Shown piece after piece: positions 1 to 64,000 of a DNA stretch of 64,000 nucleotides. The position numbers and the translations under genes were made by a program. The stretch comes from Candidatus Forterrea multitransposorum CG_2015-17_Forterrea_25_41. GTDB lineage: Archaea; Iainarchaeota; Iainarchaeia; Iainarchaeales; CSSED10-239. The notes below the pieces were generated by a model. It did not search any database and had not been told where the DNA came from. It was given only the letters and a program-made list of their open reading frames with translations. Positions within the stretch are counted from its first letter, which is position 1, and each line of letters begins with the position of its first letter. The DNA lies in the NCBI GenBank assembly GCA_009392915.1, contig CP045477.1:192001-256000 (forward strand), written 5' to 3'.

Positions 1-142
1 CTTCTTGTTTTTCTTCTGGTAATTTAAGATATTTAGAAACTCCTTTCATTCCATAACCTACCATTAAACAATGTTCAAGGTTTGCTTTTTCTTTAATATG
101 TTTGTTTAATATTTCTATAGTTTTTTCTTTTGTATTGTTCAT
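1..142 (-). CDS. HD-domain phosphohydrolase, N-terminal fragment (gene continues beyond window start)
   Basis: Reverse-complement of 1-142 translates from ATG (142..140) as MNNTKEKTIEILNKHIKEKANLEHCLMVGYGMKGVSKYLKLPEEKQE; H-x-L-x-V followed by G..G is the typical N-terminus of HD/HDIG hydrolases; not in supplied ORF track because truncated. Confidence 0.35.
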   Translation of the reverse strand, partial: MNNTKEKTIEILNKHIKEKANLEHCLMVGYGMKGVSKYLKLPEEKQE

Positions 143-154
143 ATTTTAAAACCT

Positions 155-3100
155 TTAATTTTGATATTTATATCTTACAATAACAATTCCAGAACCACCA
201 TTTCCACCATTTGCTGATGAATTTGTTGCTGATCCGTTTCCACCATTTCCTGTGTTTGCAGCAGCAGAAGATGCATCTGAGTGAGCATCACCACCTTTAG
301 CATAAGTGTTTCCCCAAATGGTCATACCAGGACCTCCATTAGGTACTGTTCCAGGTCCTCCCGCTCCTCCTCCTCCACCAGCTCCAACATTAACAACAGA
401 GGTTGCACCAGGATATCCAAATCCTGTATTAGGATACCCATCATTTGTACTTGGTTGTGTTGCACTTCCACCATTTGCAGGCACTGCACTATAAAGGTTT
501 GCACCTCCACCTGAACCACCTGATGTACCATCTCTGGAAGGATTATCTCTTGATCCTCCACCACCACCACCATATGCAATTAAATTTTTAAATACAGAAT
601 TATTTCCATTATTTCCTGTAAAGTCTTGATTTGTAGAACCTGTTCCTCCTGCTCCTACAGTAACAGTAATATTTCCAGTACTTGAAAGTGTGTAGTCTTC
701 AACATATACAAGACCTCCAGCACCTCCTCCTCCAGGATTTCTTAAAGTATTTGTTCCTGCTTTTCCAGCACCTCCACCACCACCAACAACTAAAACATCT
801 ACTTTTCCCTCTCCTAATGTTGTTACATTAAATGTTCCACTTGATGTAAAAGTATGATATTTATAGTCTCCAGAAGTTGTAACTGTTCCTCCTGTTGCTT
901 CTAAATATCCTTGATTTATTGTTAAGTTTATAGATGCTCCTGCTGTTTGATATTGATCATTTACTATTAAAGTTATCTTATGTTCTCCTGATGATAGATT
1001 AGTTGTTGAAAAGTTACAAGTTGAACTTAAAGTTCCATCTATATTTGAATCCCAATAACATGAATGGCTTCCAGATGGATTTGTAATTGTTGAATTAAAA
1101 GTTAGGTTTTCGCCATAATTATGTGTTGATGAGTTTGAGGGAGTATCAATTGTAACTGATATTGGATTAGGTATGCTACGCATAAATATCCAAGATATAC
1201 CTACAATTCCAATTTCTTCAACTCTTAATAAAGGAATTGTACCATCGGGATCAAATGAAGAAATACTGACTGATGTAAAATCTCCACTTGTTCCTGTTAC
1301 AACTGTTGAATTATTAATTATTAAATTTCCTGAATTTGAAGAATAAGATGCAGCAGTAGATCCTAATCCATAATAGACTCTTAATTGGTTTATGTCACTA
1401 GGTCCATTCCATGTATTCATTGTAAGTAATCCATTATCTGCAGGTCCACTATAGAAAAATGATAAAAATTCAGGTCTTCTTGTATAACTTGCAAAATTAA
1501 CATTTACTCCATCATTATAATGTGTATAATAATCTAGATTATAACCATATGTAGATAGATCTGTAGTTAATATACGGTTACCATTCCATGCAGGATAAGA
1601 TGAGTCATAAGTATTATCTGTTGAAAATGAAGAATACAACATCCAACCTCCTCCATTATCTTCCATATTACAATAAATTTGAGTTGGAACTCCGTCTTTT
1701 AATATCCAATAAACTCCGTTTGTAGCACTTGGATTGTTATTTTTAATATACATTGCAGAAGGTGCTGCTTTTTCTGAAGAACTTCCATCTAAATCTATAA
1801 TTGTTATTGAAATATTTTTATCTATAGTTTGTTCTTGATCAGTAACAGATAATGTTATTGTATGTTCTCCAACTGTTAAACTACTTGTTGAAAAATCACA
1901 ATTACTTGATAAACTTCCATCTATAGATGATACCCAAGAACAACTATAACTTCCGTTTTCATTTTCTATTTGAGAATTAAAATCAATTGCTTCTCCAAAA
2001 CTGAATGTTTGTAAGTTTGTAGGAGAATTAATATTTATTGTAAGTTCTTCAACATATTCATTTTTAGTATTATCATAAATTGCTTTAATTTCATTTAAAT
2101 TTAAACTTCTGCCATATAGTCTATAGTCTGAAATCATTCCTTTAAAATATCTTGTATTTGTAGAATTTATTCCAAATTTAACTCCTCCACCTTGTGTTTC
2201 ATAACTATAAATTTCTTCTAATGTTTTTTCTAAGTTTCCATTAATATAACCTTTTAAAGTTTTTAATGTTTCATCATATGTAACTGTATAATTAATCCAT
2301 TTATTTTCTTCAACAGGATCTGAAAGCTCATAAGTTGAATATCCTCCATCTAAATCTCTCCATCTTATTTCCATTTTTTTATCAACAGGATTAATACTAA
2401 CTCTAAGATTATTTTTTTGAGACCAAAAGAAACTTTCATGTTCTAAACTTTGATTTTCTGTATAATATATCCATCCATTTATTGTAAATGAACTATAATC
2501 ACCTACATTTGAAACATTAATATAATCATTAGCTCCATCTAAATTTAATTTAGAACTACTATTCCAATTTGCAGTTCCAACAATACTTCCATTATTAGAA
2601 TTTCCTGAATAATCGTATACTGTGCTTCCTTCTCCTTCATCTATTTTCCAATATCCAATTATTTGATAATCAATACAGTCAAGTACATTATAGTTATTTG
2701 TTTTAATAGGTTTTACAATTTCTCTCCCTTTATCTGTATTTAATTTTAATATATAATTTTCTTCAGGAGCACATACAACATCTATTTCTTTAGTTTCTTT
2801 TTTTTCAATAGTTATTGGTTCTTCAAAAAATATATTTTTATTTAAATATTCTGTATCAACAGCATCTGATGCAATAAAATAACTAGTTAATACTAAATCT
2901 TGATTAATATTGTTGTTTGAAAGTACAATACTTTGATTTACAACTTCTTCAATTAAGATTTCATCTCCAATTCTTTGTATCTCAATTATAGGAATATTAT
3001 TATTTTTATCCACAACACTAAATCTTAATTCTTCAAGTCCAGGCATAATATCAATGTAGTTATAAAAAAGAATATTATTATTATAATCAATATTATAAAG

Positions 3101-3463
3101 TAGACTTGTTTCTTGTCTATTAATTATAAGTGATCCTATTTGGCTTTGTGTTTTTAGATTTTCAATACTTCTTTTATTTTTAATTTCTTGTCTTAAATAA
3201 AGATTACTTGAGTTATTATCAACTGTAATTGGGTCACTTAAATCTAAATAAACTTCTTTATAGCTTCCAACTTCTGAATCTTTTAAATCTGTTAAAATAT
3301 CATTAATATATGCTAAGTTATCTCTGTTGTTTTTCATTCTTTGTGAATCTTCTAGAGTTCCAAAATAATTCATTGCAAAATAAATAAATATACCTAAAAA
3401 TATAATACTTACAAAAAGAATTGCTATTCCTGAAAATAAAGATGTTACTCCTTTTTGATTCAT
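155..3463 (-). CDS. Large secreted/surface adhesin-like protein: class III (pilin-like) signal peptide, LamG/ConA-like domain, PKD-like repeats, fibrinogen-C-like domain, C-terminal glycine-rich domain
   Basis: 1102-aa ORF; N-term MNQKG|VTSLFSGIAILFV resembles archaeal prepilin signal; aa ~265-460 GxxDxSGNxNNGxxxGxxxW...DGxDDYIxV = Laminin_G_3-like; two SCSW/SCYW...GEHTITLSVTDQEQTI PKD-like repeats; aa ~580-610 GVYWILKDGVPTQIYCNMEDNGGGWMLY resembles fibrinogen C-terminal domain hallmark; last ~200 aa GGGGxG-rich ending IVIVRYKYQN. Confidence 0.75.
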   Translation of the reverse strand: MNQKGVTSLFSGIAILFVSIIFLGIFIYFAMNYFGTLEDSQRMKNNRDNLAYINDILTDLKDSEVGSYKEVYLDLSDPITVDNNSSNLYLRQEIKNKRSIENLKTQSQIGSLIINRQETSLLYNIDYNNNILFYNYIDIMPGLEELRFSVVDKNNNIPIIEIQRIGDEILIEEVVNQSIVLSNNNINQDLVLTSYFIASDAVDTEYLNKNIFFEEPITIEKKETKEIDVVCAPEENYILKLNTDKGREIVKPIKTNNYNVLDCIDYQIIGYWKIDEGEGSTVYDYSGNSNNGSIVGTANWNSSSKLNLDGANDYINVSNVGDYSSFTINGWIYYTENQSLEHESFFWSQKNNLRVSINPVDKKMEIRWRDLDGGYSTYELSDPVEENKWINYTVTYDETLKTLKGYINGNLEKTLEEIYSYETQGGGVKFGINSTNTRYFKGMISDYRLYGRSLNLNEIKAIYDNTKNEYVEELTININSPTNLQTFSFGEAIDFNSQIENENGSYSCSWVSSIDGSLSSNCDFSTSSLTVGEHTITLSVTDQEQTIDKNISITIIDLDGSSSEKAAPSAMYIKNNNPSATNGVYWILKDGVPTQIYCNMEDNGGGWMLYSSFSTDNTYDSSYPAWNGNRILTTDLSTYGYNLDYYTHYNDGVNVNFASYTRRPEFLSFFYSGPADNGLLTMNTWNGPSDINQLRVYYGLGSTAASYSSNSGNLIINNSTVVTGTSGDFTSVSISSFDPDGTIPLLRVEEIGIVGISWIFMRSIPNPISVTIDTPSNSSTHNYGENLTFNSTITNPSGSHSCYWDSNIDGTLSSTCNFSTTNLSSGEHKITLIVNDQYQTAGASINLTINQGYLEATGGTVTTSGDYKYHTFTSSGTFNVTTLGEGKVDVLVVGGGGGAGKAGTNTLRNPGGGGAGGLVYVEDYTLSSTGNITVTVGAGGTGSTNQDFTGNNGNNSVFKNLIAYGGGGGGSRDNPSRDGTSGGSGGGANLYSAVPANGGSATQPSTNDGYPNTGFGYPGATSVVNVGAGGGGGAGGPGTVPNGGPGMTIWGNTYAKGGDAHSDASSAAANTGNGGNGSATNSSANGGNGGSGIVIVRYKYQN

Positions 3464-3993
3464 TATTCTTCACTTTTATTAAAATCTAATAATTCTATTT
3501 CTATAATTATTTTATTTTCATCAAGATTATAATCTTGATAACTAAAAACATAATTTGTTTGTCCTTGATTTAAATTAATTAAATTACAATCTATGTTTAT
3601 TTGGGAATTATTGTTTATTGTTTTTTTAAAATAGGCTCTATTTGATTCTTTACTAACTTCAATATCTTTTATTGTAACTAATTGATCATCTCTAATCTCT
3701 GAGTTAAAGATTATTTCTCCTCTGATTTCATTTTGATTACAATCAATCTCTAAGACTTCTGGATTATATATTGTAATTTCTTTTGCTGAAAATCTAGATT
3801 TTGAAATTTCTTGAAAAGTATTTGAAATTAAATCTATGTTTTCAATCATTTGATCAAAATTATATTTTTCTTGATTTTTTTCAATAGTATCTTGCACCAT
3901 ATAAAGTATGCTTGAAAGAATGGCTATACTTACAAATATATATAGAAAGTATGAAAATAAATTTGCTGCTCCTTTTTCTTTTCTTAAAAACAT
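3463..3993 (-). CDS. Small pilin-like protein (class III signal peptide), hypothetical
   Basis: 176-aa ORF, N-term MFLRKEKG|AANLFSYFLYIFVSIAILSSILYMV (basic residues + Gly then long hydrophobic stretch); stop/start overlaps neighbouring genes, same strand as both flanking pilin-signal genes. Confidence 0.55.
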   Translation of the reverse strand: MFLRKEKGAANLFSYFLYIFVSIAILSSILYMVQDTIEKNQEKYNFDQMIENIDLISNTFQEISKSRFSAKEITIYNPEVLEIDCNQNEIRGEIIFNSEIRDDQLVTIKDIEVSKESNRAYFKKTINNNSQINIDCNLINLNQGQTNYVFSYQDYNLDENKIIIEIELLDFNKSEE

Positions 3994-4005
3994 ATTTTAA
4001 AACCT

Positions 4006-6414
4006 TTATTCTATATTTAAATTTAAATTTTCAGTAATAGTTTGTTCTTGATCTGTCACTGATAATGTTATTGTGTGTTCTCCAACAGACAATGTTGAAA
4101 TATTAATATCACAATTATCTAAAGAATATTGATTATTATATAGTTTTGAAACATCTTCTTGATCTATTGCTTCATCAAAAATTAAAATATCATCCATTTT
4201 ACCATTAAAAAAATGATCATAAGTTCCAACAACTCCATTATAAGCTATAGCAGCACCAATTGCAACTGGCAAGCTATTTGATATTGATCCATAAGTTCCA
4301 ATAGGAACACTAGCATCAAGAATTCCATTAATATAAAAATTTAAATCTTGGTTGTCTTTATAAGACATAATAACATTATACCAATTATTTTGAGCATATA
4401 GAGAACCACAATTACTACAACTTTTATAGTTACTTTGAGCATCATCAATACCAGAATAAATATCCCAATTACTAGAAACATTATTAATCATTAATTGCCA
4501 ACCTGCATAACTTCCTCCGGCACCTCTTCCTCTAGTATTAATTATTCTTTGATATCCAGAACCAGTAGGATTTATCCATGTTGATACAGTAATTTCATCT
4601 AAATTTGAACTAATATTATTATCTAAAGTTGCATAGCTTGAAGTTCCATTAAAACTTAATGCATTATTTTCTCTTCCAAATCTGTCTGTTGTTCTAGTTA
4701 CATTAAATAAAGTTCCGTCAATATTCCCTATATTATCATAAATAGTATCTCCTGTAGTTTCTTCAAATCTATATTCTGCATATGGTTTTTGATATGTTAA
4801 ATTTCCATCAATTGATGATGCCCAAGAACAAGAATAATTTCCTACATTATTTGTAATATTTGTATCTATTTCTATATTATCTCCTAAAGTATATACATTT
4901 GAATCAATATTTATTTCTGCATTTAAAGATGGATTTTCTACAGTTATATTTTTTGTTTCAGTAATAGTTTGTTCTTGATCGGTCACTGATAAAGTTATGG
5001 TGTGTTCTCCAACAGACAATGTTGAAATATTAATATCACAATTATTTGAAGAATATTGATTATTATATAGTTTTGAAACATCAGAACTAGAAATTCCATT
5101 ATTAAAAATAATAATATCATCTAACTTTCCATTAAAAAAATGATTAAAAGTTCCATACACTCCATTATATGCAACTGATGTCCCAATTGCTGTTGGTAAG
5201 CTGTTTGTTATATTTCCATATGGATCTAAATTTACACTTTCATCTAATTGTCCATCAACATAAAAATTAAGATTATTATCTTCATCAAAAGACATAACAA
5301 AATGATACCATTTTCCAAGTGTCAAACTATTTCCACAAGTGTTACAACCAGTAAATGGACTTGTTGAAGAATCAACTCCTGAATAAAGATAAAAATTACT
5401 AGTTGTATCATTAATTAATATTTGCCATCCTTCAACATCTGAAGCTGCAGATCCTCTTGTGTTTATAATTCTCTGATATGTACTAGATCCATTTGATAAA
5501 AACCATCCTGATATTGCAAATCTATTAAGTTCTTGACTTATATTATTATCTAATAAAACATAGCTTGAAGTTCCATTAAAGCTTAAAGCCTTATTTTCTC
5601 TTCCAAATCTATCTGTAGTTCTTGTAATGTTATATCCATTACCATCAATATTACCTATTAAATCATAAATTATATTTCCTGAAGTTTCATTAAAATCCCA
5701 TCTTGCATAAGGTGTTTTACTTGGTATTAAGTTTCCATCAATTGATGATGCCCAAGAACAAGAATAACTTCCAACAGGGTTATTTACTTCTGATGTGAAA
5801 TTAATTGGTTCTGAAAATAAGAAAGAAGTTGCTTCTATTGGATTTGAAATATCTATAGTTGTCACAGTTTCTATTGGATTTAGATTTGGTCTTTCTTTTT
5901 GAAGATTTAATTTTTCAGAAGAATCAATTTCTCTTAAAAAACTTATTTTGTTTCTACTTATTTTTTTAATATAAATAATTGTTTTTGTGTTATTAAGATA
6001 TATTCCTTGTTCTATATCTATTCCATTGATGTCTAAACCAACAATTAATTTTTCAAATTCTCTAAAAGTATAAATTTCTCCTTCTCTAATTAATTGTCCT
6101 TCTTTATAATAATTTCCAGAAATATTATGAAATATTTCTATTTTATCTAAATTAGAATCTGCTTCAAAACTTAAACCATCAAGGTCTATTACAAAAGAGA
6201 CAACAGATCCATTTGAATTTTCTAAAACTTCTTGTATTTTTCCTTGAATTTCTTCAATATACATTCTAGATTCTTCAAATTTTTGTTGTGAATTATTTCT
6301 TTCAATTGCAGGAACAACTCCTTGATAAATAAGTCCTACAACAGCAACAATAATAAATATAACTAAGATATAACTTAAAATTTCAGAAGCTCCTCTCTGA
6401 TTTAGTCTTTTCAT
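4006..6414 (-). CDS. Secreted surface protein with class III signal peptide and two tandem LamG/ConA-like + PKD-like repeat units
   Basis: 802-aa ORF; N-term MKRLNQRG|ASEILSYILVIFIIVAVVGLIY; two ~290-aa internal repeat units (aa 196-487 and 505-797) each with SYSCSWASSIDGNL, RWDFNETSGN / YRFEETTGD LamG signature, and terminal GEHTITLSVTDQEQTIT; repeat units also nearly identical at DNA level. Confidence 0.75.
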   Translation of the reverse strand: MKRLNQRGASEILSYILVIFIIVAVVGLIYQGVVPAIERNNSQQKFEESRMYIEEIQGKIQEVLENSNGSVVSFVIDLDGLSFEADSNLDKIEIFHNISGNYYKEGQLIREGEIYTFREFEKLIVGLDINGIDIEQGIYLNNTKTIIYIKKISRNKISFLREIDSSEKLNLQKERPNLNPIETVTTIDISNPIEATSFLFSEPINFTSEVNNPVGSYSCSWASSIDGNLIPSKTPYARWDFNETSGNIIYDLIGNIDGNGYNITRTTDRFGRENKALSFNGTSSYVLLDNNISQELNRFAISGWFLSNGSSTYQRIINTRGSAASDVEGWQILINDTTSNFYLYSGVDSSTSPFTGCNTCGNSLTLGKWYHFVMSFDEDNNLNFYVDGQLDESVNLDPYGNITNSLPTAIGTSVAYNGVYGTFNHFFNGKLDDIIIFNNGISSSDVSKLYNNQYSSNNCDINISTLSVGEHTITLSVTDQEQTITETKNITVENPSLNAEINIDSNVYTLGDNIEIDTNITNNVGNYSCSWASSIDGNLTYQKPYAEYRFEETTGDTIYDNIGNIDGTLFNVTRTTDRFGRENNALSFNGTSSYATLDNNISSNLDEITVSTWINPTGSGYQRIINTRGRGAGGSYAGWQLMINNVSSNWDIYSGIDDAQSNYKSCSNCGSLYAQNNWYNVIMSYKDNQDLNFYINGILDASVPIGTYGSISNSLPVAIGAAIAYNGVVGTYDHFFNGKMDDILIFDEAIDQEDVSKLYNNQYSLDNCDINISTLSVGEHTITLSVTDQEQTITENLNLNIE

Positions 6415-6513
6415 AATTATTCTTTATTTTTAAATATATTTTACTAATATATTATATATGAAATCTTTATAAACATATTTAATCTATATTATATATACAA
6501 TACAAAATATTGT

Positions 6514-6586
6514 GGTCCGAATAGTGTAGTGGTTAGCATATGGGTCTGTGGATCCCATGACTCGGGTTCGAATCCCGGTTCGGACC
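6514..6586 (+). tRNA. tRNA-His (anticodon GTG) with genomically encoded G-1
   Basis: Cloverleaf folded by hand: G-1 (6514) pairs with discriminator C73 (6586); acceptor GTCCGAA/TTCGGAC; anticodon arm TGGGT-CTGTGGA-TCCCA (31-39 T:T mismatch); T arm TCGGG-TTCGAAT-CCCGG. Confidence 0.8.
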
Positions 6587-6739
6587 CTCTTTATTCTTTT
6601 AAATTGTTTTAAAAATTATTTTTTCTATTTTTTTAAAAATATTTTTATATGTTTTGCCATTCATTTGTTTTTTTAAAAAAACAATCTATTTTTAAATCAT
6701 ATGATTTACTATATTTTTAAAATATAAAGGTGATATATA

Positions 6740-8188
6740 ATGCACGAAGATCTTTTTAACACCCTAAACCCACATCAAAAAGCATATATTAATTTTGAAA
6801 TTCCAAATGTTAAAAATGGAGAATATATGTTATGTGCTTTCCATTTAAGACCTGGAGGAGATTTAAATATCTTACAAGCAGCTTGTGAAACAGCAGCTGA
6901 ATCTTCAACTGGTACAAATTTTTTAGTAAACACAGAAACTCCTTTTGCAAGAGAGATGAATGCTTTAGTTTATAAATTAGATTTAGAAAAAAGTTTAGTA
7001 TGGATAGCATATCCTTGGAGACTTTTTGATAGAGGAGGAAATGTTCAAAATATCTTAACATACATTGTAGGAAATGTTTTAGGTATGAAAGAAGTTTCTG
7101 CAATTAAACTTTTAGATGTTTGGTTTCCACCAGCTATGCTTGAACAATACGATGGACCTTCCTATACTTTAGATGATATGAGAAAATATTTAGATGTTTA
7201 TGATAGACCAATTTTAGGAACAATTATAAAACCAAAAATGGGTTTAACTTCAGCAGAATATGCAGAAGCATGCTATGATTTCTGGGTTGGTGGAGGAGAT
7301 TTTGTTAAAAATGATGAACCTCAAGCAAACCAAGATTTCTGTCCATATGATAAAATGGTAAAACATGTAAAAGAAGCTATGGATAAAGCTGTAAAAGAAA
7401 CTGGTCATAAAAAAGTACATTCTTTCAATGTTTCAGCTGCAGATTATGATACAATGATTGAAAGATGTGAAATGATTGTTAATGCAGGTTTTGAAAAAGG
7501 ATCTTATGCATTTTTAATAGATGGAACTACTGCAGGTTGGATGGCAGTTCAAACTTTAAGACGTAAATATCCTGATGTTTTCCTTCATTTCCATAGAGCA
7601 GGACATGGAGCATATACAAGACCTGAAAATCCAATTGGTTTTTCTGTTTTAGTATTATCTAAATTTGCAAGACTTGCAGGAGCTTCTGGTATTCATACAG
7701 GAACTGCAGGTGTAGGAAAAATGGCAGGTACTCCAACAGAAGATATTACAGCTGCAACTGGTATTTTAAAATTAGTCTCAGAAGGACATATTTTCCATCA
7801 ATCATGGTCAACTGTTCCTGAAAAAGATTTAGATGTTGTAAAGCTTGCACAAGAGGATGAAGCTCATCATGTTATCTTAGAAGATGATAGTTGGAGAGGT
7901 CTTAAAAAATGTACTCCAATAATCTCTGGTGGTCTAAATCCAACTCTTCTTAAACCATTTATTGATTTAATGGGTGGAGTTGATTTTATAACAACTATGG
8001 GTGCTGGTTGTCATGCTCATCCAAAAGGTACACAAGCAGGCGCTAAGGCTTTAGTTCAAGCATGTGAAGCATACCAGAAAGGAATTTCTATTGAAGAATA
8101 TTCAAAAGATAGACCTGAGCTTGCAGAAGCTATTGAGTTTTTTACAAAGAAAAAGCATGTTGATAACTTAAAGAAGGAGTTTTCTTAA
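6740..8188 (+). CDS. rbcL: Ribulose-1,5-bisphosphate carboxylase/oxygenase large subunit, form II/III (archaeal/DPANN type)
   Basis: 482-aa ORF with catalytic signature residues: GTIIKPKMGL, GGDFVKNDE (carbamylated Lys + metal ligands), HFHRAGHG, ISGGLNP; GGTG RBS upstream. Confidence 0.9.
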   Translation: MHEDLFNTLNPHQKAYINFEIPNVKNGEYMLCAFHLRPGGDLNILQAACETAAESSTGTNFLVNTETPFAREMNALVYKLDLEKSLVWIAYPWRLFDRGGNVQNILTYIVGNVLGMKEVSAIKLLDVWFPPAMLEQYDGPSYTLDDMRKYLDVYDRPILGTIIKPKMGLTSAEYAEACYDFWVGGGDFVKNDEPQANQDFCPYDKMVKHVKEAMDKAVKETGHKKVHSFNVSAADYDTMIERCEMIVNAGFEKGSYAFLIDGTTAGWMAVQTLRRKYPDVFLHFHRAGHGAYTRPENPIGFSVLVLSKFARLAGASGIHTGTAGVGKMAGTPTEDITAATGILKLVSEGHIFHQSWSTVPEKDLDVVKLAQEDEAHHVILEDDSWRGLKKCTPIISGGLNPTLLKPFIDLMGGVDFITTMGAGCHAHPKGTQAGAKALVQACEAYQKGISIEEYSKDRPELAEAIEFFTKKKHVDNLKKEFS

Positions 8189-8247
8189 ATTAATTTTTTT
8201 AAGAAAATCTTTTTCTTTTTTTCTTTGTTTTTTGGACAAGAGGTTTT

Positions 8248-8844
8248 GTGTTTATGCAGATAGATAAAAGTAAAATTTATTTTGAAACAGATCGTTTAAT
8301 AATAAGATTATTAAAGCCATCTGATGCTTCTGATATTTTTGAAAATTATAAGGATAAAGTATATTCTAAAAATATACCTAATCTTCCTTATCCTTATACT
8401 TTAAAACATGCAAATGATTTTATTAAAAAAAATAAATCTAAAATTAATAGAAAAAAAGATCCTGGAATTGAGTTTGCAATTTTTTCAAAAGAAGAAAATC
8501 GAGTTATTGGTGGTGCTTCTTTAAACCATATTGATTTTAAAAATAAAAAATGTGAAAGCGCTTCTTGTCTTTCAAAAAAATATTGGGGTAAAAAATATAT
8601 TTATGAAGCAAAGCTTGAAATCTATAAATATGCTTTCAATATTTTAAAATTAAATAAAATTTATGCTGATGTTTTTACTTATAATTTAAGAAGTAAAAAG
8701 CATTTAGAAAAGTTAGGTTTTAAGGAAGTCGGGCTTAAAAGAAAAGATATCTTCCATAAAAATAAGTTTATAGATCTTTACAGGCTTGATCTTTTAAAAG
8801 AGGAATTTAAGTATAAAGATTTAAAGAAAAATCTTCTTTCTTAA
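8248..8844 (+). CDS. GNAT family N-acetyltransferase (RimJ/RimL-like)
   Basis: 198-aa ORF; LETDRLIIRLLKPSDA N-terminal motif and length typical of RimL-type acetyltransferases. Confidence 0.55.
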   Translation: MFMQIDKSKIYFETDRLIIRLLKPSDASDIFENYKDKVYSKNIPNLPYPYTLKHANDFIKKNKSKINRKKDPGIEFAIFSKEENRVIGGASLNHIDFKNKKCESASCLSKKYWGKKYIYEAKLEIYKYAFNILKLNKIYADVFTYNLRSKKHLEKLGFKEVGLKRKDIFHKNKFIDLYRLDLLKEEFKYKDLKKNLLS

Positions 8845-8967
8845 TTTTTTTTTAATTTTTTAGAAAAATTTAAAAACTTTTCTAGAAAATATTTTTATTT
8901 TTTTTGTTACATTATATATTTATTAACAAAAACTATTTTTAAAAAAACAAAAAAAGGTGGTGTAACT

Positions 8968-9447
8968 ATGAAAAAATATACTATCTGGGATGAAATGAGA
9001 AGAATGCAAAGAGAGATGGATTCTTTATTTGATGACTTTGTTTATTCTCAAAAACCATATCTTCTTTCAGGTTCTAAAAAAGATGAAAATTCTTTAACTT
9101 CTTTAGAAAACTATAGAGAACCAGTTTGTGATGTTAAAGAAGATAATGATAAATATAATCTTTCTTTAGAAATTCCTGGTTCAAAAAAAGAAGATATTAA
9201 AATAAATGTAAATGATAACAACTTAGAAATAAAGGTTGAACATAAAAGTGAAGAAAAAAAAGAGGATAAAGAAAAAGGTTACTATAGCTATTCAAAAAGT
9301 TATTCTGGCTTTTATAGATCCTTCTCTCTTCCAAGAAATATAGATAAGGATAACATAGATGCAGAGTACAAGGATGGTGTCTTACATCTTAAACTTCCAA
9401 AAAAAGAAATATCTTCTTCTTTAAACAAGTTAATAGAGGTTAAATAA
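8968..9447 (+). CDS. Small heat shock protein, Hsp20/alpha-crystallin family
   Basis: 159-aa ORF; alpha-crystallin domain pattern (PVCDVKEDNDKYNLSLEIPG...EDIKINVNDNNLEIK...FYRSFSLP...DAEYKDGVLHLKLPK); AAGGTGGTG RBS. Confidence 0.8.
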   Translation: MKKYTIWDEMRRMQREMDSLFDDFVYSQKPYLLSGSKKDENSLTSLENYREPVCDVKEDNDKYNLSLEIPGSKKEDIKINVNDNNLEIKVEHKSEEKKEDKEKGYYSYSKSYSGFYRSFSLPRNIDKDNIDAEYKDGVLHLKLPKKEISSSLNKLIEVK

Positions 9448-9462
9448 TTTTTTTAACCTCTT

Positions 9463-10002
9463 TTATTCTTTAAGTAAATAATAAATATCTTTATCTAAGA
9501 TTAAGTTATTTACTTTTCCTAATTTTTCTTTTTTAATAATACCATTTTCTTCAAGTTTTAAAATTAGTCTATGAACTTTAATCTTTGATAACCCATCAAT
9601 ATATGTAAGTTCATATTGCCTTACTTTTCCATCATTTTCTAATATCTTTTCAATAATCTTTTTTTCATCTTTAGTTAAAAGATTAAGTATGGTTTTACTC
9701 TTAACATTAATATTTTTTTCTTTTTGATTAATTTCTTCAGATAAAAGATAGTAGATAAGTAACCCTACAAACATTCCAAAGAATGCACTAATAGGTATTA
9801 GATAAAAAGAATAATTTGATTTTTCTGGTTTATTTAACATCTGTTCTTTAAGTTCATCTATAGTATAAAGATCTATTGTTGTAATATCAATAGTATTCTG
9901 ACTTCTATTTATCTTTTGTTGTGCAGATAAAAATAAAAGAGTTGAAACTATTAATAATATAAAAGATAATAAGACAGCTAAGATAATTATTTTTTTGTTC
10001 AT
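9463..10002 (-). CDS. Membrane-anchored winged-helix transcriptional regulator (two TM segments + C-terminal wHTH)
   Basis: 179-aa ORF; N-terminal and central hydrophobic helices, C-terminal KIIEKILENDGKVRQYELTYIDGLSKIKVHRLILKLEENGII resembles HTH/wHTH. Confidence 0.45.
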   Translation of the reverse strand: MNKKIIILAVLLSFILLIVSTLLFLSAQQKINRSQNTIDITTIDLYTIDELKEQMLNKPEKSNYSFYLIPISAFFGMFVGLLIYYLLSEEINQKEKNINVKSKTILNLLTKDEKKIIEKILENDGKVRQYELTYIDGLSKIKVHRLILKLEENGIIKKEKLGKVNNLILDKDIYYLLKE

Positions 10003-10178
10003 AATAGATATATTGTTCTTTTCTGTTTTTATTCTTTATTGTTTATATATAGTTTCAGTTAATCAAACCATAGTTTCATAAAAGAGTATATATCGTTACA
10101 CTTATAATTATCTAGTACTTTAAAGGGTTTTTTTAAAAGTTTGTTAAAAACTTTTTAAAGTAAAATTAAAAAAAAAAG

Positions 10179-10613
10179 GTGAAAAAAAATATGAATAATA
10201 AAACAAAAATAATTGCCTCTATCCTTACATTGTTTAGTTTTCTTTTAGTTTTAGGAACAGTAAGTGCATACAGAGGAGATGTAACAAAGCTAGGTCCAAA
10301 CTACGATCCTGTAGTACATGCAAATATGCAATTTGCAATTGAAGCTGGAGATTATCAAGCTTGGAATGATATTGTTTCTTTAAGAGATAATAATTCAAAG
10401 ATAACTACATATATAACAGAAGAAAACTTTGAAGAATACAGTAAAGCATACCTTTCTGCTTTATCAGGAGATTCATCTTCTTTACAAGAGTTTAGAGCTT
10501 CTTTAGGTTTAGGCCAAGGTAATCAATATAGAGGATCTAATAAAGGTTCTTTAAATGAAAACTCTAATTCTTTAGGTCAAAAGAAAATGAATAGATACAA
10601 CTCTACAAATTAG
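10179..10613 (+). CDS. Small secreted protein, hypothetical
   Basis: 144-aa ORF with N-terminal signal peptide (KIIASILTLFSFLLVLGTVSAY); GGTG RBS; no recognisable domain. Confidence 0.4.
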   Translation: MKKNMNNKTKIIASILTLFSFLLVLGTVSAYRGDVTKLGPNYDPVVHANMQFAIEAGDYQAWNDIVSLRDNNSKITTYITEENFEEYSKAYLSALSGDSSSLQEFRASLGLGQGNQYRGSNKGSLNENSNSLGQKKMNRYNSTN

Positions 10614-10765
10614 TTTTTTTTAATAGGTTATAAAAATTAATTAAGATTATTTATTTAATCTTTTTTTCTTTTATAAGTTCTTTTTTTAAATGTATTTATG
10701 CTTAATTATATTATTAGTTTATAATTCTATTTTTCTTTTAAGAAGAATATTTTATATGAATTTTT

Positions 10766-10837
10766 GCTTCTGTGGCTCAGTGGTAGAGCGCAACCTTGGT
10801 AAGGTTGAGGTCGCGGGTTCGACTCCCGCCAGAAGCT
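10766..10837 (+). tRNA. tRNA-Thr (anticodon GGT)
   Basis: Acceptor GCTTCTG/CAGAAGC, D arm GCTC-AGTGGTA-GAGC, anticodon arm CAACC-TTGGTAA-GGTTG, T arm GCGGG-TTCGACT-CCCGC, discriminator T. Confidence 0.85.
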
Positions 10838-10995
10838 TGATGCACAAAAATAACTAATTTGTGCATTTGAAATATACTTTTTAATCTTTAATTATACCAA
10901 ATTATATGCATTTATAAATAGATTATAACGGACTTATAATCTTTTAGTAAAAGACTATATTTAAAAACATTTCTGTTATATATTATATTAGTGAT

Positions 10996-12267
10996 TTGTA
11001 TATGGATAAAGATTTTTTAAGAAATGTTATTACTGATCAATATGAAGATCTAAAAGATGTTTCTAAAACGGTTTTAAGATATGATTTAAAAGAAATAACA
11101 TCTTTTGTAGAAAATCCTGCAATTTCAATAATTTCAGGAATTAGAAGATGTGGAAAATCAACTTTTTTAGAACAAATAATTAACCTACATTATAAAGATG
11201 ATTTTTATTATTTTGATTTTTCAGATGAAAGAATTTCAAGATTTCAAACAGAAGATTTTCAAAAACTATATGAAGTATTTTTAGAAAAATTTGGAAAAAG
11301 AAAAGCATTTTTCTTTGATGAGATACAAGAAGTTCCAGATTGGAATAAATTCGTAAATAGAATGAATAAAATAGGCTATAAATGTTTTGTTACTGGTTCA
11401 AACTCAAATTTATTAAGCAAAGAATTATCCACATACCTTACAGGAAGACATATAGATAAAGTTTTATTTCCATTTTCTTTTAAAGAATATTTAGTATATA
11501 AAAATATAAATATTGACTTAGATTCTACAAAATCAAAAACCTTAATTATTAAAGAATTTAAAAATTATTTTAAATTAGGGGGTTTTCCAGAAGTTGTTTT
11601 AACAAATGACACTTCAATTTTATTAAATATTTATTCAGATATTATTTCAAAAGACATTATTGAAAGATTTAAAATAAATGATATTTCTCTATTTAAAGAA
11701 TTTTGTAATTATGTTATATCTTTATCTACAAATGAATTTACTTATAAATCATTAAAAGATAATTTTAAAATTCAAAATATAACTACTGTTTCAAATTATC
11801 TTGATTATTTAAAACTTACATATCTTGTTTATGAAGTTAAAAGATTTTCTCCTGCTTTACAGAAATTAAATAAATTTCCAAAAAAATATTATTGTATTGA
11901 TAATGGGTTATTAAATAAAGTTGGTTTTGGATATTCAATAGAAGAGAGTAGATTTTTAGAAAATCAAGTTTTTATTGAACTTTGGAGAAACAATTTAAAT
12001 TCTGAAATTTATTATTATAGAAATAAAGATAATAAAGAATGTGATTTTTTAGTATTAAATAACAGAAAAGTTGCTAAAGCTATTCAAGTTTGTTATGCTT
12101 TTAAAAAAGCAGAAACAAGAAATAGAGAAATTGAAGGTTTATTATCTGCTTTAAAAGAATTTAATTTGTCTTTTGGAGAAATTATAACCTTTGAACATAA
12201 AGAAAGATTAGAAATTGAGGGTAAAATTATAGAAATGATTCCTATCTATGAGTGGTTATTAAAATAA
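10996..12267 (+). CDS. AAA+ ATPase, AAA_14/DUF4143 family
   Basis: 423-aa ORF; Walker A ISGIRRCGKST, Walker B FFFDEIQ, overall layout typical of archaeal DUF4143 ATPases; lies between tRNA-Thr and a degenerate copy of its 3' half. Confidence 0.65.
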   Translation: MYMDKDFLRNVITDQYEDLKDVSKTVLRYDLKEITSFVENPAISIISGIRRCGKSTFLEQIINLHYKDDFYYFDFSDERISRFQTEDFQKLYEVFLEKFGKRKAFFFDEIQEVPDWNKFVNRMNKIGYKCFVTGSNSNLLSKELSTYLTGRHIDKVLFPFSFKEYLVYKNINIDLDSTKSKTLIIKEFKNYFKLGGFPEVVLTNDTSILLNIYSDIISKDIIERFKINDISLFKEFCNYVISLSTNEFTYKSLKDNFKIQNITTVSNYLDYLKLTYLVYEVKRFSPALQKLNKFPKKYYCIDNGLLNKVGFGYSIEESRFLENQVFIELWRNNLNSEIYYYRNKDNKECDFLVLNNRKVAKAIQVCYAFKKAETRNREIEGLLSALKEFNLSFGEIITFEHKERLEIEGKIIEMIPIYEWLLK

Positions 12268-12272
12268 AAAAT

Positions 12273-12313
12273 GAGCGCTTTTAACCTAAGGTTTAGTTCC
12301 TGCCAGAAGCTTT
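12273..12313 (+). repeat. Degenerate duplicate of the 3' half of tRNA-Thr (candidate attR-like scar)
   Basis: TGAGCGCTTTTAACCTAAGGTTTAGTTCCTGCCAGAAGCTTT aligns with tRNA-Thr 10785-10837 (AGAGCGCAACCTTGGTAAGGTTG...CCCGCCAGAAGCTT) including an exact 11-nt GCCAGAAGCTT match. Confidence 0.5.
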
Positions 12314-12402
12314 GAACCGGTTTCGCTCGGTTCACGCGCAATCTTTAAAAGAGCTGGTTTCGATCAGTTAACACGCAATGGTTCTTCTTTTTCTTCTAGA
12401 AA

Positions 12403-13170
12403 TTAAGCTTTTCTGAACAATAAAAATCCAATTGTAATTAAAAATAAAGCAATACAAATAGATGCAGCAGTAATTATTTCAGGATATTGATTATTAAAAC
12501 CAACAGAACTTGTATGCTTAATAATAATCCCAAAATATGCCCACGCAAAAACTAAAATATAAGCAATATCTCTATTTCTAACACTGGTTAAAATACCAAT
12601 AATAGAACCTACTAAAAGAATAGCAATTGTCCAAATACTTTCACTAATACCAAAACCATTCCATCCAACACTAACAAGAAAAGCTGTAATATTTGCAATT
12701 GTTGCAACTGTTATCCATCCAAAGTAAATACTAAATGGAAGGGATAAAAAGAAAAAATCTTTAGACTTATTTTCTCTTATTAGTAAATTAATTTTAATTA
12801 AACAAAATAATATACCTAGCATAAAGATTATAGATACCCATAATAAACCATAATGCCAAGAAAAGATCCATAATGCATTAGCTACAGAACTTATAATAAA
12901 ATAAATACTTATCTTGTTTAATAATTTATTTTCTTTTAAACTAATTTTTTTAAAAGTTTCAAATTGATATAAAACAAATAAACCTAATAACAAATAAATT
13001 ATACCCCAGATAGAAAAAGTAATTCCTGCAGGAGCAAATAAGTTAGGATATAGGTCAGAGACAGCCCCTGTATCAATGTTATTTATTGGCAGGGCATTAG
13101 CTAAATAATTAACTACAATCATTACTATATAGACTAATGCTACAAAAATTTTTCTTAATATAAAATTCAT
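12403..13170 (-). CDS. Polytopic membrane protein, possibly TspO/MBR-related (tryptophan-rich sensory protein-like)
   Basis: 255-aa ORF, 6-7 predicted TM helices; N-terminal NYLANALPINNIDTGAVSDLYPNLFAPAGITFSIWGIIY resembles TspO-related family N-termini. Confidence 0.35.
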   Translation of the reverse strand: MNFILRKIFVALVYIVMIVVNYLANALPINNIDTGAVSDLYPNLFAPAGITFSIWGIIYLLLGLFVLYQFETFKKISLKENKLLNKISIYFIISSVANALWIFSWHYGLLWVSIIFMLGILFCLIKINLLIRENKSKDFFFLSLPFSIYFGWITVATIANITAFLVSVGWNGFGISESIWTIAILLVGSIIGILTSVRNRDIAYILVFAWAYFGIIIKHTSSVGFNNQYPEIITAASICIALFLITIGFLLFRKA

Positions 13171-13316
13171 AATTATTTCTTAAACCAAAACATATTTATA
13201 TGTTATTTCTTAAATATTTTTTTAAAATTAATCTACAAATATTTTTTAACTTAAGTTTTTAGCTAAAATTTTAATAATTAATATTTTTTAAAAATACATC
13301 TCTATTTATATTTTTT

Positions 13317-13784
13317 TTGTTTTATTTCTTAATTATGGCAACAAATAAAGCTGTAAAAGCAATAATCTTTAATAAAGATAATCAAATGTTAATTTTAAAA
13401 AGAACTCCTCTTTATAAAAGAAAAGGCAAAATTAATGTTTTAAAAAAATATGCACATTTAGATAAAAAAAATATATATGATCTCCCTGGTGGAAGACTTG
13501 AAATAAATGAAACTATCAAAACTGGCCTTAAAAGAGAAGTTTTTGAAGAAACAGGACTTAAAATTAAAATCTTAAAAAAAGTAAGTTCTTGGGAATTTAT
13601 TTCTTTAGATAATAAAAAAGTAGAAGTGACTAATTTTCTTTGTGAAATTAAAAAGAATACTTCAAATAAAATAATTTTAAGTCAAGAACATGATAATTAT
13701 AAATGGGTTGATCTTAAAAATATTAAAAGATATAGTTTTAAAGATAAAAGTTTTTTTGATTCTTTAAAATTTTTATCTAAATAA
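13317..13784 (+). CDS. NUDIX hydrolase
   Basis: 155-aa ORF with Nudix box GGRLEINETIKTGLKREVFEETGL (Gx5Ex7REUxEExGU). Confidence 0.8.
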   Translation: MFYFLIMATNKAVKAIIFNKDNQMLILKRTPLYKRKGKINVLKKYAHLDKKNIYDLPGGRLEINETIKTGLKREVFEETGLKIKILKKVSSWEFISLDNKKVEVTNFLCEIKKNTSNKIILSQEHDNYKWVDLKNIKRYSFKDKSFFDSLKFLSK

Positions 13785-13814
13785 TTTTTTAAAGAAAAAA
13801 AAAGAAAAGAAGAA

Positions 13815-16013
13815 TTATCTATATGTTTCATCTATATAGCTAATATCTTCTCCAATAACAACTTCTGTTTCTTCTTGACTTGTAAAGTTATATGTCTTTA
13901 ATAAATTATTAGTTATAGTATACAATTCATCTCCAATATATAAACTTCTAGCAATAGATCCATAGTAATATCTATTTTTCTTTGTGTGATCAATAGTTGT
14001 TATTTTACTAATACCATCTTTATCTGCTTTTAAAACAACAAATCCAAACTCAGAAGATGATGTATTATATCTTTCAGTAATAGGAAGTACAACTAAATTA
14101 TTCTTTGAAATATATAAGAATGCTTTATGATCGTAAGATACTTGTGTATTTGAATAACTTGCACTTGAAACCCATTTTCCAACTTCTTTAGGATTTGAAA
14201 AATCACTTACATCAAACAAAGCAACCTTAACTCCAGAATTATTAGTTCCACCCCATTCATTAGCTTCAGTTTCTTGACCAATACCTAATATTAAATTTTC
14301 AGATATTGGATGAAGATAATCAGAGTAACCTGAAATTTTTAAATAACCTAGAACTTTTGGTTTTGTAGGGTTTTCTAAATCAATTACAAAGAAAGGATCA
14401 ACTTGTCTGTATGTAACTAAATAAAGTTTATCTCCCATAAATCTAGCACTATATATTCTTTCATTTGGTGCAATTTCATCAACAATTCCAACTTCATTTA
14501 AAGAACTATTTAAAACTGTAACTGCATTTTTTGAAATAGTAGAATATCCGTTGTAATCTTGATAAGTTGTTGCAACTCTTAAATAACCTTCTTCTTCATC
14601 TAATGAAAATTGATTTAAAAGTTTTCCTTTAACTTCTCCTTGTGATATACTTCCAAAGCTACCATCTAAAAGAAGTTCAATTCTGTTAATGTATGTTTTA
14701 TCATATTGATTTCTTTCTTCTTGATAATATTTATCAGATTCTTCTTGTATTAAATTATATAATTCTTCTTTTTCTTCTTTGTCAAGAGTTTGATAGTAGT
14801 TATTTAATATTTCAATTAATTTTTCAGAATCATTTAAATTACTTTCAATTTCTTTAGCTATATTTGTAGGATATACTTTTTCATAGATTGATTCAAAAAC
14901 TAAATCTTTTGAATAGTTATTCCATCCAAATCTAAAGAAAGGATAATACATATTTTTTTCAGTTACAACATATAGGTTATTATTACTCATATATATTGTA
15001 TTTGAATTATCAAGTATGATTTCTATACTATCAATAATTGAAGATTCTTTTTCTAAATAATTAAGTGAAGTTAAATTATACATTACTTTAGATTCTTCAC
15101 TAACATCTCTTGGCATAATTATTTTAGATTCAAAATTACTTACAACATCATTTTTAATTTCTTTAACAGGCATTATAAATCTATCATAATAGATGTTAGG
15201 GTTAAAATCATATAGATAATCATTAGTTATAATATATACAATTCCATCTTTCATTCTTGATTGATAGTAGTTGCCTTTAATTTCTACGCTGTTAAGTTTT
15301 GAAAGAGAATTTTCTTCTATTCTATAAGTTTCAACAACAGTAAATGGTATATAAGTCATTTGAGGATAAAGATAAGAATATTGAGTAAATTTACTTTCTA
15401 CAATATTTTTTTCAATTATTACATATAAAAGGTCTTCTGTATCTAAGAACATTCCTTTAATTGTTAAATATTCTGCATTTTGATCATTAATTTTAACAGT
15501 ATATTTTTCTTCATCAGCTATAGGAACATCAACATCATTTATTACTGTTATTGTTTTGTCTTTTGCAATAAATATTTGTTTTCCATTAGTTTTTACAATA
15601 TCTCCTTCATCTATACCAGAAACTTGTACATTAGTTTGAGAAAAATCATTTTCAGCTCCTGTTGATTGAACAGAACTATCAGTTGCCATAATAGGCATTG
15701 ATTCTTCCATGGTTTTAGACATATCTCCTACTCTAATACTATTACTTGAATTAGTGGTAGTTAAAAGAGTTAATAGTTCTTGGGAGGTAATTGTTACAAA
15801 TGGTGATTCTTCATTTGTTTTAAAATCACTATATGTTAAATTTTCATAGTTTTTTTCTGTTGATTGATCACTAAGATATTCATCTTGGTTATCATCTATT
15901 ATTTTATTTTTTAAAATATTTTGATTAATTACAAGTCCAACAACTAATAGTGCAAGAACAAGTATTATAATCCCTAAAAATAAATTTGATTTATTTTTCA
16001 TATATCTTTTCAC
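13815..16013 (-). CDS. Large secreted/membrane-anchored protein, possible beta-propeller domain protein
   Basis: 732-aa ORF with N-terminal signal/anchor (LFLGIIILVLALLVVGLVIN), Tyr/Asn-rich, no catalytic motifs seen; family assignment tentative. Confidence 0.35.
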   Translation of the reverse strand: MKRYMKNKSNLFLGIIILVLALLVVGLVINQNILKNKIIDDNQDEYLSDQSTEKNYENLTYSDFKTNEESPFVTITSQELLTLLTTTNSSNSIRVGDMSKTMEESMPIMATDSSVQSTGAENDFSQTNVQVSGIDEGDIVKTNGKQIFIAKDKTITVINDVDVPIADEEKYTVKINDQNAEYLTIKGMFLDTEDLLYVIIEKNIVESKFTQYSYLYPQMTYIPFTVVETYRIEENSLSKLNSVEIKGNYYQSRMKDGIVYIITNDYLYDFNPNIYYDRFIMPVKEIKNDVVSNFESKIIMPRDVSEESKVMYNLTSLNYLEKESSIIDSIEIILDNSNTIYMSNNNLYVVTEKNMYYPFFRFGWNNYSKDLVFESIYEKVYPTNIAKEIESNLNDSEKLIEILNNYYQTLDKEEKEELYNLIQEESDKYYQEERNQYDKTYINRIELLLDGSFGSISQGEVKGKLLNQFSLDEEEGYLRVATTYQDYNGYSTISKNAVTVLNSSLNEVGIVDEIAPNERIYSARFMGDKLYLVTYRQVDPFFVIDLENPTKPKVLGYLKISGYSDYLHPISENLILGIGQETEANEWGGTNNSGVKVALFDVSDFSNPKEVGKWVSSASYSNTQVSYDHKAFLYISKNNLVVLPITERYNTSSSEFGFVVLKADKDGISKITTIDHTKKNRYYYGSIARSLYIGDELYTITNNLLKTYNFTSQEETEVVIGEDISYIDETYR

Positions 16014-16180
16014 CTTTACTTTTTTATGTAAAATTATTATTAATAAGTATTCTATGCTCTAAAGTCAATATAAACCCTATTTTTTAGTTAGGTTATTTCC
16101 TTTTTATAGTTTATTTTAATTTTAAGTTATTTTTATTTGTTAAAGATTGTTTTTTAAATTATTTGTAACATTTATATTCT

Positions 16181-17008
16181 ATGCATTTTTATATTATTGA
16201 GTTTGTTATAATAATTTTATTTATACTTACTTTAATTCATTTTAGAAAAAATAAGCGATTTTTAATATTTTCATTTATTTTTGCATGTCTTTTTGAAATA
16301 TTTGGAGTCTTTATTTCAGGTTATCTTTATTCTAATGATTTTTTAATAAATATTTATGGTGTTCCAATTTTTATAATTTTATCTTGGGTTATTATTCTAA
16401 CCACATCTTATAACTTAATTTCAACTATAACAAATCATAAATTAACAAAAGCTATTTTAGTATCATTATCAGCAACTGCTTTAGACTTAGTTTTTGAAGC
16501 ATCAGCTGTTTTTCTAAATTTTTGGACTTGGAAAGTAACAGTTCCAAATATTTTAGTAAGTATTGATCCAGCTAATTTTATTGGATGGATGATTGTAAGT
16601 TTTTGTTTTGTTTACTTATATGAGCTAAATTATAAAGCAGGTATGCTTTTTTCTTTTCCTTTTTATGTTTTTTTAGGGATATCTTATAAAATAATATATG
16701 ATTTAATTTTTAAAAATAGTAATATTGATCCTTTTTTCCCTTTCTTTCTATTATTTACTTTTGTTTTTGTTTTGGCAGTTTATTTATTATATAAAAATTA
16801 TAAATTTTCTAAAAATAATCTTTGGTGGTACTCTTTTCTTTTAAGAGTGCCTTTTTTGATATTTGGAGTTTTCTTTTCAATAAAATTTAAACTATTTATT
16901 GATAATTATATTTTACTTTTTATAGTCATGGGACTTTTAATAGAAATTGTTTTCTTATATCTTAGTTTCTCTTATAAATATAATAAATTTAAAAAACATA
17001 TGAAATAA
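16181..17008 (+). CDS. Polytopic membrane protein, hypothetical
   Basis: 275-aa very hydrophobic ORF (about 8 TM segments). Confidence 0.4.
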   Translation: MHFYIIEFVIIILFILTLIHFRKNKRFLIFSFIFACLFEIFGVFISGYLYSNDFLINIYGVPIFIILSWVIILTTSYNLISTITNHKLTKAILVSLSATALDLVFEASAVFLNFWTWKVTVPNILVSIDPANFIGWMIVSFCFVYLYELNYKAGMLFSFPFYVFLGISYKIIYDLIFKNSNIDPFFPFFLLFTFVFVLAVYLLYKNYKFSKNNLWWYSFLLRVPFLIFGVFFSIKFKLFIDNYILLFIVMGLLIEIVFLYLSFSYKYNKFKKHMK

Positions 17009-17075
17009 AATTCATTTATAAACCTTACTTCTCATATTTATATATACAATATAATTTTGTGAGAGGTAAATTAAT

Positions 17076-17441
17076 ATGAATTCAAATAAACAAAAAAAAA
17101 TTAATTTTTTAATTAAAATTAATACTTATTTTTTAGCTGCTTTGGTGCTTTATGCAGGAATAAATAAATTATTTATAAATGGAATTGATGGTGTTATTGG
17201 TATGCTTACAGGAGCAGGTTTCTTTTTACCAGTGTTTTTAGCATGGGTTTTAGTTATTTCAGAAATCGGTTCAGGTATAATGCTTTTTACTGGTCTTTAT
17301 AAAAAGTATGTTGTTTTAGTTCCAGCATTTATAATGATTGTGATCACTTTTACAATAGCTTTTGGTAATTGGCAAAGTATGATACAACATTTATTAATAG
17401 CATCTAATTATTTACTTATAGGTTGTATTTCCTCTAAGTAA
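17076..17441 (+). CDS. DoxX-like small membrane protein
   Basis: 121-aa ORF, 4 TM segments with pattern typical of DoxX family (ALVLYAGINKLF...AWVLVISEIGSGIMLFTGL). Confidence 0.4.
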   Translation: MNSNKQKKINFLIKINTYFLAALVLYAGINKLFINGIDGVIGMLTGAGFFLPVFLAWVLVISEIGSGIMLFTGLYKKYVVLVPAFIMIVITFTIAFGNWQSMIQHLLIASNYLLIGCISSK

Positions 17442-17532
17442 TTTTCTTTTTTTTATTTCTTTATTTTTTGGACAGAATCTATTTAAAAACCTTTAGAAAT
17501 ATAATTATTTCATAAAACGGAGTTGATATTTT

Positions 17533-18126
17533 ATGGTTGTTAAACAAAATGATTGGATTGAAGTTGAATATACTGGAAAGCTTAAAGACGGTAATATTTT
17601 TGATACTTCAAAGGGAAGAGAAACCTTAAAATTTAAGGTTGGAACTGGTATGGTTATTCCTGGTTTTGATGCAGCTGTAATAGGTATGGATGAAAATACT
17701 GATAAAGATTTTACTATCCCTTTTGCAGAAGCTTATGGACCAAAAAACACAGAAGCAGTTGAAATCCCTAAAACATCTTTTAAAGATGTAACTAATTTAG
17801 AAAAGGGTAAAAGTTATAATTTTATGACAGATATGGGTCCTATAAAAATTGATGTTGAAGAAGTTTTAGATGAAAAAATTAAGGCAACAGTAAATCATCC
17901 TTTAGCTGGTGAAGACTTAACTTTTGAAATAAAACTTGTAAAAATTTTATCTCCAGAAGAAGCTAAATCTTATGAAGATGCATTAATTGCTCAACATCAA
18001 AATCATGAACATGCTCATTCTGATAAAGAAGGTTCTTGTGCATGTGGAGATCCTGATTGTGAATGTGATGATGATTGTGATTGTTCAGATTCAAAAGATT
18101 CATGTGGTTGTGGACACGATCATTAA
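17533..18126 (+). CDS. slyD: FKBP-type peptidyl-prolyl cis-trans isomerase, SlyD-like, with Cys/His/Asp-rich metal-binding C-terminal tail
   Basis: 197-aa ORF: FKBP domain with inserted IF (insert-in-flap) chaperone domain (IKIDVEEVLDEKIKATVNHPLAGEDLTF) and tail HQNHEHAHSDKEGSCACGDPDCECDDDCDCSDSKDSCGCGHDH. Confidence 0.8.
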   Translation: MVVKQNDWIEVEYTGKLKDGNIFDTSKGRETLKFKVGTGMVIPGFDAAVIGMDENTDKDFTIPFAEAYGPKNTEAVEIPKTSFKDVTNLEKGKSYNFMTDMGPIKIDVEEVLDEKIKATVNHPLAGEDLTFEIKLVKILSPEEAKSYEDALIAQHQNHEHAHSDKEGSCACGDPDCECDDDCDCSDSKDSCGCGHDH

Positions 18127-18153
18127 TTTTTTTAAAATAAATAGGATATATTT

Positions 18154-18684
18154 ATGAATAAGTTTCTACATTTATTTAGAAAATTTTCTGCATATATCTT
18201 ATTTATTTCTACTTTACTTTCTTTTATTTTTTCTGAAAATGAATTTTTAAGTATTTTATTTGTATCAATTGCTTTCGTTGCTTTTTTTAAAATAAATATT
18301 TTTGAATTATTTAAAAATAAAAGATATTTATCAAAATTAGAATTATTCTTCTCAATTTTATTATTTGTAAAAGTAATTTTATTATTTGATGTAAATATTT
18401 TTTATAAATATTTAAGTTATTTTTTTGGTTTTTTCTTTTTAATAGTTTATTTTTTATTTTTTTCAAATACACAAAATATTACTACAAATATCTTAGGTGT
18501 TAAGAAAGATAAGGCTTCTCAAGAAGATGATCTTGAAGATTATGACAATTATGAGGATGATTCTCAAGAAGTAGAAGAAGATTCTGATTTTGAGTTAGAA
18601 GATGATTTTGAAGAAGATGAAGATAATTTAGAAGAAGATGAAGATGATTTAGACGAAAATGAGGATATTTCTAAAAAACATTAA
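18154..18684 (+). CDS. Membrane protein with highly acidic C-terminal tail, hypothetical
   Basis: 176-aa ORF; 3-4 TM helices then EDDLEDYDNYEDDSQEVEEDSDFELEDDFEEDEDNLEEDEDDLDENED. Confidence 0.35.
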   Translation: MNKFLHLFRKFSAYILFISTLLSFIFSENEFLSILFVSIAFVAFFKINIFELFKNKRYLSKLELFFSILLFVKVILLFDVNIFYKYLSYFFGFFFLIVYFLFFSNTQNITTNILGVKKDKASQEDDLEDYDNYEDDSQEVEEDSDFELEDDFEEDEDNLEEDEDDLDENEDISKKH

Positions 18685-18745
18685 AAATAATTCCTTTATA
18701 TTTTTTTTGCTTCTATATTATATTATACTTGTTATTAAAAAAAAA

Positions 18746-18827
18746 GCAGGGGTTCCCGAGTGGTCAAAGGGGCACGGCTAAGAACCGTGTGCTTAGTGCT
18801 TCGCAGGTTCGAATCCTGTCCCTTGCA
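18746..18827 (+). tRNA. tRNA-Leu (type II, long variable arm); anticodon loop CTAAGAA reads as AAG (unusual A34)
   Basis: Acceptor GCAGGGG/CCCTTGC, anticodon stem CACGG/CCGTG, long variable arm TGCTTAGTGCTTCGCA, T arm AGG?-TTCGAAT; D-loop AGTGGTCAAA typical of Leu. Confidence 0.7.
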
Positions 18828-18843
18828 TTATATTTTTTTAAAT

Positions 18844-18917
18844 GCTCGAATAGTGTAGCCCGGTAATCATATCAGACTCTCACTCTGATGACGGGGGTTC
18901 GAATCCCCCTTCGAGCA
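18844..18917 (+). tRNA. tRNA-Glu (anticodon CTC)
   Basis: Acceptor GCTCGAA/TTCGAGC, D region TAGTGTAGCCCGGTAATCAT typical of archaeal tRNA-Glu, anticodon arm TCAGA-CTCTCAC-TCTGA, T arm GGGGG-TTCGAAT-CCCCC. Confidence 0.8.
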
Positions 18918-18972
18918 CTTATAATATTTTTTAAAAATCTATTTAATAACTTAAATTTGTAATTACTTAATT

Positions 18973-20421
18973 TTGTGTTTTATTATGATTTTCAAACAAT
19001 CAAAGAATCAAATTAAAAGAGATTTCTCTTTTTCTGTAAAAGATGGGATTTTTTGGGTACTAATGAATTCTATAGCTATAATTTTTTTAGTTCCATATTT
19101 AGTTTCTTTAGGTGCAAATTCTTTTCAAATAGGTCTTTTAAATTCATTTCCTTTATTTATAACTTCTTTTTTAGTTTTAATATCTTATAAACTTTTAAAA
19201 ATATTTAAATCTAAAAAACATGCAGTTGTAATTTTTTTAACATTACAAGCTTTAATGTGGATTCCTCTTGCAATGGCTTATTTCTTTTTTCCAAATTCAA
19301 TTACTATTTGGATTATAATTTTAATTTATACAATAATAACTGCTTTAGGAACAATTATTCATCCAATTTACATGGACTGGATAAGAAAACTTTTTCCAAC
19401 AAAACAAATGGGTTCTTATATTGCAAAAAAAAATATAATTTTAGAGTTTGTTTCAATTTTTCCAATTTTTTTAATAGGTTATATTTTAGATGTTATTTTC
19501 AAATCAAATACTTTTATTGGTTATTCAATAATTTTTGTATTTGCAGGAATATTTAGATATTTTTCAACAAGATTTTTAAATAAAATGAGTGAAACAGAAG
19601 ATAAAGAAGCTATTTTAAAACTTGTAAAAGAAAAAGAAAAAATTCCTCTTTTAAAATCTTTTAAAGATGAAGTTATAAAAGATAAGTCTTTTTTAAAGTT
19701 TTTAATTTTTATCATTCTATCATATATTGGTATTCACTTAGCAACTTCTTATGTTTCTTATTTTGTTTTAAACTTTTTAAATTATTCTTCTACTCAATAT
19801 GTTCTATGGAAAATTTCTTTTATTTTAGGAACTGTTTTAAGTTTAAGTTATTGGGGTTATATTTCAGATAAATATAGTCCTGTAAAAGTTTTACAAATAA
19901 GTACTTTATTTATGCCTTTATTTTTAATAATTCCTGCATTCTTTTATTCTAGTTATTCTTTAATGATTTTTTCAATTTTTGTTGGAGGTGTTATTTTTGG
20001 TGCTTTTAATTTAGGGGTTTTAGATTATCTTTTTAAAAATATAAAAAGAGATTTAATAGGTCATAGTTCTTATTTTTTAATAATACAAGCAAGTTCAATT
20101 TTTATTGGAACTCTTCTAGGTTCTGGAATAATTTATTTAGCAACAAAATTTTATTCTTCAGAATTCAAGGCTTTAATATTTTTATTTGTATTTACAATAT
20201 TTTTTAGATACATAGCATTTTTCTATTCTTTAAAGCTTAAAAAATTAGAAAGAAGAGATCTTAGATTTTTTAAATATGTTATTTTTCAAAGACCTGTTCT
20301 TTATGGTTTACTTCAATTTACTCATCTTTCACATGAAGAAAAAAAATTACTACTTGATTTAAAATTAAAATCTGAATTTAAAAAAATTAAATCAAAATTA
20401 TTTAATCAGAAAAAACAGTAG
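18973..20421 (+). CDS. MFS-type transporter
   Basis: 482-aa ORF with ~12 TM helices in two halves separated by a charged loop (NKMSETEDKEAILKLVKEKEK). Confidence 0.5.
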   Translation: MCFIMIFKQSKNQIKRDFSFSVKDGIFWVLMNSIAIIFLVPYLVSLGANSFQIGLLNSFPLFITSFLVLISYKLLKIFKSKKHAVVIFLTLQALMWIPLAMAYFFFPNSITIWIIILIYTIITALGTIIHPIYMDWIRKLFPTKQMGSYIAKKNIILEFVSIFPIFLIGYILDVIFKSNTFIGYSIIFVFAGIFRYFSTRFLNKMSETEDKEAILKLVKEKEKIPLLKSFKDEVIKDKSFLKFLIFIILSYIGIHLATSYVSYFVLNFLNYSSTQYVLWKISFILGTVLSLSYWGYISDKYSPVKVLQISTLFMPLFLIIPAFFYSSYSLMIFSIFVGGVIFGAFNLGVLDYLFKNIKRDLIGHSSYFLIIQASSIFIGTLLGSGIIYLATKFYSSEFKALIFLFVFTIFFRYIAFFYSLKLKKLERRDLRFFKYVIFQRPVLYGLLQFTHLSHEEKKLLLDLKLKSEFKKIKSKLFNQKKQ

Positions 20422-22924
20422 CTGTTTTTCCTCCATCCCATGTAATTCTTGGTCTTATTTTTAGAAGCATTACTTTTTCGGAGTTATCATCAATCATTAT
20501 TGCATATCCTTGTTCTTTTGGCATTTGTGCATAATATTTATCCATAGGTATATTTAGATAACTAGGTCTAATTGATGAAACTGCTTGAATATCTTCTTGT
20601 GCTGTCATTCTCATACTTAAGAAAAGATCACATTGAGAGATTGTTTCAGAATGTAGTTTATTTGGTCTTTGGGTTGCAAGGATTAATGAAAGTCCTGGTT
20701 GCCTTCCAACTCTTATCCATTGCAATAAAACATCTAAAGCCATACTAGGTCTGTCTTGAGGCATAAACATGTGTGCTTCATCTATTACCATCCAGACAAT
20801 AGGCATTTCACTTGTTTTTCTTTTTCCTTCAAGAAGATTTTTTTCTTCTTCTTTTCTATAAAGCATTCTTTCTTCATATAGTCTTTTTCCTAAAAGTCCA
20901 ACTATAAGTTCTTGAACTGATTCCATTCCAATTGCTTGTTTATATGTTGAAACATCAATTGTTGTAATTGTTCCTGGCTTTGCAAATTCTTTCATAGTTG
21001 TTCCTGATTTTGAAAAAAGACCCCATGATTTTGCAATTTTCATTCTATTTATTAAAGAGTCTTTAATTTCTTTTGTTGTTTCTGAATCTGTTAAAGCTAC
21101 TTTAATAATATCATCAATATCATAAAGATTTCCAAGTTTTTGTTTTAAAATATCAATACTTCTTGACAGAAGTCCAGATTCTGGATCTCTCCAAGTTAGT
21201 CTAAAAAGACCAAGCCAGTCTTCTAAATCTACTTGTGAAGATCTTATTGAAAAAGGTGAATCAAAAGGTATTTCTTTTTCTTTATAAAAATCTTGTTTTC
21301 CTGCAGGAATCATATTTCTAATACCAATACCATCTGCCTTTAAATCCCATTTATCTAATAGTTCTTTAGGTACTTCTTTATTTGGATAGTTCATGGTCCA
21401 AAAAATACCTACAGTGTCAATAACAATTACAGAAAGTCTATCTTTAACATCAAAAGGTTGTCTTGCAAATTCTTCCATAACAACAGATAGAGTATAACTG
21501 TTGTGTATTATTATATTATTTGCAATAAAATTATGGTTTTTTAAAACTGTTATGTCATAAACTTCAAATTTTCCTTTTAAATGATTAATTTCTTTAATCT
21601 CATCCCAATAGATATCTGATGTTGCTATTTTTTCAAGTTCTTTATTATTTTCTTTTTTTGCAATAATTAATAATTTTTCTCTTGAAGGTGCATAATTTAT
21701 TGATGATCTAATTGCTTTTGGTGTTTTATAATTAAATTCTACACCAATATTTTTCCATCCGTTTAAAGGTTTAAAATTATTCCAAATTTCTTTAGGAATT
21801 GTATCAATATTTGGATTTTTAATTTTATTTTTATATTTTAATGTTTTTTTTTCTTTTTCTCCAATAAATCCAATTTCTTTAATATATTTTTCTACATCTT
21901 GTTCTAATATTTCAAGTTCATAACTATCTCTTTTTTTAGTTTTCTTTTTTCTAATTTTTGAAAGTATTTCTAGTTTTAATAAGATTCCTTGAATCTGTAG
22001 TATCATTTTTTTAGAAGAAGATGAGTAACTTATTCTACATCTTTTTTCTTTTTCAAAATAAATTGTTCCATCACAACTAAACATTCTATTTAAAAATAAA
22101 GCAAGGTTTTCTTTTTTTTGTTTAAATATAATTTCTGGAATTTCTTTTTGATATGATAATTTATTATACATTCCAATTTGTTTAATATATTCTTTTAAAC
22201 TTCCTTTCTGGTATGGATTTTCTTTTCCTTTTTTCCATATAACTTTGTAATTATATTTTCCTATTTCTTTTAAGTCTAGTTCTTTATCAAATAATTTTAT
22301 TGAAGATCTAAAATCATTTACAATTTTGTCATCACCATTACAAAAAAGTACAACTCTATTTGAAAGATGCCCTTCTGCAAGAAGATATGCAATTAATTTA
22401 ATATTTTCTTTTTTTAATTTATCTTTACCTATATTATTTAATTTTCTAGGTGTTGCAATTCTTGACTTTACTTTAAGATCTTTTGCTTCTTTCCAACCTT
22501 CTAAAGTAAGTAATGGATGTTCTAAAGTTAATTTTATTTCTTTTCCACTTCTAAGTTTAATTTCTAAAAGTTCATTTACTTTTCTTTTAAAAAAGTTTTC
22601 TTTTTTAGCTTTTTCTATTTTTAAATTATCATTAATAGACATTACTTTAAGATTTGTATTTTCTAAATCTTTTATTTCAATTTCTCTTCCATCTTCTAAA
22701 GCTATTAAAGTGTCTCCAGTTACACATTTTCCGCCGCCCCTTTTTCCGCAGATAATCATTACATGTGATCTTGAAAGATCCATTAATACTTTTTTACCTA
22801 AAACAGGGTCATCTCCTCCAGAGACAACTACTTTTCCTAAATATCCAGTTGCTTTTTCTTTGTATTTATCAAGATCGCTTTGTTTTCTTCCAACTACAAT
22901 ATTATCTGTAAAATCTAAACTCAT
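20402..22924 (-). CDS. HerA/FtsK-superfamily ATPase (DUF87/AAA-like) interrupted by an intein in the P-loop
   Basis: 840-aa ORF; Walker A HVMIICGKRGGGK|C...IIIHN|SYT split by a 409-aa insertion beginning Cys and ending His-Asn followed by Ser; Walker B VWMVIDEAHMF; C-terminal ILATQRPNKLHSETISQCDLFLSMRM motif of HerA/FtsK ATPases. Confidence 0.8.
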   Translation of the reverse strand: MSLDFTDNIVVGRKQSDLDKYKEKATGYLGKVVVSGGDDPVLGKKVLMDLSRSHVMIICGKRGGGKCVTGDTLIALEDGREIEIKDLENTNLKVMSINDNLKIEKAKKENFFKRKVNELLEIKLRSGKEIKLTLEHPLLTLEGWKEAKDLKVKSRIATPRKLNNIGKDKLKKENIKLIAYLLAEGHLSNRVVLFCNGDDKIVNDFRSSIKLFDKELDLKEIGKYNYKVIWKKGKENPYQKGSLKEYIKQIGMYNKLSYQKEIPEIIFKQKKENLALFLNRMFSCDGTIYFEKEKRCRISYSSSSKKMILQIQGILLKLEILSKIRKKKTKKRDSYELEILEQDVEKYIKEIGFIGEKEKKTLKYKNKIKNPNIDTIPKEIWNNFKPLNGWKNIGVEFNYKTPKAIRSSINYAPSREKLLIIAKKENNKELEKIATSDIYWDEIKEINHLKGKFEVYDITVLKNHNFIANNIIIHNSYTLSVVMEEFARQPFDVKDRLSVIVIDTVGIFWTMNYPNKEVPKELLDKWDLKADGIGIRNMIPAGKQDFYKEKEIPFDSPFSIRSSQVDLEDWLGLFRLTWRDPESGLLSRSIDILKQKLGNLYDIDDIIKVALTDSETTKEIKDSLINRMKIAKSWGLFSKSGTTMKEFAKPGTITTIDVSTYKQAIGMESVQELIVGLLGKRLYEERMLYRKEEEKNLLEGKRKTSEMPIVWMVIDEAHMFMPQDRPSMALDVLLQWIRVGRQPGLSLILATQRPNKLHSETISQCDLFLSMRMTAQEDIQAVSSIRPSYLNIPMDKYYAQMPKEQGYAIMIDDNSEKVMLLKIRPRITWDGGKTATVFSD
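21500..22726 (-). mobile_element. Intein (Hint domain + LAGLIDADG homing endonuclease) inserted in Walker A of the ATPase
   Basis: Extein/intein junctions GGGK|CVTGDTLIALEDG and NNIIIHN|SYTLS; internal IAYLLAEGHLSNR and LALFLNRMFSCDGTIYF resemble the two LAGLIDADG blocks. Confidence 0.75.
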
Positions 22925-23601
22925 ATTTTTTCTTTTTTATATTTTTTTAAAAATTCTTTAATTGTTTTTATTGTTATATATCCTGATGCTAATATAATTA
23001 ATATAAATATTATAACTATTAGTACATATGCAATTGATCTTAAATTTATAAAGAAAATAAATAATATTTTAATTAAGTGTGTTTGTATAATTGCTCCTAC
23101 CATTATTGAAATTAAAGCTATGTAAAATAATTTAATATCTTGTTTTGTAAAGAAAATAGCTCTTATCTTATATTTATCTTCTTTAATGATTAAATTATTT
23201 AAAAATATTTTTACAATTAATAATAATGTTTTTATTCCAAGTGTTGAAAATATAATGTATGATATAAAAAATAAAAATTGAGGTATTAATTGAACTAATA
23301 ATTTTACTTGACCTAAAAATGAAGATGTTAATAGTTCAACATGAATATATGCATATTGTATACCTATTGTTAAATAAGCAAATGGTGTGAAAAAAAGATC
23401 TAATGAATTATTAAATATTTCATAAATTGTTTGTTTGAAATAAATTGCACTTGTAAGAGATAAATTTTGTATAAAGTTTGATCCTTCTGTAATTAGGATG
23501 TCTCCTCTTGAGGCATAGATAAAAGCAATTATAATTCCAATAATATATGAAATTCCAAAAGTTGAAGCAATTACTCTATAATAGTTATCTATCTTTACCA
23601 T
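22921..23601 (-). CDS. Polytopic membrane protein translationally coupled to the downstream ATPase
   Basis: 226-aa ORF, about 6 TM helices; its stop overlaps the ATG of the ATPase gene (ATGA overlap at 22921-22924). Confidence 0.5.
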   Translation of the reverse strand: MVKIDNYYRVIASTFGISYIIGIIIAFIYASRGDILITEGSNFIQNLSLTSAIYFKQTIYEIFNNSLDLFFTPFAYLTIGIQYAYIHVELLTSSFLGQVKLLVQLIPQFLFFISYIIFSTLGIKTLLLIVKIFLNNLIIKEDKYKIRAIFFTKQDIKLFYIALISIMVGAIIQTHLIKILFIFFINLRSIAYVLIVIIFILIILASGYITIKTIKEFLKKYKKEKI

Positions 23602-23720
23602 ATTATTAAATATATTTAAGAAAATAGTTTAAAAGACTATGGTTTTTAAGTATTATGTTGGTTTTATAAAAATATAGGTTTTTAATATATTTATTGTTTA
23701 TTTAAATGAGATAATTAGAT

Positions 23721-24161
23721 ATGAAAAGAAAAATTAAAGATTTAAGAAATAAAAAAAATACTGCAGAAAATCATTCTGGAGTTTTAAGAATAAAAAGTGA
23801 AAGATTTAAAATTGAAAGAAATTTAGCTTCTCAAAAACCTCTTGCTATGGAATATAAGTCTGAATATAAGCAAGGATGTTTATTTATTAAGAAAATTTTA
23901 GATTATAAACAAAAAAATAAATTAATATTTTTTACTGGAAAACAAGCTGGTGAGATTTTAAAAAAATATCCAAAACTAGATTCTCCAGAAGCTATAAAAA
24001 GTATATTGATTGCAAGTTCTAATCCTAATTTAAATATTAAAAAAATAAATTCTATAGTTTCTGAAATATATAGTAAAAAGATCTCTGAAAAAGAAAGAAA
24101 AGATATTATTTTTACAATGATCAGAAGTATAAAAATAGAAAACTATGAATACCTTTTATAG
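23721..24161 (+). CDS. Hypothetical basic protein
   Basis: 146-aa Lys-rich ORF, no recognisable motif. Confidence 0.3.
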   Translation: MKRKIKDLRNKKNTAENHSGVLRIKSERFKIERNLASQKPLAMEYKSEYKQGCLFIKKILDYKQKNKLIFFTGKQAGEILKKYPKLDSPEAIKSILIASSNPNLNIKKINSIVSEIYSKKISEKERKDIIFTMIRSIKIENYEYLL

Positions 24162-24205
24162 TTTTTATTTTTTAAAAAAATAAGAAAAAAAAAGAGAAAG
24201 AAAAA

Positions 24206-24490
24206 CTATTCTTGTTTAATTTCAGTTTTCTTCATTCTTTTTGGTATTACAAAATAACTTTTAGCTTTACAAACTGAACATTCAGCTGTATAAACTGGTT
24301 TTTTATTTTGTTTTTTAACAGGTTTGATTAATTTTGCTTTTCCACCATAACCTGACTTATGTTTAGCTTCATTTTTTCTAGTACCAATAGACATAGCTCT
24401 TGCTTTTCTAGGTTTGAATGCTTTTAATTTTTGTTCTGTATGTTTTTTACATTTTTTACAATATCCTTTTACTGTTTTTGGAAGGTTCAT
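24206..24490 (-). CDS. rpl44e: Ribosomal protein L44e (L36a-like zinc-ribbon protein)
   Basis: 94-aa ORF, CKKCKKH...GYGGK...CSVCKAK four-Cys zinc ribbon and length typical of archaeal/eukaryotic L44e. Confidence 0.8.
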   Translation of the reverse strand: MNLPKTVKGYCKKCKKHTEQKLKAFKPRKARAMSIGTRKNEAKHKSGYGGKAKLIKPVKKQNKKPVYTAECSVCKAKSYFVIPKRMKKTEIKQE

Positions 24491-24599
24491 AATTATTCAC
24501 TCTTTTTTTATAAATTTTAATTTTTAAATAAGTTGTTCACTCTTACTCTTATATAATATATATAAGCAAGCTTTAAAAACAAATTGTTTTTTAAAGAAT

Positions 24600-26504
24600 T
24601 TAAGAAAAGAACTTTAAAATCTCTTCTTTGTATTCTTTTGTTTTTATAAATTTAATATTTTTAGGAATATGTCTCTTATAATTATCCCATTCATACCTAG
24701 AATCTAGATAAAAAACAACTCCTCTATCTTTTTCACTTCTAATTACTCTACCTGCACTTTGTATTACTTTCTGAATTGCTGGTTGAATATATGCATATTG
24801 CCATCCTTTTTTATAAAGTTTATCATAATATTCAATTCTAGCTTTAGTATAGATTTCTAATTTTGAAAGAGGTATTCCAATTATTACAGCTCCTAAAAGT
24901 AAATTCCCAGGCAGGTCAATTCCTTCTGAGGCTTTTCCACCCATTACTGCAAACAAACAAGATCCTAAAAGTCTAGATCCATCTTTAAAATCATTAATCA
25001 TTTTTTCAAAATCATCAGTTGTACTTTCTTCTAATTGATATATTTTAGGTTTATTTATTTTAATATATTTCTCAATATCTCTCATCATTTCAAAACTTGG
25101 AAAGAAAACAACTGTATTTCCTGGTATGGAGTTAACTATTTGTGAAGTAATATCTCCTATTTTTTTATATTCATCAATATTTCTATTTGTAAATTTTGTT
25201 GTAACATTATTAATTAGAATATCTAGTCTATTTTCTTTTAAAAAAGGGGAATCATATTCTTTTAAAACAGAATTATCTTTAATTCCATATATTTCTTCAT
25301 ACATAGAAAGAGGAGTTAATGTTCCTGACATTATAACAGATGAAAAGCAATTTTTAAAAACTTCTTTTGTAATTGTTGAAACATCTAAAGCATTATTTTT
25401 AAGAGTTATTACATTTTTTTCAATTTTTATATATTTTACAAAATCTTTTTCTTTTATTAAAAACCAACTTTCAAGAAAAAGAGCAACTGTTACAAGAGAA
25501 GATCTAGTTTCATTTTTCTTTTCAATATAGCTAATTCCAGCTTCTTCAATTTCTATTATTTTTTCTTCAATATCTTTTATATGTTTTTCAGAAATTATTT
25601 CATTTTCTTTTACAAATTCTTCTTTTTCATATAGACTTTTTTTATCTTTAAATTTATTGTGTGCTATTTCTTCAAGTTTTAAAACAAATTCTTTTAAGAA
25701 ACTTTCAACATTTTTTTCATCAATTTCTTCTGCTTCTTTAATAGCTCTATTTATTATATTAAGATTAATTGTTTTTGAAAGAAGTTTAATTATTCTTTCT
25801 TCTAAGTTATGTGCTTCATCAACAATAACTATACAATCTTTAATATCTACATTTATTTCTGCAAGGAAAGTTGAAGATATTTTCTTTGAAAATAAATGAT
25901 TATAATCTGCAATTATTATTTGACAAGTTCTTGCAAATATTTTTGAAAACTCATAAGGACAAAGAGGTGCTGGTTTTCCATGTAAATTTTTAAAATCATA
26001 TGAGATATTTCGTGAATTTTCTGCAGAAAGAATTGTAAGACTTCTATTTTCTCTTTCAATTAATTGTTCTGTAATTTCTCTTTCTGTTTTATTTGCAGGT
26101 CTTACATTATTATAAAAAGGACATTGTTTATTCATACATGCATTTTTACAAACTTCATAAAATCCAGCCTTTACTTGTGAAATTCCAGGTTCAATACAAA
26201 GGTTTCTTTTTCCTACAAAATCAATTGCTTTAACTCCTAAATTATACTTAAAATTTATTTCTCTAATAACTTCTAAAGCAATTTTATGTTGAGAGGTTTT
26301 TGGTGTTAGAAAAAGTATTTTTTTATCATGTTCAATTGCATAGCTAATGGCTGCTGAAAGAGAGGCATCTGTTTTCCCAGTTCCTGTTGGTGCATGTAGA
26401 ATAATGTTTTTTCTATTTTCAAAAGCTTCAAGTATGTCTATAATGATTTGTTTCTGTCCTTCTCTAAAGGATGAATGTCTAAAGTATATTTTTTTAAGCA
26501 CCAT
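24600..26504 (-). CDS. XPD/Rad3-like (DinG family) ATP-dependent DNA helicase with Fe-S cluster domain
   Basis: 634-aa ORF; Walker A HAPTGTGKT, DEAH box VIVDEAHNLEE, four Cys (C..C..C..C: CIEPG...CKNACMNKQCPFY) in the Fe-S insertion, C-terminal QSAGRVIRS motif VI. Confidence 0.8.
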   Translation of the reverse strand: MVLKKIYFRHSSFREGQKQIIIDILEAFENRKNIILHAPTGTGKTDASLSAAISYAIEHDKKILFLTPKTSQHKIALEVIREINFKYNLGVKAIDFVGKRNLCIEPGISQVKAGFYEVCKNACMNKQCPFYNNVRPANKTEREITEQLIERENRSLTILSAENSRNISYDFKNLHGKPAPLCPYEFSKIFARTCQIIIADYNHLFSKKISSTFLAEINVDIKDCIVIVDEAHNLEERIIKLLSKTINLNIINRAIKEAEEIDEKNVESFLKEFVLKLEEIAHNKFKDKKSLYEKEEFVKENEIISEKHIKDIEEKIIEIEEAGISYIEKKNETRSSLVTVALFLESWFLIKEKDFVKYIKIEKNVITLKNNALDVSTITKEVFKNCFSSVIMSGTLTPLSMYEEIYGIKDNSVLKEYDSPFLKENRLDILINNVTTKFTNRNIDEYKKIGDITSQIVNSIPGNTVVFFPSFEMMRDIEKYIKINKPKIYQLEESTTDDFEKMINDFKDGSRLLGSCLFAVMGGKASEGIDLPGNLLLGAVIIGIPLSKLEIYTKARIEYYDKLYKKGWQYAYIQPAIQKVIQSAGRVIRSEKDRGVVFYLDSRYEWDNYKRHIPKNIKFIKTKEYKEEILKFFS

Positions 26505-26795
26505 TTATTTTCTTAATTAATATTTTGTTTTCTTTATTTTAAGTAAAAGAAGATATAATATATTGTTTCTAAAAGAATATATATCTTTTGTAGGTTCTTG
26601 GCTTTTATAAAATAGTTTATAAAAGTTTCTAATGTATTAATTATCTGTAAAATATATAAATATATTTTATTTTAAGGTATGAATTAAAATGAATAATGTA
26701 AGGGAAATAATTAATTTTCATACATATTTTTTTAAGAATAAAAATTGATTTTTTCTAAACATTTGTCTGGTAAAAAGAAATAAAAAAGAAATTTT

Positions 26796-27746
26796 ATGCC
26801 AATTTTAAAAAATAAAAATAAACCTTTAAAAGGAAATTTAACACAAGGAAGATATAGAGAAAAGCTACCTTTAAAAAAACCAGTTAACTTTAAAAAAATG
26901 AAATCTCCTGGTGAGTTGTTTAAAGGTAAGTTTTCAAAATCTGTTGTAAAGTATATTTATCAACTTTATCTTGGAAAATTAAATTTAACATCTAGATCAG
27001 GGATAAAGACATATCCTTTTGCAACTAAACAAGAATTAACTAAATCTTTTGTTTTTCTTAAAAATAAACTTAAAGAAAAAAATATAGATATTTTTAATAA
27101 TTCTGGCCAGAAACTACATTTTATTTTTCCTCTTTCAGGTATGAGTCCTGTTGGTTATTTTTATAAAGGAATTATTGAACAGTTAATGCCTAAGGCAAGA
27201 ATTACTTTTTTAAAAACTATTGGAAATCGCAGAAATGTTCCTGGCTATGATTTAGTAAATCTTAAAAAGTCAATTAATAAATATGATGAATTATTTTGTG
27301 TGATTGATTATTTTGAAAAAGGTAGTACATTAAGATTAATTGAAAATAATTTAAAAGAAATTAATCCTAAGTTTGATTTAATTGGAGTTAATTCTCCAGA
27401 ATCAAGGATAGATCTTGAATCTTATAATATTATAAATAATAATAAAAATTTATTAGATATAATAGATAATGAATATAATAATAGTAATAAATTTATTAGT
27501 AAAAGTACTTTTAGAGAGAAGATGTCACCTCAAAAACCTTTAACAAGATCTTTTTATAAAGATATTGCTCAAATAAATACAAATAGATTAATAATTCCAA
27601 ACTATCAAGCTTATAAAATAGAAGCTTTAGAAAAAGGATTTTTTAATGAAAAAGTTTTTAATGCTTTAAAAGAAATGGATAAAGCACAAAAGTATACCTA
27701 TTATTATTTAGGAACTAGATTTATTAGTAATGTTTTAAAAAAATAA
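26796..27746 (+). CDS. Hypothetical protein, possible degenerate phosphoribosyltransferase-like fold
   Basis: 316-aa ORF; segment LFCVIDYFEKGSTLRLI loosely resembles a PRTase PRPP-binding loop; weak. Confidence 0.25.
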   Translation: MPILKNKNKPLKGNLTQGRYREKLPLKKPVNFKKMKSPGELFKGKFSKSVVKYIYQLYLGKLNLTSRSGIKTYPFATKQELTKSFVFLKNKLKEKNIDIFNNSGQKLHFIFPLSGMSPVGYFYKGIIEQLMPKARITFLKTIGNRRNVPGYDLVNLKKSINKYDELFCVIDYFEKGSTLRLIENNLKEINPKFDLIGVNSPESRIDLESYNIINNNKNLLDIIDNEYNNSNKFISKSTFREKMSPQKPLTRSFYKDIAQINTNRLIIPNYQAYKIEALEKGFFNEKVFNALKEMDKAQKYTYYYLGTRFISNVLKK

Positions 27747-27761
27747 AAAAATATTTTAATT

Positions 27762-28574
27762 ATGGACTTTAAAAAAATAAAAAATATAGCAATTTATTAT
27801 TTCTCAGGAACAGGAAACACTTTGTTTATTTCTGAAACTTATAATAAATATTTTTTACTTAAAAGTAAATCTGTAGATTTAAAACCTATTGAAAATATTG
27901 AAATTGTTTCAAGTCAAGGTAAATATGATATGCTTGTAATTGCTTTTCCGGTTCATGCTTTTAAAGCTCCTAAGTTAGTTGAAAAGTTTATAAATAATCT
28001 TCCATCTTCAACAACTAAAAAACCAGTATTATTACTTGCAAGCTGTGGAGGAATGCCTGGATCTTCTTTTAGTATATTAAATAAAATTTTAATAAAAAAA
28101 GGATATTATATAGCTTCAAATTTTTATTATTCAATGCCAGATAATGTTTCTTTTATGTTTTCAAAAGACTTAATTTCAGAAAAAGAAATTATGGATAAAA
28201 TTGCTTTAGCAAAAGATAAATCTTTTAAAGATTTTACAAATCTTTATTCTGGAAAAGAAGAGGTTATTAAGTCTAATATTTTTAAAAGATTATTTTCAAA
28301 TATTGTTTTTTATTTTTTATCTAAATCTTTAAAGAAGAATAAATGGGTTGTTGATTATAATAAATGTATTTTTTGTGAAATTTGTTCTAAAAATTGCCCT
28401 ACTCAAAACATTACTGTTAAAAAACAGAAGAGAGAGGTTAAATTTTCAGATAAATGTATTATGTGTACAAGGTGTTATAATCTTTGTCCAGTAAATGCTA
28501 TTAATTATAAGTCTGAAAAGACTAAAGATTTTAAGAGATATAATATTTTTAAAAAGGAACTTATATCAAAATAA
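27762..28574 (+). CDS. Flavodoxin-like domain fused to 2x[4Fe-4S] ferredoxin domain
   Basis: 270-aa ORF; N-term IYYFSGTGNT flavodoxin phosphate loop; C-term CIFCEICSKNCP and CIMCTRCYNLCP cluster motifs. Confidence 0.6.
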   Translation: MDFKKIKNIAIYYFSGTGNTLFISETYNKYFLLKSKSVDLKPIENIEIVSSQGKYDMLVIAFPVHAFKAPKLVEKFINNLPSSTTKKPVLLLASCGGMPGSSFSILNKILIKKGYYIASNFYYSMPDNVSFMFSKDLISEKEIMDKIALAKDKSFKDFTNLYSGKEEVIKSNIFKRLFSNIVFYFLSKSLKKNKWVVDYNKCIFCEICSKNCPTQNITVKKQKREVKFSDKCIMCTRCYNLCPVNAINYKSEKTKDFKRYNIFKKELISK

Positions 28575-28605
28575 ATTTTAATAAAATTAGTAAAGTGATT
28601 AGATT

Positions 28606-30342
28606 ATGAAAAAAATATTATTAATACTTTTAATAGTAGTTCTTTTACTACCTTCTTTTACATTTGCAAGGTCTTTATCCATAGATAATTATTCTATAGA
28701 TTATGTGATTAATACAGATGGACAAGTAAATGTTTCAGAAAAATTAACTTATACTTTAGAGAGGTGTTATACAGAGCTTTATCTTCAAAGACCAACTTCT
28801 CTACAAATACTAAATGCAAGTGGTTCTTGTGATGGAAAAGAATGTTTTTTTAGACATGACTTAAAAGATACCCCTTCAGGAGATCAAGAACTTGTTTTAA
28901 AAAGTAATTATTGTGATGAAACTGTAAATATTAATTTTGAATATTCTTTAACAAATGTTATAAATCAACTACAAGATGGTTATTTTCAATTTTATTATCA
29001 ACTTTATGGAAAAGAGACTGATTATTCTACAGATTTAAAAATATCTTTAACAATACCAAATAGTTTTGATAATACAGAATATTTTCTTCATTCAAAAGAT
29101 TATAACTTAAATGTAGTTAATAATCAATTGTTTTTTTCAAAGAAAGTTTTGCCAAAAGAACCAGTAGAGATTAATATTTTAATGCCTAGTAATTATCTTG
29201 TAAAATCTGATAAAATTAAATTAGATTCAACAACTTCTAATAATGTTAAAAATTTGGAAGAAAATTGGGAAAATGAGTATGATAAATATATAAAATCAAT
29301 AACTCCTTTATCTACATTTAATCAAATAATTATAATTTTCTTATATCTATTAATACCTTTTATTATATTTTTCTTAATTTGGAAAAAACATTCAAAAGAA
29401 TTTTCCAAAGAAGAAGTTGGTTTCTTTGAAGAATATTATAGAGAACTTCCTGATAATAAAGATCCTTTGTTTGCAAATTATTTTGTAAATGAAAAATTTT
29501 CTCAAAATTGGTTTTCATCAGGAATAATGTATCTTGTATGGAAAGAAAAATATTTGCTTGATAAGGAAGAAGATAATTATTTTTTAACAAGAACAGAAAA
29601 AGAAATTTCTCTTCCAGAATATGTTTCAAAGATTGATCAATTTATTTTTAAATATTTCAAAAATGATAAATTTAATGTTTTAGATATTTCTAAAAGTTTA
29701 AAAGGTCGTAATGTATTAAATGGAAATATTATAGATAATTATAAAAGATCTACTCAAATGTTAAATGATTTTAGAAAAATGGCAACAGAAATTGAGAAAG
29801 ATTATGATACTAAATTCTATAAGAACAAAGAAATTTATAATAGGAAAGGAAAAAAGTTTGCAAGTATTTTTTCAGGGTTTTATTTAATTGGTATTTTTAT
29901 ATATACTATGATAATTATAAATAGAATGCCACTTTTATTTATTTTTCTTATGTTAGTATTTGTAGCTACTTTATTTTTAATTAATTCAAGAGTATTTGGT
30001 AGATTTACAAAAGAAGGAAGAATAATTAATCTTAAATGGACTGGTTTTAAAAAATATATTACTGATTTTTCAGATATTAAAAACCATCCTCCAAAGCATG
30101 TTATTCTTTGGGAAGAATATTTAGTTTATGCAACTTCTTTTGGTATTGCAAGAACAGTTTTAAAAAATATTAAATCTTTAAATTTAGAAACTTTTAATAA
30201 TAATTCAAGACTTGGTGTCTATTCTTCATTTATTGTTTCAAATAGTTTTTCAAATTTAAATACTCTTTCATCAACTTCTTCTTCAGGTTCAGGAGGAGGT
30301 TTTGGTGGAGGTGGTGGTGGCGGCGGTGCCGGTGGAAGATAA
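28606..30342 (+). CDS. DUF2207-family membrane protein (signal peptide, extracellular domain, TM segments, C-terminal poly-Gly tail)
   Basis: 578-aa ORF; N-term signal, TM helices at ~aa 235-260 and 420-460, C-terminus SGSGGGFGGGGGGGGAGGR characteristic of DUF2207 proteins. Confidence 0.6.
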   Translation: MKKILLILLIVVLLLPSFTFARSLSIDNYSIDYVINTDGQVNVSEKLTYTLERCYTELYLQRPTSLQILNASGSCDGKECFFRHDLKDTPSGDQELVLKSNYCDETVNINFEYSLTNVINQLQDGYFQFYYQLYGKETDYSTDLKISLTIPNSFDNTEYFLHSKDYNLNVVNNQLFFSKKVLPKEPVEINILMPSNYLVKSDKIKLDSTTSNNVKNLEENWENEYDKYIKSITPLSTFNQIIIIFLYLLIPFIIFFLIWKKHSKEFSKEEVGFFEEYYRELPDNKDPLFANYFVNEKFSQNWFSSGIMYLVWKEKYLLDKEEDNYFLTRTEKEISLPEYVSKIDQFIFKYFKNDKFNVLDISKSLKGRNVLNGNIIDNYKRSTQMLNDFRKMATEIEKDYDTKFYKNKEIYNRKGKKFASIFSGFYLIGIFIYTMIIINRMPLLFIFLMLVFVATLFLINSRVFGRFTKEGRIINLKWTGFKKYITDFSDIKNHPPKHVILWEEYLVYATSFGIARTVLKNIKSLNLETFNNNSRLGVYSSFIVSNSFSNLNTLSSTSSSGSGGGFGGGGGGGGAGGR

Positions 30343-30388
30343 ACCTTTTAAAATAGAAGGTATATATTATTATTAAAAATAAATGTAG

Positions 30389-32806
30389 GTGTATGAAAAT
30401 ATGAATAAAGACAAATATATTTTATGGTTTAAAGAAATTTCAATTGAAGATGTTCCTATTGTTGGAGGAAAAAATGCATCTTTAGGAGAAATGTATAGAA
30501 ATTTAACTAAAAAAGGAGTTTCAATTCCTAATGGTTTTGCAATAACTGCTGATGCTTATAGATATTTACTTGAAAAAGATAAAATTTCACAAGAGATAAA
30601 ATCAACTTTAAAAGATTTAGATGTAAATAATTTAAAACAACTTTCAGAAAAAGGTTCTAAAATAAGAAAAATGATTAGAACTGCAGAAATTCCTCAAGAT
30701 CTTGAAAAACAAATTATTGATTCTTATTATACTTTATCAAAACAAGAGAAAACAAAAGAACTTGATGTTGCTGTAAGATCTTCTGCAACTGCTGAAGATT
30801 TGCCTGATGCTTCATTTGCTGGACAACAAGAAACTTATTTAAACATTAGAGGCCCTGAAGAGCTTTTAGATGCTTGTAAAAAATGTTTTGCTTCACTTTT
30901 CACAAATAGAGCAATAGCTTACAGAGTAGAAAAGAAATTTGATCACACAAAAGTTGCTCTTTCAATAACTGTTCAAAAAATGGTAAGAAGTGATTTAGCA
31001 TCTTCAGGTGTAATGTTTTCAATAGATACAGAAACTGGTTTTAGAGATGCTGTAGTTATTAATGGTGCTTATGGTCTTGGAGAAAATGTTGTTCAAGGTG
31101 CTGTTAATCCTGATGAATTTATGGTTTTTAAACCTACATTAAAACAAGGAAAGAATGCTATAATTTCAAAAAGACTTGGTGAAAAAGCAATTAAAATGGT
31201 TTATGATACTCAAGGTAATAAACCTGTTAAAAATATAAATGTTGATATTAATCATAGAAATCAATTTTGTATAACTGATAAAGATGTTATTACTTTAGCA
31301 AAATGGGCTTGTATTATTGAAGATTATTATTCTCAAAAAGCAGGACACTATAAACCAATGGATATGGAATGGGCAATTGATGGTGTTACTAAAAAAGTAT
31401 ATATTGTTCAAGCAAGACCAGAAACTGTTCAATCAAATAAAAATTTAAGTCAAATTGAAACCTATTCTATTTTAGAAGAGAAAGAAGCAATAGTTACAGG
31501 TATTTCAATTGGTCAAAAAATAGCAACAGGAAATGCTTCAATTATTAAAGATGTAAAAGATATTAATAAATTTAAAAAAGGAGATATCTTAATTACAGAA
31601 ATGACAGATCCTGATTGGGTACCTATTATGAAAATTGCTTCAGGTATTGTTACAAACAAAGGAGGAAAAACTTGTCATGCTGCAATTATTGCAAGAGAAC
31701 TTGGAATACCTTGTATTGTTGGAACAATAGATGCTACTTTAAAAATAAAAGATAAGTCTCCAATAACAATTGATTGTTCATCAGGAGATTATGGTTTTGT
31801 GTATGAAGGAACTTTAAAGTTTAAAAAAGATGTTCAAGATATTAAAAAAATACCTATAACAAAAACAAAAATAATGTTAAATGTTGGAAATCCAGAACAA
31901 GCTTTAGAACAATCTTTCCTTCCAGCAGATGGTGTAGGTCTTGCAAGAGAAGAATTTATTATTAATTCTTGGATAAAAATACATCCTTTAGCTTTAATTA
32001 ACTATAATAAAATAAAAGATAAAAAAGTAAAAGAAGAAATAGATAAGTTAACAATAGGGTATAGTAATAAAGTAGATTATTTTGTAGATAAATTATCTCA
32101 AGGTATTGCAAGAATAGCTGCTGCTTTTTATCCTAAAAAAGTTATCTTAAGAACTTCTGATTTTAAGACAGATGAGTATGCAAATTTAATTGGTGGAAAA
32201 GAATATGAACCAATTGAATCTAATCCAATGCTTGGATGGAGAGGTGCTTCAAGATATTATCAAGGAAACTATAGAGAAGGTTTTGCTTTAGAGTGTAAGG
32301 CTATTAAAAGAGTTAGAGAAGATATGGGTCTTACAAATTTAGAAGTAATGATACCTTTTTGTAGAACACTTGATGAAGCTAAAAAAGTAATTGCTGAACT
32401 TAAGAAAAATGGTTTAGAACAAGGTAAAAATGGTCTTAAAGTTATTGGTATGTGTGAGATTCCTTCAAATGTAATTTTAGCTGAAGAATTTTTAAATATC
32501 TTTGATGGTTTTTCAATAGGTTCAAATGACTTAACACAATTAACTTTAGGTCTTGATAGAAATTCAGAAATTGTTGCAAGTATTTATGATGAAAGAAATC
32601 CTGCAGTAAAGGAACTTATTACAAATGTTGTAAAGATTGCAAAAAAGAAAAAGAAATACATAGGTATCTGTGGACAAGCACCTTCTGATTATCCTGACTT
32701 TGCTGAGTTTTTAGTATCTATTGGTATTGATTCTATGAGTTTAAATCCAGATACTTTAATTAAGACAAAAATATTAGTTGCAAACAAAGAAAAATCTAAA
32801 AAATAG
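30389..32806 (+). CDS. ppsA: Phosphoenolpyruvate synthase (pyruvate, water dikinase)
   Basis: 805-aa ORF; N-terminal ATP-grasp region, mobile phospho-His domain GGKTCHAAIIARELGIPCIVG, C-terminal PEP-utilising TIM barrel (MLGWRGASRY...GSNDLTQL). Confidence 0.9.
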   Translation: MYENMNKDKYILWFKEISIEDVPIVGGKNASLGEMYRNLTKKGVSIPNGFAITADAYRYLLEKDKISQEIKSTLKDLDVNNLKQLSEKGSKIRKMIRTAEIPQDLEKQIIDSYYTLSKQEKTKELDVAVRSSATAEDLPDASFAGQQETYLNIRGPEELLDACKKCFASLFTNRAIAYRVEKKFDHTKVALSITVQKMVRSDLASSGVMFSIDTETGFRDAVVINGAYGLGENVVQGAVNPDEFMVFKPTLKQGKNAIISKRLGEKAIKMVYDTQGNKPVKNINVDINHRNQFCITDKDVITLAKWACIIEDYYSQKAGHYKPMDMEWAIDGVTKKVYIVQARPETVQSNKNLSQIETYSILEEKEAIVTGISIGQKIATGNASIIKDVKDINKFKKGDILITEMTDPDWVPIMKIASGIVTNKGGKTCHAAIIARELGIPCIVGTIDATLKIKDKSPITIDCSSGDYGFVYEGTLKFKKDVQDIKKIPITKTKIMLNVGNPEQALEQSFLPADGVGLAREEFIINSWIKIHPLALINYNKIKDKKVKEEIDKLTIGYSNKVDYFVDKLSQGIARIAAAFYPKKVILRTSDFKTDEYANLIGGKEYEPIESNPMLGWRGASRYYQGNYREGFALECKAIKRVREDMGLTNLEVMIPFCRTLDEAKKVIAELKKNGLEQGKNGLKVIGMCEIPSNVILAEEFLNIFDGFSIGSNDLTQLTLGLDRNSEIVASIYDERNPAVKELITNVVKIAKKKKKYIGICGQAPSDYPDFAEFLVSIGIDSMSLNPDTLIKTKILVANKEKSKK

Positions 32807-33121
32807 ATTTTTTTCTTTTTTTCTTTTTTTTTTATAATATAAAATTATTTTTTAAAAATAAAAATAACTACTTAATTTTCAATAATTTATCTTTACATAA
32901 TTATTTTTTGATTTGTAAACCATTATTAGAATATGGTTTGAAATACAAAAACATTCTTTTTAAATTATATTTGATTTACTCTATAATTCCTAAAAAAGAC
33001 TTTTTTTAGAAAACCAAATTAGATTGTAAAAGTAACTGTCAAACAGTCATTTTTTTTCTTTACAATTTAATAAAAACAAGTACTTTCAAACTAGTAAGAT
33101 TCATACAGTGGAGGAATAACT

Positions 33122-33367
33122 ATGCCTAGTAAAAGACAGAAAGGAATGGTTTTAATATCCGTAATTGCAACAGCTTTGTTTGTTTTATCAAATATTTTCT
33201 TTATTACTTTAAGTAGTAATGATTTAAAACAAACAGATATAAGCTATCAAGATAGAATTTCACAATATAAGATGCCTTTTTCAACAGCTCCTTATTGTGG
33301 AGATTTAACTTGTAATTATTCTTACGGAGAAAATCCATTAAATTGTCCTCAAGATTGTTATATGTAG
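33122..33367 (+). CDS. Small secreted Cys-rich protein, hypothetical
   Basis: 81-aa ORF with signal/anchor and C-terminal CGDLTCNYSYGENPLNCPQDCYM; GGAGG RBS. Confidence 0.35.
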   Translation: MPSKRQKGMVLISVIATALFVLSNIFFITLSSNDLKQTDISYQDRISQYKMPFSTAPYCGDLTCNYSYGENPLNCPQDCYM

Positions 33368-33489
33368 GATGATTTTTCTTTTTCTTTTTTTTTTATTAAA
33401 AACATTTGTTTTTATTCTTTTTTATTCATAATATAATATACTATTTATTTTAATATTAAATAGATTTCACAAAAAAGGGGGAATTAATT

Positions 33490-34041
33490 ATGGCAGTTTG
33501 GTTAATTATTTTGATCATAGTTGGTGTACTTCTTTTAATTGTGTTTGGTATCTATAATAGTTTAATAAGATTAAGAAACAGAGTTAAAAATTCTTGGAGT
33601 CAAATCGATGTTCAATTAAAGAAAAGATTTGATTTAGTTCCAAACTTAATTGAAACTGTTAAAGGATATATGACACATGAAAAAGAGACTTTAACTAAGA
33701 TTACTCAACTAAGATCTCAAGCAATGAGTGCAACTGATATGAGTATGAAAGCAAAAGCTAATAATCAACTTTCAAAAGCTTTATCAGGTTTAAATATTGC
33801 TGTTGAAAGTTATCCTGATTTAAAAGCAAGTCAGAATTTTTTAATGCTTCAAGAAGAACTTTCAGGTATTGAAAATAAAATTGCATATGCAAGACAATTC
33901 TATAATGATTCAGTAATGATTTATAACAATAAAATAGAAATGTTTCCATCAAACATCTTTGCAAGCATGTTTAATTTTAAGAAAGAACAATTTTTCGAAG
34001 CACCAGAAGAAGAAAGAAAGAATGTTAAGGTTTCTTTCTAA
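33490..34041 (+). CDS. lemA: LemA family membrane protein
   Basis: 183-aa ORF; N-terminal TM then IYNSLIRLRNRVKNSWSQIDVQLKKRFDLVPNLIETVKGY...KALSGLNIAVESYPDLKA typical of LemA. Confidence 0.8.
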   Translation: MAVWLIILIIVGVLLLIVFGIYNSLIRLRNRVKNSWSQIDVQLKKRFDLVPNLIETVKGYMTHEKETLTKITQLRSQAMSATDMSMKAKANNQLSKALSGLNIAVESYPDLKASQNFLMLQEELSGIENKIAYARQFYNDSVMIYNNKIEMFPSNIFASMFNFKKEQFFEAPEEERKNVKVSF

Positions 34042-34108
34042 TTCTTTTTTTTCTTTTTTTTTACAAACATATAAATACTTTATTGTGTATATTTATTTAT
34101 AAGATAAA

Positions 34109-34301
34109 GGGGACATGGGGTAGCCAGGTTAACCTTACAGGCTCCAGATATTTTTTAAATTAGAAAGTAATCTGGAACGCAGGATGTTTTTTTTTAAAAA
34201 AAACAGATGATTGATATTATACAGGTTTGTTTAATTTTATATTTATATAAAATTGAAATAGGAGAAACCTGTAGACCCGGGTTCGAATCCCGGTGTCCCC
34301 A
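34109..34301 (+). tRNA. tRNA-Trp (anticodon CCA) with a ~119-nt intron at the canonical 37/38 position
   Basis: 5' exon GGGGACA-TG-GGGT...ACCT-T-ACAGG-CTCCAG (34109-34147); 3' exon A-CCTGT-AGAC-CCGGG-TTCGAAT-CCCGG-TGTCCCC-A (34267-34301); intervening AT-rich 34148-34266. Confidence 0.75.
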
Positions 34302-34340
34302 TATCTTTCTTTTTTTATAAATTTTAAATTTTGATTATAA

Positions 34341-35324
34341 ATGATTTTTAGCTATTCTTCTTTTTTTAGTATTAAGCATGAAGATTTAAAAATAAATTTT
34401 GATCAAAATAAAGCTTGTTCTTTAGATGAATATCTTTTTTTAACACATGCACATACAGATCATGTTTGTAATACTTCTCAAAAGACTTTTGCAACTAAAG
34501 AAACTATTTCTCTTTTAGAGAATAGATATGATAATAATAAATTTAATTTTATAGAACTTGAATATAATAAACCATATTTTCTTAAAGCCGATTTTAAAGT
34601 TACTGCTTTAAATGCTGGACATATTTTAGGCAGTTCAATGTTTTTATTTGAAACTAATGATACATCTTTACTTTACACTGGAGATTTTAACACTAAAGAT
34701 TCTATTCTTTTAAAAGGTGCAAAACCAGTTATTGCAGATTATTTAGTTATTGATTCAACTTTTGGAAGAGAAGAGTTTTATTTTAAAGAAAGAAGTTTAG
34801 TTTATGATGATTTATTAAAAAAAATAAAACAAGATCTTTTTGAAAATAAATTTATAATTCTTGCAGGATATTCTTTAGGTAAAAATCAAGAAATAATTGC
34901 TTTTTTAAATAAATATCTAAATATAACTCCTTTAGTTGATAAAGAAACATATAGGTATTCTAAAATATATAACACCCATAATAATAATTTAAATTTTATT
35001 CTTTTAGATCATAATATTTATTCTTCAAATGTTTTAGTTATGCCTTTATCTTTAATGAATAGAAATTTAATTAAAAGTTTAGAACATCAAATCTATAAAA
35101 AAATATCTCCTTATGTTCTAACAGGTTGGAAATATTCAAGAGGAGCAAATCTTGTAAATGTTTCTGATCATTGTGATTTTAATTCTTTATTAGATTTTAT
35201 AAATGTTGTAAATCCTAAAAAAGTATTTACAATTCATGGTTTTACTAAAGATTTTGCAGATAGTATTAATTATAAGTTAGGAATTGAGGCTCAATGTGTT
35301 TCTTCCTTAAATAAAAAACTTTAA
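34341..35324 (+). CDS. Metallo-beta-lactamase fold hydrolase (possibly beta-CASP-like nuclease)
   Basis: 327-aa ORF with THAHTDH (HxHxDH) motif, later NAGHILGS His, VSDHCD and TIHGF motifs. Confidence 0.5.
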   Translation: MIFSYSSFFSIKHEDLKINFDQNKACSLDEYLFLTHAHTDHVCNTSQKTFATKETISLLENRYDNNKFNFIELEYNKPYFLKADFKVTALNAGHILGSSMFLFETNDTSLLYTGDFNTKDSILLKGAKPVIADYLVIDSTFGREEFYFKERSLVYDDLLKKIKQDLFENKFIILAGYSLGKNQEIIAFLNKYLNITPLVDKETYRYSKIYNTHNNNLNFILLDHNIYSSNVLVMPLSLMNRNLIKSLEHQIYKKISPYVLTGWKYSRGANLVNVSDHCDFNSLLDFINVVNPKKVFTIHGFTKDFADSINYKLGIEAQCVSSLNKKL

Positions 35325-35370
35325 ATAAATCTTTTTATATTTCTTTAGATATATATTTATATTAGGTGAA

Positions 35371-36285
35371 ATGATTATGGATTCTTATAAAACAGATTTT
35401 TATAGAGAAGTTAGAGTTAATAATTTGAAGACATATATGTTATTTTTCTTTTTTTTTATATTTATAGGGCTTATAGGTGTTGCTTTATATTTTATATTTT
35501 CTGACTTAGGTGTTGGTATTTTATTTTTTGCAGGGCTATTTGCTATAATATATGCTTTAGTTGGATATTTTGCAGGAGATAAAATTGTACTTTCAACCTC
35601 AAGAGCAAAACCAATAGATCCAAATAATAATCCAAAACATAAGCAATTAGATAATTTAGTTGAAGGTCTTTCTATGGCTGCAGGAATTCCAAAACCAAAA
35701 GTATATATTATTCAAGATAAATCTCCAAATGCTTTTGCAACTGGAAGAAATCCTGAAAATTCATCAGTTGCAGTAACCTCTGGGCTTTTAGAAGTTTTAA
35801 ATAGAGAAGAGCTTGAGGGTGTAATTGCTCATGAACTTTCTCATATTAAAAACAGAGATATAAAAGTTATGACAATGGCAACTGTTCTTTTTGGTCTTGT
35901 TATGATGGTTTCAGATATTGCTTTAAGAGGAATTATTTTTGGAGGTGCTTCTGGAGGAGGAAATGATAATAAAAGTCCTGTTCTTTTAATTATTGCTATA
36001 ATTTTTGTAATTCTTTCTCCTATTATTGCTGCAATGATACAAATGTCAATTTCAAGAAAAAGAGAATATTTAGCAGATGCATCAGGTGCACAAATTACAA
36101 GATATCCTAAAGGACTTTCAAATGCTTTAAGAAAAATTTCTGGAGTTAATATTCCTGTTTCAGGTGCTTCAAGAGGGAGTGCTCATCTTTATATTGCAAA
36201 TCCTTTTAGAGGTAAAAGTTTTTCTGGAATGTTTGCAACACATCCTCCTATTGAAGAAAGAATAAAAAGACTTGATGCAATGTAA
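35371..36285 (+). CDS. htpX: Zinc metalloprotease HtpX (peptidase M48)
   Basis: 304-aa ORF; TM helices flanking HELSHIKNRD (HExxH) and downstream Glu; architecture of HtpX. Confidence 0.85.
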   Translation: MIMDSYKTDFYREVRVNNLKTYMLFFFFFIFIGLIGVALYFIFSDLGVGILFFAGLFAIIYALVGYFAGDKIVLSTSRAKPIDPNNNPKHKQLDNLVEGLSMAAGIPKPKVYIIQDKSPNAFATGRNPENSSVAVTSGLLEVLNREELEGVIAHELSHIKNRDIKVMTMATVLFGLVMMVSDIALRGIIFGGASGGGNDNKSPVLLIIAIIFVILSPIIAAMIQMSISRKREYLADASGAQITRYPKGLSNALRKISGVNIPVSGASRGSAHLYIANPFRGKSFSGMFATHPPIEERIKRLDAM

Positions 36286-36384
36286 TTTTTTTAAAGGAAA
36301 TATATTTTCTTAAATTATGTGTGGGCATATACTCCACATTACTTTTTAAATTATTCTTAACTAAATATATTTGGTGATTATTAA

Positions 36385-36606
36385 ATGGCTAATATGACTT
36401 TAAGTATACCTGATGATCTTTTAAAAGAATTAAAAAAACACTCTTATATTAAATGGAGTGAAGTTGCAAGAATTGCTTTTGAAGAAAAGGTAAGTGCTTT
36501 AGAAAGAATAGATGTTTTTAAAGAATTTCAAGAAGCTGAAAGAGATTTTAAAGATGGAAAAAGTATTTCTTTAGAACAATTAAAAAAGGAACTTGGTAAA
36601 AAATGA
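36385..36606 (+). CDS. Small ribbon-helix-helix (CopG/antitoxin-like) DNA-binding protein
   Basis: 73-aa ORF, N-term MTLSIPDDLLKELKK beta-strand + helix pattern; stop overlaps start of next gene (ATGA). Confidence 0.4.
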   Translation: MANMTLSIPDDLLKELKKHSYIKWSEVARIAFEEKVSALERIDVFKEFQEAERDFKDGKSISLEQLKKELGKK

Positions 36607-37673
36607 TTGAAGAAGAAATTGTAAATTTAATTTCAAAGATTTATGAAAAAAACCAAAGTGTTGTATCTATTTTTAAAGAAAATAATTTTTCTTTACAAAA
36701 GTCATTTTATAATCCTGAAGAAAATATAATTAATCCTATTGTTATTGAAAAAAATCAAAATTTATCATTTTTAGGAGTTGATTCTGGTTTTGTAAATAAA
36801 CAATTTAATTTTGCAAATTTAATTATTATTAAAGAAGCAGGAGCTTTATTTAATTATAAAGATTCAAAACTTTCTTCTGTTAAATATTTTCCAAAAATAT
36901 ATAATATTGCAAAACCATATCTTACAACTTCTTCTTTAGAAATTGAAGAAATTATTTGGAATACTTCTATTCTAAGGCTTAAAAAAGAACTTTCTCTTTC
37001 AAAAAAAATTATGGAATCTGAAAAAGTAAATTTTTCTTTAATAGATGGTTCTATTATTCCTCAATATTTATCTAAACCTTCAAAAGATTCAAAATATTAT
37101 AAAGATTATTCTTTTCTTTTATCCTTATTTTTTTCACTTTATGAAATTTCTAAAAATAAAAAAATATTTTTAGTAGGGTGTGTTGAAGATTCTAGAGCTG
37201 ATAGATTTTTTAATATTTTAAAAAATAATTATTTTAAAGATAAAATAAATTTTGATCTTTCAGATTCTTTTTTAGTATTTTCTCTTCTTTCAAAAAATCA
37301 AAGAACTTGTGTTTTTAGATATACTGATGATTTAAGAGAGCATCCTATCTTAAAAGATTTTCCAAAAGAAATTGTTGATAATTTATATGTTTGTTATTTA
37401 AAGCTTTCAGAAGAGGATTATCCTTTAAGAATAGAATTTATTTATTTTAAAGAATTTGGAATGTCTTTAAAAGAATATACAGATTATATAATTTCAAATA
37501 TTGCGTCTATCTCTTCTTTTAATAAAAGATATATATATCCTGCACCATTAATTGAAGCTGATTTACAGAGTAGACTAAAAATACAAGAAATTGATTTATT
37601 GGTTAGAAATTTTCTTGAAAAAACTAAAAAGTTTGGTCTTAAAGTGCCAAGAAGAGAAGCAAGGTCTTTTTGA
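36603..37673 (+). CDS. Hypothetical protein, possible NurA-like nuclease domain
   Basis: 356-aa ORF translationally coupled to upstream RHH gene; motifs FLGVDSGF, LIDGSIIPQ and GCVEDSRADRF reminiscent of NurA-family acidic motifs; tentative. Confidence 0.3.
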   Translation: MIEEEIVNLISKIYEKNQSVVSIFKENNFSLQKSFYNPEENIINPIVIEKNQNLSFLGVDSGFVNKQFNFANLIIIKEAGALFNYKDSKLSSVKYFPKIYNIAKPYLTTSSLEIEEIIWNTSILRLKKELSLSKKIMESEKVNFSLIDGSIIPQYLSKPSKDSKYYKDYSFLLSLFFSLYEISKNKKIFLVGCVEDSRADRFFNILKNNYFKDKINFDLSDSFLVFSLLSKNQRTCVFRYTDDLREHPILKDFPKEIVDNLYVCYLKLSEEDYPLRIEFIYFKEFGMSLKEYTDYIISNIASISSFNKRYIYPAPLIEADLQSRLKIQEIDLLVRNFLEKTKKFGLKVPRREARSF

Positions 37674-37754
37674 TTAATATATTTTAAATTTTCTAAACAT
37701 TTATAAACTTAATGTGTTACTATTTTATTATATTTTAATAATTATTAAAAATAG

Positions 37755-38174
37755 GTGATTAAATTGAAATTAAAAAAATTAAGTTTTATATTTATTTTAT
37801 TTGCTTTTTTAGTTTTTTCTGCAATTAATGTTTCTGCAGATATAACTACTAGAAGTCTTCCAACAATATATAAAGTTACAGGAGATATTGATATTCCTTC
37901 TCCAGGAACTAATTATTATTTTTTAGTAACATCTGTTAAAAACGGAACTACTTTATATCCTGTTTCAAAAACTCAATGTGCACAATATACTGTTTTGAAA
38001 GATCAATTAACTCAAGGTATGTTTATTGGTCCAATATCTTCAGAAGTTACAGGTTATAATAATAAAAGTTTTACTTTAAGATTAATGATACAAAAGTATA
38101 GTAGTCAAAGTTTATGTCAAACTGGAAATAATTCTATTAGTATGACAGGCAATTTAGGAGAACTTTATAGTTAG
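37755..38174 (+). CDS. Small secreted protein, hypothetical
   Basis: 139-aa ORF with signal peptide (FIFILFAFLVFSAINVSA), two Cys; TTG start suggested by ORF track. Confidence 0.4.
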   Translation: MIKLKLKKLSFIFILFAFLVFSAINVSADITTRSLPTIYKVTGDIDIPSPGTNYYFLVTSVKNGTTLYPVSKTQCAQYTVLKDQLTQGMFIGPISSEVTGYNNKSFTLRLMIQKYSSQSLCQTGNNSISMTGNLGELYS

Positions 38175-38191
38175 AGGGGGTTAGTTTATTT

Positions 38192-39550
38192 ATGAAGTCA
38201 AAATTTATATTTTTAATATTTTCTTTAGTTTTATTATCTGGATTTATTTTTTCTGCAACTCCTGCAGATCCACCAGTAAGCAATACAGTTTTTAGTGTTG
38301 ATATCGTGCTTCCAAATCCATATTATGGATTAATTGTTGCAGATGCATCTAATCTTGCAAATCCAGATTCTGTTTCAACTCAATCAATACTTAATAATGC
38401 TGTTGTATTAAGTAAGATTGGGGCTAGTAATCCTGGTGCAAACAAATTTTTAAAAATTAATTCTACTGGAAATTCTCTTGAATGGGCAACTGTTGAAGGT
38501 GGTTCTAGTTCAGGAGATGGTGTAGTTTATACTGCAACAAACCCTATAAGTATTTCAAATAATGTTATAAGTTTAAATGATTCTGGAATAACTACTTTAA
38601 AATTAGCAAATAGTGCTGTTACTTCTGATAAATTATCAGAAAATTCAGTTACAACTACTAAATTAAATAATTCTGCAGTAACTAATACTAAAATTGCAGA
38701 TGGTGCAGTTAATAAAGATAAAATTGCAGTTAAATCTGTAGATCATGCAAGACTTGAAGTTTATCCTTTAGATAAATGTCCTGCTAATAATGCAACTATA
38801 ATTTATAGAAATAATAGATTAGAATGGTCAAATTCTATTGAATGTGGATCTGACATGTTTATTACAGGGGATATTTCTTCTACAAGAACACAAACTTATT
38901 ATCCAGCTCCATTTAATCAATGTGTAAAAGATGTAACTCACACTGTATCAGGAACTTCTTGTACAGGTGCATCTTGTCTTGAAGAATGGAGTCTTTTTAG
39001 AAGTGGAGGAAGTAATGCTGTTAATAATACTGTAAACAATATTAATGGTACAAGATCTGTTACTTTTAATGCTTCTGAAAATAATTTATATGCTTCAAGT
39101 TATGATATAAGATATAATTTATCTCAACCATCAACAGGGAAATCTGCAACTAGAATTAGAAATAGTAGTTATAATGGTTTTAATGCAATTTCTAATGAAG
39201 AAAATACTTGTGCTCCAGTAGTTCCAAGTTCTTTAAATGTTTTAAGATTTCCATCTGATGGATGTATTGATTATTTTGAAGTTAAAGCATTAGTTAGTTG
39301 TGTTGGTTCTTGTAATTATGTAATGTATGTAGATAATCTTCCTCATTCAGAAGGTTCATTTACTGGTACTCAAACAATTACTGAGAATGTATATGTTTCA
39401 GACATAATACATAATAATCCTAAAGTGAAATTTAAGATTACAAATACAGGCCCTGCTGGACTTGTAGGTCTTGAAAGAATTACACCTGAGGGTACACTTC
39501 AAATTACACTTCCACAAATGGTTGATGGACTTCTTTGTTCACAAAATTAA
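38192..39550 (+). CDS. Secreted protein with phage-tail-fibre-type short repeats and Cys-rich C-terminal domain
   Basis: 452-aa ORF; signal peptide; aa ~120-185 TTLKLANSAVTSDKLSENSVTTTKLNNSAVTNTKIADGAVNKDKIA (11-aa T/S..K(L/I)..AVT repeats of the Phage_fiber_2 kind); 12 Cys in C-terminal half. Confidence 0.55.
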   Translation: MKSKFIFLIFSLVLLSGFIFSATPADPPVSNTVFSVDIVLPNPYYGLIVADASNLANPDSVSTQSILNNAVVLSKIGASNPGANKFLKINSTGNSLEWATVEGGSSSGDGVVYTATNPISISNNVISLNDSGITTLKLANSAVTSDKLSENSVTTTKLNNSAVTNTKIADGAVNKDKIAVKSVDHARLEVYPLDKCPANNATIIYRNNRLEWSNSIECGSDMFITGDISSTRTQTYYPAPFNQCVKDVTHTVSGTSCTGASCLEEWSLFRSGGSNAVNNTVNNINGTRSVTFNASENNLYASSYDIRYNLSQPSTGKSATRIRNSSYNGFNAISNEENTCAPVVPSSLNVLRFPSDGCIDYFEVKALVSCVGSCNYVMYVDNLPHSEGSFTGTQTITENVYVSDIIHNNPKVKFKITNTGPAGLVGLERITPEGTLQITLPQMVDGLLCSQN

Positions 39551-39852
39551 GATTAATTTCTTAATTTCTTTTTCTTTTTTTTATTTTTTTTTCTTAATTA
39601 AATACCTTTTTAAATAGTTAGGTGTATATTATATCTAAATAATATATTTATTTTTAAGGTTATTAAGATATAAAAAGATCTAATCTCTTTAATAACAAAT
39701 TTTTATATCTTTTTTAAAAAAATATATTACTTTCATGTAGTTGTTTAAAAACTACATAACTTGGTTTGATTTTCAAACCAAAAAAACTATTTCTTATGGG
39801 AAATTTAAACCGAAGCTCTTTTAATACTTTCATGACATTATCATGATATATT

Positions 39853-40317
39853 ATGACACAAAATGACAATATCACAAAACAGATATTTTTAGAAAAGTTA
39901 TTAAAACAAGATACCAAAGAGCTGGGTTTGAATGATCTTATTCAGATCCAAGAGAAGTTTAACGATCCGTTGATACTTTCTGTAATATTACATCAACTTT
40001 TAGAAGAAAGAAAAAGAACAAACGAGATATTAAAAGATCTTTATGAAAAGTATGACTCTTTACAATTTTCTATTAAGAATAGTAAAGAATCTAGTAATTT
40101 AAATCAAGATCAAGATACAATTAATATCTTACCAGAAATAGATGATAAGATAATTTCTTTTATAAGAGCAAATCAAAAAGTTGATGCAGAACAAGTACAG
40201 GAAGCATTTAATTATAAAGGATCAAATGCAGCTTCTCAAAGACTTAATAGACTAGTAAAAGAAGGATACTTACGAAAAGTTCAAGCAGGAAGAAAGGTAT
40301 ACTTTATTGTAAAATGA
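39853..40317 (+). CDS. Winged-helix transcriptional regulator (MarR/TrmB-like C-terminal wHTH)
   Basis: 154-aa ORF; C-term QVQEAFNYKGSNAASQRLNRLVKEGYLRKVQAGRKVYFIVK. Confidence 0.45.
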   Translation: MTQNDNITKQIFLEKLLKQDTKELGLNDLIQIQEKFNDPLILSVILHQLLEERKRTNEILKDLYEKYDSLQFSIKNSKESSNLNQDQDTINILPEIDDKIISFIRANQKVDAEQVQEAFNYKGSNAASQRLNRLVKEGYLRKVQAGRKVYFIVK

Positions 40318-40481
40318 TTTTTCCCCTTAAAAATCATTTCCTTTAAAAAACCCCTTTAATATAGAAAAACTGTAAAAAACCCCTTTTTTACATTTTTTCA
40401 AAATTTATACCTTTTTTCCTTCTTTTAAAAATAAGTTTTTGTCTTTTATTTTAGTCATTTAATTTCCCTCTAAAAAACTTT

Positions 40482-40690
40482 AAAAAAGATTGTAAGGAAA
40501 ACTTTTTTGTTTCTTTCCTTCTTCTTTTCTGCCCTTTAATTATAAAAATACTTATTAAAAAAAAGATTGTAAGGAAAACTTTTTTGTTTCTTTCCTTCTT
40601 CTTTTCTGCCCTTTATTAAAAAATACTTATTAAAAAAAAGATTGTAAGGAAAACTTTTTTGTTTCTTTCCTTCTTCTTTTCTGCCCTTTA
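40482..40690. repeat. Three tandem direct repeats (~75 bp unit) upstream of the giant-protein gene cluster
   Basis: AAAAAAGATTGTAAGGAAAACTTTTTTGTTTCTTTCCTTCTTCTTTTCTGCCCTTTA core repeated at 40482, 40559 and 40633 with short variable linkers (period 77 and 74 nt). Confidence 0.85.
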
Positions 40691-40857
40691 TTTTTAACTT
40701 AAAAAACTAAAAAAACTATTTTTTTTAATTTTACAACTCTTTTTAAATATTTTGTATATATAGATTTAATACTAATGAAATTGCTTTTTAACCTATTAAG
40801 CAATCAATTTAGCTACATTATAATTTTATATTAAAAAGAAGGAGTTGACTTAAAAAT

Positions 40858-41193
40858 ATGAAACTAGAAAAAATTGGTGCATTTGCTTTTCTTGGTGGTA
40901 TCTTAATTTCAATTATTTTTGGACTTATTTACAATATTAACCATCCAGTATGGCTTTCAACTGTTTTAATTATTTTAGGATTAGTTGTTGGTCTTTTAAA
41001 CATTGAAGATAAAAACATATCTCTTTTCTTAATTGCATCCATTACATTTATTGCAACTAGTAACTCAATAAATGCAATACCTGTTATAGGAGATGTATTA
41101 AGAGGAGTTTTAGTTAATTTAGTATACTTTGTAGCTCCAGCTGCATTAGTAGTTTCAATTGTTGCAATTATTAGAGTTTCAAACTCTAAATAA
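40858..41193 (+). CDS. Small membrane protein (3 TM helices), hypothetical
   Basis: 111-aa hydrophobic ORF with AAGGAG RBS; preferred over the overlapping antisense ORF 40929-41228. Confidence 0.45.
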   Translation: MKLEKIGAFAFLGGILISIIFGLIYNINHPVWLSTVLIILGLVVGLLNIEDKNISLFLIASITFIATSNSINAIPVIGDVLRGVLVNLVYFVAPAALVVSIVAIIRVSNSK

Positions 41194-41362
41194 TTCTTTT
41201 TTTTTCTTTTTTTTAAATAAAAATACATTTTTTATCTATAAATAATGAATATTTAAATATTTCTATTTATAGTATATTTAAAGTATATATAAAAAACTTT
41301 ATATAGTAATAAATATATAATATTTATATAATATTTATAAATTTATAAATAAAGAAATAAAT

Positions 41363-44300
41363 ATGGTTAAAGATAAAAATAATTTAGGCTCAAATGAAAA
41401 CAATGAAAATAAACAAAATATTTTTTCAAGATTTTATAATTATCTTGAAGATAAATATTCTTCTTTATCAAACTGGCTTACAGAAAAAGGAATACCATTA
41501 AATAATTTAAATAATTATTTAGAGGAAAAAGGACTTCCTGCTTTTGCAATAGTTGCATCTATTTTATTATTATTAATCTTTATAATTGTTTTCTTAATTA
41601 TCTTTTCTTTTTCCAGTCAATCAACATTAATTTTTTCTGTTAAAGATTATTCTGGACTTTCAATCAATGATGCTTTTTTAAAAATTACAAATAGTTCAGG
41701 TAAGGAAATCTTTTCAGGAACTGTAAATGATACTGATGTTAAAAAATTAAAATTAAAATTAGGAGAATTATATTCTTTTAAATCAACTAAAGATGGATAT
41801 CCTGATTTTTCAAAATCAATAACTATTACTGATAAAGATCAAAAAGTACAAATTACTTTTTCAGAATCAATTGAGTATGGTATATTAAGAATAAAATTAA
41901 TAGATAGAGATAATAAAGGAATAATTACTTCAGGAACTGCGATCGCAAGATATTCAATTAATAATGCTCCTGAGTCTACAGAAAACATTGTAAATATTGC
42001 AAATGAACATTTTATTACTTTAGAAGTTCCAATGAATAAAGATATTGAACTTTTAGTTAGTGCAGATGGTTATGAAGATTTTAAAGAAACAAATTTTAGA
42101 ATAACTTTAGAAAATCAAGAAAAAGTAATTGAAATGGATATTTCTTCTTTATCTTTTGAAGGTAAAAGTCAAGTTACTTTTGTTGTTTTAGATACAGAAC
42201 AAAATCCAATTGATGGTGCTTTAGTAAGCATATATAATCTTGGAGATGAATTATTAGATTCAAAAAATACAATTGATGGAAGAGCTTTATCTTTTATTGA
42301 TAGTGGTTCTACAATATCTTATAAAGTTGAAAAAGAAGGTTATAGAACATTTGTAAGTGATCCTGAAGTTTCTTTTAGAATTACAAAATCTGAAATAACT
42401 TATAATGTTACTTTAGAAGAGGGTGGAAATTTTTTAGATGTGTTTGTAAAATCTGGTTCTAATTTTTTAGCTCTTGGAGATGTTGCAATTACTGTTTATG
42501 ATTTAAATAATAATATTATTAATTCTGGAAATACAGATGATTTAGGAAATTTAAAATTAACTGGTCTTTCTGATAAAGCACCAATTGTTGTAACTGCTTG
42601 TAAAGAAGATTTCCTTTGTGAAAATTTAACAGTAGATCTTTTAGAAAAAAGTTCAGTTGAGTTTACTTTAGAAAGAATAGATGTAACAAATAGTGCTATT
42701 CTGTCTGTTTTTGTTGTTGATGAAAAAAATTTACCGATCTCAAAAGCTTTTATAAAAATCTATCAATTACTTGAAGATGATAAAGAAGTTCCATACAACA
42801 CATCTCTTCAAACTGATCTTACAGGTTCTCTTTCAATACCTCTAAGAGTTGGAGATTCTTTTATAGTTTATTCATTAGTTGGAGAAGTTCAATATTTTGA
42901 AGAAATTACAATTGATGCTTTAAGAGAAAATAAAATAATTTTTGTAATGGATAATGCTTCTAAAATAATTAAATTAGATCTTTATGATGAAAATGGTTTT
43001 AAACTTACTTCAGGTTCTTTACTTGTAAAAACAAAAGATGGAACTGTTCTTTTTGATGGTAATTTATCTGAAACTGATCAAATAAGTTTTATTTCAGAAG
43101 GCTATAAAGATTTATATGCTGAATACACAGATGTTAATGGTAATAAATCTTCAATTAATTTTAATGCTGATGAATCTGAGTCAGATGGATATATAAGACT
43201 TGATTTTAATAAAGAAGTTAATTTAACAGATTATCCTGTAATTGAGTTTTCAGGAATTGTAGATTCTAAAGGAGTTAAATCAAATTTTGTAACAATAGGT
43301 AAAGAATATTATTTAATTTTTGATGTTTTATTCCCAGAAAATACTTATAAAGGACAAGTACATATTAGAGCTGGTGATGATACTCAAGTTGATGTTGAAG
43401 AAATGAGTTATGGTATAACTGGTTTTTCTGCAATGGATATTTATGATTTTAAATATGGTACAACATATAATAGTTCTCCTCTTCCAGGTTTAATGAATAT
43501 TGATCTTTTAAATGAAGGTTCTTCTCAAGTTTTAAATAAATGGCTTGAACTTAAATGGAATAGTGATCTTCCTTTAGGTAATAAACAAATCAAAGTAAAA
43601 ATAAATGTTATAGATGATTCTTATTCAAAATTAACTTTTAAATATAGAACTTTATTTGAAGAAAATAAATTATACTATAGAGATCCAGTTGACTCTTTAT
43701 TAAACCAAAGTTATTCTTCATCTCAAAAAGGTGCTTTATATGCAGATACAAAAGAAGTAAATATTGATGTTTATAATGTTCCTTTAGATTGTGAAGGTTC
43801 TCAATGTTTGTCATATACTTTTATTGATTCAAAAGGAAATGAATTTTCAAAAAATGATTTCTATGCTGTAAGAGATGAAACTTATTTTTTAAAAGTTAGT
43901 CTTTATTCTTTAGATAATAAACAATTAGATCTTTTAGCAGAAACTTCAAAAAGTTTCCCTTTAATTTCATTTGGTTCTTTTTCAGATAATCTTTATCAAA
44001 ATGAAATAATAAATGATAATTCTTTATTTGAAATTTCAAGAGATGGTTTTTTACTTTCTGAAAATTCTTTAAAAAATATTTATCTTTCATTTATCTCAAA
44101 AGATATTGGTGCTGCATATATTGATCTTAAAGCAACAGATGTTATTTTAGGAAATGAAATTTTAAACAATAGATTAAGTTTTAATGTTTATGATAAAAAA
44201 GAAATGAATGTTTTAGTTTCTCCAAGTAATTATGTTGATTATGGATCAAATTTTACTGTTGATGTTTTAGATTCAGTTTCTCTTGAACCTATTACAGATG

Positions 44301-47300
44301 CTTTTATTTCTTTTTATGATGTTAGAGATACTTTTATTTCTTCTTTAAAACCAAGTAATTCAAATGGAAGGAATGGAAAATATACTATTACAAATAATTT
44401 TAATACTTCAACTGTTAAAATGGTAGTTGAAAGATATGGTTATCTTCCTTATGAAACTGAAATTTATATTATTGATAATACTTTATTAAATGCAATTCCT
44501 TCAGAAATAATTTTTAATTTAGGTCTTGACCAAACAGCATCAACTTCAAATTTTAGTTTAGAAAACTTAGGTAATTATCAAGCAACAAATGTAAGGTTTG
44601 GAGAACCTATTTGGATTGAAGGTAGTGCTGGTATTTATCTTGAAGGAAGAGGTAATCCAATAATTAATAAAAACTCAACTCAAAATTATCAATTGTTACT
44701 TACAACAGAAAATGATGTTGAACTTAAAACAGCATATGCACATCTTCCAGTATATGCATCTGTAGGTCCTAGAGAAGTTACAAAAATATTAAATGTTAGA
44801 ATAAATAAAGGTTTAATGTTAAATGAATGTGTTGAAATTACTCCTTCTGAAGTTTCTTCTTTTGTTGGACTAAATGTTTCTTCAAATTATGCAGATCCTT
44901 TTAATACTCCTTTTGCAGATTATGATTATACTTCAAATACTTCAAATAATCCTATGCTTGCACCTTCTCAAAGTTATTCTAATTATGAAGAATATTTAAA
45001 TTCAAGTGGATATAACATTACTGATTCAACAGATAATGGTTATACTTACACAGATTCTAAAAATTATACTTATCATGCAACTTCTCCTGCTCTTAATTCT
45101 CAAATTACTGAAAACACAACTTATTTTACAATTAAAAATAATTGTTCTCAAGCTATAACTTTTAATCCTCAAGCAGTTTTAACTTCTTCATCATCAAATA
45201 ATAATTTAGAAGTTTCTCTTGCAAACATAACTGTTCTTCCAGGAGAAGAAAAAGTTTATGATGTTATTTTAAAAAATTCATCTGAACTTAAAAGAAAAAC
45301 AACATATACCTATAATGTTTTATGGCATAATAATTATTATTCAATAGCTCCTTCAGTTTTAAATGTTGATCTTTTAGATTTAAGTAGAGCTTTATGGGTT
45401 ATGCCACAACAAATAAATATTCCAATCTCTCAAGTACATCCTCAACAAGCTGCTGAAAATTATACTAGATTTTTTATTAAAAATATAGGTGCTGTTCCAA
45501 TAACTGATATACAAATAAGTCAGTATCCAAAAATGGTGTCTTCTAATATTAAAATAACTGAATATCCAAGACAAGTATCTGTTTTAGAACCAGGAAAAAC
45601 AATTCCTGTTGATTTAAAATTTTCAGTAAATATTAATAAATCTACATTAGATAATGCCTTTATACAAGTAACTGGTAAAGCTGTTGGTATTAGTGAACCA
45701 ATTACTTCAACAACACAATTAGTGTTTTCAATTTCTTCTCCAAATTGCTTAAAAGTAAGTAATAAAAATATTAATTTTGATTTAGAAGTTGGGGAAACAA
45801 GAGCAAGAAATATTACAATTACAAATCAATGTTCTGAACCTGTTACAATAGTTGGAATTGATAAAAAACAACAAGGATATTATCAAGCATATGGGGATAA
45901 TTCTTTTAGAATAACTCCTGCTTCTGGTAATCCAATAATTCCTGTTAACATGTCAAATTCTTATAGAATAGAGTTTACTGCAAATTCTTTAGGTGGTTCT
46001 CCAAAAACACCAATGATACTTCAAGGTAGATTAATGAATTCAGGTAATCCTGTAACTTCAGAAGAGGTTTTAGTTTCAATAACTATAGATGATATAATGG
46101 TTGGAGAAGAAGCTGAAAGAAATATTTCTATTTTATCTTCTCTTCCTTCTTGTGAAGATCCACAAAATATTAATTCATATAATAGACCATTAATTTCAAT
46201 TAAAGATTGTTCTGAAACTTCAGGATATTGTGATGGAGAATCTTCAGCTGAATTAATTTTAAAAAAAGTAAATGAACTTCAAAATGAAATTAAACAATTT
46301 TCTGCACAAACACAATCAAAAGTAATTGATACTGGTTGTACTCTTCAAGATGCATATAGTGGTTTTTGTAAAATATCTGAACTTGGTGGAGGAATTGATC
46401 CTGTTGAGTTTTCTTTCTTTATGCAAAATGATAATGTTACACCTGATTTAATTAAATCTATTTTAACAAAATCAAATTATTCTTTTAAAAATTATTTTGT
46501 TGAAACAAATATTTTTAATAAAGAAATTAAAACTATAAATCAATATTCTTCTTATGGGGTATATGCTGGTGGAAATAAAATATTTGTATCTCCTCACCTA
46601 TCAGGTTGTGGAAAATATACAGTAGAGATTGATGGTTATGTTGCTGCAAGTCCAGATTATATTTATCCTGAAAGAGCATATTATTATATTAATGTTGTAG
46701 AAAAAGATACTAACACTATTCATTGTGAGAAAAATATTGTAAATTATTTAAATTATCTTCCATGGGATCTTTCTTTTAATAAAAACCAAAGAGCAGGAAC
46801 TTGGCTTACTTTATTTACTGGTGATGAAAATTTATCAAAAGCTTTAATTAAAAGTGTGGGTAAGTTTAAGTCAGATGAAATTGATTTAAGATATGTTTAT
46901 AATAAAGATGTTTTATCTACAAGAAATAGTACTTTAAATGTTTCAACTGGAGAGATTTCTGAAAATAAAGAAGCTCTTGCAAAAATTTCTTTTAATGATA
47001 CTTCTTTAAGAAAAAGCTCTTCTCCAGAACAAATAGATATTACTTTAAATTCTCTTTATAATTCTCCTGAAGGTAAAACTTCTGAGTATGCTGTTAAAGA
47101 TTTTTCAAAAGTAATTTCTTCAATGATTTCAGATAATGATTATTCTGCAAAAGTTTGTATTTCTGAAGATAAAACATATATGCTTGTTTTAGATGTTATT
47201 TCAGCAGGAGATTTAACTTTTGTTGATAAAGAAGTAAGTCTTCCTTTAAAGGATGGAGCTTCATGTTCTTTATTAAAAGTTAAATCATCAGTTCCTGAAA

Positions 47301-49378
47301 CTTTAAAGATTACTTCTGATTCTTTAGAGTTTGCAAATATTGGTTTTAAGAAAAATAAAGATGATACTCTTCAAGAGTCATTAGATATTAGTGTTATTGC
47401 AAATAAAGATTCTAACTTTTATATGTGTGTAACTCCAAATTCAGAGACTGCTATCTCAAGTCTTGTTGATAAAAAAATAACTGTAACAGCAACAAGTATT
47501 TATTCTGCAAGTGGTAGTATTGGAAATAGAAGCACAACTTCAGAAGTAGCTTTCTCTTCATGTGCAATCACACCTGAAGATTATCTTTTAGGTATTTATT
47601 CAAATATTTTAACTGAAAATAATAAAGCTGAAGATGATAGAATCTTACCTCAAAATTATACAGCTATTGTAGATTGGGATAAACAATATAATCCTGAAGA
47701 AAAAGAAAAATTATGTTCAACTTTACAAAAGATTGTAAATAGTAAAAAGTATAATGGAGAACTTTTCTTTGATTATGAAGTTTTAGGTTGTGAGATTGAA
47801 GATTCTTCACAAGAAAGAGATTCAAGAATAAGTAAAGGATTACATAATGCTGGACAATATTTCTTTTCTTGTTCAGGAGCTTGTGGACTTTGTTATGGTC
47901 TTTCAGGACTTATAATGCCTACACAATTTGTAGGTGCAATTGTTGATTGTTTAGGTTTCTCTTGTTTATTACCTTCATTAAATATATTTGCATCAAATCT
48001 ATCTAATGGAGAAGGTGGAATATCTTGGCTTTTAGATGAATTTTTTGGATTATTATTAAATGATGATGTTAGTTTCTTTTCAAATATTACAAGTGAGATT
48101 GAAACATGGGTAAGTGGTGTTTTAGGTGTTGGAGGAGCTGCAACAAGTGGAGCTTTAAAAGCTAATGCTGCTTCTGCTGCTGTACCTTTAGATCAAGTTA
48201 CTCAAGACTTAGTTTCACAATCTAGTTATGATCCTACAACACAACAAATATTAGATGATTTAGCAAATCCATCAACAACACCTGCTCCTGTAAATCCATC
48301 AACAACTTCTGGTGTAATTAATGGTTCTACTGAATTAAAAAATTTAAATAGTCAATTAAATAATTTAAATAGATATTTAAGTGGTAATGACAATATTAAA
48401 TTACAAACATTTTCAAACCCACAAGAAGCAGGTAGATTTAGTGATATCCTTAGAAAAATGAATCAAACATCTGGATCTAACTTTGATAAATTGAGATCTT
48501 TATCTACTCAAGAGTTTGATGATTTTGTAAATATTCTTGAAAAACAAAATTTTACAGGTAAAAATAGTCATTTATTCAAAAAAGACTTACTTATTAAAAG
48601 ATTAAAAGATGCTAAAGTAAATGATTTCAAATCAGTTTCAGCTGCAACTTCTTCAAGTGCAGCAGCTACATCTAGTAGTGCAGCTTCAGTTGCTGATGAT
48701 TTCTATGATTACCCTAAAGCAGATTATGATCAAGCAATTAAAAATTTTGATAATGATATTAAAATGCTTGATGATTCAATAAGTAATCTTGAAAATCAAA
48801 AAGCAGCAATTGAAACTAATGCAAAAAGATCATCTGCAAATCCTAAAAAAGCACTTCGTTATAAATCAAAAGTTGATGCTCAAATAAAAGCAATAGATAG
48901 TCAACTTGATGAACTTAAAAAAAGTAAAGATGCTCTTTCAAGTGTTAAATCTAAATTTGCTTCAGCTAAAAATGTAAATGGTACTTATAAAGTTCCAACT
49001 TCTGCAATTGATGATTTATCAAATAATATTCCAAAACAAGCAAAACTTAGCAAATTATCTAAATTTGCAAAAATTAAAGGTGTTGCAAAAAGCTTTGGAA
49101 GAGGCCTTCTTTGTGGTGCTACAGGAAATGCTGCAGGAATATATTCTTTAAAAGAAGAAGGTAAAACAGGACTTAATAAATCAATAGAGTTTTTAAGTAA
49201 AAATGATTTTGAGAAAAATATATTCTATGTTTCAGAAGTTGATATGTTATCTCCAGAAAATGATCAAGAATACGAAACAAGATATACAATTAATATAAAA
49301 CCTTATATCTCTCAAGATCAAAGTATTATTTCTTCAATTCCTACAAAAAGAATTGATTCTTGTACTATAGAAGAATAA
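41363..49378 (+). CDS. Giant (2671 aa) membrane-anchored surface protein: conserved N-terminal cytoplasmic motif + single TM, multiple prealbumin/CarboxypepD_reg-like beta-sandwich repeats, Cys-rich hydrophobic segment, Ala/Ser-rich coiled-coil C-terminal region
   Basis: Uninterrupted 8-kb ORF; TM at aa ~60-85 (AFAIVASILLLLIFIIVFLIIFSF); repeated ~80-aa units of type GxAxIxIYxLxDxxxxxxxxTDxxGxxxI; C-terminal coiled coil (DDSISNLENQKAAIETNAKR...). Confidence 0.75.
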   Translation: MVKDKNNLGSNENNENKQNIFSRFYNYLEDKYSSLSNWLTEKGIPLNNLNNYLEEKGLPAFAIVASILLLLIFIIVFLIIFSFSSQSTLIFSVKDYSGLSINDAFLKITNSSGKEIFSGTVNDTDVKKLKLKLGELYSFKSTKDGYPDFSKSITITDKDQKVQITFSESIEYGILRIKLIDRDNKGIITSGTAIARYSINNAPESTENIVNIANEHFITLEVPMNKDIELLVSADGYEDFKETNFRITLENQEKVIEMDISSLSFEGKSQVTFVVLDTEQNPIDGALVSIYNLGDELLDSKNTIDGRALSFIDSGSTISYKVEKEGYRTFVSDPEVSFRITKSEITYNVTLEEGGNFLDVFVKSGSNFLALGDVAITVYDLNNNIINSGNTDDLGNLKLTGLSDKAPIVVTACKEDFLCENLTVDLLEKSSVEFTLERIDVTNSAILSVFVVDEKNLPISKAFIKIYQLLEDDKEVPYNTSLQTDLTGSLSIPLRVGDSFIVYSLVGEVQYFEEITIDALRENKIIFVMDNASKIIKLDLYDENGFKLTSGSLLVKTKDGTVLFDGNLSETDQISFISEGYKDLYAEYTDVNGNKSSINFNADESESDGYIRLDFNKEVNLTDYPVIEFSGIVDSKGVKSNFVTIGKEYYLIFDVLFPENTYKGQVHIRAGDDTQVDVEEMSYGITGFSAMDIYDFKYGTTYNSSPLPGLMNIDLLNEGSSQVLNKWLELKWNSDLPLGNKQIKVKINVIDDSYSKLTFKYRTLFEENKLYYRDPVDSLLNQSYSSSQKGALYADTKEVNIDVYNVPLDCEGSQCLSYTFIDSKGNEFSKNDFYAVRDETYFLKVSLYSLDNKQLDLLAETSKSFPLISFGSFSDNLYQNEIINDNSLFEISRDGFLLSENSLKNIYLSFISKDIGAAYIDLKATDVILGNEILNNRLSFNVYDKKEMNVLVSPSNYVDYGSNFTVDVLDSVSLEPITDAFISFYDVRDTFISSLKPSNSNGRNGKYTITNNFNTSTVKMVVERYGYLPYETEIYIIDNTLLNAIPSEIIFNLGLDQTASTSNFSLENLGNYQATNVRFGEPIWIEGSAGIYLEGRGNPIINKNSTQNYQLLLTTENDVELKTAYAHLPVYASVGPREVTKILNVRINKGLMLNECVEITPSEVSSFVGLNVSSNYADPFNTPFADYDYTSNTSNNPMLAPSQSYSNYEEYLNSSGYNITDSTDNGYTYTDSKNYTYHATSPALNSQITENTTYFTIKNNCSQAITFNPQAVLTSSSSNNNLEVSLANITVLPGEEKVYDVILKNSSELKRKTTYTYNVLWHNNYYSIAPSVLNVDLLDLSRALWVMPQQINIPISQVHPQQAAENYTRFFIKNIGAVPITDIQISQYPKMVSSNIKITEYPRQVSVLEPGKTIPVDLKFSVNINKSTLDNAFIQVTGKAVGISEPITSTTQLVFSISSPNCLKVSNKNINFDLEVGETRARNITITNQCSEPVTIVGIDKKQQGYYQAYGDNSFRITPASGNPIIPVNMSNSYRIEFTANSLGGSPKTPMILQGRLMNSGNPVTSEEVLVSITIDDIMVGEEAERNISILSSLPSCEDPQNINSYNRPLISIKDCSETSGYCDGESSAELILKKVNELQNEIKQFSAQTQSKVIDTGCTLQDAYSGFCKISELGGGIDPVEFSFFMQNDNVTPDLIKSILTKSNYSFKNYFVETNIFNKEIKTINQYSSYGVYAGGNKIFVSPHLSGCGKYTVEIDGYVAASPDYIYPERAYYYINVVEKDTNTIHCEKNIVNYLNYLPWDLSFNKNQRAGTWLTLFTGDENLSKALIKSVGKFKSDEIDLRYVYNKDVLSTRNSTLNVSTGEISENKEALAKISFNDTSLRKSSSPEQIDITLNSLYNSPEGKTSEYAVKDFSKVISSMISDNDYSAKVCISEDKTYMLVLDVISAGDLTFVDKEVSLPLKDGASCSLLKVKSSVPETLKITSDSLEFANIGFKKNKDDTLQESLDISVIANKDSNFYMCVTPNSETAISSLVDKKITVTATSIYSASGSIGNRSTTSEVAFSSCAITPEDYLLGIYSNILTENNKAEDDRILPQNYTAIVDWDKQYNPEEKEKLCSTLQKIVNSKKYNGELFFDYEVLGCEIEDSSQERDSRISKGLHNAGQYFFSCSGACGLCYGLSGLIMPTQFVGAIVDCLGFSCLLPSLNIFASNLSNGEGGISWLLDEFFGLLLNDDVSFFSNITSEIETWVSGVLGVGGAATSGALKANAASAAVPLDQVTQDLVSQSSYDPTTQQILDDLANPSTTPAPVNPSTTSGVINGSTELKNLNSQLNNLNRYLSGNDNIKLQTFSNPQEAGRFSDILRKMNQTSGSNFDKLRSLSTQEFDDFVNILEKQNFTGKNSHLFKKDLLIKRLKDAKVNDFKSVSAATSSSAAATSSSAASVADDFYDYPKADYDQAIKNFDNDIKMLDDSISNLENQKAAIETNAKRSSANPKKALRYKSKVDAQIKAIDSQLDELKKSKDALSSVKSKFASAKNVNGTYKVPTSAIDDLSNNIPKQAKLSKLSKFAKIKGVAKSFGRGLLCGATGNAAGIYSLKEEGKTGLNKSIEFLSKNDFEKNIFYVSEVDMLSPENDQEYETRYTINIKPYISQDQSIISSIPTKRIDSCTIEE

Positions 49379-49487
49379 TTCTTTTCTTTTTTTATTTTTT
49401 TAGTAAAAAGAAATATATAAAAATATAAACATCTTATTTATATTAGTTAATATAATATATTAAAGATATAATTGGTGTTATCTAATC

Positions 49488-51167
49488 ATGTTAAGAAATA
49501 AAAAAGGATTTAATTTATTTACTGCTTTAATCTCATTGATGCTTTTATCAATAACTCTAGTTTTTATTTTTAATATGGTTCAAACTGAAGAAAATTATTT
49601 AGAATTAATAAATAATCAATCTCAAGCTTCTGACCTCTTAACAATTGCAGATATTTCAAGAGCTGATGCTTTTAATAATTTTGTTGTTTCTTTTAGAGAA
49701 CAATGGATGTCTTTTAGAAGTGATCCTCGTTCTGAAATCATACTTAAAAGAAAAGATATTATGCTTGATTGGGATGGTTTTGTAGATTATTTTGCAGATT
49801 ATATTTTCTTTGATAATAGTTTTGAAAATTATTTTGCAGATAATATGGTTAGATCTTTAAATTATACAAATCCACCAACAGGTTATGCAATAAATGTTCC
49901 TAATTATTCTCGTGATGATTTATCTAGTATTATTAAAACAGCTTTTCTTGAAGCTGGAGATGATAAAATAAAAGTTGTAAGTTGTGAAAGAGAAGATGAG
50001 GTTTGTTTAGGTACACTTTATTTTACAATTGATACTAGAAAACTTTCTGCACAAGAATATGAAAAACTTCCAATGATAACTGTTAAAAGAAATGTTGATG
50101 ATGAAGTTATTCAAAGACCAGTTTTTGCAAAAAGAGCATACAGGATATATATTCCCTGGAGAGGTTTTCAAGCTTTAAGGACTGTTAGAAATTTTGCACT
50201 TGATGCTGATCTTGAAAAAGGAGAAACAACAGCTCAAATTATTGAATATTCAAAAGATTCAAGAGGTTTTTTAAACCCCTATATTCATTATACTCTCAAT
50301 AGTGCAAAACTTGGTGTTTGTGATATTGATAGTTGTGCTCTAAGAAAAGATTTATTTAAAACTGTTGAGTTTAATGGGTTTACTGGAGATGCATGTTCTA
50401 ATCCGCCTGGAGTTAGTAATGTTTCTGACAATGGAGGAATTACTGGATCTTTTACTGGAGAAGTTTCTCTTTCTAATAATCATAGTTACAATATTCAAGA
50501 TATAGATGGAACTGTAAAACCTATATATAATGATTTAGTTAAAACAACTATAGAAAACAATTTAGAATATAGAACTGATATAATACATGCAGGAAATAAT
50601 TTGCCATCAATCTCTTCTTCTTCAATTTTAGATGATGAATGTCAAATGTCTTTAACAACTGGAAATTTTTCAATATGTGATATACGTGTAAGACTTCCTT
50701 CTCCAAAAGTTACAAAAGAAGTTATTTCTGTAGGAACTGTTTCAGAATCTTTAAGTAGTTTATCTCAAGTTTCATTCAATCCTTCTGGTAGTTTTAATAA
50801 AGCTTCAAACTTAAGTCTCTCTATTGATGATGATTTAAATATTAATGTTTTTGATCAAGAAAGTACTATTCCTAATGAAACTGATAATCAATATCTATCA
50901 TGTACAACAATTGACTATATTGATTTATTATTTAAATTTGAAGAACAAGATGAAAAGTATATTTTTTCTCAAGATTCTAAAAATATTTATATTTTAATTC
51001 AAGATAGATTTTCAGATTATACTTTCTTTAATTCATTTGGAAGCGTTCCTAACTTTAGTGGAGGATATTTTCAAAAAAGAGAACTTCCTTCATTTACAGG
51101 AGGACAAGGTTGGACTTGTAAAAGTTATGAAGCAAATGAAGATGATGCAGCATGTGTTGCAGGTTAA
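49488..51167 (+). CDS. Pilin-like secreted protein (class III signal peptide), 559 aa
   Basis: N-term MLRNKKG|FNLFTALISLMLLSITLVFIFNMV; remainder hydrophilic with scattered Cys pairs. Confidence 0.6.
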   Translation: MLRNKKGFNLFTALISLMLLSITLVFIFNMVQTEENYLELINNQSQASDLLTIADISRADAFNNFVVSFREQWMSFRSDPRSEIILKRKDIMLDWDGFVDYFADYIFFDNSFENYFADNMVRSLNYTNPPTGYAINVPNYSRDDLSSIIKTAFLEAGDDKIKVVSCEREDEVCLGTLYFTIDTRKLSAQEYEKLPMITVKRNVDDEVIQRPVFAKRAYRIYIPWRGFQALRTVRNFALDADLEKGETTAQIIEYSKDSRGFLNPYIHYTLNSAKLGVCDIDSCALRKDLFKTVEFNGFTGDACSNPPGVSNVSDNGGITGSFTGEVSLSNNHSYNIQDIDGTVKPIYNDLVKTTIENNLEYRTDIIHAGNNLPSISSSSILDDECQMSLTTGNFSICDIRVRLPSPKVTKEVISVGTVSESLSSLSQVSFNPSGSFNKASNLSLSIDDDLNINVFDQESTIPNETDNQYLSCTTIDYIDLLFKFEEQDEKYIFSQDSKNIYILIQDRFSDYTFFNSFGSVPNFSGGYFQKRELPSFTGGQGWTCKSYEANEDDAACVAG

Positions 51168-51297
51168 ATTCACTTTTTAATGTTAATAAAAAGGTATTTA
51201 AATGTATAAGCACTATAATTATATAACAAATAACATAGTTTTTAAAAGATTATGTTATAAAAATATAATATATTATAATATATACGAGAGATGATTT

Positions 51298-54200
51298 ATG
51301 GGTCTTAGATCTTTTTACTTTAAACAAGAAGAAAAATATTTTAATTTTCTAGACAGGATGGAGAAAAAAGGAATTAATCTATACAAAATAATAGATCCTT
51401 TAGAAAAGAATGGTATACCTACTTTTTTAGTATTTAATATATTTATTCTACTTTTAATTTTATTTTTAGTTTATTTATTTGTTGGACAAACTCCATTAAC
51501 TGATGAAAACTACACTTTAACTTTTGTAAATTCTCAAGACCAGCCAATCTCAAATCAAGCAATTGAAATTCTTCTTAATAACAATAGAAAGATTTTAACA
51601 ACTAATGAATTTGGAATTTCAGAAATTACTGATGTTGAAATTAAATCTTATGATTTAGAAATAAGTAGTGAAAAGTATACTCTTGAAAATCCATTAACTT
51701 TAGATTTTAAAGAAAACACTTCTCATAAAATATTTTTAAAATCAAAAACTTCTGTTTTATCAAAAACTATATATTTTAAAACAAATAATGAATTATATAA
51801 TTCTCCATTAACAATTTCAAATATTTCTTGTTCAAATAATTCTCTTTATACAAAAAATAATCTTCAAACAAATGATGGTTCTTTAACTTTAGATGATATT
51901 CCTACAGATTGTGGATATTTAGAAGTTGCTATTGAATCTTCAACAATTAATGCTGTTGGTTCTTTAGAAGTTTCAGAAGACTCTCCTTCTGGAGATATTG
52001 ATTTAAGTTTTGAAGGTGTTGAAACTGGAAGTGCAAAAATAATTATTCTTGATAAAGATTTAAAAGTGCCTATTCAAAACATAAGTATTTCTATTCTTAA
52101 TAATCAAAGTCAAATTGTAACTTCTTCAATAACAAATGCAAATGGTATAGCATCTTTTGAAGAAATAAATGTTGGAACATATAATCTTTTAATCTATGAT
52201 GAAGAAGAAAGATACAAGCCAGTAACTGAAAATGAAAGTTTAGAACTTGTAGTATATGATTCTGTTTTAGAAGAAAAAGAAGTTCTTTTAGAAAAAGCAT
52301 TCATTGGTAAATTAAATTATAAAATTATTGATACTCAAAGTAAAGAAGCTATTGAAAATGTAGCTGTAACAATATACAAAGGAAATGATATTTTAAAAAC
52401 AATTAATTCAAATAAAGAAGGCGATGTTTCTTTTGGTGTTGAAGAAAATATTTCTTATAAAGTTTTATTTAATCATCCTAATTATATAATAAGAACTGAA
52501 AATAATCAAAGAATAAGTGAATCTATTAAACAAATTGCCTTAACTCCAATAACAAATGAAAATTTAAGAAGTTTAGTTATTACTGTTGTTGATGATTTTG
52601 CAAAACCTGTTGATTTTGCAACCATAAGATTATGGGATGATACTGAAGATATTATTCTTAGAACAATAACAGCTGATATTTATGGTAAAGCTGTTTTTAC
52701 AAATTTAGATTTAGGTAAAGAATATAGACTTGATGCAACTAAAGATCAATTTACTTCAAATCCTACAAATCCTTTTAGAATCTCAGAACAAGAAATAACT
52801 GAAGAAACTATAAAGATGAGTATAGGTGAAGGAACTTTTAATATTAATTTAGTTTCTGAGTATGGAGAGTTCTATCAAGGAAATGTATATGTTTATGATG
52901 CAACAAATGATACTTTAATGCAAGATAAAACCACAACAACAAACCAAGATGGTTTTACAATAATAAAGATTAGAGCTGATAAACAAATTTATTTTGTTAT
53001 TGATAATTTAGATTCTAAATTTATAACTCCAAAGTATTCAACAAATGCAAATGAAATAAATACTTTAAATTTTACAATTCCAGGAACTGTTGGGCAAACA
53101 TCTGGTATTGAATTTTTAGGTTTTTATAATGCTGAAGGAGAAAAAATAAATTCAGTGGCTGCAGGTATGCAAGTTACTGCTAAATATTTATTAAATGTTA
53201 CAAAAGAATATTCTAAAGCAGTTGCACATATAAGAACTGGAGAAGTTCCAAGTCCTTTATGTTCTTCAAACACATATAATGTTTTAGAAGATTTAATTTT
53301 TATAAAAGATGTACGTTATGCAAAATCTGATAAGATCGGTTCATTAACTTTTACTCCATGTAATGGAGAAGGTATTGATTTTTCAAATAAAACTTTAAGA
53401 AATGCAAAATGGTTTAATTTAACTTTAAATAATCCAATGCAAGGAAGTTATTTAATTGAAGCAGATGTTGTTGTTTTAGATACAGCTTTTGCAAATCAAG
53501 CTTTAAACTATAGAGCAGAGTTTTATCAAGGTTCAAGTATTATAAGATCACCTGTTGATTCTTCTTATAGTTCTTCAACAAGTAAACAAAATTTATATGC
53601 TCAAGCAAAACAAGTTCAATTATTTTTAGGAACTCAAAATCAATGTACTTCACTTATGTGTTATGCATTTATTATGACAAATACACAAAATAATTTATCT
53701 AGAAATATAATTGATAGTTATAAAGCTAAATTAAATAATGATTATAGACTTTCATTTAGTTTAAATGTTTTAGATGGAAAAATTGCACCAAACTCAATGC
53801 TTGTAATCTCTTCAGGTAGTTCTGTTGATTTAGATGGTTATTCTATTACTTCAGGAACTGGTTCTCTTTTAGTTGGAGAGGATTATGATGGAATTGATTT
53901 AGGTTCTTTAGTTTCAAATGATTTAATAACTGGAGAGCTTGCTTTTAAAGTAATAGATGATGTTTCTGATGTTTTAGACTTTTCAATAGTTTCTAATGGA
54001 GAAGTTGTATTCTCTAAAAAAATATATCTTGAAATTGATCCTGCAAAAGAAATGTTTGTAGAGTTTGTTCCAAGAAAAATTGTTCCTTTTGTTTCAAATG
54101 ATTTACTTGTTGTTGTAACTGATGATTCTAATAATTTTATTTCAAATGCAATTGTTGAACTTTCAATTAATGATAGAAGTTTAACTGTAGGTTCAACTAA

Positions 54201-57200
54201 TCAAGAAGGATTATTTGGTCATGTAATTCCAGCAACTGATCTTGGAGATGTTTTAAAGATTGTTGTAAAGAAAGATGATTATAAAACAGTTAAAACAGAA
54301 ATTGTAATTGATGATAAATTAATCACAACAATTCCTGAAAAAATTGATTTAACAATTGATTCTTCAAAATCAATAAGAGAAGTTTATAATTTTAGTTTAT
54401 ATAATGAATCTTATGTTCCTTTAACAATTGTTTCTGCATCAGCATTTACTGATAATGAATTTGTTGATCTTGATTTAGGTATTGAAGAAAATATCATAAA
54501 TGGTGTTTCTCAAAATGATATTTCTCTAACAGCAACATTAACAGATAAAGGTATTAATCTTTATAATCAACAAACAATTAATACAGAAGTTGCAATTAAA
54601 ATTAAAAGTGAAGAAATGAATAAAACTTGGGTTATTACAGTTCCATTAACTGTTAGAATAGTTTTAGGAAATTCTCTTGATTCTCTTGAATGTTTAAAAG
54701 TTCTACCTCTTGAAGGAACAATTAGAGCTAAATCTCAAGAAACAAAAACTTTAGATTTTACTTTAGAAAACACTTGTACTTCAAAGAATGTTTCTGTTGA
54801 TTTAGGAACTATTAATGCAATGGTTGATTGGGGTAATGAATCTGAAACTGGACTTTTATCAATTGTTGTTTCTGGTAAAGAATATATTTTAGAAAACTTA
54901 ACTGAAACTGAAATATTATCAACTCTTTTAAAGAAATCAAAAACAACTTTACAATTAAAGTTTAAAGCGCATAAAATAGTTTCAGATGTTAAAATACCAA
55001 TTATTTATTTTACTTCAAAGAAAGGAAATATTAATGGTGTTGATGAAGTTAAAACAAGACTTCCCTTAAAAACAATTATTAATGATTATTCAGAATGTAT
55101 TGAGATCCCAAGAGAGACAATTCCTGCTCTTGCATGTAATTGGTATTCTGGACTTAATAACTATGGTAATTATTATGGTGGAGTAAACCAAGGAGGAGCT
55201 TTCAATAATCCTTATTATGGTGGAAATAATTTTAATGCAACATATAATCCTAATAACCAATTTAATTCTAGAAATTACTATCAACAAGGTTCTGGTTATG
55301 TTACACAACAACAAGGTGTTTTTAATCCAAATTATAATTTAGTGGGACAAACAAATTATACAGGAAATCAAAATTCTGTGTTTAACCCTTATAATTTCCC
55401 TTCCTCACAATATCAAAATACTTTTGGAAATTATGATAGTTATAATTTTACATCAGGTTATCCTCAAGGTAACTATGGAAACATGGGTTTTACAAATAAC
55501 ATGAATTGTCCAACAAGACCATTTTATATTAAAAATAATTGTTCTGAAGCTGTTGATATTAAACTTGATTCAATATATGGTTTAACAATTGCAACAGATA
55601 AAGAATTTACAATAGAACCTGGAGATACAGAAGAGATTAGTGTTTTAGGTGGAGAGTCTATGGGTACTTTTAAAATACCTGTAAATGCAAAAGCATCTCT
55701 TGCATCTAATGAAAATTATTCAACAATTGGAGATGTTTTATTTTCTTTAACATTACCAATTAGTTTTATGTCTTCAAATTGTATACAAGTAACTCCTCAA
55801 AAATTAGATTTTTCAAATATTATTGATCCTAACTATCAACTTGTAAAAGTAATTAATACTTGCTTTGCACAAGGATACAGAATAGTTGAAGTTAATTATC
55901 TTGATTTAATTTCACTTGACTTTGATGGTGTATCTTTCTTAAATGTAGGAGATATGCAAGGAAGAATTCAACCAATTAAAGTTGATACTTTAACAAATAC
56001 AACTACAAATGAACCAATGGAAGTTTGGGAAATTGCATTAAGAAGAAATCCTGAAATTGAAAATACTAAGTCTGTAAAAGAGTATATGAATAAATATTCT
56101 GATTATTCTTTAGCTGCTGGTGTTATTTCTTCATTTAGAAAAATATTAATTGATGTTGAAGACGCAGTTAACTTAAAGTTTTCTTTACAAGTTGGACTTC
56201 AACCACCAACAGGACAAGCTTCACTTATCTATAATAATATAGGTATGGAACTTAAGGATAATTTCCAATGGTTAATTTTAGATAATCCTGATAATATAGG
56301 TCTTTTAAAAGATTTATTTGGTGATGAAGCTATTAGTGATGAAGAAATTTCATTTATTGATACTTCTGTAAAATTAACATATACCCTTGATCCTAATAAC
56401 AATGCAGTTATTATTAATGTTCCTGAAGGAGAACTTGCTGCAGATAAATTCACACAAATTGATCAAGACCCTACAAGTAAAAGATGTTTCTATGGATATG
56501 TTAAAGATTTCCCTATAACTGGTATTGTAGATACTTCATATATACAAAACTCTGGTAAATATTATTTAAATAATAAATATGATCCATTAGATGTAAGTCT
56601 TGAATTTATTACTAGAAATAAAAATATCTTTAAATTATGTTTTGAAAGACCAGTTGAATCATTTGATAATATTTTAGCTACAAATGATAATTACAATATC
56701 TTAGATTTATTTAAAACAAGTAAAGATTCTCTTACAAACCAAAACTTTGAGATTTGGAGAATTTTAGATACTACAAATAAAGGTAAATACCAAGGTAGTA
56801 CTTTAATTGGTGTAAAAGCTGATGTTTCAACAAAAGAAGTTGGCTCTAAAGAAGAGGGTGACTCTGGAAAAACTGATCCTTCTCAAACAACAGATGATTC
56901 TTTAGTTTGTCTTGCTCCTGACCTTTCAACAAATCTTGGACATACAGGTTCTAATGTTTATTCTCAATATGGATTTGATAAAATATTACTTGATTACTTA
57001 CCAGAAGATATTACAGATTCTTCTTGTGAAGATTATTTCTGTGATCAAGAACAATTCTATAATTTCTTAACAAAGAAAGCAGATAAATTAAAAGAAGTTA
57101 CTTCAAATAGTAATTATATAAATATTAATGGTATTTATTTTGAAAAAGAAAATAATACTATTAAAGAATCAAAAGTAAAAGTAGATCTTTGTGCAAACGG

Positions 57201-58269
57201 CGTTTGTGATGGCTTTGATGTTTCTGGTAAAGAAACTTTAAATGATTATATAAATCAAGCAAATAAAGTTTTAAATGCTGTTCCAGCAGACTTAAAGAAA
57301 ATAACAATCATTAAGACTAAAGGTTTAACTACTAATGGAAATAAAATTGTAACAATTGGTGATTATCAATATACAACTGTTGATTATTTCTTAGAAAATT
57401 ATGATTCTTTTGAGAACAAAGCAATAGTTTATGCAAACATGGATGTATACTTTGGATCTTCTCCTCAAGTATTCAGTTCTAACCTTAAGAAATTTTCTGG
57501 TAGTTCTGAAGATTTAAATAAAAAAATCTTAGCAAACTTTAATAATACTTTAACAAGTAACTATACAATTGAGTATGCTGAGGCTGTAAATATTTCAAAA
57601 CCAGGAACTTATACAACAGTTATTTCTCTTGAAAATATAGATTCTCAAAATAAAAGAAAAATAAATTTAACAATAGGTTCTAAAGTTTCTGAGATTAGTG
57701 AAGAATATAGTAAAAATATTTTATTTACATATCCAATTAATCCTGAATATACAATGAAAGAAAAGAGTGATAAATATAATGCTCCTTTCATTAAGAATAA
57801 AAATTATACTTTAATTGATTATCCTTCAGAAATTATACAAGATGGATATATCTTTAAGTTTGAGGATATGGCAAATTATGATTTTATTGATTCAAGACCA
57901 TTTTATTTCAATAAACCATATAGTTTTAAGATTATTGAAACTAATGAAAATAATACAGAGCTTGATTTAATAGAAAATAAAGCAAGTTTATTCTTACTTA
58001 AAGATAGAACAAATAAAAAGATTAGTTTGTATTCAAAACCACAAATTACAAGTCAAGATACAAAGAATAACACTGTCTTTTTAAAAACAACTACTAATAA
58101 TAATTATATGATATATAATTTACAAATGAATAATGTTTTACCAAAATTAACATATTCATCAATGAAAGATGTATTTAATGAAATTAAAAACGAGAATGTA
58201 TGTTTCAATATAACTGAAGGAACAACTCCTGAACTTATGTTGTGGCATAATCCTGAAAAATTTAAATGA
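51298..58269 (+). CDS. Giant (2323 aa) membrane-anchored surface protein, paralogous N-terminus to neighbours, prealbumin-like repeats, internal N/Q/Y/G-rich low-complexity segment
   Basis: Uninterrupted 7-kb ORF; N-term MGLRSFYFKQEEKYFNFLDRMEKKGINL...EKNGIPTFLVFNIFILLLILFLVYLF; many VxVxDxxxxPIxNAxI...TNxxGxxxF repeats; aa ~1283-1400 N/Y/G/Q-rich. Confidence 0.75.
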   Translation: MGLRSFYFKQEEKYFNFLDRMEKKGINLYKIIDPLEKNGIPTFLVFNIFILLLILFLVYLFVGQTPLTDENYTLTFVNSQDQPISNQAIEILLNNNRKILTTNEFGISEITDVEIKSYDLEISSEKYTLENPLTLDFKENTSHKIFLKSKTSVLSKTIYFKTNNELYNSPLTISNISCSNNSLYTKNNLQTNDGSLTLDDIPTDCGYLEVAIESSTINAVGSLEVSEDSPSGDIDLSFEGVETGSAKIIILDKDLKVPIQNISISILNNQSQIVTSSITNANGIASFEEINVGTYNLLIYDEEERYKPVTENESLELVVYDSVLEEKEVLLEKAFIGKLNYKIIDTQSKEAIENVAVTIYKGNDILKTINSNKEGDVSFGVEENISYKVLFNHPNYIIRTENNQRISESIKQIALTPITNENLRSLVITVVDDFAKPVDFATIRLWDDTEDIILRTITADIYGKAVFTNLDLGKEYRLDATKDQFTSNPTNPFRISEQEITEETIKMSIGEGTFNINLVSEYGEFYQGNVYVYDATNDTLMQDKTTTTNQDGFTIIKIRADKQIYFVIDNLDSKFITPKYSTNANEINTLNFTIPGTVGQTSGIEFLGFYNAEGEKINSVAAGMQVTAKYLLNVTKEYSKAVAHIRTGEVPSPLCSSNTYNVLEDLIFIKDVRYAKSDKIGSLTFTPCNGEGIDFSNKTLRNAKWFNLTLNNPMQGSYLIEADVVVLDTAFANQALNYRAEFYQGSSIIRSPVDSSYSSSTSKQNLYAQAKQVQLFLGTQNQCTSLMCYAFIMTNTQNNLSRNIIDSYKAKLNNDYRLSFSLNVLDGKIAPNSMLVISSGSSVDLDGYSITSGTGSLLVGEDYDGIDLGSLVSNDLITGELAFKVIDDVSDVLDFSIVSNGEVVFSKKIYLEIDPAKEMFVEFVPRKIVPFVSNDLLVVVTDDSNNFISNAIVELSINDRSLTVGSTNQEGLFGHVIPATDLGDVLKIVVKKDDYKTVKTEIVIDDKLITTIPEKIDLTIDSSKSIREVYNFSLYNESYVPLTIVSASAFTDNEFVDLDLGIEENIINGVSQNDISLTATLTDKGINLYNQQTINTEVAIKIKSEEMNKTWVITVPLTVRIVLGNSLDSLECLKVLPLEGTIRAKSQETKTLDFTLENTCTSKNVSVDLGTINAMVDWGNESETGLLSIVVSGKEYILENLTETEILSTLLKKSKTTLQLKFKAHKIVSDVKIPIIYFTSKKGNINGVDEVKTRLPLKTIINDYSECIEIPRETIPALACNWYSGLNNYGNYYGGVNQGGAFNNPYYGGNNFNATYNPNNQFNSRNYYQQGSGYVTQQQGVFNPNYNLVGQTNYTGNQNSVFNPYNFPSSQYQNTFGNYDSYNFTSGYPQGNYGNMGFTNNMNCPTRPFYIKNNCSEAVDIKLDSIYGLTIATDKEFTIEPGDTEEISVLGGESMGTFKIPVNAKASLASNENYSTIGDVLFSLTLPISFMSSNCIQVTPQKLDFSNIIDPNYQLVKVINTCFAQGYRIVEVNYLDLISLDFDGVSFLNVGDMQGRIQPIKVDTLTNTTTNEPMEVWEIALRRNPEIENTKSVKEYMNKYSDYSLAAGVISSFRKILIDVEDAVNLKFSLQVGLQPPTGQASLIYNNIGMELKDNFQWLILDNPDNIGLLKDLFGDEAISDEEISFIDTSVKLTYTLDPNNNAVIINVPEGELAADKFTQIDQDPTSKRCFYGYVKDFPITGIVDTSYIQNSGKYYLNNKYDPLDVSLEFITRNKNIFKLCFERPVESFDNILATNDNYNILDLFKTSKDSLTNQNFEIWRILDTTNKGKYQGSTLIGVKADVSTKEVGSKEEGDSGKTDPSQTTDDSLVCLAPDLSTNLGHTGSNVYSQYGFDKILLDYLPEDITDSSCEDYFCDQEQFYNFLTKKADKLKEVTSNSNYININGIYFEKENNTIKESKVKVDLCANGVCDGFDVSGKETLNDYINQANKVLNAVPADLKKITIIKTKGLTTNGNKIVTIGDYQYTTVDYFLENYDSFENKAIVYANMDVYFGSSPQVFSSNLKKFSGSSEDLNKKILANFNNTLTSNYTIEYAEAVNISKPGTYTTVISLENIDSQNKRKINLTIGSKVSEISEEYSKNILFTYPINPEYTMKEKSDKYNAPFIKNKNYTLIDYPSEIIQDGYIFKFEDMANYDFIDSRPFYFNKPYSFKIIETNENNTELDLIENKASLFLLKDRTNKKISLYSKPQITSQDTKNNTVFLKTTTNNNYMIYNLQMNNVLPKLTYSSMKDVFNEIKNENVCFNITEGTTPELMLWHNPEKFK

Positions 58270-58296
58270 TTTTTATAAACTAAGAGGTTATGAAAT

Positions 58297-61200
58297 ATGG
58301 GACTTAAAAAGTTATACTATAATTTAGAAGATAAATATTACAGTTTTGTTGAAAGAACAGGACTTTATAAGGTTACTGATAAAATAGATAAGGTTATGCC
58401 TTCTTTTATTTTATTTATTCTTTTAATTGTAATATTAATATCTGGACTTGTCTTTTTACTACTTCCTTCTTCTCAAGTAAAAGACGGTGTTGATATTCAG
58501 TTTGAAGTGATTGATGCTGAGTCTGGTGCTCTTCTAGAGGATGTAACTTTAATGCTTACAACAAGTAAAGATATTTCTTCTATAACAACTTCTTCTGAAG
58601 GACTTACAGATTATATTAAAATTCCTAAAAATACCTCTTATCAAATAGATATTGTTGAAGATTCTTATGAAAATTTCAATGATATTTTTTCAACAAAAGA
58701 GTCTTCTGAAACTATAACTATAGCTTTAGAACCTTCTGGTGTTGAACCATTAACTGTTTCATATTCTTTTGATGTTGTTGATTCTAAAACTACTTTAATT
58801 GTAAATTCTACTGGTGCAATTTCTTTTAAATGTATGAACGGATCTTTAGCACCTAATCCAGTTAGAGTTTTAAATGGTAATGTTTCAGTTGAGGCATCTC
58901 CTGAATGTAATCTTGCAATTGATTCAATTTCATTTAATGGTTATTTATCAAAAGATAATATTCCAATAAATGCAATGACTGGAACAATTTCTTTAGAACC
59001 AACAGAAATTAATTTCCAAGATGATACTTATAAAGTTGTAATAAATGTTAAAAATTCATCTAATGAAGCTTTATCAAATATTAAGGTAACTTTTACAAAT
59101 GATTATGGTATAATTGATTCTAAAACAACTTCAAGTAATGGAAATGTAACTTTTGAAGATTTAGATTCTGGAGAATATATTGTAAATTTTTCTGATCAAA
59201 GAGCAACTCCTATATACAGTACTCTTTCAAGAACATATTATATTTCATCTGATATTACAAAATCAGAAACTTTATCTTCTGATGTTTCTGGATATATTTT
59301 TGTAAGAATAATTGGTGAAAATTCAGGTGTTTTAGAAGGAGCTGAAGTAAATTTAAAAACTTCAGAAAATAATACTATTGAAACTAAATTATCTGATGTT
59401 GATGGTGAAGTAATTTTTACAGTTTCTGAAATTAAAGATTATAATGTAGTTGTTGATGCTGAAGGTTATTTAATAACTAGAAAACTTGTTGAAGCAAAAG
59501 AAGTAATGCCAACAAACCCTATTGTTATTCCTTTACCTTTAATAACACCTGCAACTTTAGCTTCTTTAAAGGTACAAGTTACAACTTGGGAAGGAAAGCC
59601 TTTTAAGTTTGCAAAAGTTGTTTTGTATGATGCAGAAACTGGTTTTTTAACAGACTATAAACCAGTTTTAACAAACTATGATGGAAATGCTACAATAAAT
59701 ATTACTTCTGGAAAATATATTGCAAAAGCTATTAAAGGAAGTGTTACTGGTGAGTCATCAGAGTTTGAGTTTAATGTTAAATATCCTGAACTTTCTGGTA
59801 CTGTAACTATTCCAATGGGAATTAGTGAAGGTGTATTGAATGTTTCAGTTGTTGATAATGATGGTAATCCTGTTCCATATGCCATAATAGATTTATATGA
59901 TAGATATAGTTACTATAATTTCACACCAGCAGTTCCTTTAAAAAAGACAACTACAGATTCACAAGGAAATATTGAAATGGTTGTGGATGCTGATATTGAA
60001 TATTATGTTGTTGCAACTGATTTAGATGATGTTTATGGAAAAACACAATCTAGATTTGTTTATGTTGGTGCAGATTCTCAAGAGTCTCTAGAAGTTACTC
60101 TTTATCCAAGAAATAGTTCTACAACAAAACCAAGAATGGTATTTAATGGAATATATAAAGATGACTTAAAAGTTGAAGATAACTTAAAGGCTGGAGAAGA
60201 TTACAAAATCAGATATAATCTTTTAGTTCCTCAAAATAGAACTGGAGATGATGTTTTTGAAGAAATTGGTTTAATGTTAAGAACTGGTTCAACTTCAATG
60301 ATTGAAAATGATTCTTTATTTATTAAATATCTAGATGTTCCATATTTAGATAGTATACAAAAATATACACAATTTAATCTTAATGCACCTCATGAAAATG
60401 AAGGTTATTATGATGAAGATAGTTTAACTGAAGGAAACTTTAAATGGGCAAAAGCAACATTAAAAGAAGGTCCTATTAATTATAATGGTTCTTTTGGTTT
60501 CTATAATGCTTATGAAATTGAAGCAATAATTTCTGTTAAAGACACAGCTGTCTTTGGAGAAGAACTTAAAATATTTAGTTTAGGTTATGGTCTTAATGAA
60601 GATGATGAATATGAAACATATAATTCATATTTAGGACCTAATGAAGAAATTGAATATTATGATGTTTATGATCAAATAACATTTGGTGTTGGAAATGAAC
60701 TTTTCTGTTCTGATGAGTTTTGTTTCTCTTCAACAATTGTTGATGTTTCAGAAGACTTAAGATATGATGTTACAAATAATTTTGCAGCTATGCCAAATAA
60801 AGATTATAAGTATAGTTTTACATTAATTAATAATTCTCTTGAAACTAAATATTTATCTTCTAGATTTATTTTAGAAAATATTGATGAAGGTTTAGATTTT
60901 AAAAATATAAAAATCTATAAACCAGATGGAGAAGTATACACCCAAACAAATACTAATGAAAATGAATTTGATATACCAATAACTTCTTTAGTTTCAAAAC
61001 AAAAAGTAACTGGAGAAATTATTTTTATGCCTAAACTTAAAGGTACAAGAGAGTTATCTATTAAATTTATTTCTGATCAAAAAATAAAATTCATTAATCA
61101 ATTATTCATAGATGTTCTTTCAGATAAAACATTTGAAGTAGAGATTGAACCTTCAATAATTCCTTCTGCAAAGAGTTTCTCACTTGTGATTAATGCTGTT

Positions 61201-63900
61201 GATTCTAAAACAAAAATACCTGTTGAAAATAGAACAATAACAATTAAAGATAAATTTAAAGATACTATTAAAGGACCAATTTCAGTATCTGATTCAGTTG
61301 ATGAAATTGAAATAGGTAATATTCCTGCTCAAGGACCTGGAGATACAATCTATGTTTATATAACAGCTCCTGAGTATGAAACTGTTGTTGAAGAATTAAA
61401 AGCAACTGATAAATTATATAATATTATTCCAAGAAATTTAGCATATTCATTAAATATATTTGATGAAAAACAAAAAACTGAAAACTTTACAATTAATAAT
61501 TTATCTCCAATTGATTTAACTATTGATGAAATGGTTGTAAAAGGAAATGGTCTTGAAGTTGTTGATCTTCACAGAATAAATAATACTTTACTTAATAGTG
61601 TTGGTGTTATTATAAAAGGATTTGATTCAGTTTCAGATCTGCCAGATAACACAGACGCTTCAAAAGAGATTCCATTAACTATTAGTTTAAATCCAAGAGC
61701 TGAAACAATTAGAGAAGTTGTAGATTTATCTTCAACACTTCATATTGTTCTTTCAAATGGAGAAAATCAATGGAAGAGTGAGATTCCAATTAAAATAAAT
61801 ATTGGCTTTGATGGTATGATTGATAATTCTAATTGTTTAACTTTATCTCAAGATCAATGGAATGCTGTTGCTTTAAATAAAGCTGTTGATACAACATTTA
61901 TGGTTTCAAATAAATGTTCTGTAAATGGAACAAATATGCCTCTTTCAAATGGTCTTGAAGCAAGAGTATTATTTGAATCTAATCCTCAAGGTAAATTTAT
62001 TATAAGTCTTGATAATAGATCAATTGAACTTACTCATGGTAACTATAGAAGATTACTTGATACTTTTGATAGAGATAGATCACTTCCAGTAATTTTAAAA
62101 TATGAACCTGCTGGAAGAATGAAAGGAACTGTTAAAGGTACAATTGAGTTTAGATCTGTAAATAACACTGGAAGTGGAGAACAAGAATTAGTTTCATCAA
62201 TTGCATTTGAAATTGATGTTACAAATTTAAAAGATTGTGTTGTGTTTTCAAAGAGTTCTTTAAATGTTGGACAAGTTGATGACGAATTCACAATTGAAAA
62301 TGTTGCTTGTCCTGCAGACATGACTTACAGACTTTCATGTGACAATTGTCAAGGTTTAGTTGTTGAACCAAGAAATAATATTGATGTTCCTGCAAGTGGA
62401 AGTAGTGAAAATATTGTTGTAAGAAACATGGGAGCTACACCTGGTGCTTATGTTTTAAATGTATTTTCAAGTATGAAAGAATTTAGAGGTTCTGAAGAAC
62501 TTATAAAAAGAATAAAAGTATATGTAAGACCAACAGATTATTGTGTTGATCTTGAAAGATATGAGTTTGATCTTTATAGATCTGAATATTCTGAAAGTAC
62601 TGGTCTTGAACTTAATGCAACTTCATATGATACAACAAATTTAATTAATCTTTGTTATGGTCAAGAAGTTGAAGGTACTTTTAGTGTTAAAGAAGATGCT
62701 AAATGGAAGATGGCTTTAACTTCATTTTTAAGAGAAGGTTTGTATACTGGTGGTATTTCTGCTATCTTGCAAGGAAAGTTATTTGCATCAGCTGAAGATA
62801 AGGCAAATAAATTACTTGAAAGTGATGCTATAAAGAATAGCACTGATGAAAATGTAAAATCAGCTGCTGCTGCATTAGCTGCTGCTGTTGCTACTGGTAA
62901 TAAGAAAGATATTAAAGAGAAGACAACTGCTCTTGAGAATGCTGTGAATGATTCTGTTAATCCAACTTCTTCAGAAGCTACACCTGGGGAAACTTCTACT
63001 GGAAATCAAACTTCTTTGATTGATAAATCTAACCAATTAGTTACTGATGTTGAAAAATATTTAGAAGATTACAAGGTTTCTGGAAAAAATATTTATCAAG
63101 AAGTTGGTGACACAAATATAAAAAAATTAATCAATGATTTAAAAGATGCAATAAAAACTAATAAAATTGAAAAAATAGAACCTGCTTATAATGAGCTAAA
63201 ATATGTTTTTGAAGAATTTAAAAATACAAATTCTCCTGTTACTACTCCATCTGCTGGAAGTACTCCACCCGCTCAAACTACTTCCCCCGCTCAAACTTCT
63301 GATACTGATAGTTTAACTGTAAATGATGATGTTGATAATACTTGGAAAAATAGTGTTAATTTAGATATATATAGAGAGTTTGTTTTAGATAATCCTAATA
63401 AACTTGATTTTGAATCTAAATCCTATAAAGCAGAAGATTATTCTAATTGGGATACTTTCAGAGAAAAATACGATAAAAGTGTTATTACACTTAATAAAAA
63501 AATAGAAGATGAATTATTAGTGTCTGCAACAAGTCAAAATGATTTTTCTGAAAAAATAAGAACTGCAAAAGATGAATGGAAAAAAAATGTTAGAATTTTA
63601 ATTGAAGATTTAAAAGCAAAGGAGGAGACATTAACTCCTAATTTAGATGTTCAACAACAAAGACTTCAAATTGCAAGTCAAGCACAAACAGGTGCTAGTT
63701 GTAGTAAAGACGAATTAATCCCTGGAACACAAGAAAATTTATTTAATATTATTGAACCTAATGATAATGGATTTGTATATGTTTGTACAGGAAATGGTCA
63801 TTATAGAGCTTGTGATTTAAATACAAATAAATGGACTCCAATAGCAACTAATTACCCAATTTATGATCATGCAGTAGATACATGTATTGAAATAAATTAA
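58297..63900 (+). CDS. Giant (1867 aa) membrane-anchored surface protein, paralogous N-terminus, prealbumin-like repeats, Ala/Ser/Thr-rich C-terminal region and Cys-containing terminal domain
   Basis: Uninterrupted 5.6-kb ORF starting 27 nt after the previous gene; N-term MGLKKLYYNLEDKYYSFVERTGLYKV...MPSFILFILLIVILISGLVFLLL; repeats such as VVDNDGNPVPYAIIDLYD...TTDSQGNIEMVV. Confidence 0.75.
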   Translation: MGLKKLYYNLEDKYYSFVERTGLYKVTDKIDKVMPSFILFILLIVILISGLVFLLLPSSQVKDGVDIQFEVIDAESGALLEDVTLMLTTSKDISSITTSSEGLTDYIKIPKNTSYQIDIVEDSYENFNDIFSTKESSETITIALEPSGVEPLTVSYSFDVVDSKTTLIVNSTGAISFKCMNGSLAPNPVRVLNGNVSVEASPECNLAIDSISFNGYLSKDNIPINAMTGTISLEPTEINFQDDTYKVVINVKNSSNEALSNIKVTFTNDYGIIDSKTTSSNGNVTFEDLDSGEYIVNFSDQRATPIYSTLSRTYYISSDITKSETLSSDVSGYIFVRIIGENSGVLEGAEVNLKTSENNTIETKLSDVDGEVIFTVSEIKDYNVVVDAEGYLITRKLVEAKEVMPTNPIVIPLPLITPATLASLKVQVTTWEGKPFKFAKVVLYDAETGFLTDYKPVLTNYDGNATINITSGKYIAKAIKGSVTGESSEFEFNVKYPELSGTVTIPMGISEGVLNVSVVDNDGNPVPYAIIDLYDRYSYYNFTPAVPLKKTTTDSQGNIEMVVDADIEYYVVATDLDDVYGKTQSRFVYVGADSQESLEVTLYPRNSSTTKPRMVFNGIYKDDLKVEDNLKAGEDYKIRYNLLVPQNRTGDDVFEEIGLMLRTGSTSMIENDSLFIKYLDVPYLDSIQKYTQFNLNAPHENEGYYDEDSLTEGNFKWAKATLKEGPINYNGSFGFYNAYEIEAIISVKDTAVFGEELKIFSLGYGLNEDDEYETYNSYLGPNEEIEYYDVYDQITFGVGNELFCSDEFCFSSTIVDVSEDLRYDVTNNFAAMPNKDYKYSFTLINNSLETKYLSSRFILENIDEGLDFKNIKIYKPDGEVYTQTNTNENEFDIPITSLVSKQKVTGEIIFMPKLKGTRELSIKFISDQKIKFINQLFIDVLSDKTFEVEIEPSIIPSAKSFSLVINAVDSKTKIPVENRTITIKDKFKDTIKGPISVSDSVDEIEIGNIPAQGPGDTIYVYITAPEYETVVEELKATDKLYNIIPRNLAYSLNIFDEKQKTENFTINNLSPIDLTIDEMVVKGNGLEVVDLHRINNTLLNSVGVIIKGFDSVSDLPDNTDASKEIPLTISLNPRAETIREVVDLSSTLHIVLSNGENQWKSEIPIKINIGFDGMIDNSNCLTLSQDQWNAVALNKAVDTTFMVSNKCSVNGTNMPLSNGLEARVLFESNPQGKFIISLDNRSIELTHGNYRRLLDTFDRDRSLPVILKYEPAGRMKGTVKGTIEFRSVNNTGSGEQELVSSIAFEIDVTNLKDCVVFSKSSLNVGQVDDEFTIENVACPADMTYRLSCDNCQGLVVEPRNNIDVPASGSSENIVVRNMGATPGAYVLNVFSSMKEFRGSEELIKRIKVYVRPTDYCVDLERYEFDLYRSEYSESTGLELNATSYDTTNLINLCYGQEVEGTFSVKEDAKWKMALTSFLREGLYTGGISAILQGKLFASAEDKANKLLESDAIKNSTDENVKSAAAALAAAVATGNKKDIKEKTTALENAVNDSVNPTSSEATPGETSTGNQTSLIDKSNQLVTDVEKYLEDYKVSGKNIYQEVGDTNIKKLINDLKDAIKTNKIEKIEPAYNELKYVFEEFKNTNSPVTTPSAGSTPPAQTTSPAQTSDTDSLTVNDDVDNTWKNSVNLDIYREFVLDNPNKLDFESKSYKAEDYSNWDTFREKYDKSVITLNKKIEDELLVSATSQNDFSEKIRTAKDEWKKNVRILIEDLKAKEETLTPNLDVQQQRLQIASQAQTGASCSKDELIPGTQENLFNIIEPNDNGFVYVCTGNGHYRACDLNTNKWTPIATNYPIYDHAVDTCIEIN

Positions 63901-63937
63901 TTAATTTTTATATTAAAAATAAAAGGTGTAAAAAAAT

Positions 63938-64000
63938 ATGGAAAAAATAAAAAAAAATATTAAATTTTTAGGAATTTTTTTAATAATGGCGCTTATGCTT
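63938..64000 (+). CDS. Start of a secreted/membrane protein (truncated by window end)
   Basis: ATG at 63938 preceded by AAAGGTG; MEKIKKNIKFLGIFLIMALML signal-peptide-like; only 21 codons visible. Confidence 0.3.
   Translation, partial: MEKIKKNIKFLGIFLIMALML

Follow-up and report, generated by a model that had tools for sequence, protein, structure and literature searches.

A conserved six-gene cluster of giant paralogous proteins in Iainarchaeota as a candidate surface fibre apparatus

Fibrillar adhesins, as Monzon et al. reportedly set out in 2021, combine an anchor, a stalk of repeated Ig-like domains and an adhesive domain at the tip. Proteins with class III signal peptides, for their part, include non-pilus proteins such as the sugar-binding proteins of the Sulfolobus 'bindosome'. 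In the bacterium Apilactobacillus kunkeei, consecutive genes for the giant extracellular proteins Giant1-5 occupy 6% of a 1.5 Mb genome; they are confined to few genera, and their N-terminal beta-solenoid heads are as in serine-rich-repeat adhesins (PMC12863079). In Thermococcales, VARTIG is one large multi-Ig protein with a recombining hypervariable C-terminus, followed by further Ig-domain genes that are variable and shuffled like a polymorphic toxin system; its authors report no counterpart outside Thermococcales (PMC8416519), though DPANN MAGs of the present kind may or may not have been in their set.

Here we analyse a cluster of giant genes in a 64,000-nt stretch of DNA (the window) from an Iainarchaeota (Diapherotrites) archaeon; the genome had been called DPANN-like from the sequence alone, and the named homologs do belong to Diapherotrites/Iainarchaeum. 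Iainarchaeota are uncultured. The giants, which we call G1 to G4, resemble fibrillar adhesins in having a predicted surface anchor, a stalk with CarboxypepD_reg, SpaA, SdrD_B and Big_1 domains, and a distal head whose weak fold matches are adhesin receptor-binding domains. They differ in that the anchor is an N-terminal transmembrane (TM) segment with a cytoplasmic motif instead of LPXTG or a secretion signal, in that no known adhesive domain was found in the heads, and in that four paralogs and two partners are fixed across an archaeal phylum. Like Giant1-5 (PMC12863079), they are elongated proteins with a terminal head, diversified by intragenic recombination, whereas their cluster is phylum-wide, includes a pilin-like gene and has no such Pfam domain, so that homology is not evident. 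Unlike VARTIG, the cluster is fixed in order and content, has four paralogs, and varies in coiled-coil cassettes or a knob. The pilin-like protein, P559, shares with non-filament class III proteins a short basic N-terminus, Gly at -1, a hydrophobic helix and a large globular domain; unlike class III pilin systems, it has no machinery genes nearby. We found no published description of the cluster in the searchable literature, and it appears to be undescribed, as the sequence-only reading had supposed.

Gene content and conservation of the cluster

The features of the locus are collected in Table 1. The ORFs agree exactly in position, size and strand with those of the sequence-only reading, which had described a locus of four ORFs. 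These are present, but the cluster continues past G3: L004, which is 100% identical to window positions 48297-64000 and runs on past the window end, adds P964 (964 aa, secreted, with a Sec signal peptide) and then the fourth giant, G4 (2466 aa). The full cluster of six genes (G1, P559, G2, G3, P964 and G4) spans ~32.9 kb, or about 4-5% of a genome of 0.66-0.84 Mb.

Table 1. Features of the cluster and of its upstream neighbours in the window.
Feature	Position	Strand	Basis
Regulator-like protein, 154 aa	39853-40317	+	ORF list
75-bp tandem repeat, ~3 copies	40471..40714	.	TRF
3-TM protein, 111 aa	40858-41193	+	ORF list + hydropathy
G1 (Giant 1), 2671 aa	41363-49378	+	ORF list
G1 hypervariable cassette, aa about 2200-2600	47960..49162	+	strain comparison
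P559, 559 aa, pilin-like	49488-51167	+	ORF list
G2 (Giant 2), 2323 aa	51298-58269	+	ORF list
G2 central scaffold module, aa 595-1141	53080..54720	+	profile search
G2 head core, aa 1869-2154	56902..57759	+	
G3 (Giant 3), 1867 aa	58297-63900	+	ORF list
G3 hypervariable distal tail, aa about 1520-1867	62854..63900	+	strain comparison
P964 start, cut by window end	63938..64000	+	L004 continuation

The gaps G1-P559, P559-G2 and G2-G3 measure 109, 130 and 27 nt, which is the spacing from which an operon had been read. The spacing stands; however, because an oligo-T tract lies 3' of G1, and short gaps (27-37 nt) with an SD-like GAGG/AGGTG occur only at G2-G3 and G3-P964, the 'operon' may comprise more than one transcription unit.

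A check of synteny shows that nearly all of 37 species-level genomes, that of Ca. Iainarchaeum andersonii among them, have the order G1-P559-G2-G3 (giant-pilin-giant-giant), and the same order is seen on metagenome contigs at identities down to about 22-35%. The cluster is apparently single-locus and near-universal across the phylum, and the positional orthologs of G1, from about 20 loci, are 2404-3113 aa long. Since cluster proteins have full-length homologs at 30-63% identity, the ORFs are real and not due to chance. An identical G3 lies on contigs in 81 index blocks (24 of the 81 were read), and this, together with the order shared by 37 species, rules out an assembly chimera or spurious ORFs. 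The fixed order of four paralogs argues for non-redundant subunits. A phage tail fibre or prophage is rejected: there is no PHROGs match, Foldseek finds nothing in BFVD at E<=0.001, and the window flanks are chromosomal (NurA, PEP synthase, RuBisCO and XPD). A defence system is likewise rejected, with nothing returned by PADLOC.

Architecture of the giants and their partners

A hydropathy scan confirms the N-terminal TM anchors that had been read from the sequence, with a single strong segment per giant (residues 63-81 of G1, 44-62 of G2 and 38-56 of G3). A conserved cytoplasmic 'handle' of ~45 aa precedes the anchor helix (EDKYY..F.D.LE.KGI..Y..ID.LEK.GIP.F), and many paired Cys lie beyond it, G1 having 28 Cys, G2 22 and G3 16. 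The predicted topology of the giants is that of an N-in signal anchor. In all giants inspected the C-termini are hydrophilic, with no archaeosortase sorting signal (e.g. PGF-CTERM).

The prealbumin/carboxypeptidase-regulatory-like stalk of the sequence-only reading is recovered by CarboxypepD_reg, which scores above the Pfam cut-off in G2 (73.9 bits) and in G3 (62.8 bits). Also above cut-off are SdrD_B (38.9 bits) and SpaA (30.0 bits) in G2, Big_1 (39.6 bits) in G3, and the stalk domains of G4. For G1, Pfam gives only a sub-threshold bMG3, and the stalk is recognised solely via profile homology to G2: hhalign of the two families has probability 100 and E 2e-39, spanning G1 22-1163. BLASTP of G2 against G3 yields 23% identity across about 1,300 aa (E 4e-33). 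By these alignments G1, G2 and G3 are paralogs over about 1,100-1,300 aa, beyond mere topological likeness; the earlier proposal of a common type-II-like topology agrees with the N-in anchor and understated the relationship. G2 is NCBI NCP79419.1, annotated 'hypothetical protein', and has fifteen near-full-length homologs. Neither Pfam nor NCBIfam contains a catalytic family that matches, in keeping with the lack of catalytic motifs remarked on earlier, and when profiles of G1, G2 and P559 are run against the sequences of solved structures, they return only transthyretin/scaffoldin Ig-like matches, or nothing.

The three giants of the window are laid out differently beyond the stalk. G1 runs from the N-terminal motif and TM segment through a beta-sandwich stalk, which includes the shared central module, to a head of its own; distal to these come a Cys-rich hydrophobic knot (~2160-2260), a region resembling coiled coil and, at the C-terminus, 70 conserved residues. 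In G2 the motif, TM segment and stalk are followed by an N/Q/Y/G-rich linker and the head, and in G3 the same anchor and stalk lead into a distal part that is Ala-rich and coiled-coil-like and ends in a knob rich in Cys. Gly/Ala-rich hydrophobic segments with coiled-coil regions after them are found in G1 (aa about 2160-2265) and G3 (about 1480-1500); in G4 a conserved doublet of such hydrophobic stretches, about 55 aa long, lies at aa about 1500-1580. The G4 head recurs as a protein on its own in P964 (hhalign E 2e-39), whose mature N-terminus has a Gly-rich segment homologous to that of G4.

The central scaffold module is common to G2, G1 (43217-44851) and G3 (60106-61863). At E<=1e-3 a profile built from these three copies retrieves 463 representatives, 263 of which also pass E<=1e-30; almost without exception they are proteins of 1.8-3.3 kaa with the module at ~aa 600-1150, and the named members are almost all Diapherotrites. 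When the parts are ranked by conservation, the anchor and central module stand highest and the heads lowest.

The G2 head has an invariant C1910...C1915-D-x-x-Q1919 motif (57040-57054). The C-D-x-x-Q motif is near-universal in heads and lies at the start of a helix, and its spacing differs from that of the thioester CxEQ motif. The model of the G2 head is partly confident (mean pLDDT 65), and the fold matches of the head are weak and come mostly from the receptor-binding domains of adhesins, none of them being to an enzyme; nor was a ligand-binding domain of known family found in the giants. Heads that act as enzymes, proteases or glycosidases are rejected, having no family or fold support, and so is an alpha-2-macroglobulin-like identity (bMG3 and MG4 are sub-threshold only, with no TED or A2M family). 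Between the G1, G2 and G3 heads hhalign finds a similarity that is colinear but weak (E 1e-3 to 0.1, probability <20%); it is mainly the shared motif that suggests a common ancestry of all heads, which for G1 and G3 is unproven.

The distal cassettes of G1 and G3 have 19-34% identity in strains that are elsewhere 96-100% identical. For example, the G1 cassette is 25-34% identical to that of L009, the remainder 88-100% and the last 70 aa 100%, and L048 carries the window-type allele (96%). The G3 tail has 19-30% identity to the G3 of L007 (59% in the 1501-1600 block), against 92-100% over aa 301-1500. The cassettes of G1 and G3 assort independently, and the neighbouring genes are conserved between strains (P559 86-100%, P964 97%). 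The distal cassettes are hypervariable via recombination between strains; a metagenome scan for further G1 alleles found three loci only. What varies is a small knob rich in Cys and sequence of coiled-coil or low-complexity type.

P559 has a class-III-type signal peptide, as assigned to it earlier, KKG|F[NT]LFTAL, with a hydropathy peak at residues 10-28. Across 19 homologs G7, F8, L10, F11, T12 and A13 are invariant, and K6 nearly so. AF2 predicts a long N-terminal helix (10-77) and then an alpha/beta domain (pTM 0.77); this globular domain is Cys-bearing and its fold is unmatched. The GF[NT]LFTAL of P559 is nearer the bacterial GFTLIE type than the [KR]G[AV] of the other pilin-like genes in the window.

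Possible functions of the cluster

We propose, with a probability of roughly 0.65 and on the grounds of sequence comparison, that the cluster encodes a multi-component, fibrillar-adhesin-like surface fibre apparatus, conserved across Iainarchaeota. Each of the four paralogous giants would be inserted N-in by the signal-anchor helix behind its cytoplasmic handle. A dozen or so prealbumin/Ig-like beta-sandwich domains, built around the central module, would form a stalk which, with the low-complexity linker, would extend from the cell and hold the paralog-specific head tens of nanometres off the membrane. A prepilin peptidase would cleave P559 between G7 and F8, the long N-terminal helix would then hold the protein, and P559 and the secreted P964 would be fixed partners of the giants in a putative hetero-oligomeric assembly. 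The heads and distal coiled-coil cassettes would face outward, perhaps as ligand-binding parts, and touch a variable partner, whether cell, surface, polymer or virus; it is this contact, we suggest, that would account for the swapping of cassettes by recombination.

The host attachment considered in the sequence-only reading is a conjecture; we know of no host for Iainarchaeota, which also counts against an adhesin-like reading. So do the failure to find a ligand-binding domain of known family, the only partly confident head model, and the lack of a type IV pilus ATPase, platform protein or prepilin peptidase among about 40 window ORFs and in the fetched flanks. Moreover, adhesins usually turn over fast, and strict conservation throughout a whole phylum is atypical of them; a structural role in the envelope would fit as well. 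The giants would then be the main envelope scaffold, pillars or a canopy that form the wall in place of an S-layer, as the near-universal, order-fixed and apparently single locus, the share of a small genome spent on it and the better conservation of the membrane-proximal parts might lead one to expect; in seven deep-clade genomes, furthermore, a gene of the exosortase/archaeosortase family, a surface-sorting enzyme class, lies directly 5' of G1. Yet the giants match no S-layer family in Pfam or NCBIfam and have no C-terminal archaeosortase sorting signal, S-layers are normally made of one or two proteins well under 2,000 aa, and flexible N/Q/Y-rich linkers with strain-variable tips suit projecting fibres over a lattice, so that we regard the scaffold as unlikely. 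The strain comparison also brings to mind a polymorphic recognition or conflict system, VARTIG- or polymorphic-toxin-like, whose body delivers or displays a swappable C-terminal cassette: the G1 and G3 replacements are sharp in near-identical strains, with flanks kept and independent assortment, and in VARTIG, too, the C-terminus of a large Ig-domain protein recombines (PMC8416519). We consider this very unlikely, since the variable parts hold no toxin domain (Pfam, NCBIfam, PADLOC), no variable immunity-like genes stand downstream, where the following genes are conserved, and the genes keep one order, unlike the shuffled loci of VARTIG and polymorphic toxins.

Two further readings seem to us highly improbable. 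P559 could belong to a type-IV-pilus-related device, as a pseudopilin or a large pilin (minor or tip) of a filament that the giants decorate or need for export or display. The apparatus might instead be a machine for cell-cell contact that engages membranes, and not a passive adhesin: Gly/Ala-rich segments followed by coiled coils recall a fusion peptide with heptad repeats, and C-D-x-x-Q could here serve for covalent or tight capture, either as a metal site or as a thioester-like reactive one. Were this true, the cluster would give a DPANN lineage the machinery, long sought, with which it latches onto the membrane of a partner cell and perturbs or bridges it.

Taken as a surface fibre apparatus, the order-kept ~33-kb cluster of six genes is very likely central to how Iainarchaeota cells meet their environment, and it is the best candidate for how they touch their surroundings. 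It would add an archaeal, N-terminally anchored type to giant fibrillar surface proteins, with head folds that match nothing solved. Metaproteomics, antibodies, cryo-ET and structural studies could be aimed at the central module, the CDxxQ head and P559, and the strain-variable cassettes could mark partner specificity or viral pressure.

Upstream neighbours of G1

The sequence-only reading had counted a regulator, a tandem repeat and a small 3-TM protein as parts of the locus. These are peripheral and not core parts, because they are kept in close relatives only and replaced elsewhere, a LemA or archaeosortase-family gene taking their place in other clades. The 154-aa gene is where the wHTH regulator had been located and occurs upstream of G1 only in the close relatives L009 (100%) and L022 (80%); its HTH matches, over residues 97-152, are sub-threshold (MarR_2, HTH_27, Penicillinase_R and ArsR; Pfam/NCBIfam), and a C-terminal winged-helix domain is probable. 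The 111-aa protein directly precedes G1 and does have three TM segments by the hydropathy scan, with zero Cys and no family match in Pfam or NCBIfam. It is lineage-specific, being present in L009, L010, L021 (inverted) and L022, and a degenerate archaeosortase is ruled out (hhalign probability 0.1%, no Cys). TRF bears out the triple ~75-bp repeat, with a 75-bp unit, 2.8-3.2 copies, a score of 404 and 95% matches; it has neither an Rfam match nor a significant hairpin (z -1.3 to -1.6). The pyrimidine-rich core of the repeat, CTTTCCTTCTTCTTTTCTGCC, also lies 5' of the 3-TM gene in L010, L021 and L022, and L009 has two copies.

Extent and conservation of the giant-protein cluster

The cluster is real, conserved and bigger than first stated. 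The ORF map agrees exactly with the locus that the sequence-only reading had described at 39853-63900 (the sequence has ~25% GC), but the end point of the locus must be moved, since the cluster runs on with two further genes. A contig identical (100%) to window 48297-64000, L004, extends past the window end, where P964, a protein of 964 aa that has a Sec signal peptide, begins 37 nt past the G3 stop and a fourth giant (G4, 2466 aa) begins 15 nt after P964; beyond these lie a 122-aa protein and a secreted Gly-rich protein of approximately 806 aa. From G1 to G4 the locus covers ~32.9 kb (10,850 codons), or ~4-5% of the DNA of 0.66-0.84-Mb contigs. The genome is present in the groundwater samples JGI 3300008002, 3300007988 and 3300033166. 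The flanking genes are chromosomal and archaeal (NurA, M48 peptidase, LemA, PEP synthase, RuBisCO, XPD and an intein-bearing protein).

Features of the window and of related loci
Feature	Location	Strand	Source
154-aa ORF	39853-40317	+	ORF map
75-bp repeat, ~3 copies	40471-40714		TRF
111-aa ORF	40858-41193	+	ORF map
G1, 2671 aa	41363-49378	+	ORF map
G1 linker, aa ~1170-1250	44870-45110		
P559	49488-51167	+	ORF map
G2, 2323 aa	51298-58269	+	ORF map
G2 linker, aa ~1285-1403	55150-55506		
G3, 1867 aa	58297-63900	+	ORF map
Three genes, 1102, 176 and 802 aa	155-6414	-	
840-aa protein with intein	20402-22924	-	
Archaeosortase-family gene, just upstream of G1	L025:1011-1496		
Same	L028:1280-1771		
Same	L029:390-956		
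Same	L032:609-1151		
Same	L045:2401-2988		
Same, in L027			
Same, in L034			
Split P559	L005:1192-2868		
Alternative giant cluster	L046:1-17662		
G4 with hydrophobic double segment	L007:12914-20311		

The G2 sequence is exactly that of NCBI NCP79419.1 ('hypothetical protein GW835_02520 [archaeon]') and occurs on contigs as long as 839,632 nt. Its ~15 near-full-length homologs share 30-63% identity with it, and some are named Candidatus 'ainarchaeum'. A profile of P559, the pilin-like protein, finds 37 loci among GTDB species genomes, with titles that include Iainarchaeum and Diapherotrites, and with Ca. Iainarchaeum andersonii SCGC AAA011-E11 among them. When all fetched loci are annotated with HMMs, the order G1-P559-G2-G3 appears in essentially every locus of sufficient length and persists down to P559 identities of ~22-30%; G3-P964-G4 recurs in L002, L003, L006, L007 and L047.

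In L005 (JGI 3300007988) the cluster is identical except that P559 is split into ORFs of 154 and 364 aa, owing either to a broken allele or to faulty assembly. L027 (JAFCBY010000012.1), which carries an archaeal G1-P559-G2 cluster, is filed as 'Candidatus Falkowbacteria bacterium' and is probably a mis-binned contig. In L046 a 2489-aa giant is followed by a multi-TM protein of 168 aa and then by two more giants (2952 and 2553 aa), both with P964/G4-type heads; thus the family builds other cluster types too.

Transcription units and the region upstream of G1

The proposal of one operon probably holds in part. The gaps G2-G3 (27 nt) and G3-P964 (37 nt) are short, with GAGG or AGGTG immediately before the start codon, and G2-G3-P964-G4 are likely co-transcribed. 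G1 is followed by an oligo-T run, and TATA-like, AT-rich sequence lies ahead of both P559 and G2. G1 and P559 may have promoters of their own.

Upstream of G1, the predicted triple tandem repeat is recovered by TRF and the predicted small membrane protein has three hydrophobic segments (Kyte-Doolittle), while the 154-aa ORF, called a wHTH regulator, is present with only sub-threshold HTH matches. The repeat has no Rfam match and no significant hairpin; read on the minus strand, every unit gives a hairpin followed by T8. L009, a close relative, has two copies, and the pyrimidine core CTTTCCTTCTTCTTTTCTGCC also precedes the 3-TM gene of L010, L021 and L022. The arrangement of HTH, repeat and 3-TM gene is confined to close relatives. 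LemA takes its place in a middle clade, and in seven loci of a deep clade, that of Ia. andersonii among them, the gene directly upstream of G1 encodes a 160-190-aa membrane protein of the exosortase/archaeosortase family. It scores 30.8-37.5 bits with TIGR04178 (cut-off 23) and retains the Cys, Arg and His motifs. The window contains no such gene, and no C-terminal sorting signal was seen in the giants or in any cluster protein inspected.

Shared anchor and stalk, divergent heads

Each giant, as anticipated, has a single strong hydrophobic segment near its N-terminus (Kyte-Doolittle), as does P559; the giants contain 16-28 Cys apiece. The carboxypeptidase-regulatory-like repeats ascribed to all three giants are borne out above Pfam cut-offs for G2 (CarboxypepD_reg, SpaA, SdrD_B) and G3 (CarboxypepD_reg, Big_1, SpaA); in G1 there is just a sub-threshold bMG3 match. 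P559 matches no Pfam family.

G2 and G3 align at 23% identity across ~1,300 aa (E 4e-33), G4 is likewise alignable with both, and the G1 and G2 families match by hhalign with probability 100 (E 2e-39, covering G1 22-1163). Thus all four have in common a motif in the cytoplasmic N-terminus (FY..LEDKY..F.D.LE.KGI.LY..ID.LEK.GIP.F), a TM helix and a ~1,100-1,300-aa stalk, and are, judged by these alignments, paralogs. A central-module profile, built from G2 595-1141 and the corresponding parts of G1 and G3, recovers from 1.84 billion proteins 463 representative clusters (50% identity), 263 of them at E<=1e-30. In almost all, the module sits at ~residue 600-1150 of a 1.8-3.3-kaa protein; those with names belong to Diapherotrites, plus one labelled Micrarchaeota, and their annotation reads hypothetical or 'carboxypeptidase regulatory-like domain-containing'.

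Across families, conservation is highest in the anchor and central module and lowest in the heads; the paralogs diverge past ~aa 1,300. G1 and G2 carry N/Q/Y/G-rich, prion-like low-complexity linkers at the same place, between stalk and head; across the G2 family the position is conserved and the sequence is not. P964 is the G4 head in the form of a separate protein (hhalign E 2e-39, 780 columns). G2, G4 and P964 share the signature W.W...CD...[FY]CD..Q followed by a helix; the motif occurs in 103/125 full-length family representatives, and C1910, C1915, D1916 and Q1919 are invariant in the G2 family. Profile matches among the remaining heads are weak, yet colinear. G4 (L006, L007, L047) also has a conserved Gly/Ala-rich, strongly hydrophobic double segment of ~55 aa at aa ~1500-1580 (hydropathy up to 2.4), ~1,500 aa from the anchor, which might form a hairpin in the membrane or insert into a second one; in P964 a homologous Gly-rich segment comes immediately after the signal peptide.

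Variation between strains is concentrated distally. Against L009 (~96% DNA identity), the 100-aa blocks of G1 keep 88-100% identity, save for aa ~2200-2600 (25-34%), after which the final 70 aa are again 100% identical. Against L007, G3 falls from 92-100% at aa 301-1500 to 19-30% over the last 270-350 aa. L048 belongs to the 246,630-nt contig family of L007, and its G1 cassette is of the window type (96%), so that the cassettes of G1 and G3 assort independently.

A putative surface apparatus and its alternatives

The anatomy is that of fibrillar adhesins, with an anchor, a stalk made of recognised 'stalk' domain families, a flexible linker, a distinct head, and variability that faces outward. 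That four paralogs and two partners form a fixed set phylum-wide argues for one apparatus of which they would be subunits, against an interchangeable adhesin collection. We thus favor a single multi-subunit, fibrillar-adhesin-like surface apparatus, at a probability of roughly 0.65, its function being inferred. A structural, S-layer-like role in the envelope is unlikely. We regard a recognition system like VARTIG (PMC8416519) or polymorphic toxins as very unlikely, and a pilus-linked device as slightly more so. The cluster has no match in PHROGs or PADLOC. VARTIG is, with the A. kunkeei Giant1-5 cluster (PMC12863079), the closest analogue of the proposed apparatus. The cluster products are best described as giant fibrillar surface proteins whose head folds are unmatched and whose N-terminal anchor is unusual. 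We found no account of the cluster in the full-text literature, and 'undescribed' is provisional, as many subscription-journal papers lie outside that coverage.

Two other loci of the window deserve mention. The three co-directional genes at its start encode proteins with archaeal class-III-type signals (QKG|VTS, EKG|AAN, QRG|ASE), Laminin_G_3 domains in two and Gly_rich_2 in one; they form a second pilin-like adhesin cluster, distinct from that of the giants, as had been supposed, with cleavage motifs that differ from the GF[NT]LF of P559. The intein (Intein_splicing and LAGLIDADG_3) lies in a host protein with a weak Zot-like P-loop match.

Follow-up and report, generated by a model that had tools for sequence, protein, structure and literature searches.

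A conserved RNA-like element spanning the end of a wHTH gene and its 3' flank in Iainarchaeota, with a hairpin module of variable copy number

What is a tandem array of three nearly perfect ~75-bp repeats doing downstream of a wHTH gene, and does it belong with that gene or with the giant genes beyond it? The question was addressed in the 64-kb stretch of DNA which holds the array, here called the window, and in the corresponding loci of relatives. The array turns out to be the copy-variable part of a larger element that is conserved across the Iainarchaeota (DPANN), is RNA-like and is previously undescribed; what this element does is something that we infer.

The repeats themselves are as the original prediction described them: three near-perfect copies of ~75 bp at 40482-40690, with a 57-nt core that is identical across all three units. 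Tandem Repeats Finder (TRF) places the array at 40482-40697 with a period of 75, 2.8 copies and 95% matches, and its score of 404 is the highest of any tandem repeat in the 64-kb window, in a genome of ~24% GC where small repeats are abundant (TRF, window). A repeat search of the window put the unit starts at 40482, 40559 and 40634 (spacings of 77 and 75), the linkers of 20 and 18 nt differing by an indel of 2 nt. A 53-nt core occurs exactly three times, as against none in 100 dinucleotide shuffles, and the window's ORF list holds no ORF of at least 40 aa across the array. The parts of the array and of the repeat upstream of it are as follows.

40341-40395, + strand: 29-bp tandem unit with AAAAAACCCCTTT boxes, ~2 copies in the window
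40482-40558, + strand: B unit 1; hairpin 40484-40528, unpaired CTGCC 40529-40533, 20-nt linker
40559-40633, + strand: B unit 2; hairpin 40561-40605, CTGCC 40606-40610, 18-nt linker
40634-40697, + strand: B unit 3; hairpin 40636-40680, CTGCC 40681-40685, then unique flank
40517-40533, 40594-40610 and 40669-40685, + strand: conserved 17-mer CCTTCTTCTTTTCTGCC, the AT-rich counterpart of the phylum-wide CCTCCTTTGCC
40691-40726, + strand: oligo-T runs after the last unit (T5 at 40691-40695, T8 at 40719-40726)

The two AAAAAACCCCTTT boxes reported upstream of the array are also real. They lie at 40345-40357 and 40374-40386, arranged as the 29-bp tandem unit, with a third CCCC at 40323-40326, and the second box forms the CCCC loop of a hairpin, UGUAAAAAA-CCCC-UUUUUUACA, at 40371-40392 in both the minimum free energy (MFE) and centroid structures. 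The oligo-T runs at 40691-40726 are a weak candidate for a transcript end in a genome of 24% GC. As to the setting, a NurA gene lies upstream in the neighbourhood and, together with the names given to homologs, assigns the organism to the Iainarchaeota/Diapherotrites ('Candidatus Ainarchaeum'). The array does follow the wHTH gene as had been stated, but it does not directly adjoin the giant genes: a 111-aa membrane ORF (40858-41193) intervenes, and only then come the giant ORFs of 2671, 559, 2323 and 1867 aa, which carry Ig-like or CarboxypepD_reg domains.

The same locus was retrieved from independent assemblies by exact-protein look-up; those of the window's species came from JGI, ENA and NCBI sources and had been produced with the MEGAHIT and SPAdes assemblers. 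The arrays found there and in relatives are listed below.

Window, L001 and L003: 3 units of 75 bp, identical
L002 and L007: 2 units of 75 bp
L004 and L005: 3 units of 75 bp, with differing T/A SNP patterns among the copies; in L005 the 29-bp unit has grown to ~5 copies
L006: at least 2 units of 75 bp, the contig stopping within the array
L085 (near relative): 3 diverged units
L009 and L142 (near relatives): 2 units
L139: 2 units, as against 1 in L140 and L141, which encode the identical protein
L144 (86% identity): its own version, of 71 bp, in at least 4 perfect copies up to the contig end

Relatives thus carry between 1 and at least 4 units, most species having one, and two species are polymorphic for the number (the window's own with 2 or 3), exact copy numbers being uncertain in short-read assemblies; the expansion and contraction that had been suggested is borne out among both strains and species. 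Units are identical inside one genome and different between species, chiefly in the loop, which points to recurrent amplification or concerted evolution of the copies. Contigs break inside or beside the array in L006, L008, L012 and L144.

The gene upstream has the following features.

39810-39852, + strand: wHTH promoter; BRE/TATA-like CCGAAGCTCTTTTAATA at 39810-39826, TCATGA palindromes at 39830-39835 and 39841-39846
39853-40317, + strand: wHTH gene of 154 aa; 54 homologs, 77 species loci, mostly Iainarchaeota/Diapherotrites

The protein has no Pfam, NCBIfam or PDB sequence family match. Its AlphaFold model (pLDDT 70) shows N-terminal helices, a long coiled-coil helix and a C-terminal winged helix, and the Foldseek matches of this model are of the generic ArsR/MarR type, the centromere-binding AspA being marginally first (E = 3e-4). 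In the promoter the two palindromes, TCATGA-N5-TCATGA, lie 11 nt apart, abut the start codon and are conserved phylum-wide, the arrangement CGAAAAGTATTTAAATA-TCATGATAcTATCATGATA-nnnn-ATG recurring in nearly all of the ~70 species loci; promoter elements that abut the ATG imply a leaderless mRNA, and the TCATGA pair is the probable autorepression operator of the gene. The 75-bp unit contains no TCATGA. With its own promoter carrying a different, conserved pair of sites, the wHTH protein is unlikely to use the repeats as its operator, and the repeats are in any case a poor fit to a dimeric DNA-binding site, given that their loop lengths run from ~5 to >20 nt and their arms covary. The suggestion that they are iterated binding sites for the adjacent regulator is therefore not upheld.

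On folding, the unit gives a hairpin. A purine-rich complementary segment precedes CCTTCTTCTTTTCTGCC or a close variant of it, and the stem so formed ends immediately 5' of the unpaired CTGCC; in all 16 distinct variants folded, stem closure falls within 1 nt of this invariant CTGCC. A CCTTCTTCTTTTCTGCC-type module is found 3' of the wHTH gene in every relative with at least ~58% protein identity, and L095 (52% wHTH identity) has motif A only. The units were compared in a CTGCC-anchored table, the loops being too unequal in length (~5 to >20 nt) for MAFFT and RNAalifold. In this table of 16 variants offsets 1-12 are paired nearly everywhere, with compensatory pairs at offsets 7, 8, 11, 12 and 13; examples are AAAAGAG/CTCTTTT in L013 and L092 and GGTG/CACC in L089, and L084 has an additional AACAT/ATGTT stem. 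Folding of a single B unit gives z of -1.3 to -1.7 against shuffles, which is marginal, and the case for the hairpin thus rests on the species comparison. On that comparison the unit behaves as a structured RNA module, in keeping with the non-coding RNA that the original prediction had listed among its possibilities. A pairing of the B 3' arm with the upstream V-K-E-G codons, such as copy 2 of the motif makes in GC-rich species, was not significant in the AT-rich clade.

The hairpins are the end of a larger structure which begins inside the wHTH ORF. Its main parts in the window are these.

40283-40302, + strand: helix 1 5' arm, AAGCAGGAAGAAAGGTATAC, inside the ORF (codons Q-A-G-R-K-V-Y); inverted repeat
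40312-40339, + strand: hairpin AAAUGAUUUUU-CCCCUU-AAAAAUCAUUU with a C-box loop, in MFE and centroid structures
40406-40424, + strand: helix 1 3' arm (motif A), TATACCTTTTTTCCTTCTT; its CTGCC tail has been lost in the window's sub-clade

The stop codon (40315-40317) sits in the stem of the 40312-40339 hairpin. In the window the helix 1 duplex has an energy of -28.1 kcal/mol as compared with -14.7 +/- 2.8 for shuffled sequences, none of 200 being as good, and the domain as a whole (40270-40435) folds at -36.7 kcal/mol, with z = -6.3 on the + strand and -2.9 on the - strand; it is predicted to form a three-way junction in which both inner hairpins have CCCC loops. The same duplex reaches -18 to -31 kcal/mol in 12 AT-rich species (shuffles, -12 to -19), and among 30 distant, GC-richer orthologs 16 have a helix z of -3 or below, with energies down to -58 kcal/mol. 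As a control, 24 other genes of the window gave a median z of ~0 in the same test.

Comparison between species adds to the thermodynamic signal. In the AT-rich clade, RNAalifold on codon-aligned constructs recovers 13 pairs, three of which show double changes at synonymous codon positions: where AAG has become AAA in the ORF, the flank has T in place of C, and where GTA has become GTT or GTG, it has A or C in place of T. Across species the last 20-27 codons of the ORF lie in the helix, and in GC-rich species the last ~27 (FKEGHLRKxQSGRKVLYLAR) pair with the flank in four segments. An alignment of 21 of these GC-rich species contains 38 pairs, of which 84% are paired as against 36-57% in slid controls. 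Double changes affect 13 of the 38 pairs, a number reached by 2 of 500 shuffles; the count of 32 double-change cells and the covariation score of 0.205 (versus 0.156) were each reached by none of 500, and covariation was lower in all of the slid controls. Synonymous diversity at conserved residues falls from 0.82 of its maximum just upstream to 0.59 inside the helix arm, where some codons lean towards invariance (GGG 27/27, CAT 24/26, GCA 22/26). Judged by compensatory base changes, which serve as the test for a cis-acting structured RNA, the domain would thus qualify as one.

Beyond the helix, a short pyrimidine motif is held almost letter for letter, CCTCCTTTGCC in GC-rich species and CTTCTTTTCTGCC in the window. 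Of 65 distant species, 45 have the former exactly or nearly so, with two copies in 16 of them, and its exact 11-mer was found in 40 loci; copy 1 makes up the start of the helix 3' arm, while copy 2 comes after the helix, and its CCUCC falls in an internal loop. Intermediates connect the two forms (CTCTTTTTTGCC in L095, CTCTTTTCTGCC in L092). The C-rich boxes likewise have a counterpart, as the apical loop of the GC-rich element bears CTCCCAACCCCCAC, which corresponds to the window's AACCCCTTT boxes and hence to its 29-bp unit. Motif and architecture are kept across species of 29-59% GC. Clade-wide, then, three things stand together 3' of the wHTH gene, namely a helix between the end of the ORF and the flank, C-rich loop boxes and a pyrimidine motif ending in GCC; and in the low-GC clade the motif has a local hairpin to itself, module B, at whose 3' foot it lies and which has been amplified repeatedly.

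The exact conservation of the pyrimidine motif exceeds what pairing in the helix explains. That CTGCC is kept through pairing with the GCAG of the Q-A-G codons can be rejected, as L013 and L095 have Ser codons there and the motif stays. The motif contains an anti-Shine-Dalgarno-like CCUCC/CCUUC, and the purine-rich sequences envisaged as its targets near start codons are GGCAAAGGAGG or GGCAGAAAAG; ~500 kb of related loci lack its reverse complement, and the 64-kb window has no complementary partner with up to 3 mismatches. Masking of the Shine-Dalgarno of the 111-aa gene by the pyrimidine tract was also considered and rejected, the complementarity not being kept in relatives. In some species there is a CACCUCCU which might mimic the 3' end of 16S rRNA.

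The distribution of the element ties it to one gene. The 17-mer CCTTCTTCTTTTCTGCC has just three matches in the 64-kb window even when 3 mismatches are allowed, and in the fetched loci the motif is found solely 3' of the wHTH gene. When metagenomes were scanned for the motif together with its CTTA tail, 13 matches came up, of which seven are genuine, all 3' of a wHTH ortholog, and six are chance matches in coding sequence of unrelated organisms. A 17-mer scan of viral contigs gave 30 chance matches, the sole double match (L104) being a GC-rich coding repeat. A covariance model built from the 21 species matches only the 3' ends of wHTH genes in 674 kb, part of its scores being contributed by the conserved coding arm. 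What lies further downstream is far less constant: the element is kept with a ribosomal L16/L10e gene downstream in L089, with an inverted downstream gene in L088 and, in distant species, with unrelated genes on either strand, and the gene neighbourhood is variable across species and gives no clear functional hint. The downstream genes change and the element remains next to the wHTH gene, so the idea that it is a switch for the giant-gene cluster is not supported.

On which strand, and where in a transcript, would such an RNA lie? G.U pairs outnumber A.C, which favours the mRNA (+) strand: the counts are 33 versus 2 in RNAalifold pairs and 24 versus 3 in local alignments of the AT-rich clade, 74 versus 43 over all helices of the GC-rich alignment (p = 0.005) and 33 versus 5 in its well-aligned helices P0 and P1, an excess which C-to-T drift of the non-coding arm or an AT mutational bias would mimic. 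Helix P2 of the GC-rich alignment runs the other way, A.C (27) exceeding G.U (15), probably because of misalignment, and the B hairpin, with wobble counts of 9 versus 13, carries no strand information. Archaeal RNA polymerase stops at oligo-T tracts. Half of 40 GC-rich loci (20) have a T5+ tract within 30 nt after the last motif, where ~5 would be expected from the local density, and 33 of the 40 have no T5+ between the stop codon and the motif; this enrichment puts the element in the 3'UTR, its motif close to where the transcript ends. T5-T6 runs do occur in the window between the stop codon and the helix 3' arm, and these could allow early archaeal termination, though runs of this kind are common at 24% GC. 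Strand, ends and processing of the transcript are points that we infer from the sequences compared.

The element was also set against known classes. At the gathering threshold, Rfam finds only tRNAs in the window and only tRNAs in ten GC-rich loci; a permissive scan of 40200-40900 gave noise only (E of 0.5 or above), and literature searches found no earlier description of the element. A CRISPR array is rejected, as the 'spacers' are 18-20 nt long and near-identical to one another and there are no cas genes among the neighbours. The same applies to a dispersed REP/BIME or MITE-like repeat, with no further copy in the 64 kb scanned of the 663-kb genome or in the relatives' flanks, and to a bacterial-type intrinsic terminator, as the conserved CUGCC, and not a U-run, comes after a stem rich in A/U and in purines/pyrimidines. 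A type III toxin-antitoxin system (ToxIN-like) fails because the 111-aa membrane protein lacks family matches and the linkage is broken in L088 and L089, and an operator or iteron array for the wHTH protein because the unit lacks the promoter motif and the spacing of its dyad half-sites is unfixed (~5 to >20 nt). The locus is unlikely to be a replication origin or ORB, having neither a change of skew nor an adjacent orc1/cdc6, and such a reading would leave the complementarity to the ORF unexplained.

We therefore favour, with moderate confidence, the reading in which the repeats are the amplified terminal module of a structured 3' domain of the wHTH mRNA, on the + strand. The wHTH gene would be transcribed as a leaderless mRNA from an autorepressed promoter, with transcription reading through the 3' domain; the helix and hairpins would shape the 3' end of the mRNA and its stability, and may sequester the last part of the ORF. 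A putative trans-acting reader, either protein or RNA, would dock on the unpaired pyrimidine motif and perhaps on the C-boxes as well, and the number of B units would set the number of docking sites per transcript and so tune expression of the regulator. A more far-reaching proposal, to which we assign a low probability, is that of a phylum-wide, ORF-overlapping RNA element which shows exactly conserved, single-stranded C/U-rich motifs, CCUCCUUUGCC and a CCCAACCCCC loop box, to a dedicated reader and which one clade has arrayed; it might be the archaeal counterpart of a multivalent sponge RNA or of a regulatory RNA derived from a 3'UTR, or else the RNA partner of the wHTH protein.

Several other explanations have to be weighed against an mRNA 3' domain. 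The 3' domain, or the B array by itself, could be a small RNA or sponge, released or separately transcribed, whose hairpins each present the motif and which titrates a protein or pairs with purine-rich ribosome-binding regions of other mRNAs. A conserved single-stranded motif beside a terminator-like T-tract is indeed the usual layout of 3'UTR-derived sRNAs, the helix does not account for the motif, the units which have been amplified are those with motifs, and a variable-repeat analogue exists in S. aureus RsaC (PMC6765141). We nevertheless think this unlikely, as neither processing nor a separate promoter is indicated, the helix physically links the domain to the coding sequence, and a complementary target is lacking both in the window (up to 3 mismatches) and in ~500 kb of related loci. 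Rather less probable still is an array that acts as DNA, whether as iterons, operators or a centromere-like site for the wHTH protein, with a role in chromosome organisation or the transcription of neighbours. Direct repeats with internal inverted repeats beside a coiled-coil wHTH gene, a spacing of 75-77 bp (~7 helical turns) and AspA as best Foldseek match (E = 3e-4) would all suit such a site. Yet that match is marginal among generic ArsR/MarR matches, the TCATGA pair of the wHTH promoter is missing from the repeat, the arms covary at a spacing of ~5 to >20 nt, a single unit is the rule among species and the neighbouring genes include none of ParA type; furthermore, one arm of the larger inverted repeat is coding and shows compensatory synonymous changes and a G.U bias.

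The repeat might instead have no function at all, being the product of AT-rich slippage, or of an old inverted duplication of the gene end under gene conversion, left to neutral drift. We regard this as improbable in the face of a motif and architecture conserved over species of 29-59% GC, of compensatory changes and lowered synonymous diversity, of arms of 13-45 bp with indels, which are poor substrates for gene conversion, and of amplified units that are exactly those with conserved motifs; on its side are the identity of copies within genomes, their polymorphic number, the expansion of the adjoining 29-bp unit as well and a 24% GC genome rich in small repeats. There is little likelihood that the region is a leader or control region for the 111-aa and giant surface-protein genes, or that each unit is a minus-strand sRNA gene. 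The array does lie 170 bp upstream of the 111-aa ORF, and on the minus strand each unit reads as an AT-rich box, a purine-rich hairpin and T8, but the element tracks the wHTH gene whatever is downstream, wobble counts and fold z-scores of the larger element point to the + strand, and no promoter-like box is conserved at a fixed distance on the minus strand across species. The assembly artefact that the original prediction had named among the outcomes that would refute it, a repeat collapsed or duplicated, is hardly credible now. Contigs often break at the array (L006, L144), and the number in L144 is unfixed; however, 2 or 3 copies are found in seven independent assemblies from differing samples and assemblers, in which the flanks agree and the SNP patterns differ, and the diverged tandem copies in L085 and L142 could not arise by mis-assembly.

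A tandem repeat alone would have been a modest finding, and its value here lies in the phylum-wide, RNA-like element that it brought to light, one which overlaps coding sequence and carries an exactly conserved motif. DPANN archaea are uncultivated organisms with reduced genomes in which post-transcriptional control is scarcely known, and this locus is a concrete, testable candidate for such control. Should a specific reader of the motif exist, the element would represent a new class of archaeal regulatory RNA, and the loci with 1, 2, 3 and at least 4 units would already make up a natural dosage experiment. Two points concern genome annotation: the last part of the wHTH ORF is constrained both as code and as structure, and assemblies are prone to break at the array.

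How, then, does the Iainarchaeota element compare with systems already known? In TnpB and IscB systems the omega-RNA, a guide or scaffold RNA, overlaps the 3' end of the partner's ORF; here too a conserved RNA structure begins within the 3' end of an ORF and continues into the flank, but there is no nuclease, transposon end or variable guide, and the protein is a 154-aa wHTH. ToxI, of type III toxin-antitoxin systems, is a tandem run of non-coding repeats, each some tens of nucleotides long, that precedes a gene. The present array has the same placement; however, the 111-aa membrane protein downstream is without an RNase signature, the element persists where that gene is missing and most relatives have one unit. 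Repeat arrays beside the gene of their binding protein are known from sopC downstream of sopB (F plasmid) and from AspA on pNOB8. The direct repeats with internal dyads beside a small DNA-binding protein gene are similar, as is, weakly, the structure of the wHTH protein to that of AspA, whereas the candidate operator differs from the repeat, arm spacing is variable with covarying arms, most relatives are single-unit and the element extends into the ORF.

REP/BIME sequences, the 3' mRNA stabilisers of enterobacteria, share the often-tandem hairpin units in a 3' intergenic region and a copy number which varies between strains, but they occur in hundreds of dispersed copies per genome, whereas the present element is confined to one gene and is conserved across a phylum. 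CsrB and RsmZ bind CsrA through GGA motifs in the hairpin loops of tandem stem-loops and are independent sRNA genes; the likeness lies in tandem stem-loops that each present the same short motif, in numbers that vary between species, and the difference in a motif that lies 3' of the stem and an RNA that is attached to an mRNA. A further comparison is with RsaC of S. aureus, a 3'UTR-derived sRNA with variable repeats whose copy number differs between isolates (PMC6765141). RsaC is bacterial, with processing and targets shown experimentally, whereas the Iainarchaeota (DPANN) element is archaeal and known from sequence, and the latter, unlike RsaC, has a domain that pairs with the coding sequence. 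The two nevertheless have in common an RNA domain at the 3' end of an mRNA, composed of a conserved structured part and a copy-variable repeat region, with a short, conserved, pyrimidine-rich single-stranded motif near a terminator.

The stop codon of the winged-helix (wHTH) regulator is not conserved in position, as seen in several species (L048, L055, L058, L063, L064, L066, L077, L078 and L081) in which the ORF reads on through the helix loop and the 3' arm of the inferred RNA structure that joins its 3' end to the 3' flank, giving C-terminal extensions rich in Pro, Thr, His and Gln, e.g., TPNHPQKQSPL. The RNA-level element is conserved although the position of the stop shifts. Assemblies of Iainarchaeota bins also break at it repeatedly, as metagenome or MAG contigs terminate within or right beside it in four loci (L006, L008, L012 and L144). 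The features of the window considered here are as follows:

18598-18670: 21-bp in-frame tandem repeat GAAGATGATTTAGAAGAAGAT, 3.5 copies, TRF score 104
39665-39783: three near-perfect palindromes, AAGATATAAAAAGATCTTTTTATATCTT, ATGTAGTTGTTTAAAAACTACAT and TTGGTTTGATTTTCAAACCAA, upstream of the wHTH promoter
39810-39852: wHTH promoter, with BRE/TATA and two TCATGA palindromes 11 nt apart, adjoining the ATG
40341-40395 (1958-2160 in another strain, L005): 29-bp tandem unit with a AAAAAACCCCTTT box
41363-63900: giant ORF cluster of 2671, 559, 2323 and 1867 aa

The 29-bp unit, whose AAAAAACCCCTTT boxes are CCCC hairpin loops, varies in copy number, with approximately two copies in the window as against approximately five in L005. 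The promoter layout is near-invariant across approximately 70 Iainarchaeota species and this, together with the TCATGA pair adjoining the ATG, suggests that the wHTH gene is leaderless and autorepressed. The three palindromes further upstream may terminate transcription of the 452-aa gene or act as additional regulatory sites.

NurA often lies close to the wHTH gene in the AT-rich clade (36603-37673 in the window) and a HerA-like DUF87 ATPase is found near it in two distant species (L042, 4591-5886; L043, 2447-3745), a hint that the regulator may be connected with genes for DNA-end processing. The rest of the neighbourhood varies. Upstream gene content differs between strains (3899-8729 in L004 compared with 36603-39550 in the window), one of which carries an additional ParE-toxin/NUDIX gene and two small ORFs among the RHH gene, NurA and the 452-aa gene. 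In a further relative, the gene 3' of the element encodes an intein that bears a LAGLIDADG endonuclease domain (L019, 4547-7138).

Elsewhere in the window, the GAAGATGATTTAGAAGAAGAT repeat lies inside a 176-aa ORF (18154-18684), where it codes for a repeat of acidic character. The giant ORFs contain CarboxypepD_reg, bMG3 and Big_1 Ig-like domains, and the 559-aa protein has a weakly pilin-like N-terminus. These ORFs probably encode the kind of surface protein that is typical of DPANN archaea.

Follow-up and report, generated by a model that had tools for sequence, protein, structure and literature searches.

The three giant proteins encoded in the window, by which we mean the whole 64,000-nucleotide stretch of archaeal DNA analyzed here, each begin with a ~45-residue helix-loop-helix followed by one membrane helix, and this unit is real and strongly conserved. 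We regard the helix-loop-helix module as the N-terminal hallmark of one family of giant, paralogous surface proteins that is specific to DPANN archaea. The prevailing view is that these archaea live attached to other cells, and almost every protein of their contact surfaces is annotated as 'hypothetical'. The ~45-residue module is a specific tag (60-109 bits against the family) that finds giant surface proteins in Iainarchaeota and Micrarchaeota; these are present as several paralogues per genome and amount to ~4% of a 0.84-Mb genome. Through the same tag a conserved operon comes into view, one of whose products is a large pilin-like protein, and the tag offers a way to study how the DPANN cell-surface apparatus is built. 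The giants otherwise evolve fast, and the module, which they conserve best, is therefore a natural entry point to their biology.

The module in the three giants

The consensus of the motif is MGLKDFYYsLEDKYYaFLDkLdeK(G)IPVYKvvDPI[DE]Kv(G)IPSF, after which come ~22 hydrophobic residues. Each of the three giant ORFs (G1, G2 and G3) opens with it, and a regular expression and a six-frame scan found it nowhere else in the window (Table 1). A prior examination of the letters alone (the sequence-only reading) had described a shared N-terminal motif in these proteins, and upon translation its strings were recovered in place. Its pattern Y-x-x-L-E-D-K-Y...K-G-I-P was said to be common to all three; the motif is, but the first KGIP loop is missing in G3. 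The membrane helix said to follow directly was found as one strong hydrophobic segment per giant (KD 3.1-3.6 over 19 residues). In G1 an 18-residue low-complexity lead precedes the module, and K/E/D-rich leads of varying length are also seen in G1-type orthologues. G1 is an exact match to the NCBI protein 'hypothetical protein GW835_02530 [archaeon]' and has the full-length orthologues P0026, P0058, P0070, P0098 and P0125, whereas those of G3 are P0035, P0092 and P0120. The short G3 module variant recurs in these three and in P0083.

Table 1. Positions in the window of the three giants, their N-terminal elements and the pilin-like gene
Feature	Coordinates	Strand	Evidence
Giant 1 (G1), 2671 aa, G1-type paralogue	41363..49378	+	ORF
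G1 low-complexity lead, aa 1-18, predicted disordered	41363..41416	+	AF2 pLDDT 61-67, no secondary structure
G1 module, aa 19-61: helix 20-41, KGIP loop, helix 46-55, KGLP loop	41417..41545	+	28.9 bits; AF2 pLDDT 87-91
G1 hydrophobic signal-anchor helix (predicted), aa 62-84	41546..41614	+	KD 3.59 at aa 63-81; AF2 helix 60-84
559-aa protein, type IV pilin-like N-terminus (MLRNKKGF, then NLFTALISLMLL)	49488..51167	+	conserved between G1 and G2 orthologues
Giant 2 (G2), 2323 aa, G2-type paralogue; CarboxypepD_reg/SpaA/Big_1-like beta-sandwich ectodomain	51298..58269	+	
G2 module, aa 1-43: helix 2-23, GINLY loop, helix 29-37, GIPT loop	51298..51426	+	65.6 bits; AF2 pLDDT 84-88
G2 signal-anchor helix (predicted), aa 44-62	51427..51483	+	KD 3.11; AF2 helix 42-62
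Giant 3 (G3), 1867 aa, G3-type paralogue	58297..63900	+	ORF
G3 module, aa 1-37, short variant without first KGIP loop	58297..58407	+	34.9 bits
G3 signal-anchor helix (predicted), aa 38-56	58408..58464	+	KD 3.46

The genome has a GC content of ~25%, and K, E, N and Y are abundant in the N-termini of the giants, both of which would speak for a resemblance that arose by chance or from low-complexity K/E/Y composition in AT-rich DNA; the sequence-only reading had named the latter as grounds for dropping the motif. An HMM was built of the soluble part only, from 69 outside sequences each <50% identical to any giant of the window. This outside-only HMM gave the three giants 29-66 bits (Table 1), with E values of 9e-20 for G2, 4e-10 for G3 and 3e-8 for G1, whereas the runner-up among 666 six-frame ORFs had 6.2 bits and no score above 12 bits came from 3000 shuffles that preserved the composition of the three N-termini. 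Given that the scores are far above those of the shuffles, the motif is not an effect of K/E/Y composition. Moreover, an exhaustive profile search of 1.84 billion cluster representatives gave 985 matches to the module at E<=1e-3, of which 291 reached E<=1e-10, and the matches include MAGs whose names record 47-57% GC. The leave-out HMM and the profile search thus refute the artefact, to which we give practically no credence.

Conservation and predicted fold

The module is the most conserved part of the giants. Within orthologue groups its identity was 64-76% versus 34-42% for the rest of the protein, and information content, at 2.61 bits per column in the module, dropped to 1.41 across the TM and to 0.93 beyond it. 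Module conservation is hence twice that of the ectodomain, with charged and aromatic residues invariant: among 154 members E11 was present in all 154, P41 in 151, Y7 in 150, F43 in 143 and D19 in 141. These invariant charged and aromatic residues fit a constrained interaction surface. The G1-, G2- and G3-type variants of the module are each conserved across genomes.

In layout, the module consists of an amphipathic helix with an invariant Y-x-x-x-E and an EDKYY core, after which come two 14-residue repeats of the form 'helix end, (G)IP, aromatic'. AF2 predicted the same order for G2 and G1 (helix, GIP loop, short helix, GIP loop and TM helix) with pLDDT values of 83.8 and 82.8, respectively. 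The first beta-sandwich domain starts ~10 residues past the hydrophobic helix, and the ectodomain comprises 1000-3000 residues.

Pfam searches of G1-G3 returned beta-sandwich families only. The ectodomain families are CarboxypepD_reg, Big_1, SpaA, fn3 and FG-GAP, and matches to CarboxypepD_reg (PF13620) exceeded the gathering threshold of 32.3 in G2 (73.9 bits) and G3 (62.8 bits); these lie in the ectodomain and not in the module. For the G1 ectodomain Pfam gave only a sub-threshold bMG3 match. NCBI names relatives of the giants 'carboxypeptidase regulatory-like domain-containing protein'.

Size and distribution of the family

The sequence-only reading had asked whether matches to the motif would always be followed by one TM and a giant ectodomain. 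Among the 150 matches listed of the 985, the module was at or near residue 1 in every case, usually with a single TM after it and then 1000-3250 more residues. The arrangement held for most members but not for all of them: 79 of 95 full-length members had one TM directly behind the module, and 92 of those 150 proteins were at least 1000 residues long. At 80 genome loci the module always began a long ORF, most of which were >2000 residues and extended beyond the flank examined. Hydrophobicity gave no C-terminal anchor in full-length members.

All 86 confirmed genome matches and all named cluster members belonged to Iainarchaeota/Diapherotrites, Micrarchaeota or unclassified archaea. The genome scan used a nine-sequence alignment and the single pattern EDKYYx[FIL][LFM]D, and the taxonomic picture is therefore biased towards canonical variants. 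No viral contigs carrying the module were found. Word-indexed protein searches with the short motif returned only 2, 4 and 4 matches, whereas the exhaustive profile search succeeded. When the TM was included in a word-indexed search, hydrophobic words swamped the candidate list.

The sequence-only reading had also taken the motif as a possible common signal for targeting, insertion or partner binding and allowed that it might prove to sit on unrelated small proteins. None of the latter was seen among the matches listed, and all 103 attached ectodomains fell into one BLAST-connected family, a result that speaks against a signal portable to unrelated cargo. G1, G2 and G3 share the module because of common descent: they are paralogues whose ectodomains form one family. 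G2 and G3 are 22.7% identical over residues 1-1275, and comparison of G1 with G2 orthologues gave E values of 1e-8 to 1e-19. No unrelated protein was seen to carry the module, so we read it as the mark of a family and not as a sorting signal that can be moved to other cargo.

Comparison with known signals

The sequence-only reading did not recognize the motif as a known sorting signal and set it apart from Sec, Tat, class III pilin and PGF-CTERM signals; that it matches no known signal family was borne out. Searches of Pfam, NCBIfam and the PDB gave no relative of the module, the Pfam and NCBIfam output being only noise (Ish1 at 0.039, ODV-E18, AmaP and TraL), and we found no description of the motif or family in the literature. 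A family model for the module is merited, since Pfam and NCBIfam have none. The three modules and the consensus lack the twin arginines of Tat signals; the module is N-terminal, unlike PGF-CTERM, and the C-termini of G1-G3 are without a hydrophobic segment. No match above noise was obtained for the HeH/Ish1 model (PF10281).

Class III signals have a short basic leader whose end, directly upstream of the hydrophobic helix, is a [KR][GA] cleavage site. Like the module, they place a conserved motif where an N-terminal hydrophobic helix meets the cytoplasm, and the giants have a conserved pilin-like neighbor. However, the module has no obligatory [KR][GA] site and matches no pilin model, its leader is long (~45 residues), acidic (net charge -1.8) and predicted to fold, and its helix is preceded by F or P. 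The module is not a class III signal because a Gly before the hydrophobic stretch is dispensable. The YSIRK-G/S and KxYKxGKxW motifs are conserved in the n-regions of the export signals of giant Gram-positive adhesins and are tied to secretion site or route. Like the module they are family-specific conserved motifs on very large surface proteins, but they are bacterial, short and contained within cleaved signal peptides, and they are unrelated in sequence, with no Pfam or NCBIfam match to the module. The type VII secretion signal YxxxD/E is C-terminal. We rejected Y7-x-x-x-E11 as such a signal, as it is N-terminal and no T7SS components are present.

Another parallel is ESPR (extended signal peptide region, PF13018) of type V secretion, a conserved N-terminal extension on very large surface proteins that is thought to act on translocation or anchoring (PMC8151025). 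ESPR is likewise short, adjoins a hydrophobic export segment and is phylogenetically restricted. It is, however, bacterial, ~25 residues long, basic and part of a cleaved Sec signal peptide on outer-membrane cargo, whereas the module is archaeal, ~45 residues long and acidic, has two predicted helices and a TM-length helix next to them, and shows no sequence match: PF13018 did not match the three N-termini at E<=10 or the consensus and family members at E<=0.1.

The SPEARE proteins of Nanohaloarchaeota are giants with adhesion-type ectodomains whose copies together take up ~4% of the genome; they have a C-terminal anchor, a type III restriction-enzyme-like cytoplasmic domain, a serine protease and laminin-G (PMC6642349). 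The proteins described here resemble them as DPANN proteins that are membrane-anchored, have a variable ectodomain and are most conserved in a small intracellular part. They differ in their single N-terminal TM, in a 45-residue helical hairpin without an enzyme domain and in CarboxypepD_reg/Big_1-type repeats, G1-G3 having only beta-sandwich families. SLP_Mh, the micrarchaeal S-layer protein of ~100 kDa, has the S-layer domain PF05123 (bioRxiv 10.1101/2021.04.28.441871), which matched none of the giants. Finally, generic type II signal-anchors share with the giants a short cytoplasmic N-terminus with an excess of K/R on its flank of the helix, a single and (in our proteins, probably) uncleaved helix and a large exoplasmic domain. 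They have no conserved cytoplasmic sequence, whereas in the giants the predicted cytoplasmic part is the most conserved of >2000 residues.

Topology and role of the module

We infer, with a probability of roughly 0.6, that the helix is a type II signal-anchor that stays uncleaved and that the module caps it on the cytoplasmic side, where a shared partner binds; topology, non-cleavage and partner binding are all part of this inferred picture. The hydrophobic helix would be inserted co-translationally and stay uncleaved, while the folded cap and the lysines flanking the helix would remain cytoplasmic, set the N-in/C-out orientation and, in the case of the cap, keep the giant membrane-bound. Through its conserved charged and aromatic face the cap could bind a factor common to all paralogues, either insertion machinery or the N-termini of co-encoded giants, and the cluster's four giants might thereby assemble with its pilin-like protein into one surface apparatus. 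The cap bears on how archaeal proteins of >250 kDa are inserted and retained in the membrane and on possible inward signaling of contact. The N-in orientation is suggested by the K/R bias (1.73 K+R per 15 residues before the helix versus 0.67 after it) and by the nature of the ectodomain. Against it stand the net acidic module and the long, very hydrophobic helix, which alone would favor N-out. Against partner binding stands the homology of all carriers, and a partner-free structural or topogenic role would also explain the conservation. In that case the N-terminus would simply have been inherited, as a folded cytoplasmic plug that orients and holds the giant with no specific partner. The alignment of G2 with G3 over 1275 residues, the similarity of G1 to G2 orthologues, the single BLAST component of all 103 ectodomains and the failure to find a universal neighboring partner speak for such a plug, which we nevertheless consider somewhat improbable: a generic plug would require neither the invariance of E11, D19, D33, Y7, Y14 and Y29 nor as much as 2.6 bits per column, the TM itself is poorly conserved and each of the three paralogue-specific variants is kept across genomes.

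Cleavage would give other outcomes. If the module were an ESPR-like extension of a cleavable signal peptide, its 45 residues would modulate translocation of the very large passenger, and after signal peptidase had removed them, the giants would either be set free or depend on other proteins to hold them. As with ESPR (PMC8151025), a conserved N-terminal extension adjoins a hydrophobic stretch, only on very large exported proteins; the giants have no other membrane anchor, the region past the helix is rich in G/S/T/P/A and 121 of 140 tails contain small-x-small, although this pattern is unspecific. We think this distinctly unlikely given an uncharged stretch with a median of 27 residues and KD >3, which resembles a TM anchor more closely than it does an h-region, the presence of A-x-A in only 10 of the 140 tails, the first beta-sandwich so close to the helix and the differences from ESPR in charge, length, predicted folding and sequence model noted above. 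Far less probable still is that a prepilin-type peptidase cuts off the module on the cytoplasmic side of the membrane and that the giants then join the neighboring pilin-like protein in a fiber via their hydrophobic N-terminal helices. This reading draws upon the conserved neighbor whose N-terminus resembles that of type IV pilins, upon the conserved (G)IPSF located exactly at the cytoplasmic edge of the helix and upon other class-III-like genes in the window. However, the leader is acidic and 45 residues long, no pilin model matches the giants and the window contains no peptidase or assembly ATPase. Moreover, Gly was present in 87 of 154 members at the first loop and is optional at the second; as many members have no Gly ahead of the helix, they lack a [KR][GA] cleavage site.

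Gene cluster and neighbors

The full cluster has the order G1, the 559-residue pilin-like protein, G2, G3, a 964-residue protein and a fourth giant (G4), and makes up ~3.9% of the longest contig. The order G1, pilin-like protein, G2 is kept across genomes at 22-27% identity, and G2 orthologues in other Iainarchaeota (E 1e-104 to 1e-126) lie directly downstream of the pilin-like gene. Of 82 loci, 18 encode a member of the pilin-like family; a giant follows it directly in every case, and at loci L006, L007, L009 and L013 it lies between two giants. An N-terminus of the [KR][GA]-F-[TN]-L-F-T-A-L type was present in 16 of the 18 family members. Pfam gave no match to the 559-residue protein, and the NCBIfam model pilin_ComGF matched residues 1-51 of 11 of 16 members weakly (best E 3.7e-5, 16 bits versus a cut-off of 80).

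A more speculative and, in our judgment, unlikely reading gives the module a docking role in a so far unrecognized system for biogenesis or coupling that is specific to DPANN archaea. The four caps, each a conserved variant typical of its paralogue, would bind one another or a dedicated factor in the cytoplasm or membrane and so assemble a pilin-associated multi-giant organelle for attachment to host cells. If true, a unit would contain >10,000 residues and host contact might be relayed to the cytoplasm.

Aside from the pilin-like protein, no universally co-located partner gene was found in the neighborhoods of module loci. A 111-residue membrane protein encoded upstream of G1 is clade-restricted (8 of 20 G1-type loci), and other neighbors are syntenic housekeeping genes such as those for a Ski2-like helicase (8 loci) and a metallo-beta-lactamase (6 loci). 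LemA, PEP synthase and DUF2207 are also encoded upstream of G1. In contrast to the giants, the 964-residue protein of the cluster has an ordinary, cleavable-looking signal peptide.

Composition does not explain the N-terminal motif

The sequence-only reading had claimed that three giant ORFs (G1, G2 and G3), which are co-directional and occupy the window from 41363 to its end, share an N-terminal motif (Y-x-x-L-E-D-K-Y ... K-G-I-P) followed by a transmembrane (TM) segment. The motif strings were recovered exactly in the translations, and a regular expression run on the six-frame translation of the window placed the motif solely at the three giant N-termini. To rule out composition effects, we used a leave-out HMM of the soluble part (TM omitted) built from 69 outside sequences, each <50% identical to any window giant. 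This HMM gave 65.6 bits for G2, 34.9 for G3 and 28.9 for G1, versus 6.2 bits for the next best of 666 six-frame ORFs and a maximum of 12 bits for 3000 residue shuffles of the three N-termini. Hence, neither chance nor low complexity accounts for the motif. It belongs to a new, specific and widespread N-terminal module of ~45 residues.

The consensus of 154 sequences is MGLKDFYYsLEDKYYaFLDkLdeK(G)IPVYKvvDPI[DE]Kv(G)IPSF(P), then ~22 hydrophobic residues. E11 is invariant (154/154), followed in conservation by P41 (151), Y7 (150), F43 (143), D19 (141), D33 (138) and Y29 (137). Information content is highest in the module (2.61 bits per column), lower in the hydrophobic helix (1.41) and lowest beyond it (0.93). 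Residue 2 is Gly in 75 of 132 members and A or S in 27 more (codons 51301-51303 in G2 and 58300-58302 in G3); this applies alike to members with the invariant Glu at residue 11 (56 sequences) and at residue 15 (36 sequences). Conservation of Met-Gly at the start suggests that the N-terminus is processed or that its first residues are constrained, whereas G1-type proteins have long acidic or basic leads instead.

AlphaFold2, run with family alignments for G2 and for G1, to which the flagged positions belong (mean pLDDT 83.8 and 82.8), predicted the same two-helix architecture for both: helix 1 (residues 2-23 in G2; 20-41 in G1, behind a disordered lead at 1-19 that is absent from G2), loop 1 (GINLY; KGIP), helix 2 (29-37; 46-55), loop 2 (GIPT; KGLP) and a long helix (42-62; 60-84). 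Helix 1 is amphipathic (hydrophobic moment 0.40), with L3, F6, Y7, L10, Y14, F17, L18 and L21 on one face and conserved acidic residues opposite. A 14-residue repeat (AFLDKLDEKGIP / KIVDPIDKVGIP) lies within the module; the module profile scored 22.5 against itself at offset 14 versus at most 14.5 at other offsets, and this comparison also gave a weaker 7-residue periodicity.

Distribution of the module

An exhaustive search of 1.84 billion cluster representatives with a four-sequence profile returned 985 proteins at E<=1e-3, of which 291 reached E<=1e-10 (best E 1e-26). The N-terminal placement held throughout the 150 matches listed, all at or near residue 1, a few of them behind low-complexity leads. 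Among those listed, only P0027 has TM segments ahead of the module; in this metagenomic protein of 1290 aa the module is at residues 120-178 behind three extra hydrophobic/TM segments, which reflects either a fusion or a start that was called wrongly. Lengths were at least 1000 aa in 92 of the 150 (maximum 3251 aa), and the short proteins came from short contigs.

In a scan of GTDB species-representative genomes for the single peptide pattern EDKYYx[FIL][LFM]D, 86 loci were confirmed, none of them bacterial. By name 27 were Iainarchaeum/Diapherotrites, 16 Micrarchaeota, two copies in the complete genome of archaeon GW2011_AR10 and one 'Nanobdellati archaeon', the remainder being '(uncultured) archaeon'. 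Even with one pattern, ~16 of ~63 assemblies had at least two copies. The ORF that begins with the module is long at every locus, in most cases >2000 aa and running off the 6-kb flank; the shortest complete ones were of 413 and 900 aa. Thirty exact look-ups returned archaeal names only, the product names being 'hypothetical protein' or 'carboxypeptidase regulatory-like domain-containing protein', and no module protein was found in IMG/VR. As far as sampled, the module is restricted to Iainarchaeota and Micrarchaeota.

Topology and possible roles of the module

A TM segment had been claimed after the motif, and G1, G2 and G3 each have one strong hydrophobic segment there (KD 3.1-3.6). A single strong segment was likewise found in 79 of 95 full-length relatives. 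No C-terminal anchor was found in G1, G2 or G3; G1 has a Cys-rich, moderately hydrophobic stretch and an S/A/K-rich tail, and the matching region of its orthologue P0026 passes the TM threshold twice. K+R per 15 residues falls from 1.73 ahead of the helix to 0.67 behind it. The median length of the uncharged stretch is 27 residues, and the module is acidic (net charge -1.8). The first beta-strand of the ectodomain lies ~10 residues past the helix. Ectodomain matches were to CarboxypepD_reg, SpaA, SdrD_B, Big_1, bMG3, fn3 and FG-GAP, all typical extracellular beta-sandwich domains. The place of the module in these giant beta-sandwich proteins is fixed, ahead of one hydrophobic helix.

How long and hydrophobic the helix is, the K/R bias around it, the extracellular type of the ectodomains and the lack of another anchor argue that the helix would be an uncleaved type II signal-anchor. 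The module cap would remain in the cytoplasm, and its invariant charged and aromatic surface may mediate an interaction common to the paralogues. One main rival is a cleaved leader resembling ESPR (the extended signal peptide region of type V secretion), a conserved 25-residue extension that precedes the signal peptide in bacterial surface proteins of very large size and affects the translocation or anchoring step (PMC8151025). The other, a purely topogenic plug, would involve no partner. A common targeting, insertion or partner-binding signal, as first proposed, is plausible with one qualification: the module is not a portable signal on unrelated cargo. It was inherited as the N-terminus of a single protein family and is constrained far more strongly than the remainder of these proteins.

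In function the module comes closest to ESPR and to the SPEARE proteins of Nanohaloarchaeota, giant membrane-anchored adhesion proteins in which the small intracellular portion is the most conserved (PMC6642349). Membership tests ruled out that the module belongs to either, and the micrarchaeal S-layer protein is a family distinct from the giants. Window sequences, consensus sequences and full-length relatives gave no Pfam-A or NCBIfam match to the module, and no description of it was found in the literature. The feature is real and constitutes a sequence family that has not been described, of a general kind already known: giant surface proteins with a conserved signal-anchor or N-terminal extension. 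The value of the module for DPANN cell biology is moderate to high, because it marks a surface apparatus that is large, conserved and as yet without annotation, and is a small, tractable experimental target.

Paralogy and the conserved gene cluster

Sequence comparison identifies the giants as paralogues in a conserved cluster. G2 and G3 are 22.7% identical across residues 1-1275; G1 gave no direct BLASTP match to either and is related to the G2 orthologues of other genomes (E 1e-8 to 1e-19). All 103 ectodomains of at least 400 aa form a single BLAST component. Each paralogue type has orthologues of nearly equal length in other genomes (P0026, 2677 aa, for G1; P0004, 2321 aa, for G2; P0035, 1862 aa, for G3) and keeps its own module variant. 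No stretch is better conserved within orthologue groups than the module (identity 0.64-0.76 versus 0.34-0.42 for the rest).

Just beyond the window end the source contig encodes a 964-aa protein and a fourth giant, G4. The six-gene cluster spans ~32.5 kb, ~3.9% of the longest contig with these proteins (839.6 kb). NCBI names proteins of the window 'hypothetical protein GW835_02515 to 02530 [archaeon]'.

The cluster with its pilin-like protein, the 559-aa ORF, is conserved. This family, which has no Pfam match, occurs in 18 of 82 loci, each time with a giant as the next gene downstream; in loci L006, L007, L009 and L013 giants flank it on both sides. On its downstream side stands the G2 orthologue (E 1e-104 to 1e-126); the giant on the upstream side gave matches to residues 1324-2201 of G1. 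The N-terminus, [KR][GA]F[TN]LFTAL[VL][AS]F[VI]LI, is type IV prepilin-like, and weak matches to NCBIfam pilin_ComGF cover residues 1-51 in 11 of 16 members (best E 3.7e-5, below cut-off).

Features of the giant cluster and its surroundings
Feature	Position	Strand	Length (aa)	Remarks
Three consecutive ORFs	155-6414	-	1102, 176, 802	archaeal class-III-like N-termini
Form II/III RuBisCO large subunit	6740-8188			E 1e-90
Intein-containing ORF	20402-22924	-	840	Intein_splicing, LAGLIDADG_3 homing endonuclease
Two secreted-looking proteins	37755-39550		139, 452	Sec-type signal peptides; upstream of giant cluster
154-aa protein	39853-40317		154	precedes 111-aa protein
Small membrane protein	40858-41193		111	several hydrophobic segments; directly upstream of G1
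G1	41363-49378		2671	
G1 Cys-rich stretch	~47840-47992			aa ~2160-2210; YFFSCSGACGLCYGLSGLI…AIVDCLGFSCLLPSLNIFA; KD 1.3-1.7
G1 tail	47993-49375		~460	C-terminal; coiled-coil-like in appearance
559-aa ORF	49488-51167		559	between G1 and G2
G2	51298-58269		2323	
G3	58297-63900		1867	
964-aa protein and G4	L085 (source-contig locus) 15642-25604		964, 2466	after G3; 964-aa protein: ordinary, cleavable-looking signal peptide (…SIPVSA/ELGDE); G4: degenerate module MSFKDAWQNFLTKIDNRIPIKKITGPLDKKNPLTSF, then TM, 32.9 bits

Window setting

The window is AT-rich (GC 22-33%) and its gene content is archaeal and DPANN-like, including form II/III RuBisCO, NurA, an XPD-type helicase, the intein-containing ORF, PEP synthase, LemA and DUF2207. 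Form II/III RuBisCO is typical of DPANN nucleotide salvage, and the UniRef name here is 'RuBisCO long chain, Form II/III, uncultured Nanobdellati archaeon'. The 90% clusters of window proteins also hold members from 'Candidatus ainarchaeum sp.' (Iainarchaeota).

In 8 of 20 loci the 111-aa membrane protein is the immediate upstream neighbour of a G1-type giant; in 6 loci it is preceded by the 154-aa protein, which has no Pfam match and a C-terminus that looks winged-helix-like by eye. The secreted-looking proteins also lack a Pfam match; in another module locus, L103, their homologues (~455 aa) form three tandem copies in the same relative place. In another clade G1 directly follows LemA, PEP synthase and DUF2207, which in this window are 7-13 kb upstream. 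The ORFs at the window start (N-termini MNQKGV/TSLFSGIAILF, MFLRKEKGA/ANLFSYFLYIF and MKRLNQRGA/SEILSYILVIF) look like a second, separate pilin-like adhesion operon; two have Laminin_G_3 domains and one a Gly_rich_2 domain.

Follow-up and report, generated by a model that had tools for sequence, protein, structure and literature searches.

A pilin-like protein family encoded among giant surface-protein genes of Iainarchaeota

The pilin-like gene and its neighbors in the window

The window, that is, the whole stretch of 64,000 nucleotides analyzed here, carries on its plus strand an open reading frame with an ATG start (49488–51167) that encodes a 559-aa protein, a member of an unnamed Iainarchaeota family that we refer to as pilin-like. 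It is flanked on the same strand by genes for giant proteins: upstream, giant A (41363–49378, 2671 aa), which combines a conserved cytoplasmic N-terminal motif with one transmembrane (TM) helix and a huge Ig/MG-like ectodomain, and downstream, giant B (51298–58269, 2323 aa), with the same type of N-terminal anchor and CarboxypepD_reg/SdrD_B/SpaA-like repeats, followed by the third giant of the window, giant C (58297–63900, 1867 aa). In all three window giants, a cytoplasmic N-terminal motif of about 30–70 residues leads into a single TM helix. Past the window's right edge, the cluster runs on with genes for a secreted protein of 964 aa and for giant D; at its other end, a polytopic membrane protein of 111 aa (40858–41193, plus strand) is encoded directly upstream of giant A, a position that is kept in close relatives (5 loci). 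A domain search of the window giants detected neither protease nor restriction-endonuclease domains, and a homologue search started from residues 1–110 of giant B retrieved only one match, a near-identical fragment. Substrates of archaeosortases and exosortases are recognized by a C-terminal motif, a TM helix and a basic tail; C-terminal TM segments are absent from the pilin-like protein and the giants, and the assignment of the cluster proteins to this class was rejected because the C-terminal sorting signals were not found.

The translated N-terminus of the pilin-like protein reads MLRNKKG|FNLFTALISLMLLSITLVFIFNMVQTEE, with the bar marking the putative cleavage site. The predicted leader, MLRNKKG (residues 1–7, 49488–49508, plus strand), would be cleaved after Gly7 and is followed by the hydrophobic segment FNLFTALISLMLLSITLVFIFNMVQT (H-domain, or N-terminal part of α1; residues 8–33, 49509–49586, plus strand). 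In class III signals, a short charged leader with [KRDE][GA] at its end leads directly into a hydrophobic H-domain of approximately 20 residues (general criteria as in PMC4371748); here, the sequence KKG|F is followed by 26 uncharged residues, and the archaeal processing sites already known conform to [KRD][GA]| (PMC4371748). Ordinary Sec signals and signal anchors likewise consist of a basic n-region and a hydrophobic segment. However, in a cleaved (SPI) Sec signal an h-region of about 7–15 residues precedes a small-x-small cleavage site, whereas the uncharged stretch of the pilin-like family, at 24–26 residues, is too long, is not followed by A-x-A, and belongs to a helix that is predicted to run to residue 78; furthermore, the family preserves a position-specific G/A, F, T/S pattern. 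The ordinary secreted proteins of the window, for example those encoded at 28606, 37755 and 38192, have classical Sec signals that lack the class III motif.

Curated pilin families (Pfam N_methyl, Class_IIIsignal/DUF361 and the archaeal pilin DUFs, and the NCBIfam pilins) gave no score above cut-off. The Pfam search yielded no match at all for the 559-aa protein or for 58 diverse relatives, and the sole NCBIfam match was a weak, N-terminal one at 16.3 bits to the minor pilin ComGF, for which the cut-off is 80. Structure models were generated with AlphaFold for the full-length protein (pLDDT 74.7) and, using shortened database proteins, for its N-domain (pLDDT 83.6). Both models contain an unbroken helix, comparable to α1 of pilins, that spans residues 10–78 (49515–49721, plus strand) and packs onto a β-sheet domain, an arrangement that may correspond to the pilin fold, in which the C-terminal half of an extended α1 lies on an antiparallel β-sheet. 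The strands are located at residues 177–222 in the N-domain model, within a β-sheet core that, in two alignments, covers residues 161–235 (49968–50192, plus strand) and includes C166, C173 and the motif PWRGFQA. The best structural matches are bacterial, namely the minor type IV pilins PilX, PilE, PilV and ComP and the T2SS minor pseudopilins GspI/GspK and XcpV/XcpX; a Foldseek search of the model against the PDB gave no match, and a profile search against PDB sequences returned only a chance match.

Conservation and genomic context across Iainarchaeota

A profile search identified 217 cluster representatives of the pilin-like family, nearly all of them encoded in genomes of Iainarchaeota/Diapherotrites (DPANN). 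The 559-aa protein is conserved over its full length in 22 close homologues and in over 200 distant ones, and the family, which was located at 74 genome loci, is present also in lineages with 35–51% GC. Among 201 distinct N-termini, position −1 is invariably a small residue (Gly in 163, Ala in 38; G/A 100%), position −2 is Lys or Arg in 192 (96%), position +1 is Phe, and the uncharged stretch comprises 24–26 residues; the leader can be as short as 4 or as long as 51 residues while the motif at the putative cleavage site stays fixed. The N-terminal sequence G|F(T/N)LFTAL is similar to the motif G|FTL(I/L)E of bacterial type IV pilins, but compared with the bacterial pattern G|F-x-x-x-E only the Phe at +1 is present, with position +5 being Thr (188) or Ser (13) in 100% of the family and never Glu. 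Residues 7–20 are the best conserved segment of the protein (mean top-residue frequency 0.75), with a conservation of 0.55 for the β-sheet core segment. Eight cysteines are invariant in one alignment (A1) and mostly retained in another (A2), which speaks for an extracellular protein. The family proteins range from 345 to 790 aa, their C-terminal halves being variable and Cys-rich, and the gene is present in a single copy per cluster across the phylum. For the approximately 200 proteins that are now called hypothetical, these features provide an annotation rule, namely the presence of [KR][GA]F[TN]LFTAL near the N-terminus.

The placement of the gene inside the giant cluster had led the first-pass annotation to propose a functional link, and the co-occurrence with giants in other genomes lends this proposal support at the level of gene order. 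The upstream giant is a best match to giant A of the window in 53 of 53 loci and the downstream giant to giant B in 53 of 55, so that the order giant A, pilin-like gene, giant B is kept in essentially every locus examined. The longer arrangement of giant, pilin-like gene, giant and giant was found in each of the seven contigs inspected, at identities as low as 20–25%, and was also seen across the 74 genome loci. In 13 loci, the gene before giant A is of the exosortase family (TIGR04178; 32–38 bits, cut-off 23).

The surroundings of the cluster were also examined for type IV filament (TFF) genes. None of the window ORFs scanned matched T2SSE, T2SSF or Peptidase_A24, in agreement with the initial observation that no PilB/FlaI or PilC/FlaJ is encoded there. 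TFF machinery is likewise absent from the 6.5 kb left of the window and the 10 kb right of it, or, measured from the giant cluster, from 41 kb upstream and about 10 kb downstream, and neither the window nor any scanned flank yielded a prepilin peptidase gene. In many relatives, by contrast, genes for a T2SSE ATPase, a T2SSF-like platform protein and small class III pilins divergently adjoin giant A; the ATPase gene lies divergently upstream of giant A at the loci designated L010, L056, L081 and L084. A signature scan of metagenome contigs, in which the best 80 of 97 matches were considered and the contig of the window was not among them, placed a giant on the opposite strand at a distance of ≤4.5 kb in 23 of the 50 ATPase-centered loci with enough flank; within the same best 80 of 97 matches, 18 of these 23 giants are best matches to giant A. 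In the complete AR10 genome (CP010424.1), an ATPase gene, a T2SSF-like gene and small KG|Q pilin genes are found 12 kb from the giant A, pilin-like and giant B genes. The TFF loci of relatives encode several such KG|Q pilins of about 150–260 aa. The suggestion that the proteins might use a machinery encoded elsewhere thus gains support from gene context, the machinery being absent from the window and TFF genes adjoining the equivalent cluster in relatives. Recurrent ATPase neighbors of approximately 345 and 442 aa were considered as candidate peptidases and rejected, since they correspond to TFB and RPA or have no match. Type IV pili have been reported for Diapherotrites reference genomes (PMC8561730), and large Ig-rich adhesin-like proteins are often encoded in archaeal TFF loci (bioRxiv 10.64898/2026.04.22.720090; PMC4858521).

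Interpretation of the pilin-like protein

To our knowledge, nothing experimental is known about the cell surface or cell contacts of Iainarchaeota (Diapherotrites), a lineage of uncultured DPANN archaea. The explanation that we favor, and consider rather likely, is that the 559-aa protein is a large, disulfide-rich protein of the minor pilin/pseudopilin type that is a constant component of an apparatus of giant surface proteins, one that is specific to Iainarchaeota. The pilin-type start, the fixed partnership with the giants and the frequent adjacency of the motor genes together indicate that this protein probably ties the giants to a pilus-type machine. Under this model, the precursor would enter the membrane via its N-terminus, and an archaeal prepilin peptidase would take off MLRNKKG, exposing a new N-terminus, FNLFTAL..., on a hydrophobic helix of about 26 residues that would extend as a long α1 into an extracellular α/β domain. 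A TFF machine, made up of a T2SSE ATPase whose N-terminal domain is distinctive, a T2SSF-like platform and small KG|Q pilins, could then handle the protein via its pilin-type helix; in this genome such a machine would be encoded elsewhere, and in many relatives its presumed genes directly adjoin the cluster. As an adaptor at the tip or the base, the pilin-like protein may contact giants A, B and C (and D), which are anchored by their N-termini, and couple them to the filament or membrane platform; the giants would then provide the surface by which the cell adheres or makes contact.

Bacterial minor pilins and pseudopilins act as tip or priming adaptors that join the filament to large partners, such as PilY1. 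The 559-aa protein differs from them in having no N_methyl Pfam match and an archaeal host, and is 3–5 times larger than PilX or GspI. Its size is also far above that of filament-forming pilins, a counterpoint to a pilin assignment. With archaeal class III TFF proteins, including minor pilins and large pilin-like adhesins, the family shares a short basic leader whose last two residues are [KR][GA], an H-domain of about 20–26 aa and a Cys-containing domain that is presumably extracellular; like archaeal TFF loci, its clusters have a genomic tie to a T2SSE ATPase, a T2SSF/TadC-like platform, small pilins and very large Ig-rich surface proteins. In contrast to the described archaeal pilin families, however, the protein has no sequence match in any of them, its gene occupies a fixed position between multi-thousand-residue paralogous giants, and the giant cluster is unlinked from the machinery in this genome. 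The SPEARE proteins of Nanohaloarchaeota, reportedly described by Hamm et al. in 2019, are said to be extracellular proteins of several thousand residues from DPANN archaea with small genomes and are thought to mediate cell-cell contact. They are similar to the window giants in size and in having a DPANN host, but, to the extent tested, the families show no relationship, and we know of no pilin-like gene described as embedded among SPEARE genes. The characterized archaeal pilins have Q/A/L-type sites as tabulated (PMC4371748), whereas the pilin-like family has F at +1 and T/S at +5.

Alternatively, the N-terminal segment could be an uncleaved signal anchor, making the protein a bitopic scaffold, chaperone or anchor whose TM helix packs against those of the giants, with no role for a prepilin peptidase or TFF. 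This scenario, which we judge unlikely yet deserving of serious attention, is favored by the lack of TFF and peptidase genes in the window, by the lack of a match to pilin models in Pfam or NCBIfam, and by the giants themselves, which have N-terminal TM anchors after basic residues; in giant A, [KR]G[ILV]P directly precedes the TM helix in 37 of 39 cases, indicating that a basic-Gly junction is possible on what appears to be a plain signal anchor. On the other hand, the B-type giants and giants C and D of the cluster lack G/A at the corresponding position, so that the notion of all giants as class III substrates was rejected and the site rule appears specific to the pilin-like protein (and giant A). 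A signal anchor has no need of G/A fixed at one position, directly followed by an invariant F and, four residues after that, by T/S, behind a leader of anything between 4 and 51 residues, nor would it call for TFF ATPase, platform and pilin genes that often directly adjoin the cluster. Moreover, in the AlphaFold models, the predicted TM helix leads without a break into a helix of 68 residues that packs on the sheet, as in pilins. At the opposite extreme, the protein could act as the major pilin and build the filament of a dedicated pilus, polymerizing through its helix into a thick fiber, with the giants being separate adhesins that are merely co-regulated. The class III-type N-terminus, the long α1 helix, its very high conservation, as filament packing would predict, and the presence of one copy per cluster throughout the phylum all fit this proposal, but proteins of 345–790 aa with variable, Cys-rich C-terminal halves are typical of minor or tip pilins, and the small KG|Q pilins in the TFF loci of relatives fit the major role better; accordingly, we find it very improbable. 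The genome has a GC content of only about 25%, such that N-termini rich in Lys, Asn, Ile and Phe are common and a chance resemblance, or a mis-called ORF with no real pilin-like gene behind it, has to be considered. Given the maintenance of a full-length ORF in close and distant homologues, including the lineages with higher GC content, the invariant cysteines and motifs, the conserved synteny and a structure that is predicted with confidence, this reading is refuted for practical purposes.

Returning to the minor pilin-type subunit that we favor, a more far-reaching version of the model would view the cluster and the adjoining TFF genes as a single organelle and a hallmark of Iainarchaeota, in which a dedicated motor, comprising the T2SSE ATPase with its own N-terminal domain and the T2SSF-like platform, uses the pilin-like protein as a priming or tip subunit to extrude, hold or retract the giants; giant A might itself be a class III substrate, a "giant pilin" with an unprecedented conserved leader of 45–90 residues. 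We hold this extension to be quite unlikely. Independently of it, the analysis delineates a phylum-wide gene set consisting of giant A, the pilin-like gene, giant B, giant C and further genes, ties it to a specific TFF ATPase/platform locus, and provides, in the unnamed pilin-like family, its one small and easily recognized marker. The pilin-like protein is a concrete target for metaproteomics, cryo-ET and heterologous cleavage assays, and the family is a candidate for the "missing" pilins of DPANN remarked upon by Makarova et al. 2016 (PMC4858521).

Other class III-type N-termini in the window

The first-pass annotation had listed four class III-type N-termini in the window, including three in consecutive ORFs at 155–6414. 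All four exist as described, the three consecutive ones being confirmed by the ORFs and their translations on the minus strand, but the count has to be raised to five. This follows from a scan of all ORFs of the window for N-termini in which [KRDE][GA] occurs among residues 1–20 and precedes a run of 20 hydrophobic residues that includes no more than one charge; the sole match besides the five real candidates was an internal start within a DoxX gene. The added candidate is a protein of 81 aa with a Cys-rich tail, MPSKRQKG|MVLISVIATALFVL..., encoded on the plus strand (33122–33367). The first gene of the three-gene pilin-like operon (4006–6414, minus strand) encodes an 802-aa protein, MKRLNQRG|ASEIL, with two LamG domains (Laminin_G_3 at 1.3e-36) and a weak DUF7289 match at the N-terminus; a TafC match of this protein was rejected as a sign of Tat fimbriae, as it covers only the LamG region and scores far below cut-off. 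The same scan recovered the small pilin-like protein of 176 aa, MFLRKEKG|AANLF (3463–3993, minus strand), which has only 9 close homologues that add no new context. The third member (155–3463, minus strand), MNQKG|VTSLF, is an 1102-aa protein with LamG, fibrinogen-like GGGWT, PKD-like and Gly-rich domains, and its ORF shares a stop/start overlap at position 3463 with that of the 176-aa protein.

Signal motif and predicted fold of the pilin-like family

The 559-aa ORF at 49488-51167 (+), embedded in the cluster of giant proteins, begins with MLRNKKG|FNLFTALISLMLLSITLVFIFNMVQTEE. It has no match in Pfam, nor has any of 58 diverse members of its family (0/58), and in NCBIfam it matches only the model of the minor pilin ComGF, through its N-terminus and at 16 bits, below the cut-off of 80. 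Among 5.8 billion proteins, a word-indexed search returned 22 homologues, all hypothetical; among 1.84 billion cluster representatives, a profile search returned 217 at E <= 1e-3, of which 184 reached E <= 1e-10. These profile-search relatives are 345-790 aa long and are conserved over approximately the first 240 residues; the source names of family members are limited to 'hypothetical protein [archaeon]'. With each GTDB species represented by one genome, a genome scan located 74 loci, nearly all labelled Iainarchaeum, Diapherotrites or 'archaeon'; Ca. Iainarchaeum andersonii and AR10, a complete genome (CP010424.1), are among them. The protein's nearest relatives with a name come from 'Candidatus ainarchaeum / Iainarchaeum / Diapherotrites' MAGs, which places the source organism among the DPANN archaea, in the phylum Iainarchaeota. 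Four cluster-bearing contigs (L034, L035, L038, L039) belong to MAGs that bear the names Falkowbacteria, Chloroflexota and Thaumarchaeota, labels that are probably binning errors.

In 201 distinct N-termini of the family, an invariant Phe is preceded at position -1 by Gly (163) or Ala (38) and no other residue, and at position -2 by Lys or Arg in 192. Position +2 is Thr or Asn, position +5 is Thr or Ser in all 201, and in most sequences 24 or 26 uncharged residues follow the motif, which itself comes after a leader of 4 to 51 residues (median 7). In the 58-sequence alignment, residues 7-20 form the most conserved block, with a mean top-residue frequency of 0.75 vs 0.17-0.55 elsewhere. The family consensus G|F(T/N)LFTAL is nearer to the bacterial G|FTLIE than to typical archaeal sites, although the bacterial Glu5 is absent from the motif.

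An AlphaFold2 model of the protein built from a 21-sequence alignment (pLDDT 74.7, pTM 0.74) contains an unbroken helix at residues 10-77, an α/β domain, a second long helix at 339-360 and a β-rich C-terminal part ending in a disordered tail. For residues 1-295, a further model built on 29 sequences of greater diversity reached a pLDDT of 83.6, with a helix at 10-78 and strands within 177-222. A Foldseek search of the PDB returned no match, and the predicted fold is weakly supportive of a pilin-like protein. Eight cysteines (C166, C173, C278, C283, C303, C472, C544 and C556) are invariant among close homologues and largely retained in the wide alignment, a pattern that fits an extracellular, disulfide-bonded head.

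Gene order and architecture of the giant cluster

The co-occurrence of the pilin-like gene with the giants in other genomes, raised by the first-pass annotation, is borne out. In all seven contigs compared, down to 20-25% identity, the gene lies between proteins of 2600-3100 aa and 2300-2500 aa, followed by a third giant, and the same giant/pilin-like/giant order recurs among the 74 genome loci on every contig of sufficient length. The giants of all loci form one BLAST cluster (150 proteins, 73 loci). Window giant A (41363-49378) is the best match of the upstream giant in 53/53 loci, and giant B (51298-58269) that of the first giant downstream in 53/55; the order A, pilin-like, B is thus ancient and fixed. 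In the literature searched, we found no description of a pilin-like gene kept in this way between paralogous giants throughout a phylum.

The giants carry CarboxypepD_reg, bMG3, SpaA, SdrD_B and Big_1-type Ig-like repeats, a single N-terminal TM helix and many cysteines, and lack a C-terminal anchor. Before the TM helix, a cytoplasmic motif, Y..LEDKYY.F.D.L..KG(I/V)P.Y...D.LE.(K/R)G-IP(A/S/T)FP, with internal duplication of 'D.LE.KGIP', is common to window giants A, B and C (58297-63900) and to the giants of loci L001-L084. A-type giants have [KR]G[ILV]P at this junction in 37/39 cases. B-type giants have mostly Asn or other residues at the Gly position (Gly in 12/48), and giants C and D of the window genome have no such junction, so that, judged from these sequences, the giants as a group are signal-anchored rather than class III proteins.

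The flanks of the window were read from the JGI metagenome contig Ga0100390_10000002 (663,598 bp), which contains the window sequence. Past the right edge the cluster continues, in flanking sequence L085, with a 964-aa Sec-signal protein (15642-18536) and a fourth giant (18552-25604) of at least 2351 aa with two extra internal hydrophobic segments. Giant A orthologues carry an extra NLPC_P60 cell-wall peptidase module in locus L003 (648-9938) and, as a weak match, an extra CLIPPER_2 module in L006 (1360-9942). These modules hint that giant A can bring hydrolytic activity to bear on the envelope of another cell.

Directly upstream of giant A, an exosortase/archaeosortase-family gene (TIGR04178, 32-38 bits, cut-off 23) is present in 13 loci, among them L009 (1202-1834), L010 (287-928), L049 (34-618) and L061 (385-1284), with nine others; the AR10 gene lies at 653,810-654,367. 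In the window its position is occupied by a 111-aa membrane protein (40858-41193), and no protein of the giant cluster has a C-terminal sorting signal.

Genomic association with type IV filament genes

In locus P0114, giant A and a 767-aa ATPase with the T2SSE domain are divergently oriented, the ATPase about 1 kb upstream. The same ATPase, sharing the N-terminal sequence ...VVKExGGKRxLIFD...LAEVYERVYDE, lies at the left edges of loci L056, L081 and L084, where the L084 ORF scores 62.8 bits on Pfam T2SSE. JGI metagenome contigs were scanned with this signature. Among the best 80 of 97 relatives, 50 ATPase loci extend at least 3 kb upstream; in 23 of them the opposite strand encodes, no more than 4.5 kb away, a giant or an ORF bearing the N-terminal motif of the giants, and 18 of these giants best match window giant A. 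Downstream of the ATPase follow a protein of about 780 aa, which in AR10 scores just below the T2SSF cut-off (24.6 bits against 25.2, E 2.7e-5), and several small proteins with KG|Q or RG|Q class III N-termini. In AR10 the ATPase (650,006-652,285, -) is separated from giant A (664,541-673,069) by exosortase-like and secreted-protein genes on the opposite strand, and the pilin-like gene (673,116-674,588) and giant B (674,893-682,902) come next. Ca. Iainarchaeum andersonii and AR10 are stated to have type IV pili (PMC8561730). Where no giant is adjacent, the ATPase loci tend towards lower GC (median 0.32 vs 0.39) and a position next to RPA, MCM or TFB genes; this fits the unlinked arrangement in the window genome, the window itself having a GC content of ~25%. 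As a variant, locus L165 encodes a short 257-aa relative (8658-9431, -; MKG|FSLFTPLV) between the exosortase-like gene and a giant, directly beside the T2SSE ATPase.

On balance we favour, with some reserve, the view that the pilin-like protein is a minor-pilin- or pseudopilin-like adaptor, handled by a type IV filament machine, that couples the giants in a surface apparatus of Iainarchaeota. The protein would be processed by a prepilin peptidase at KKG|F, its α1 helix would be handled by a machine encoded elsewhere in the genome, and it would link the membrane-anchored giants to that machine or its filament, the whole forming an apparatus characteristic of Iainarchaeota with a likely role in adhesion or cell-cell contact. 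By analogy, it may work as do the class III pilin-like proteins from archaeal filament loci and the minor pilins and pseudopilins of bacteria, although it belongs by sequence to neither family group and does not obey the bacterial Glu5 rule.

A chance resemblance to pilins is excluded. No prepilin peptidase was found in the window or in any flank scanned, of the window genome or its relatives, and the protein could conceivably be an uncleaved signal anchor packing with the TM helices of the giants; we regard this as rather unlikely, and the conservation of its N-terminus suggests a processing site and packing helix, not a generic anchor. The family site matches the [KRD][GA]| processing sites of characterised archaeal pilins (PMC4371748). 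That the protein is a true filament-forming major pilin is improbable, and the adaptor remains our preferred reading.

Other class III-type N-termini and neighbouring genes

Every window ORF was scanned for a charged residue and Gly/Ala among its first 20 residues, with a stretch of 20 hydrophobic residues, carrying no more than one charge, behind them. The four class III-type N-termini of the first-pass annotation were all recovered, together with one artefact and a fifth candidate, MPSKRQKG|MVLISVIATALFVL, in an 81-aa ORF (33122-33367, +), so that the count rises from four to five; the classical secreted proteins of the window have ordinary Sec signals. The absence of a pilus ATPase and platform protein was confirmed: neither T2SSE nor T2SSF, nor Peptidase_A24, was detected in any window ORF, in 6.5 kb of left flank or in 10 kb of right flank. 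The 81-aa ORF has a Cys-rich tail, CGDLTCNYSYGENPLNCPQDC, and lies just upstream of LemA (33490-34041).

Besides that of the protein in the giant cluster, the recovered N-termini are MNQKG|VTSLF (155-3463, -), MFLRKEKG|AANLF (3463-3993, -) and MKRLNQRG|ASEIL (4006-6414, -), in an operon (155-6414) where a small 176-aa pilin-like protein, with only nine close homologues, stands between two large proteins. Both large proteins fuse the class III-type N-terminus to LamG domains; one also has PKD-like repeats, the other fibrinogen-like GGGWT and Gly-rich domains. In the 1102-aa protein at 155-3463, such an N-terminus carries an adhesin architecture that is unusual: LamG, PKD-like repeats, a fibrinogen-like YCDxxxxGGGW domain (50 bits, cut-off 30) and, at the C-terminus, a glycine-rich domain (Gly_rich_2, 2.6e-23). 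The two resemble large class III adhesins, bearing LamG-like DUF2341 domains, for which a location at pilus tips was predicted by Makarova et al. (PMC4858521). No filament-related genes follow the operon in the 6.5 kb read to the left of the window.

Archaeal housekeeping genes in the window comprise form III RuBisCO, PEP synthase, XPD helicase, NurA, LemA, an M48 peptidase and a HerA-like ATPase with an intein. This HerA/Zot-like P-loop ATPase (20402-22924, -) is split by an intein bearing a LAGLIDADG homing endonuclease, and just upstream, on the same strand and with a 4-base start/stop overlap, lies a 226-aa membrane protein without a family match (22921-23601, -).
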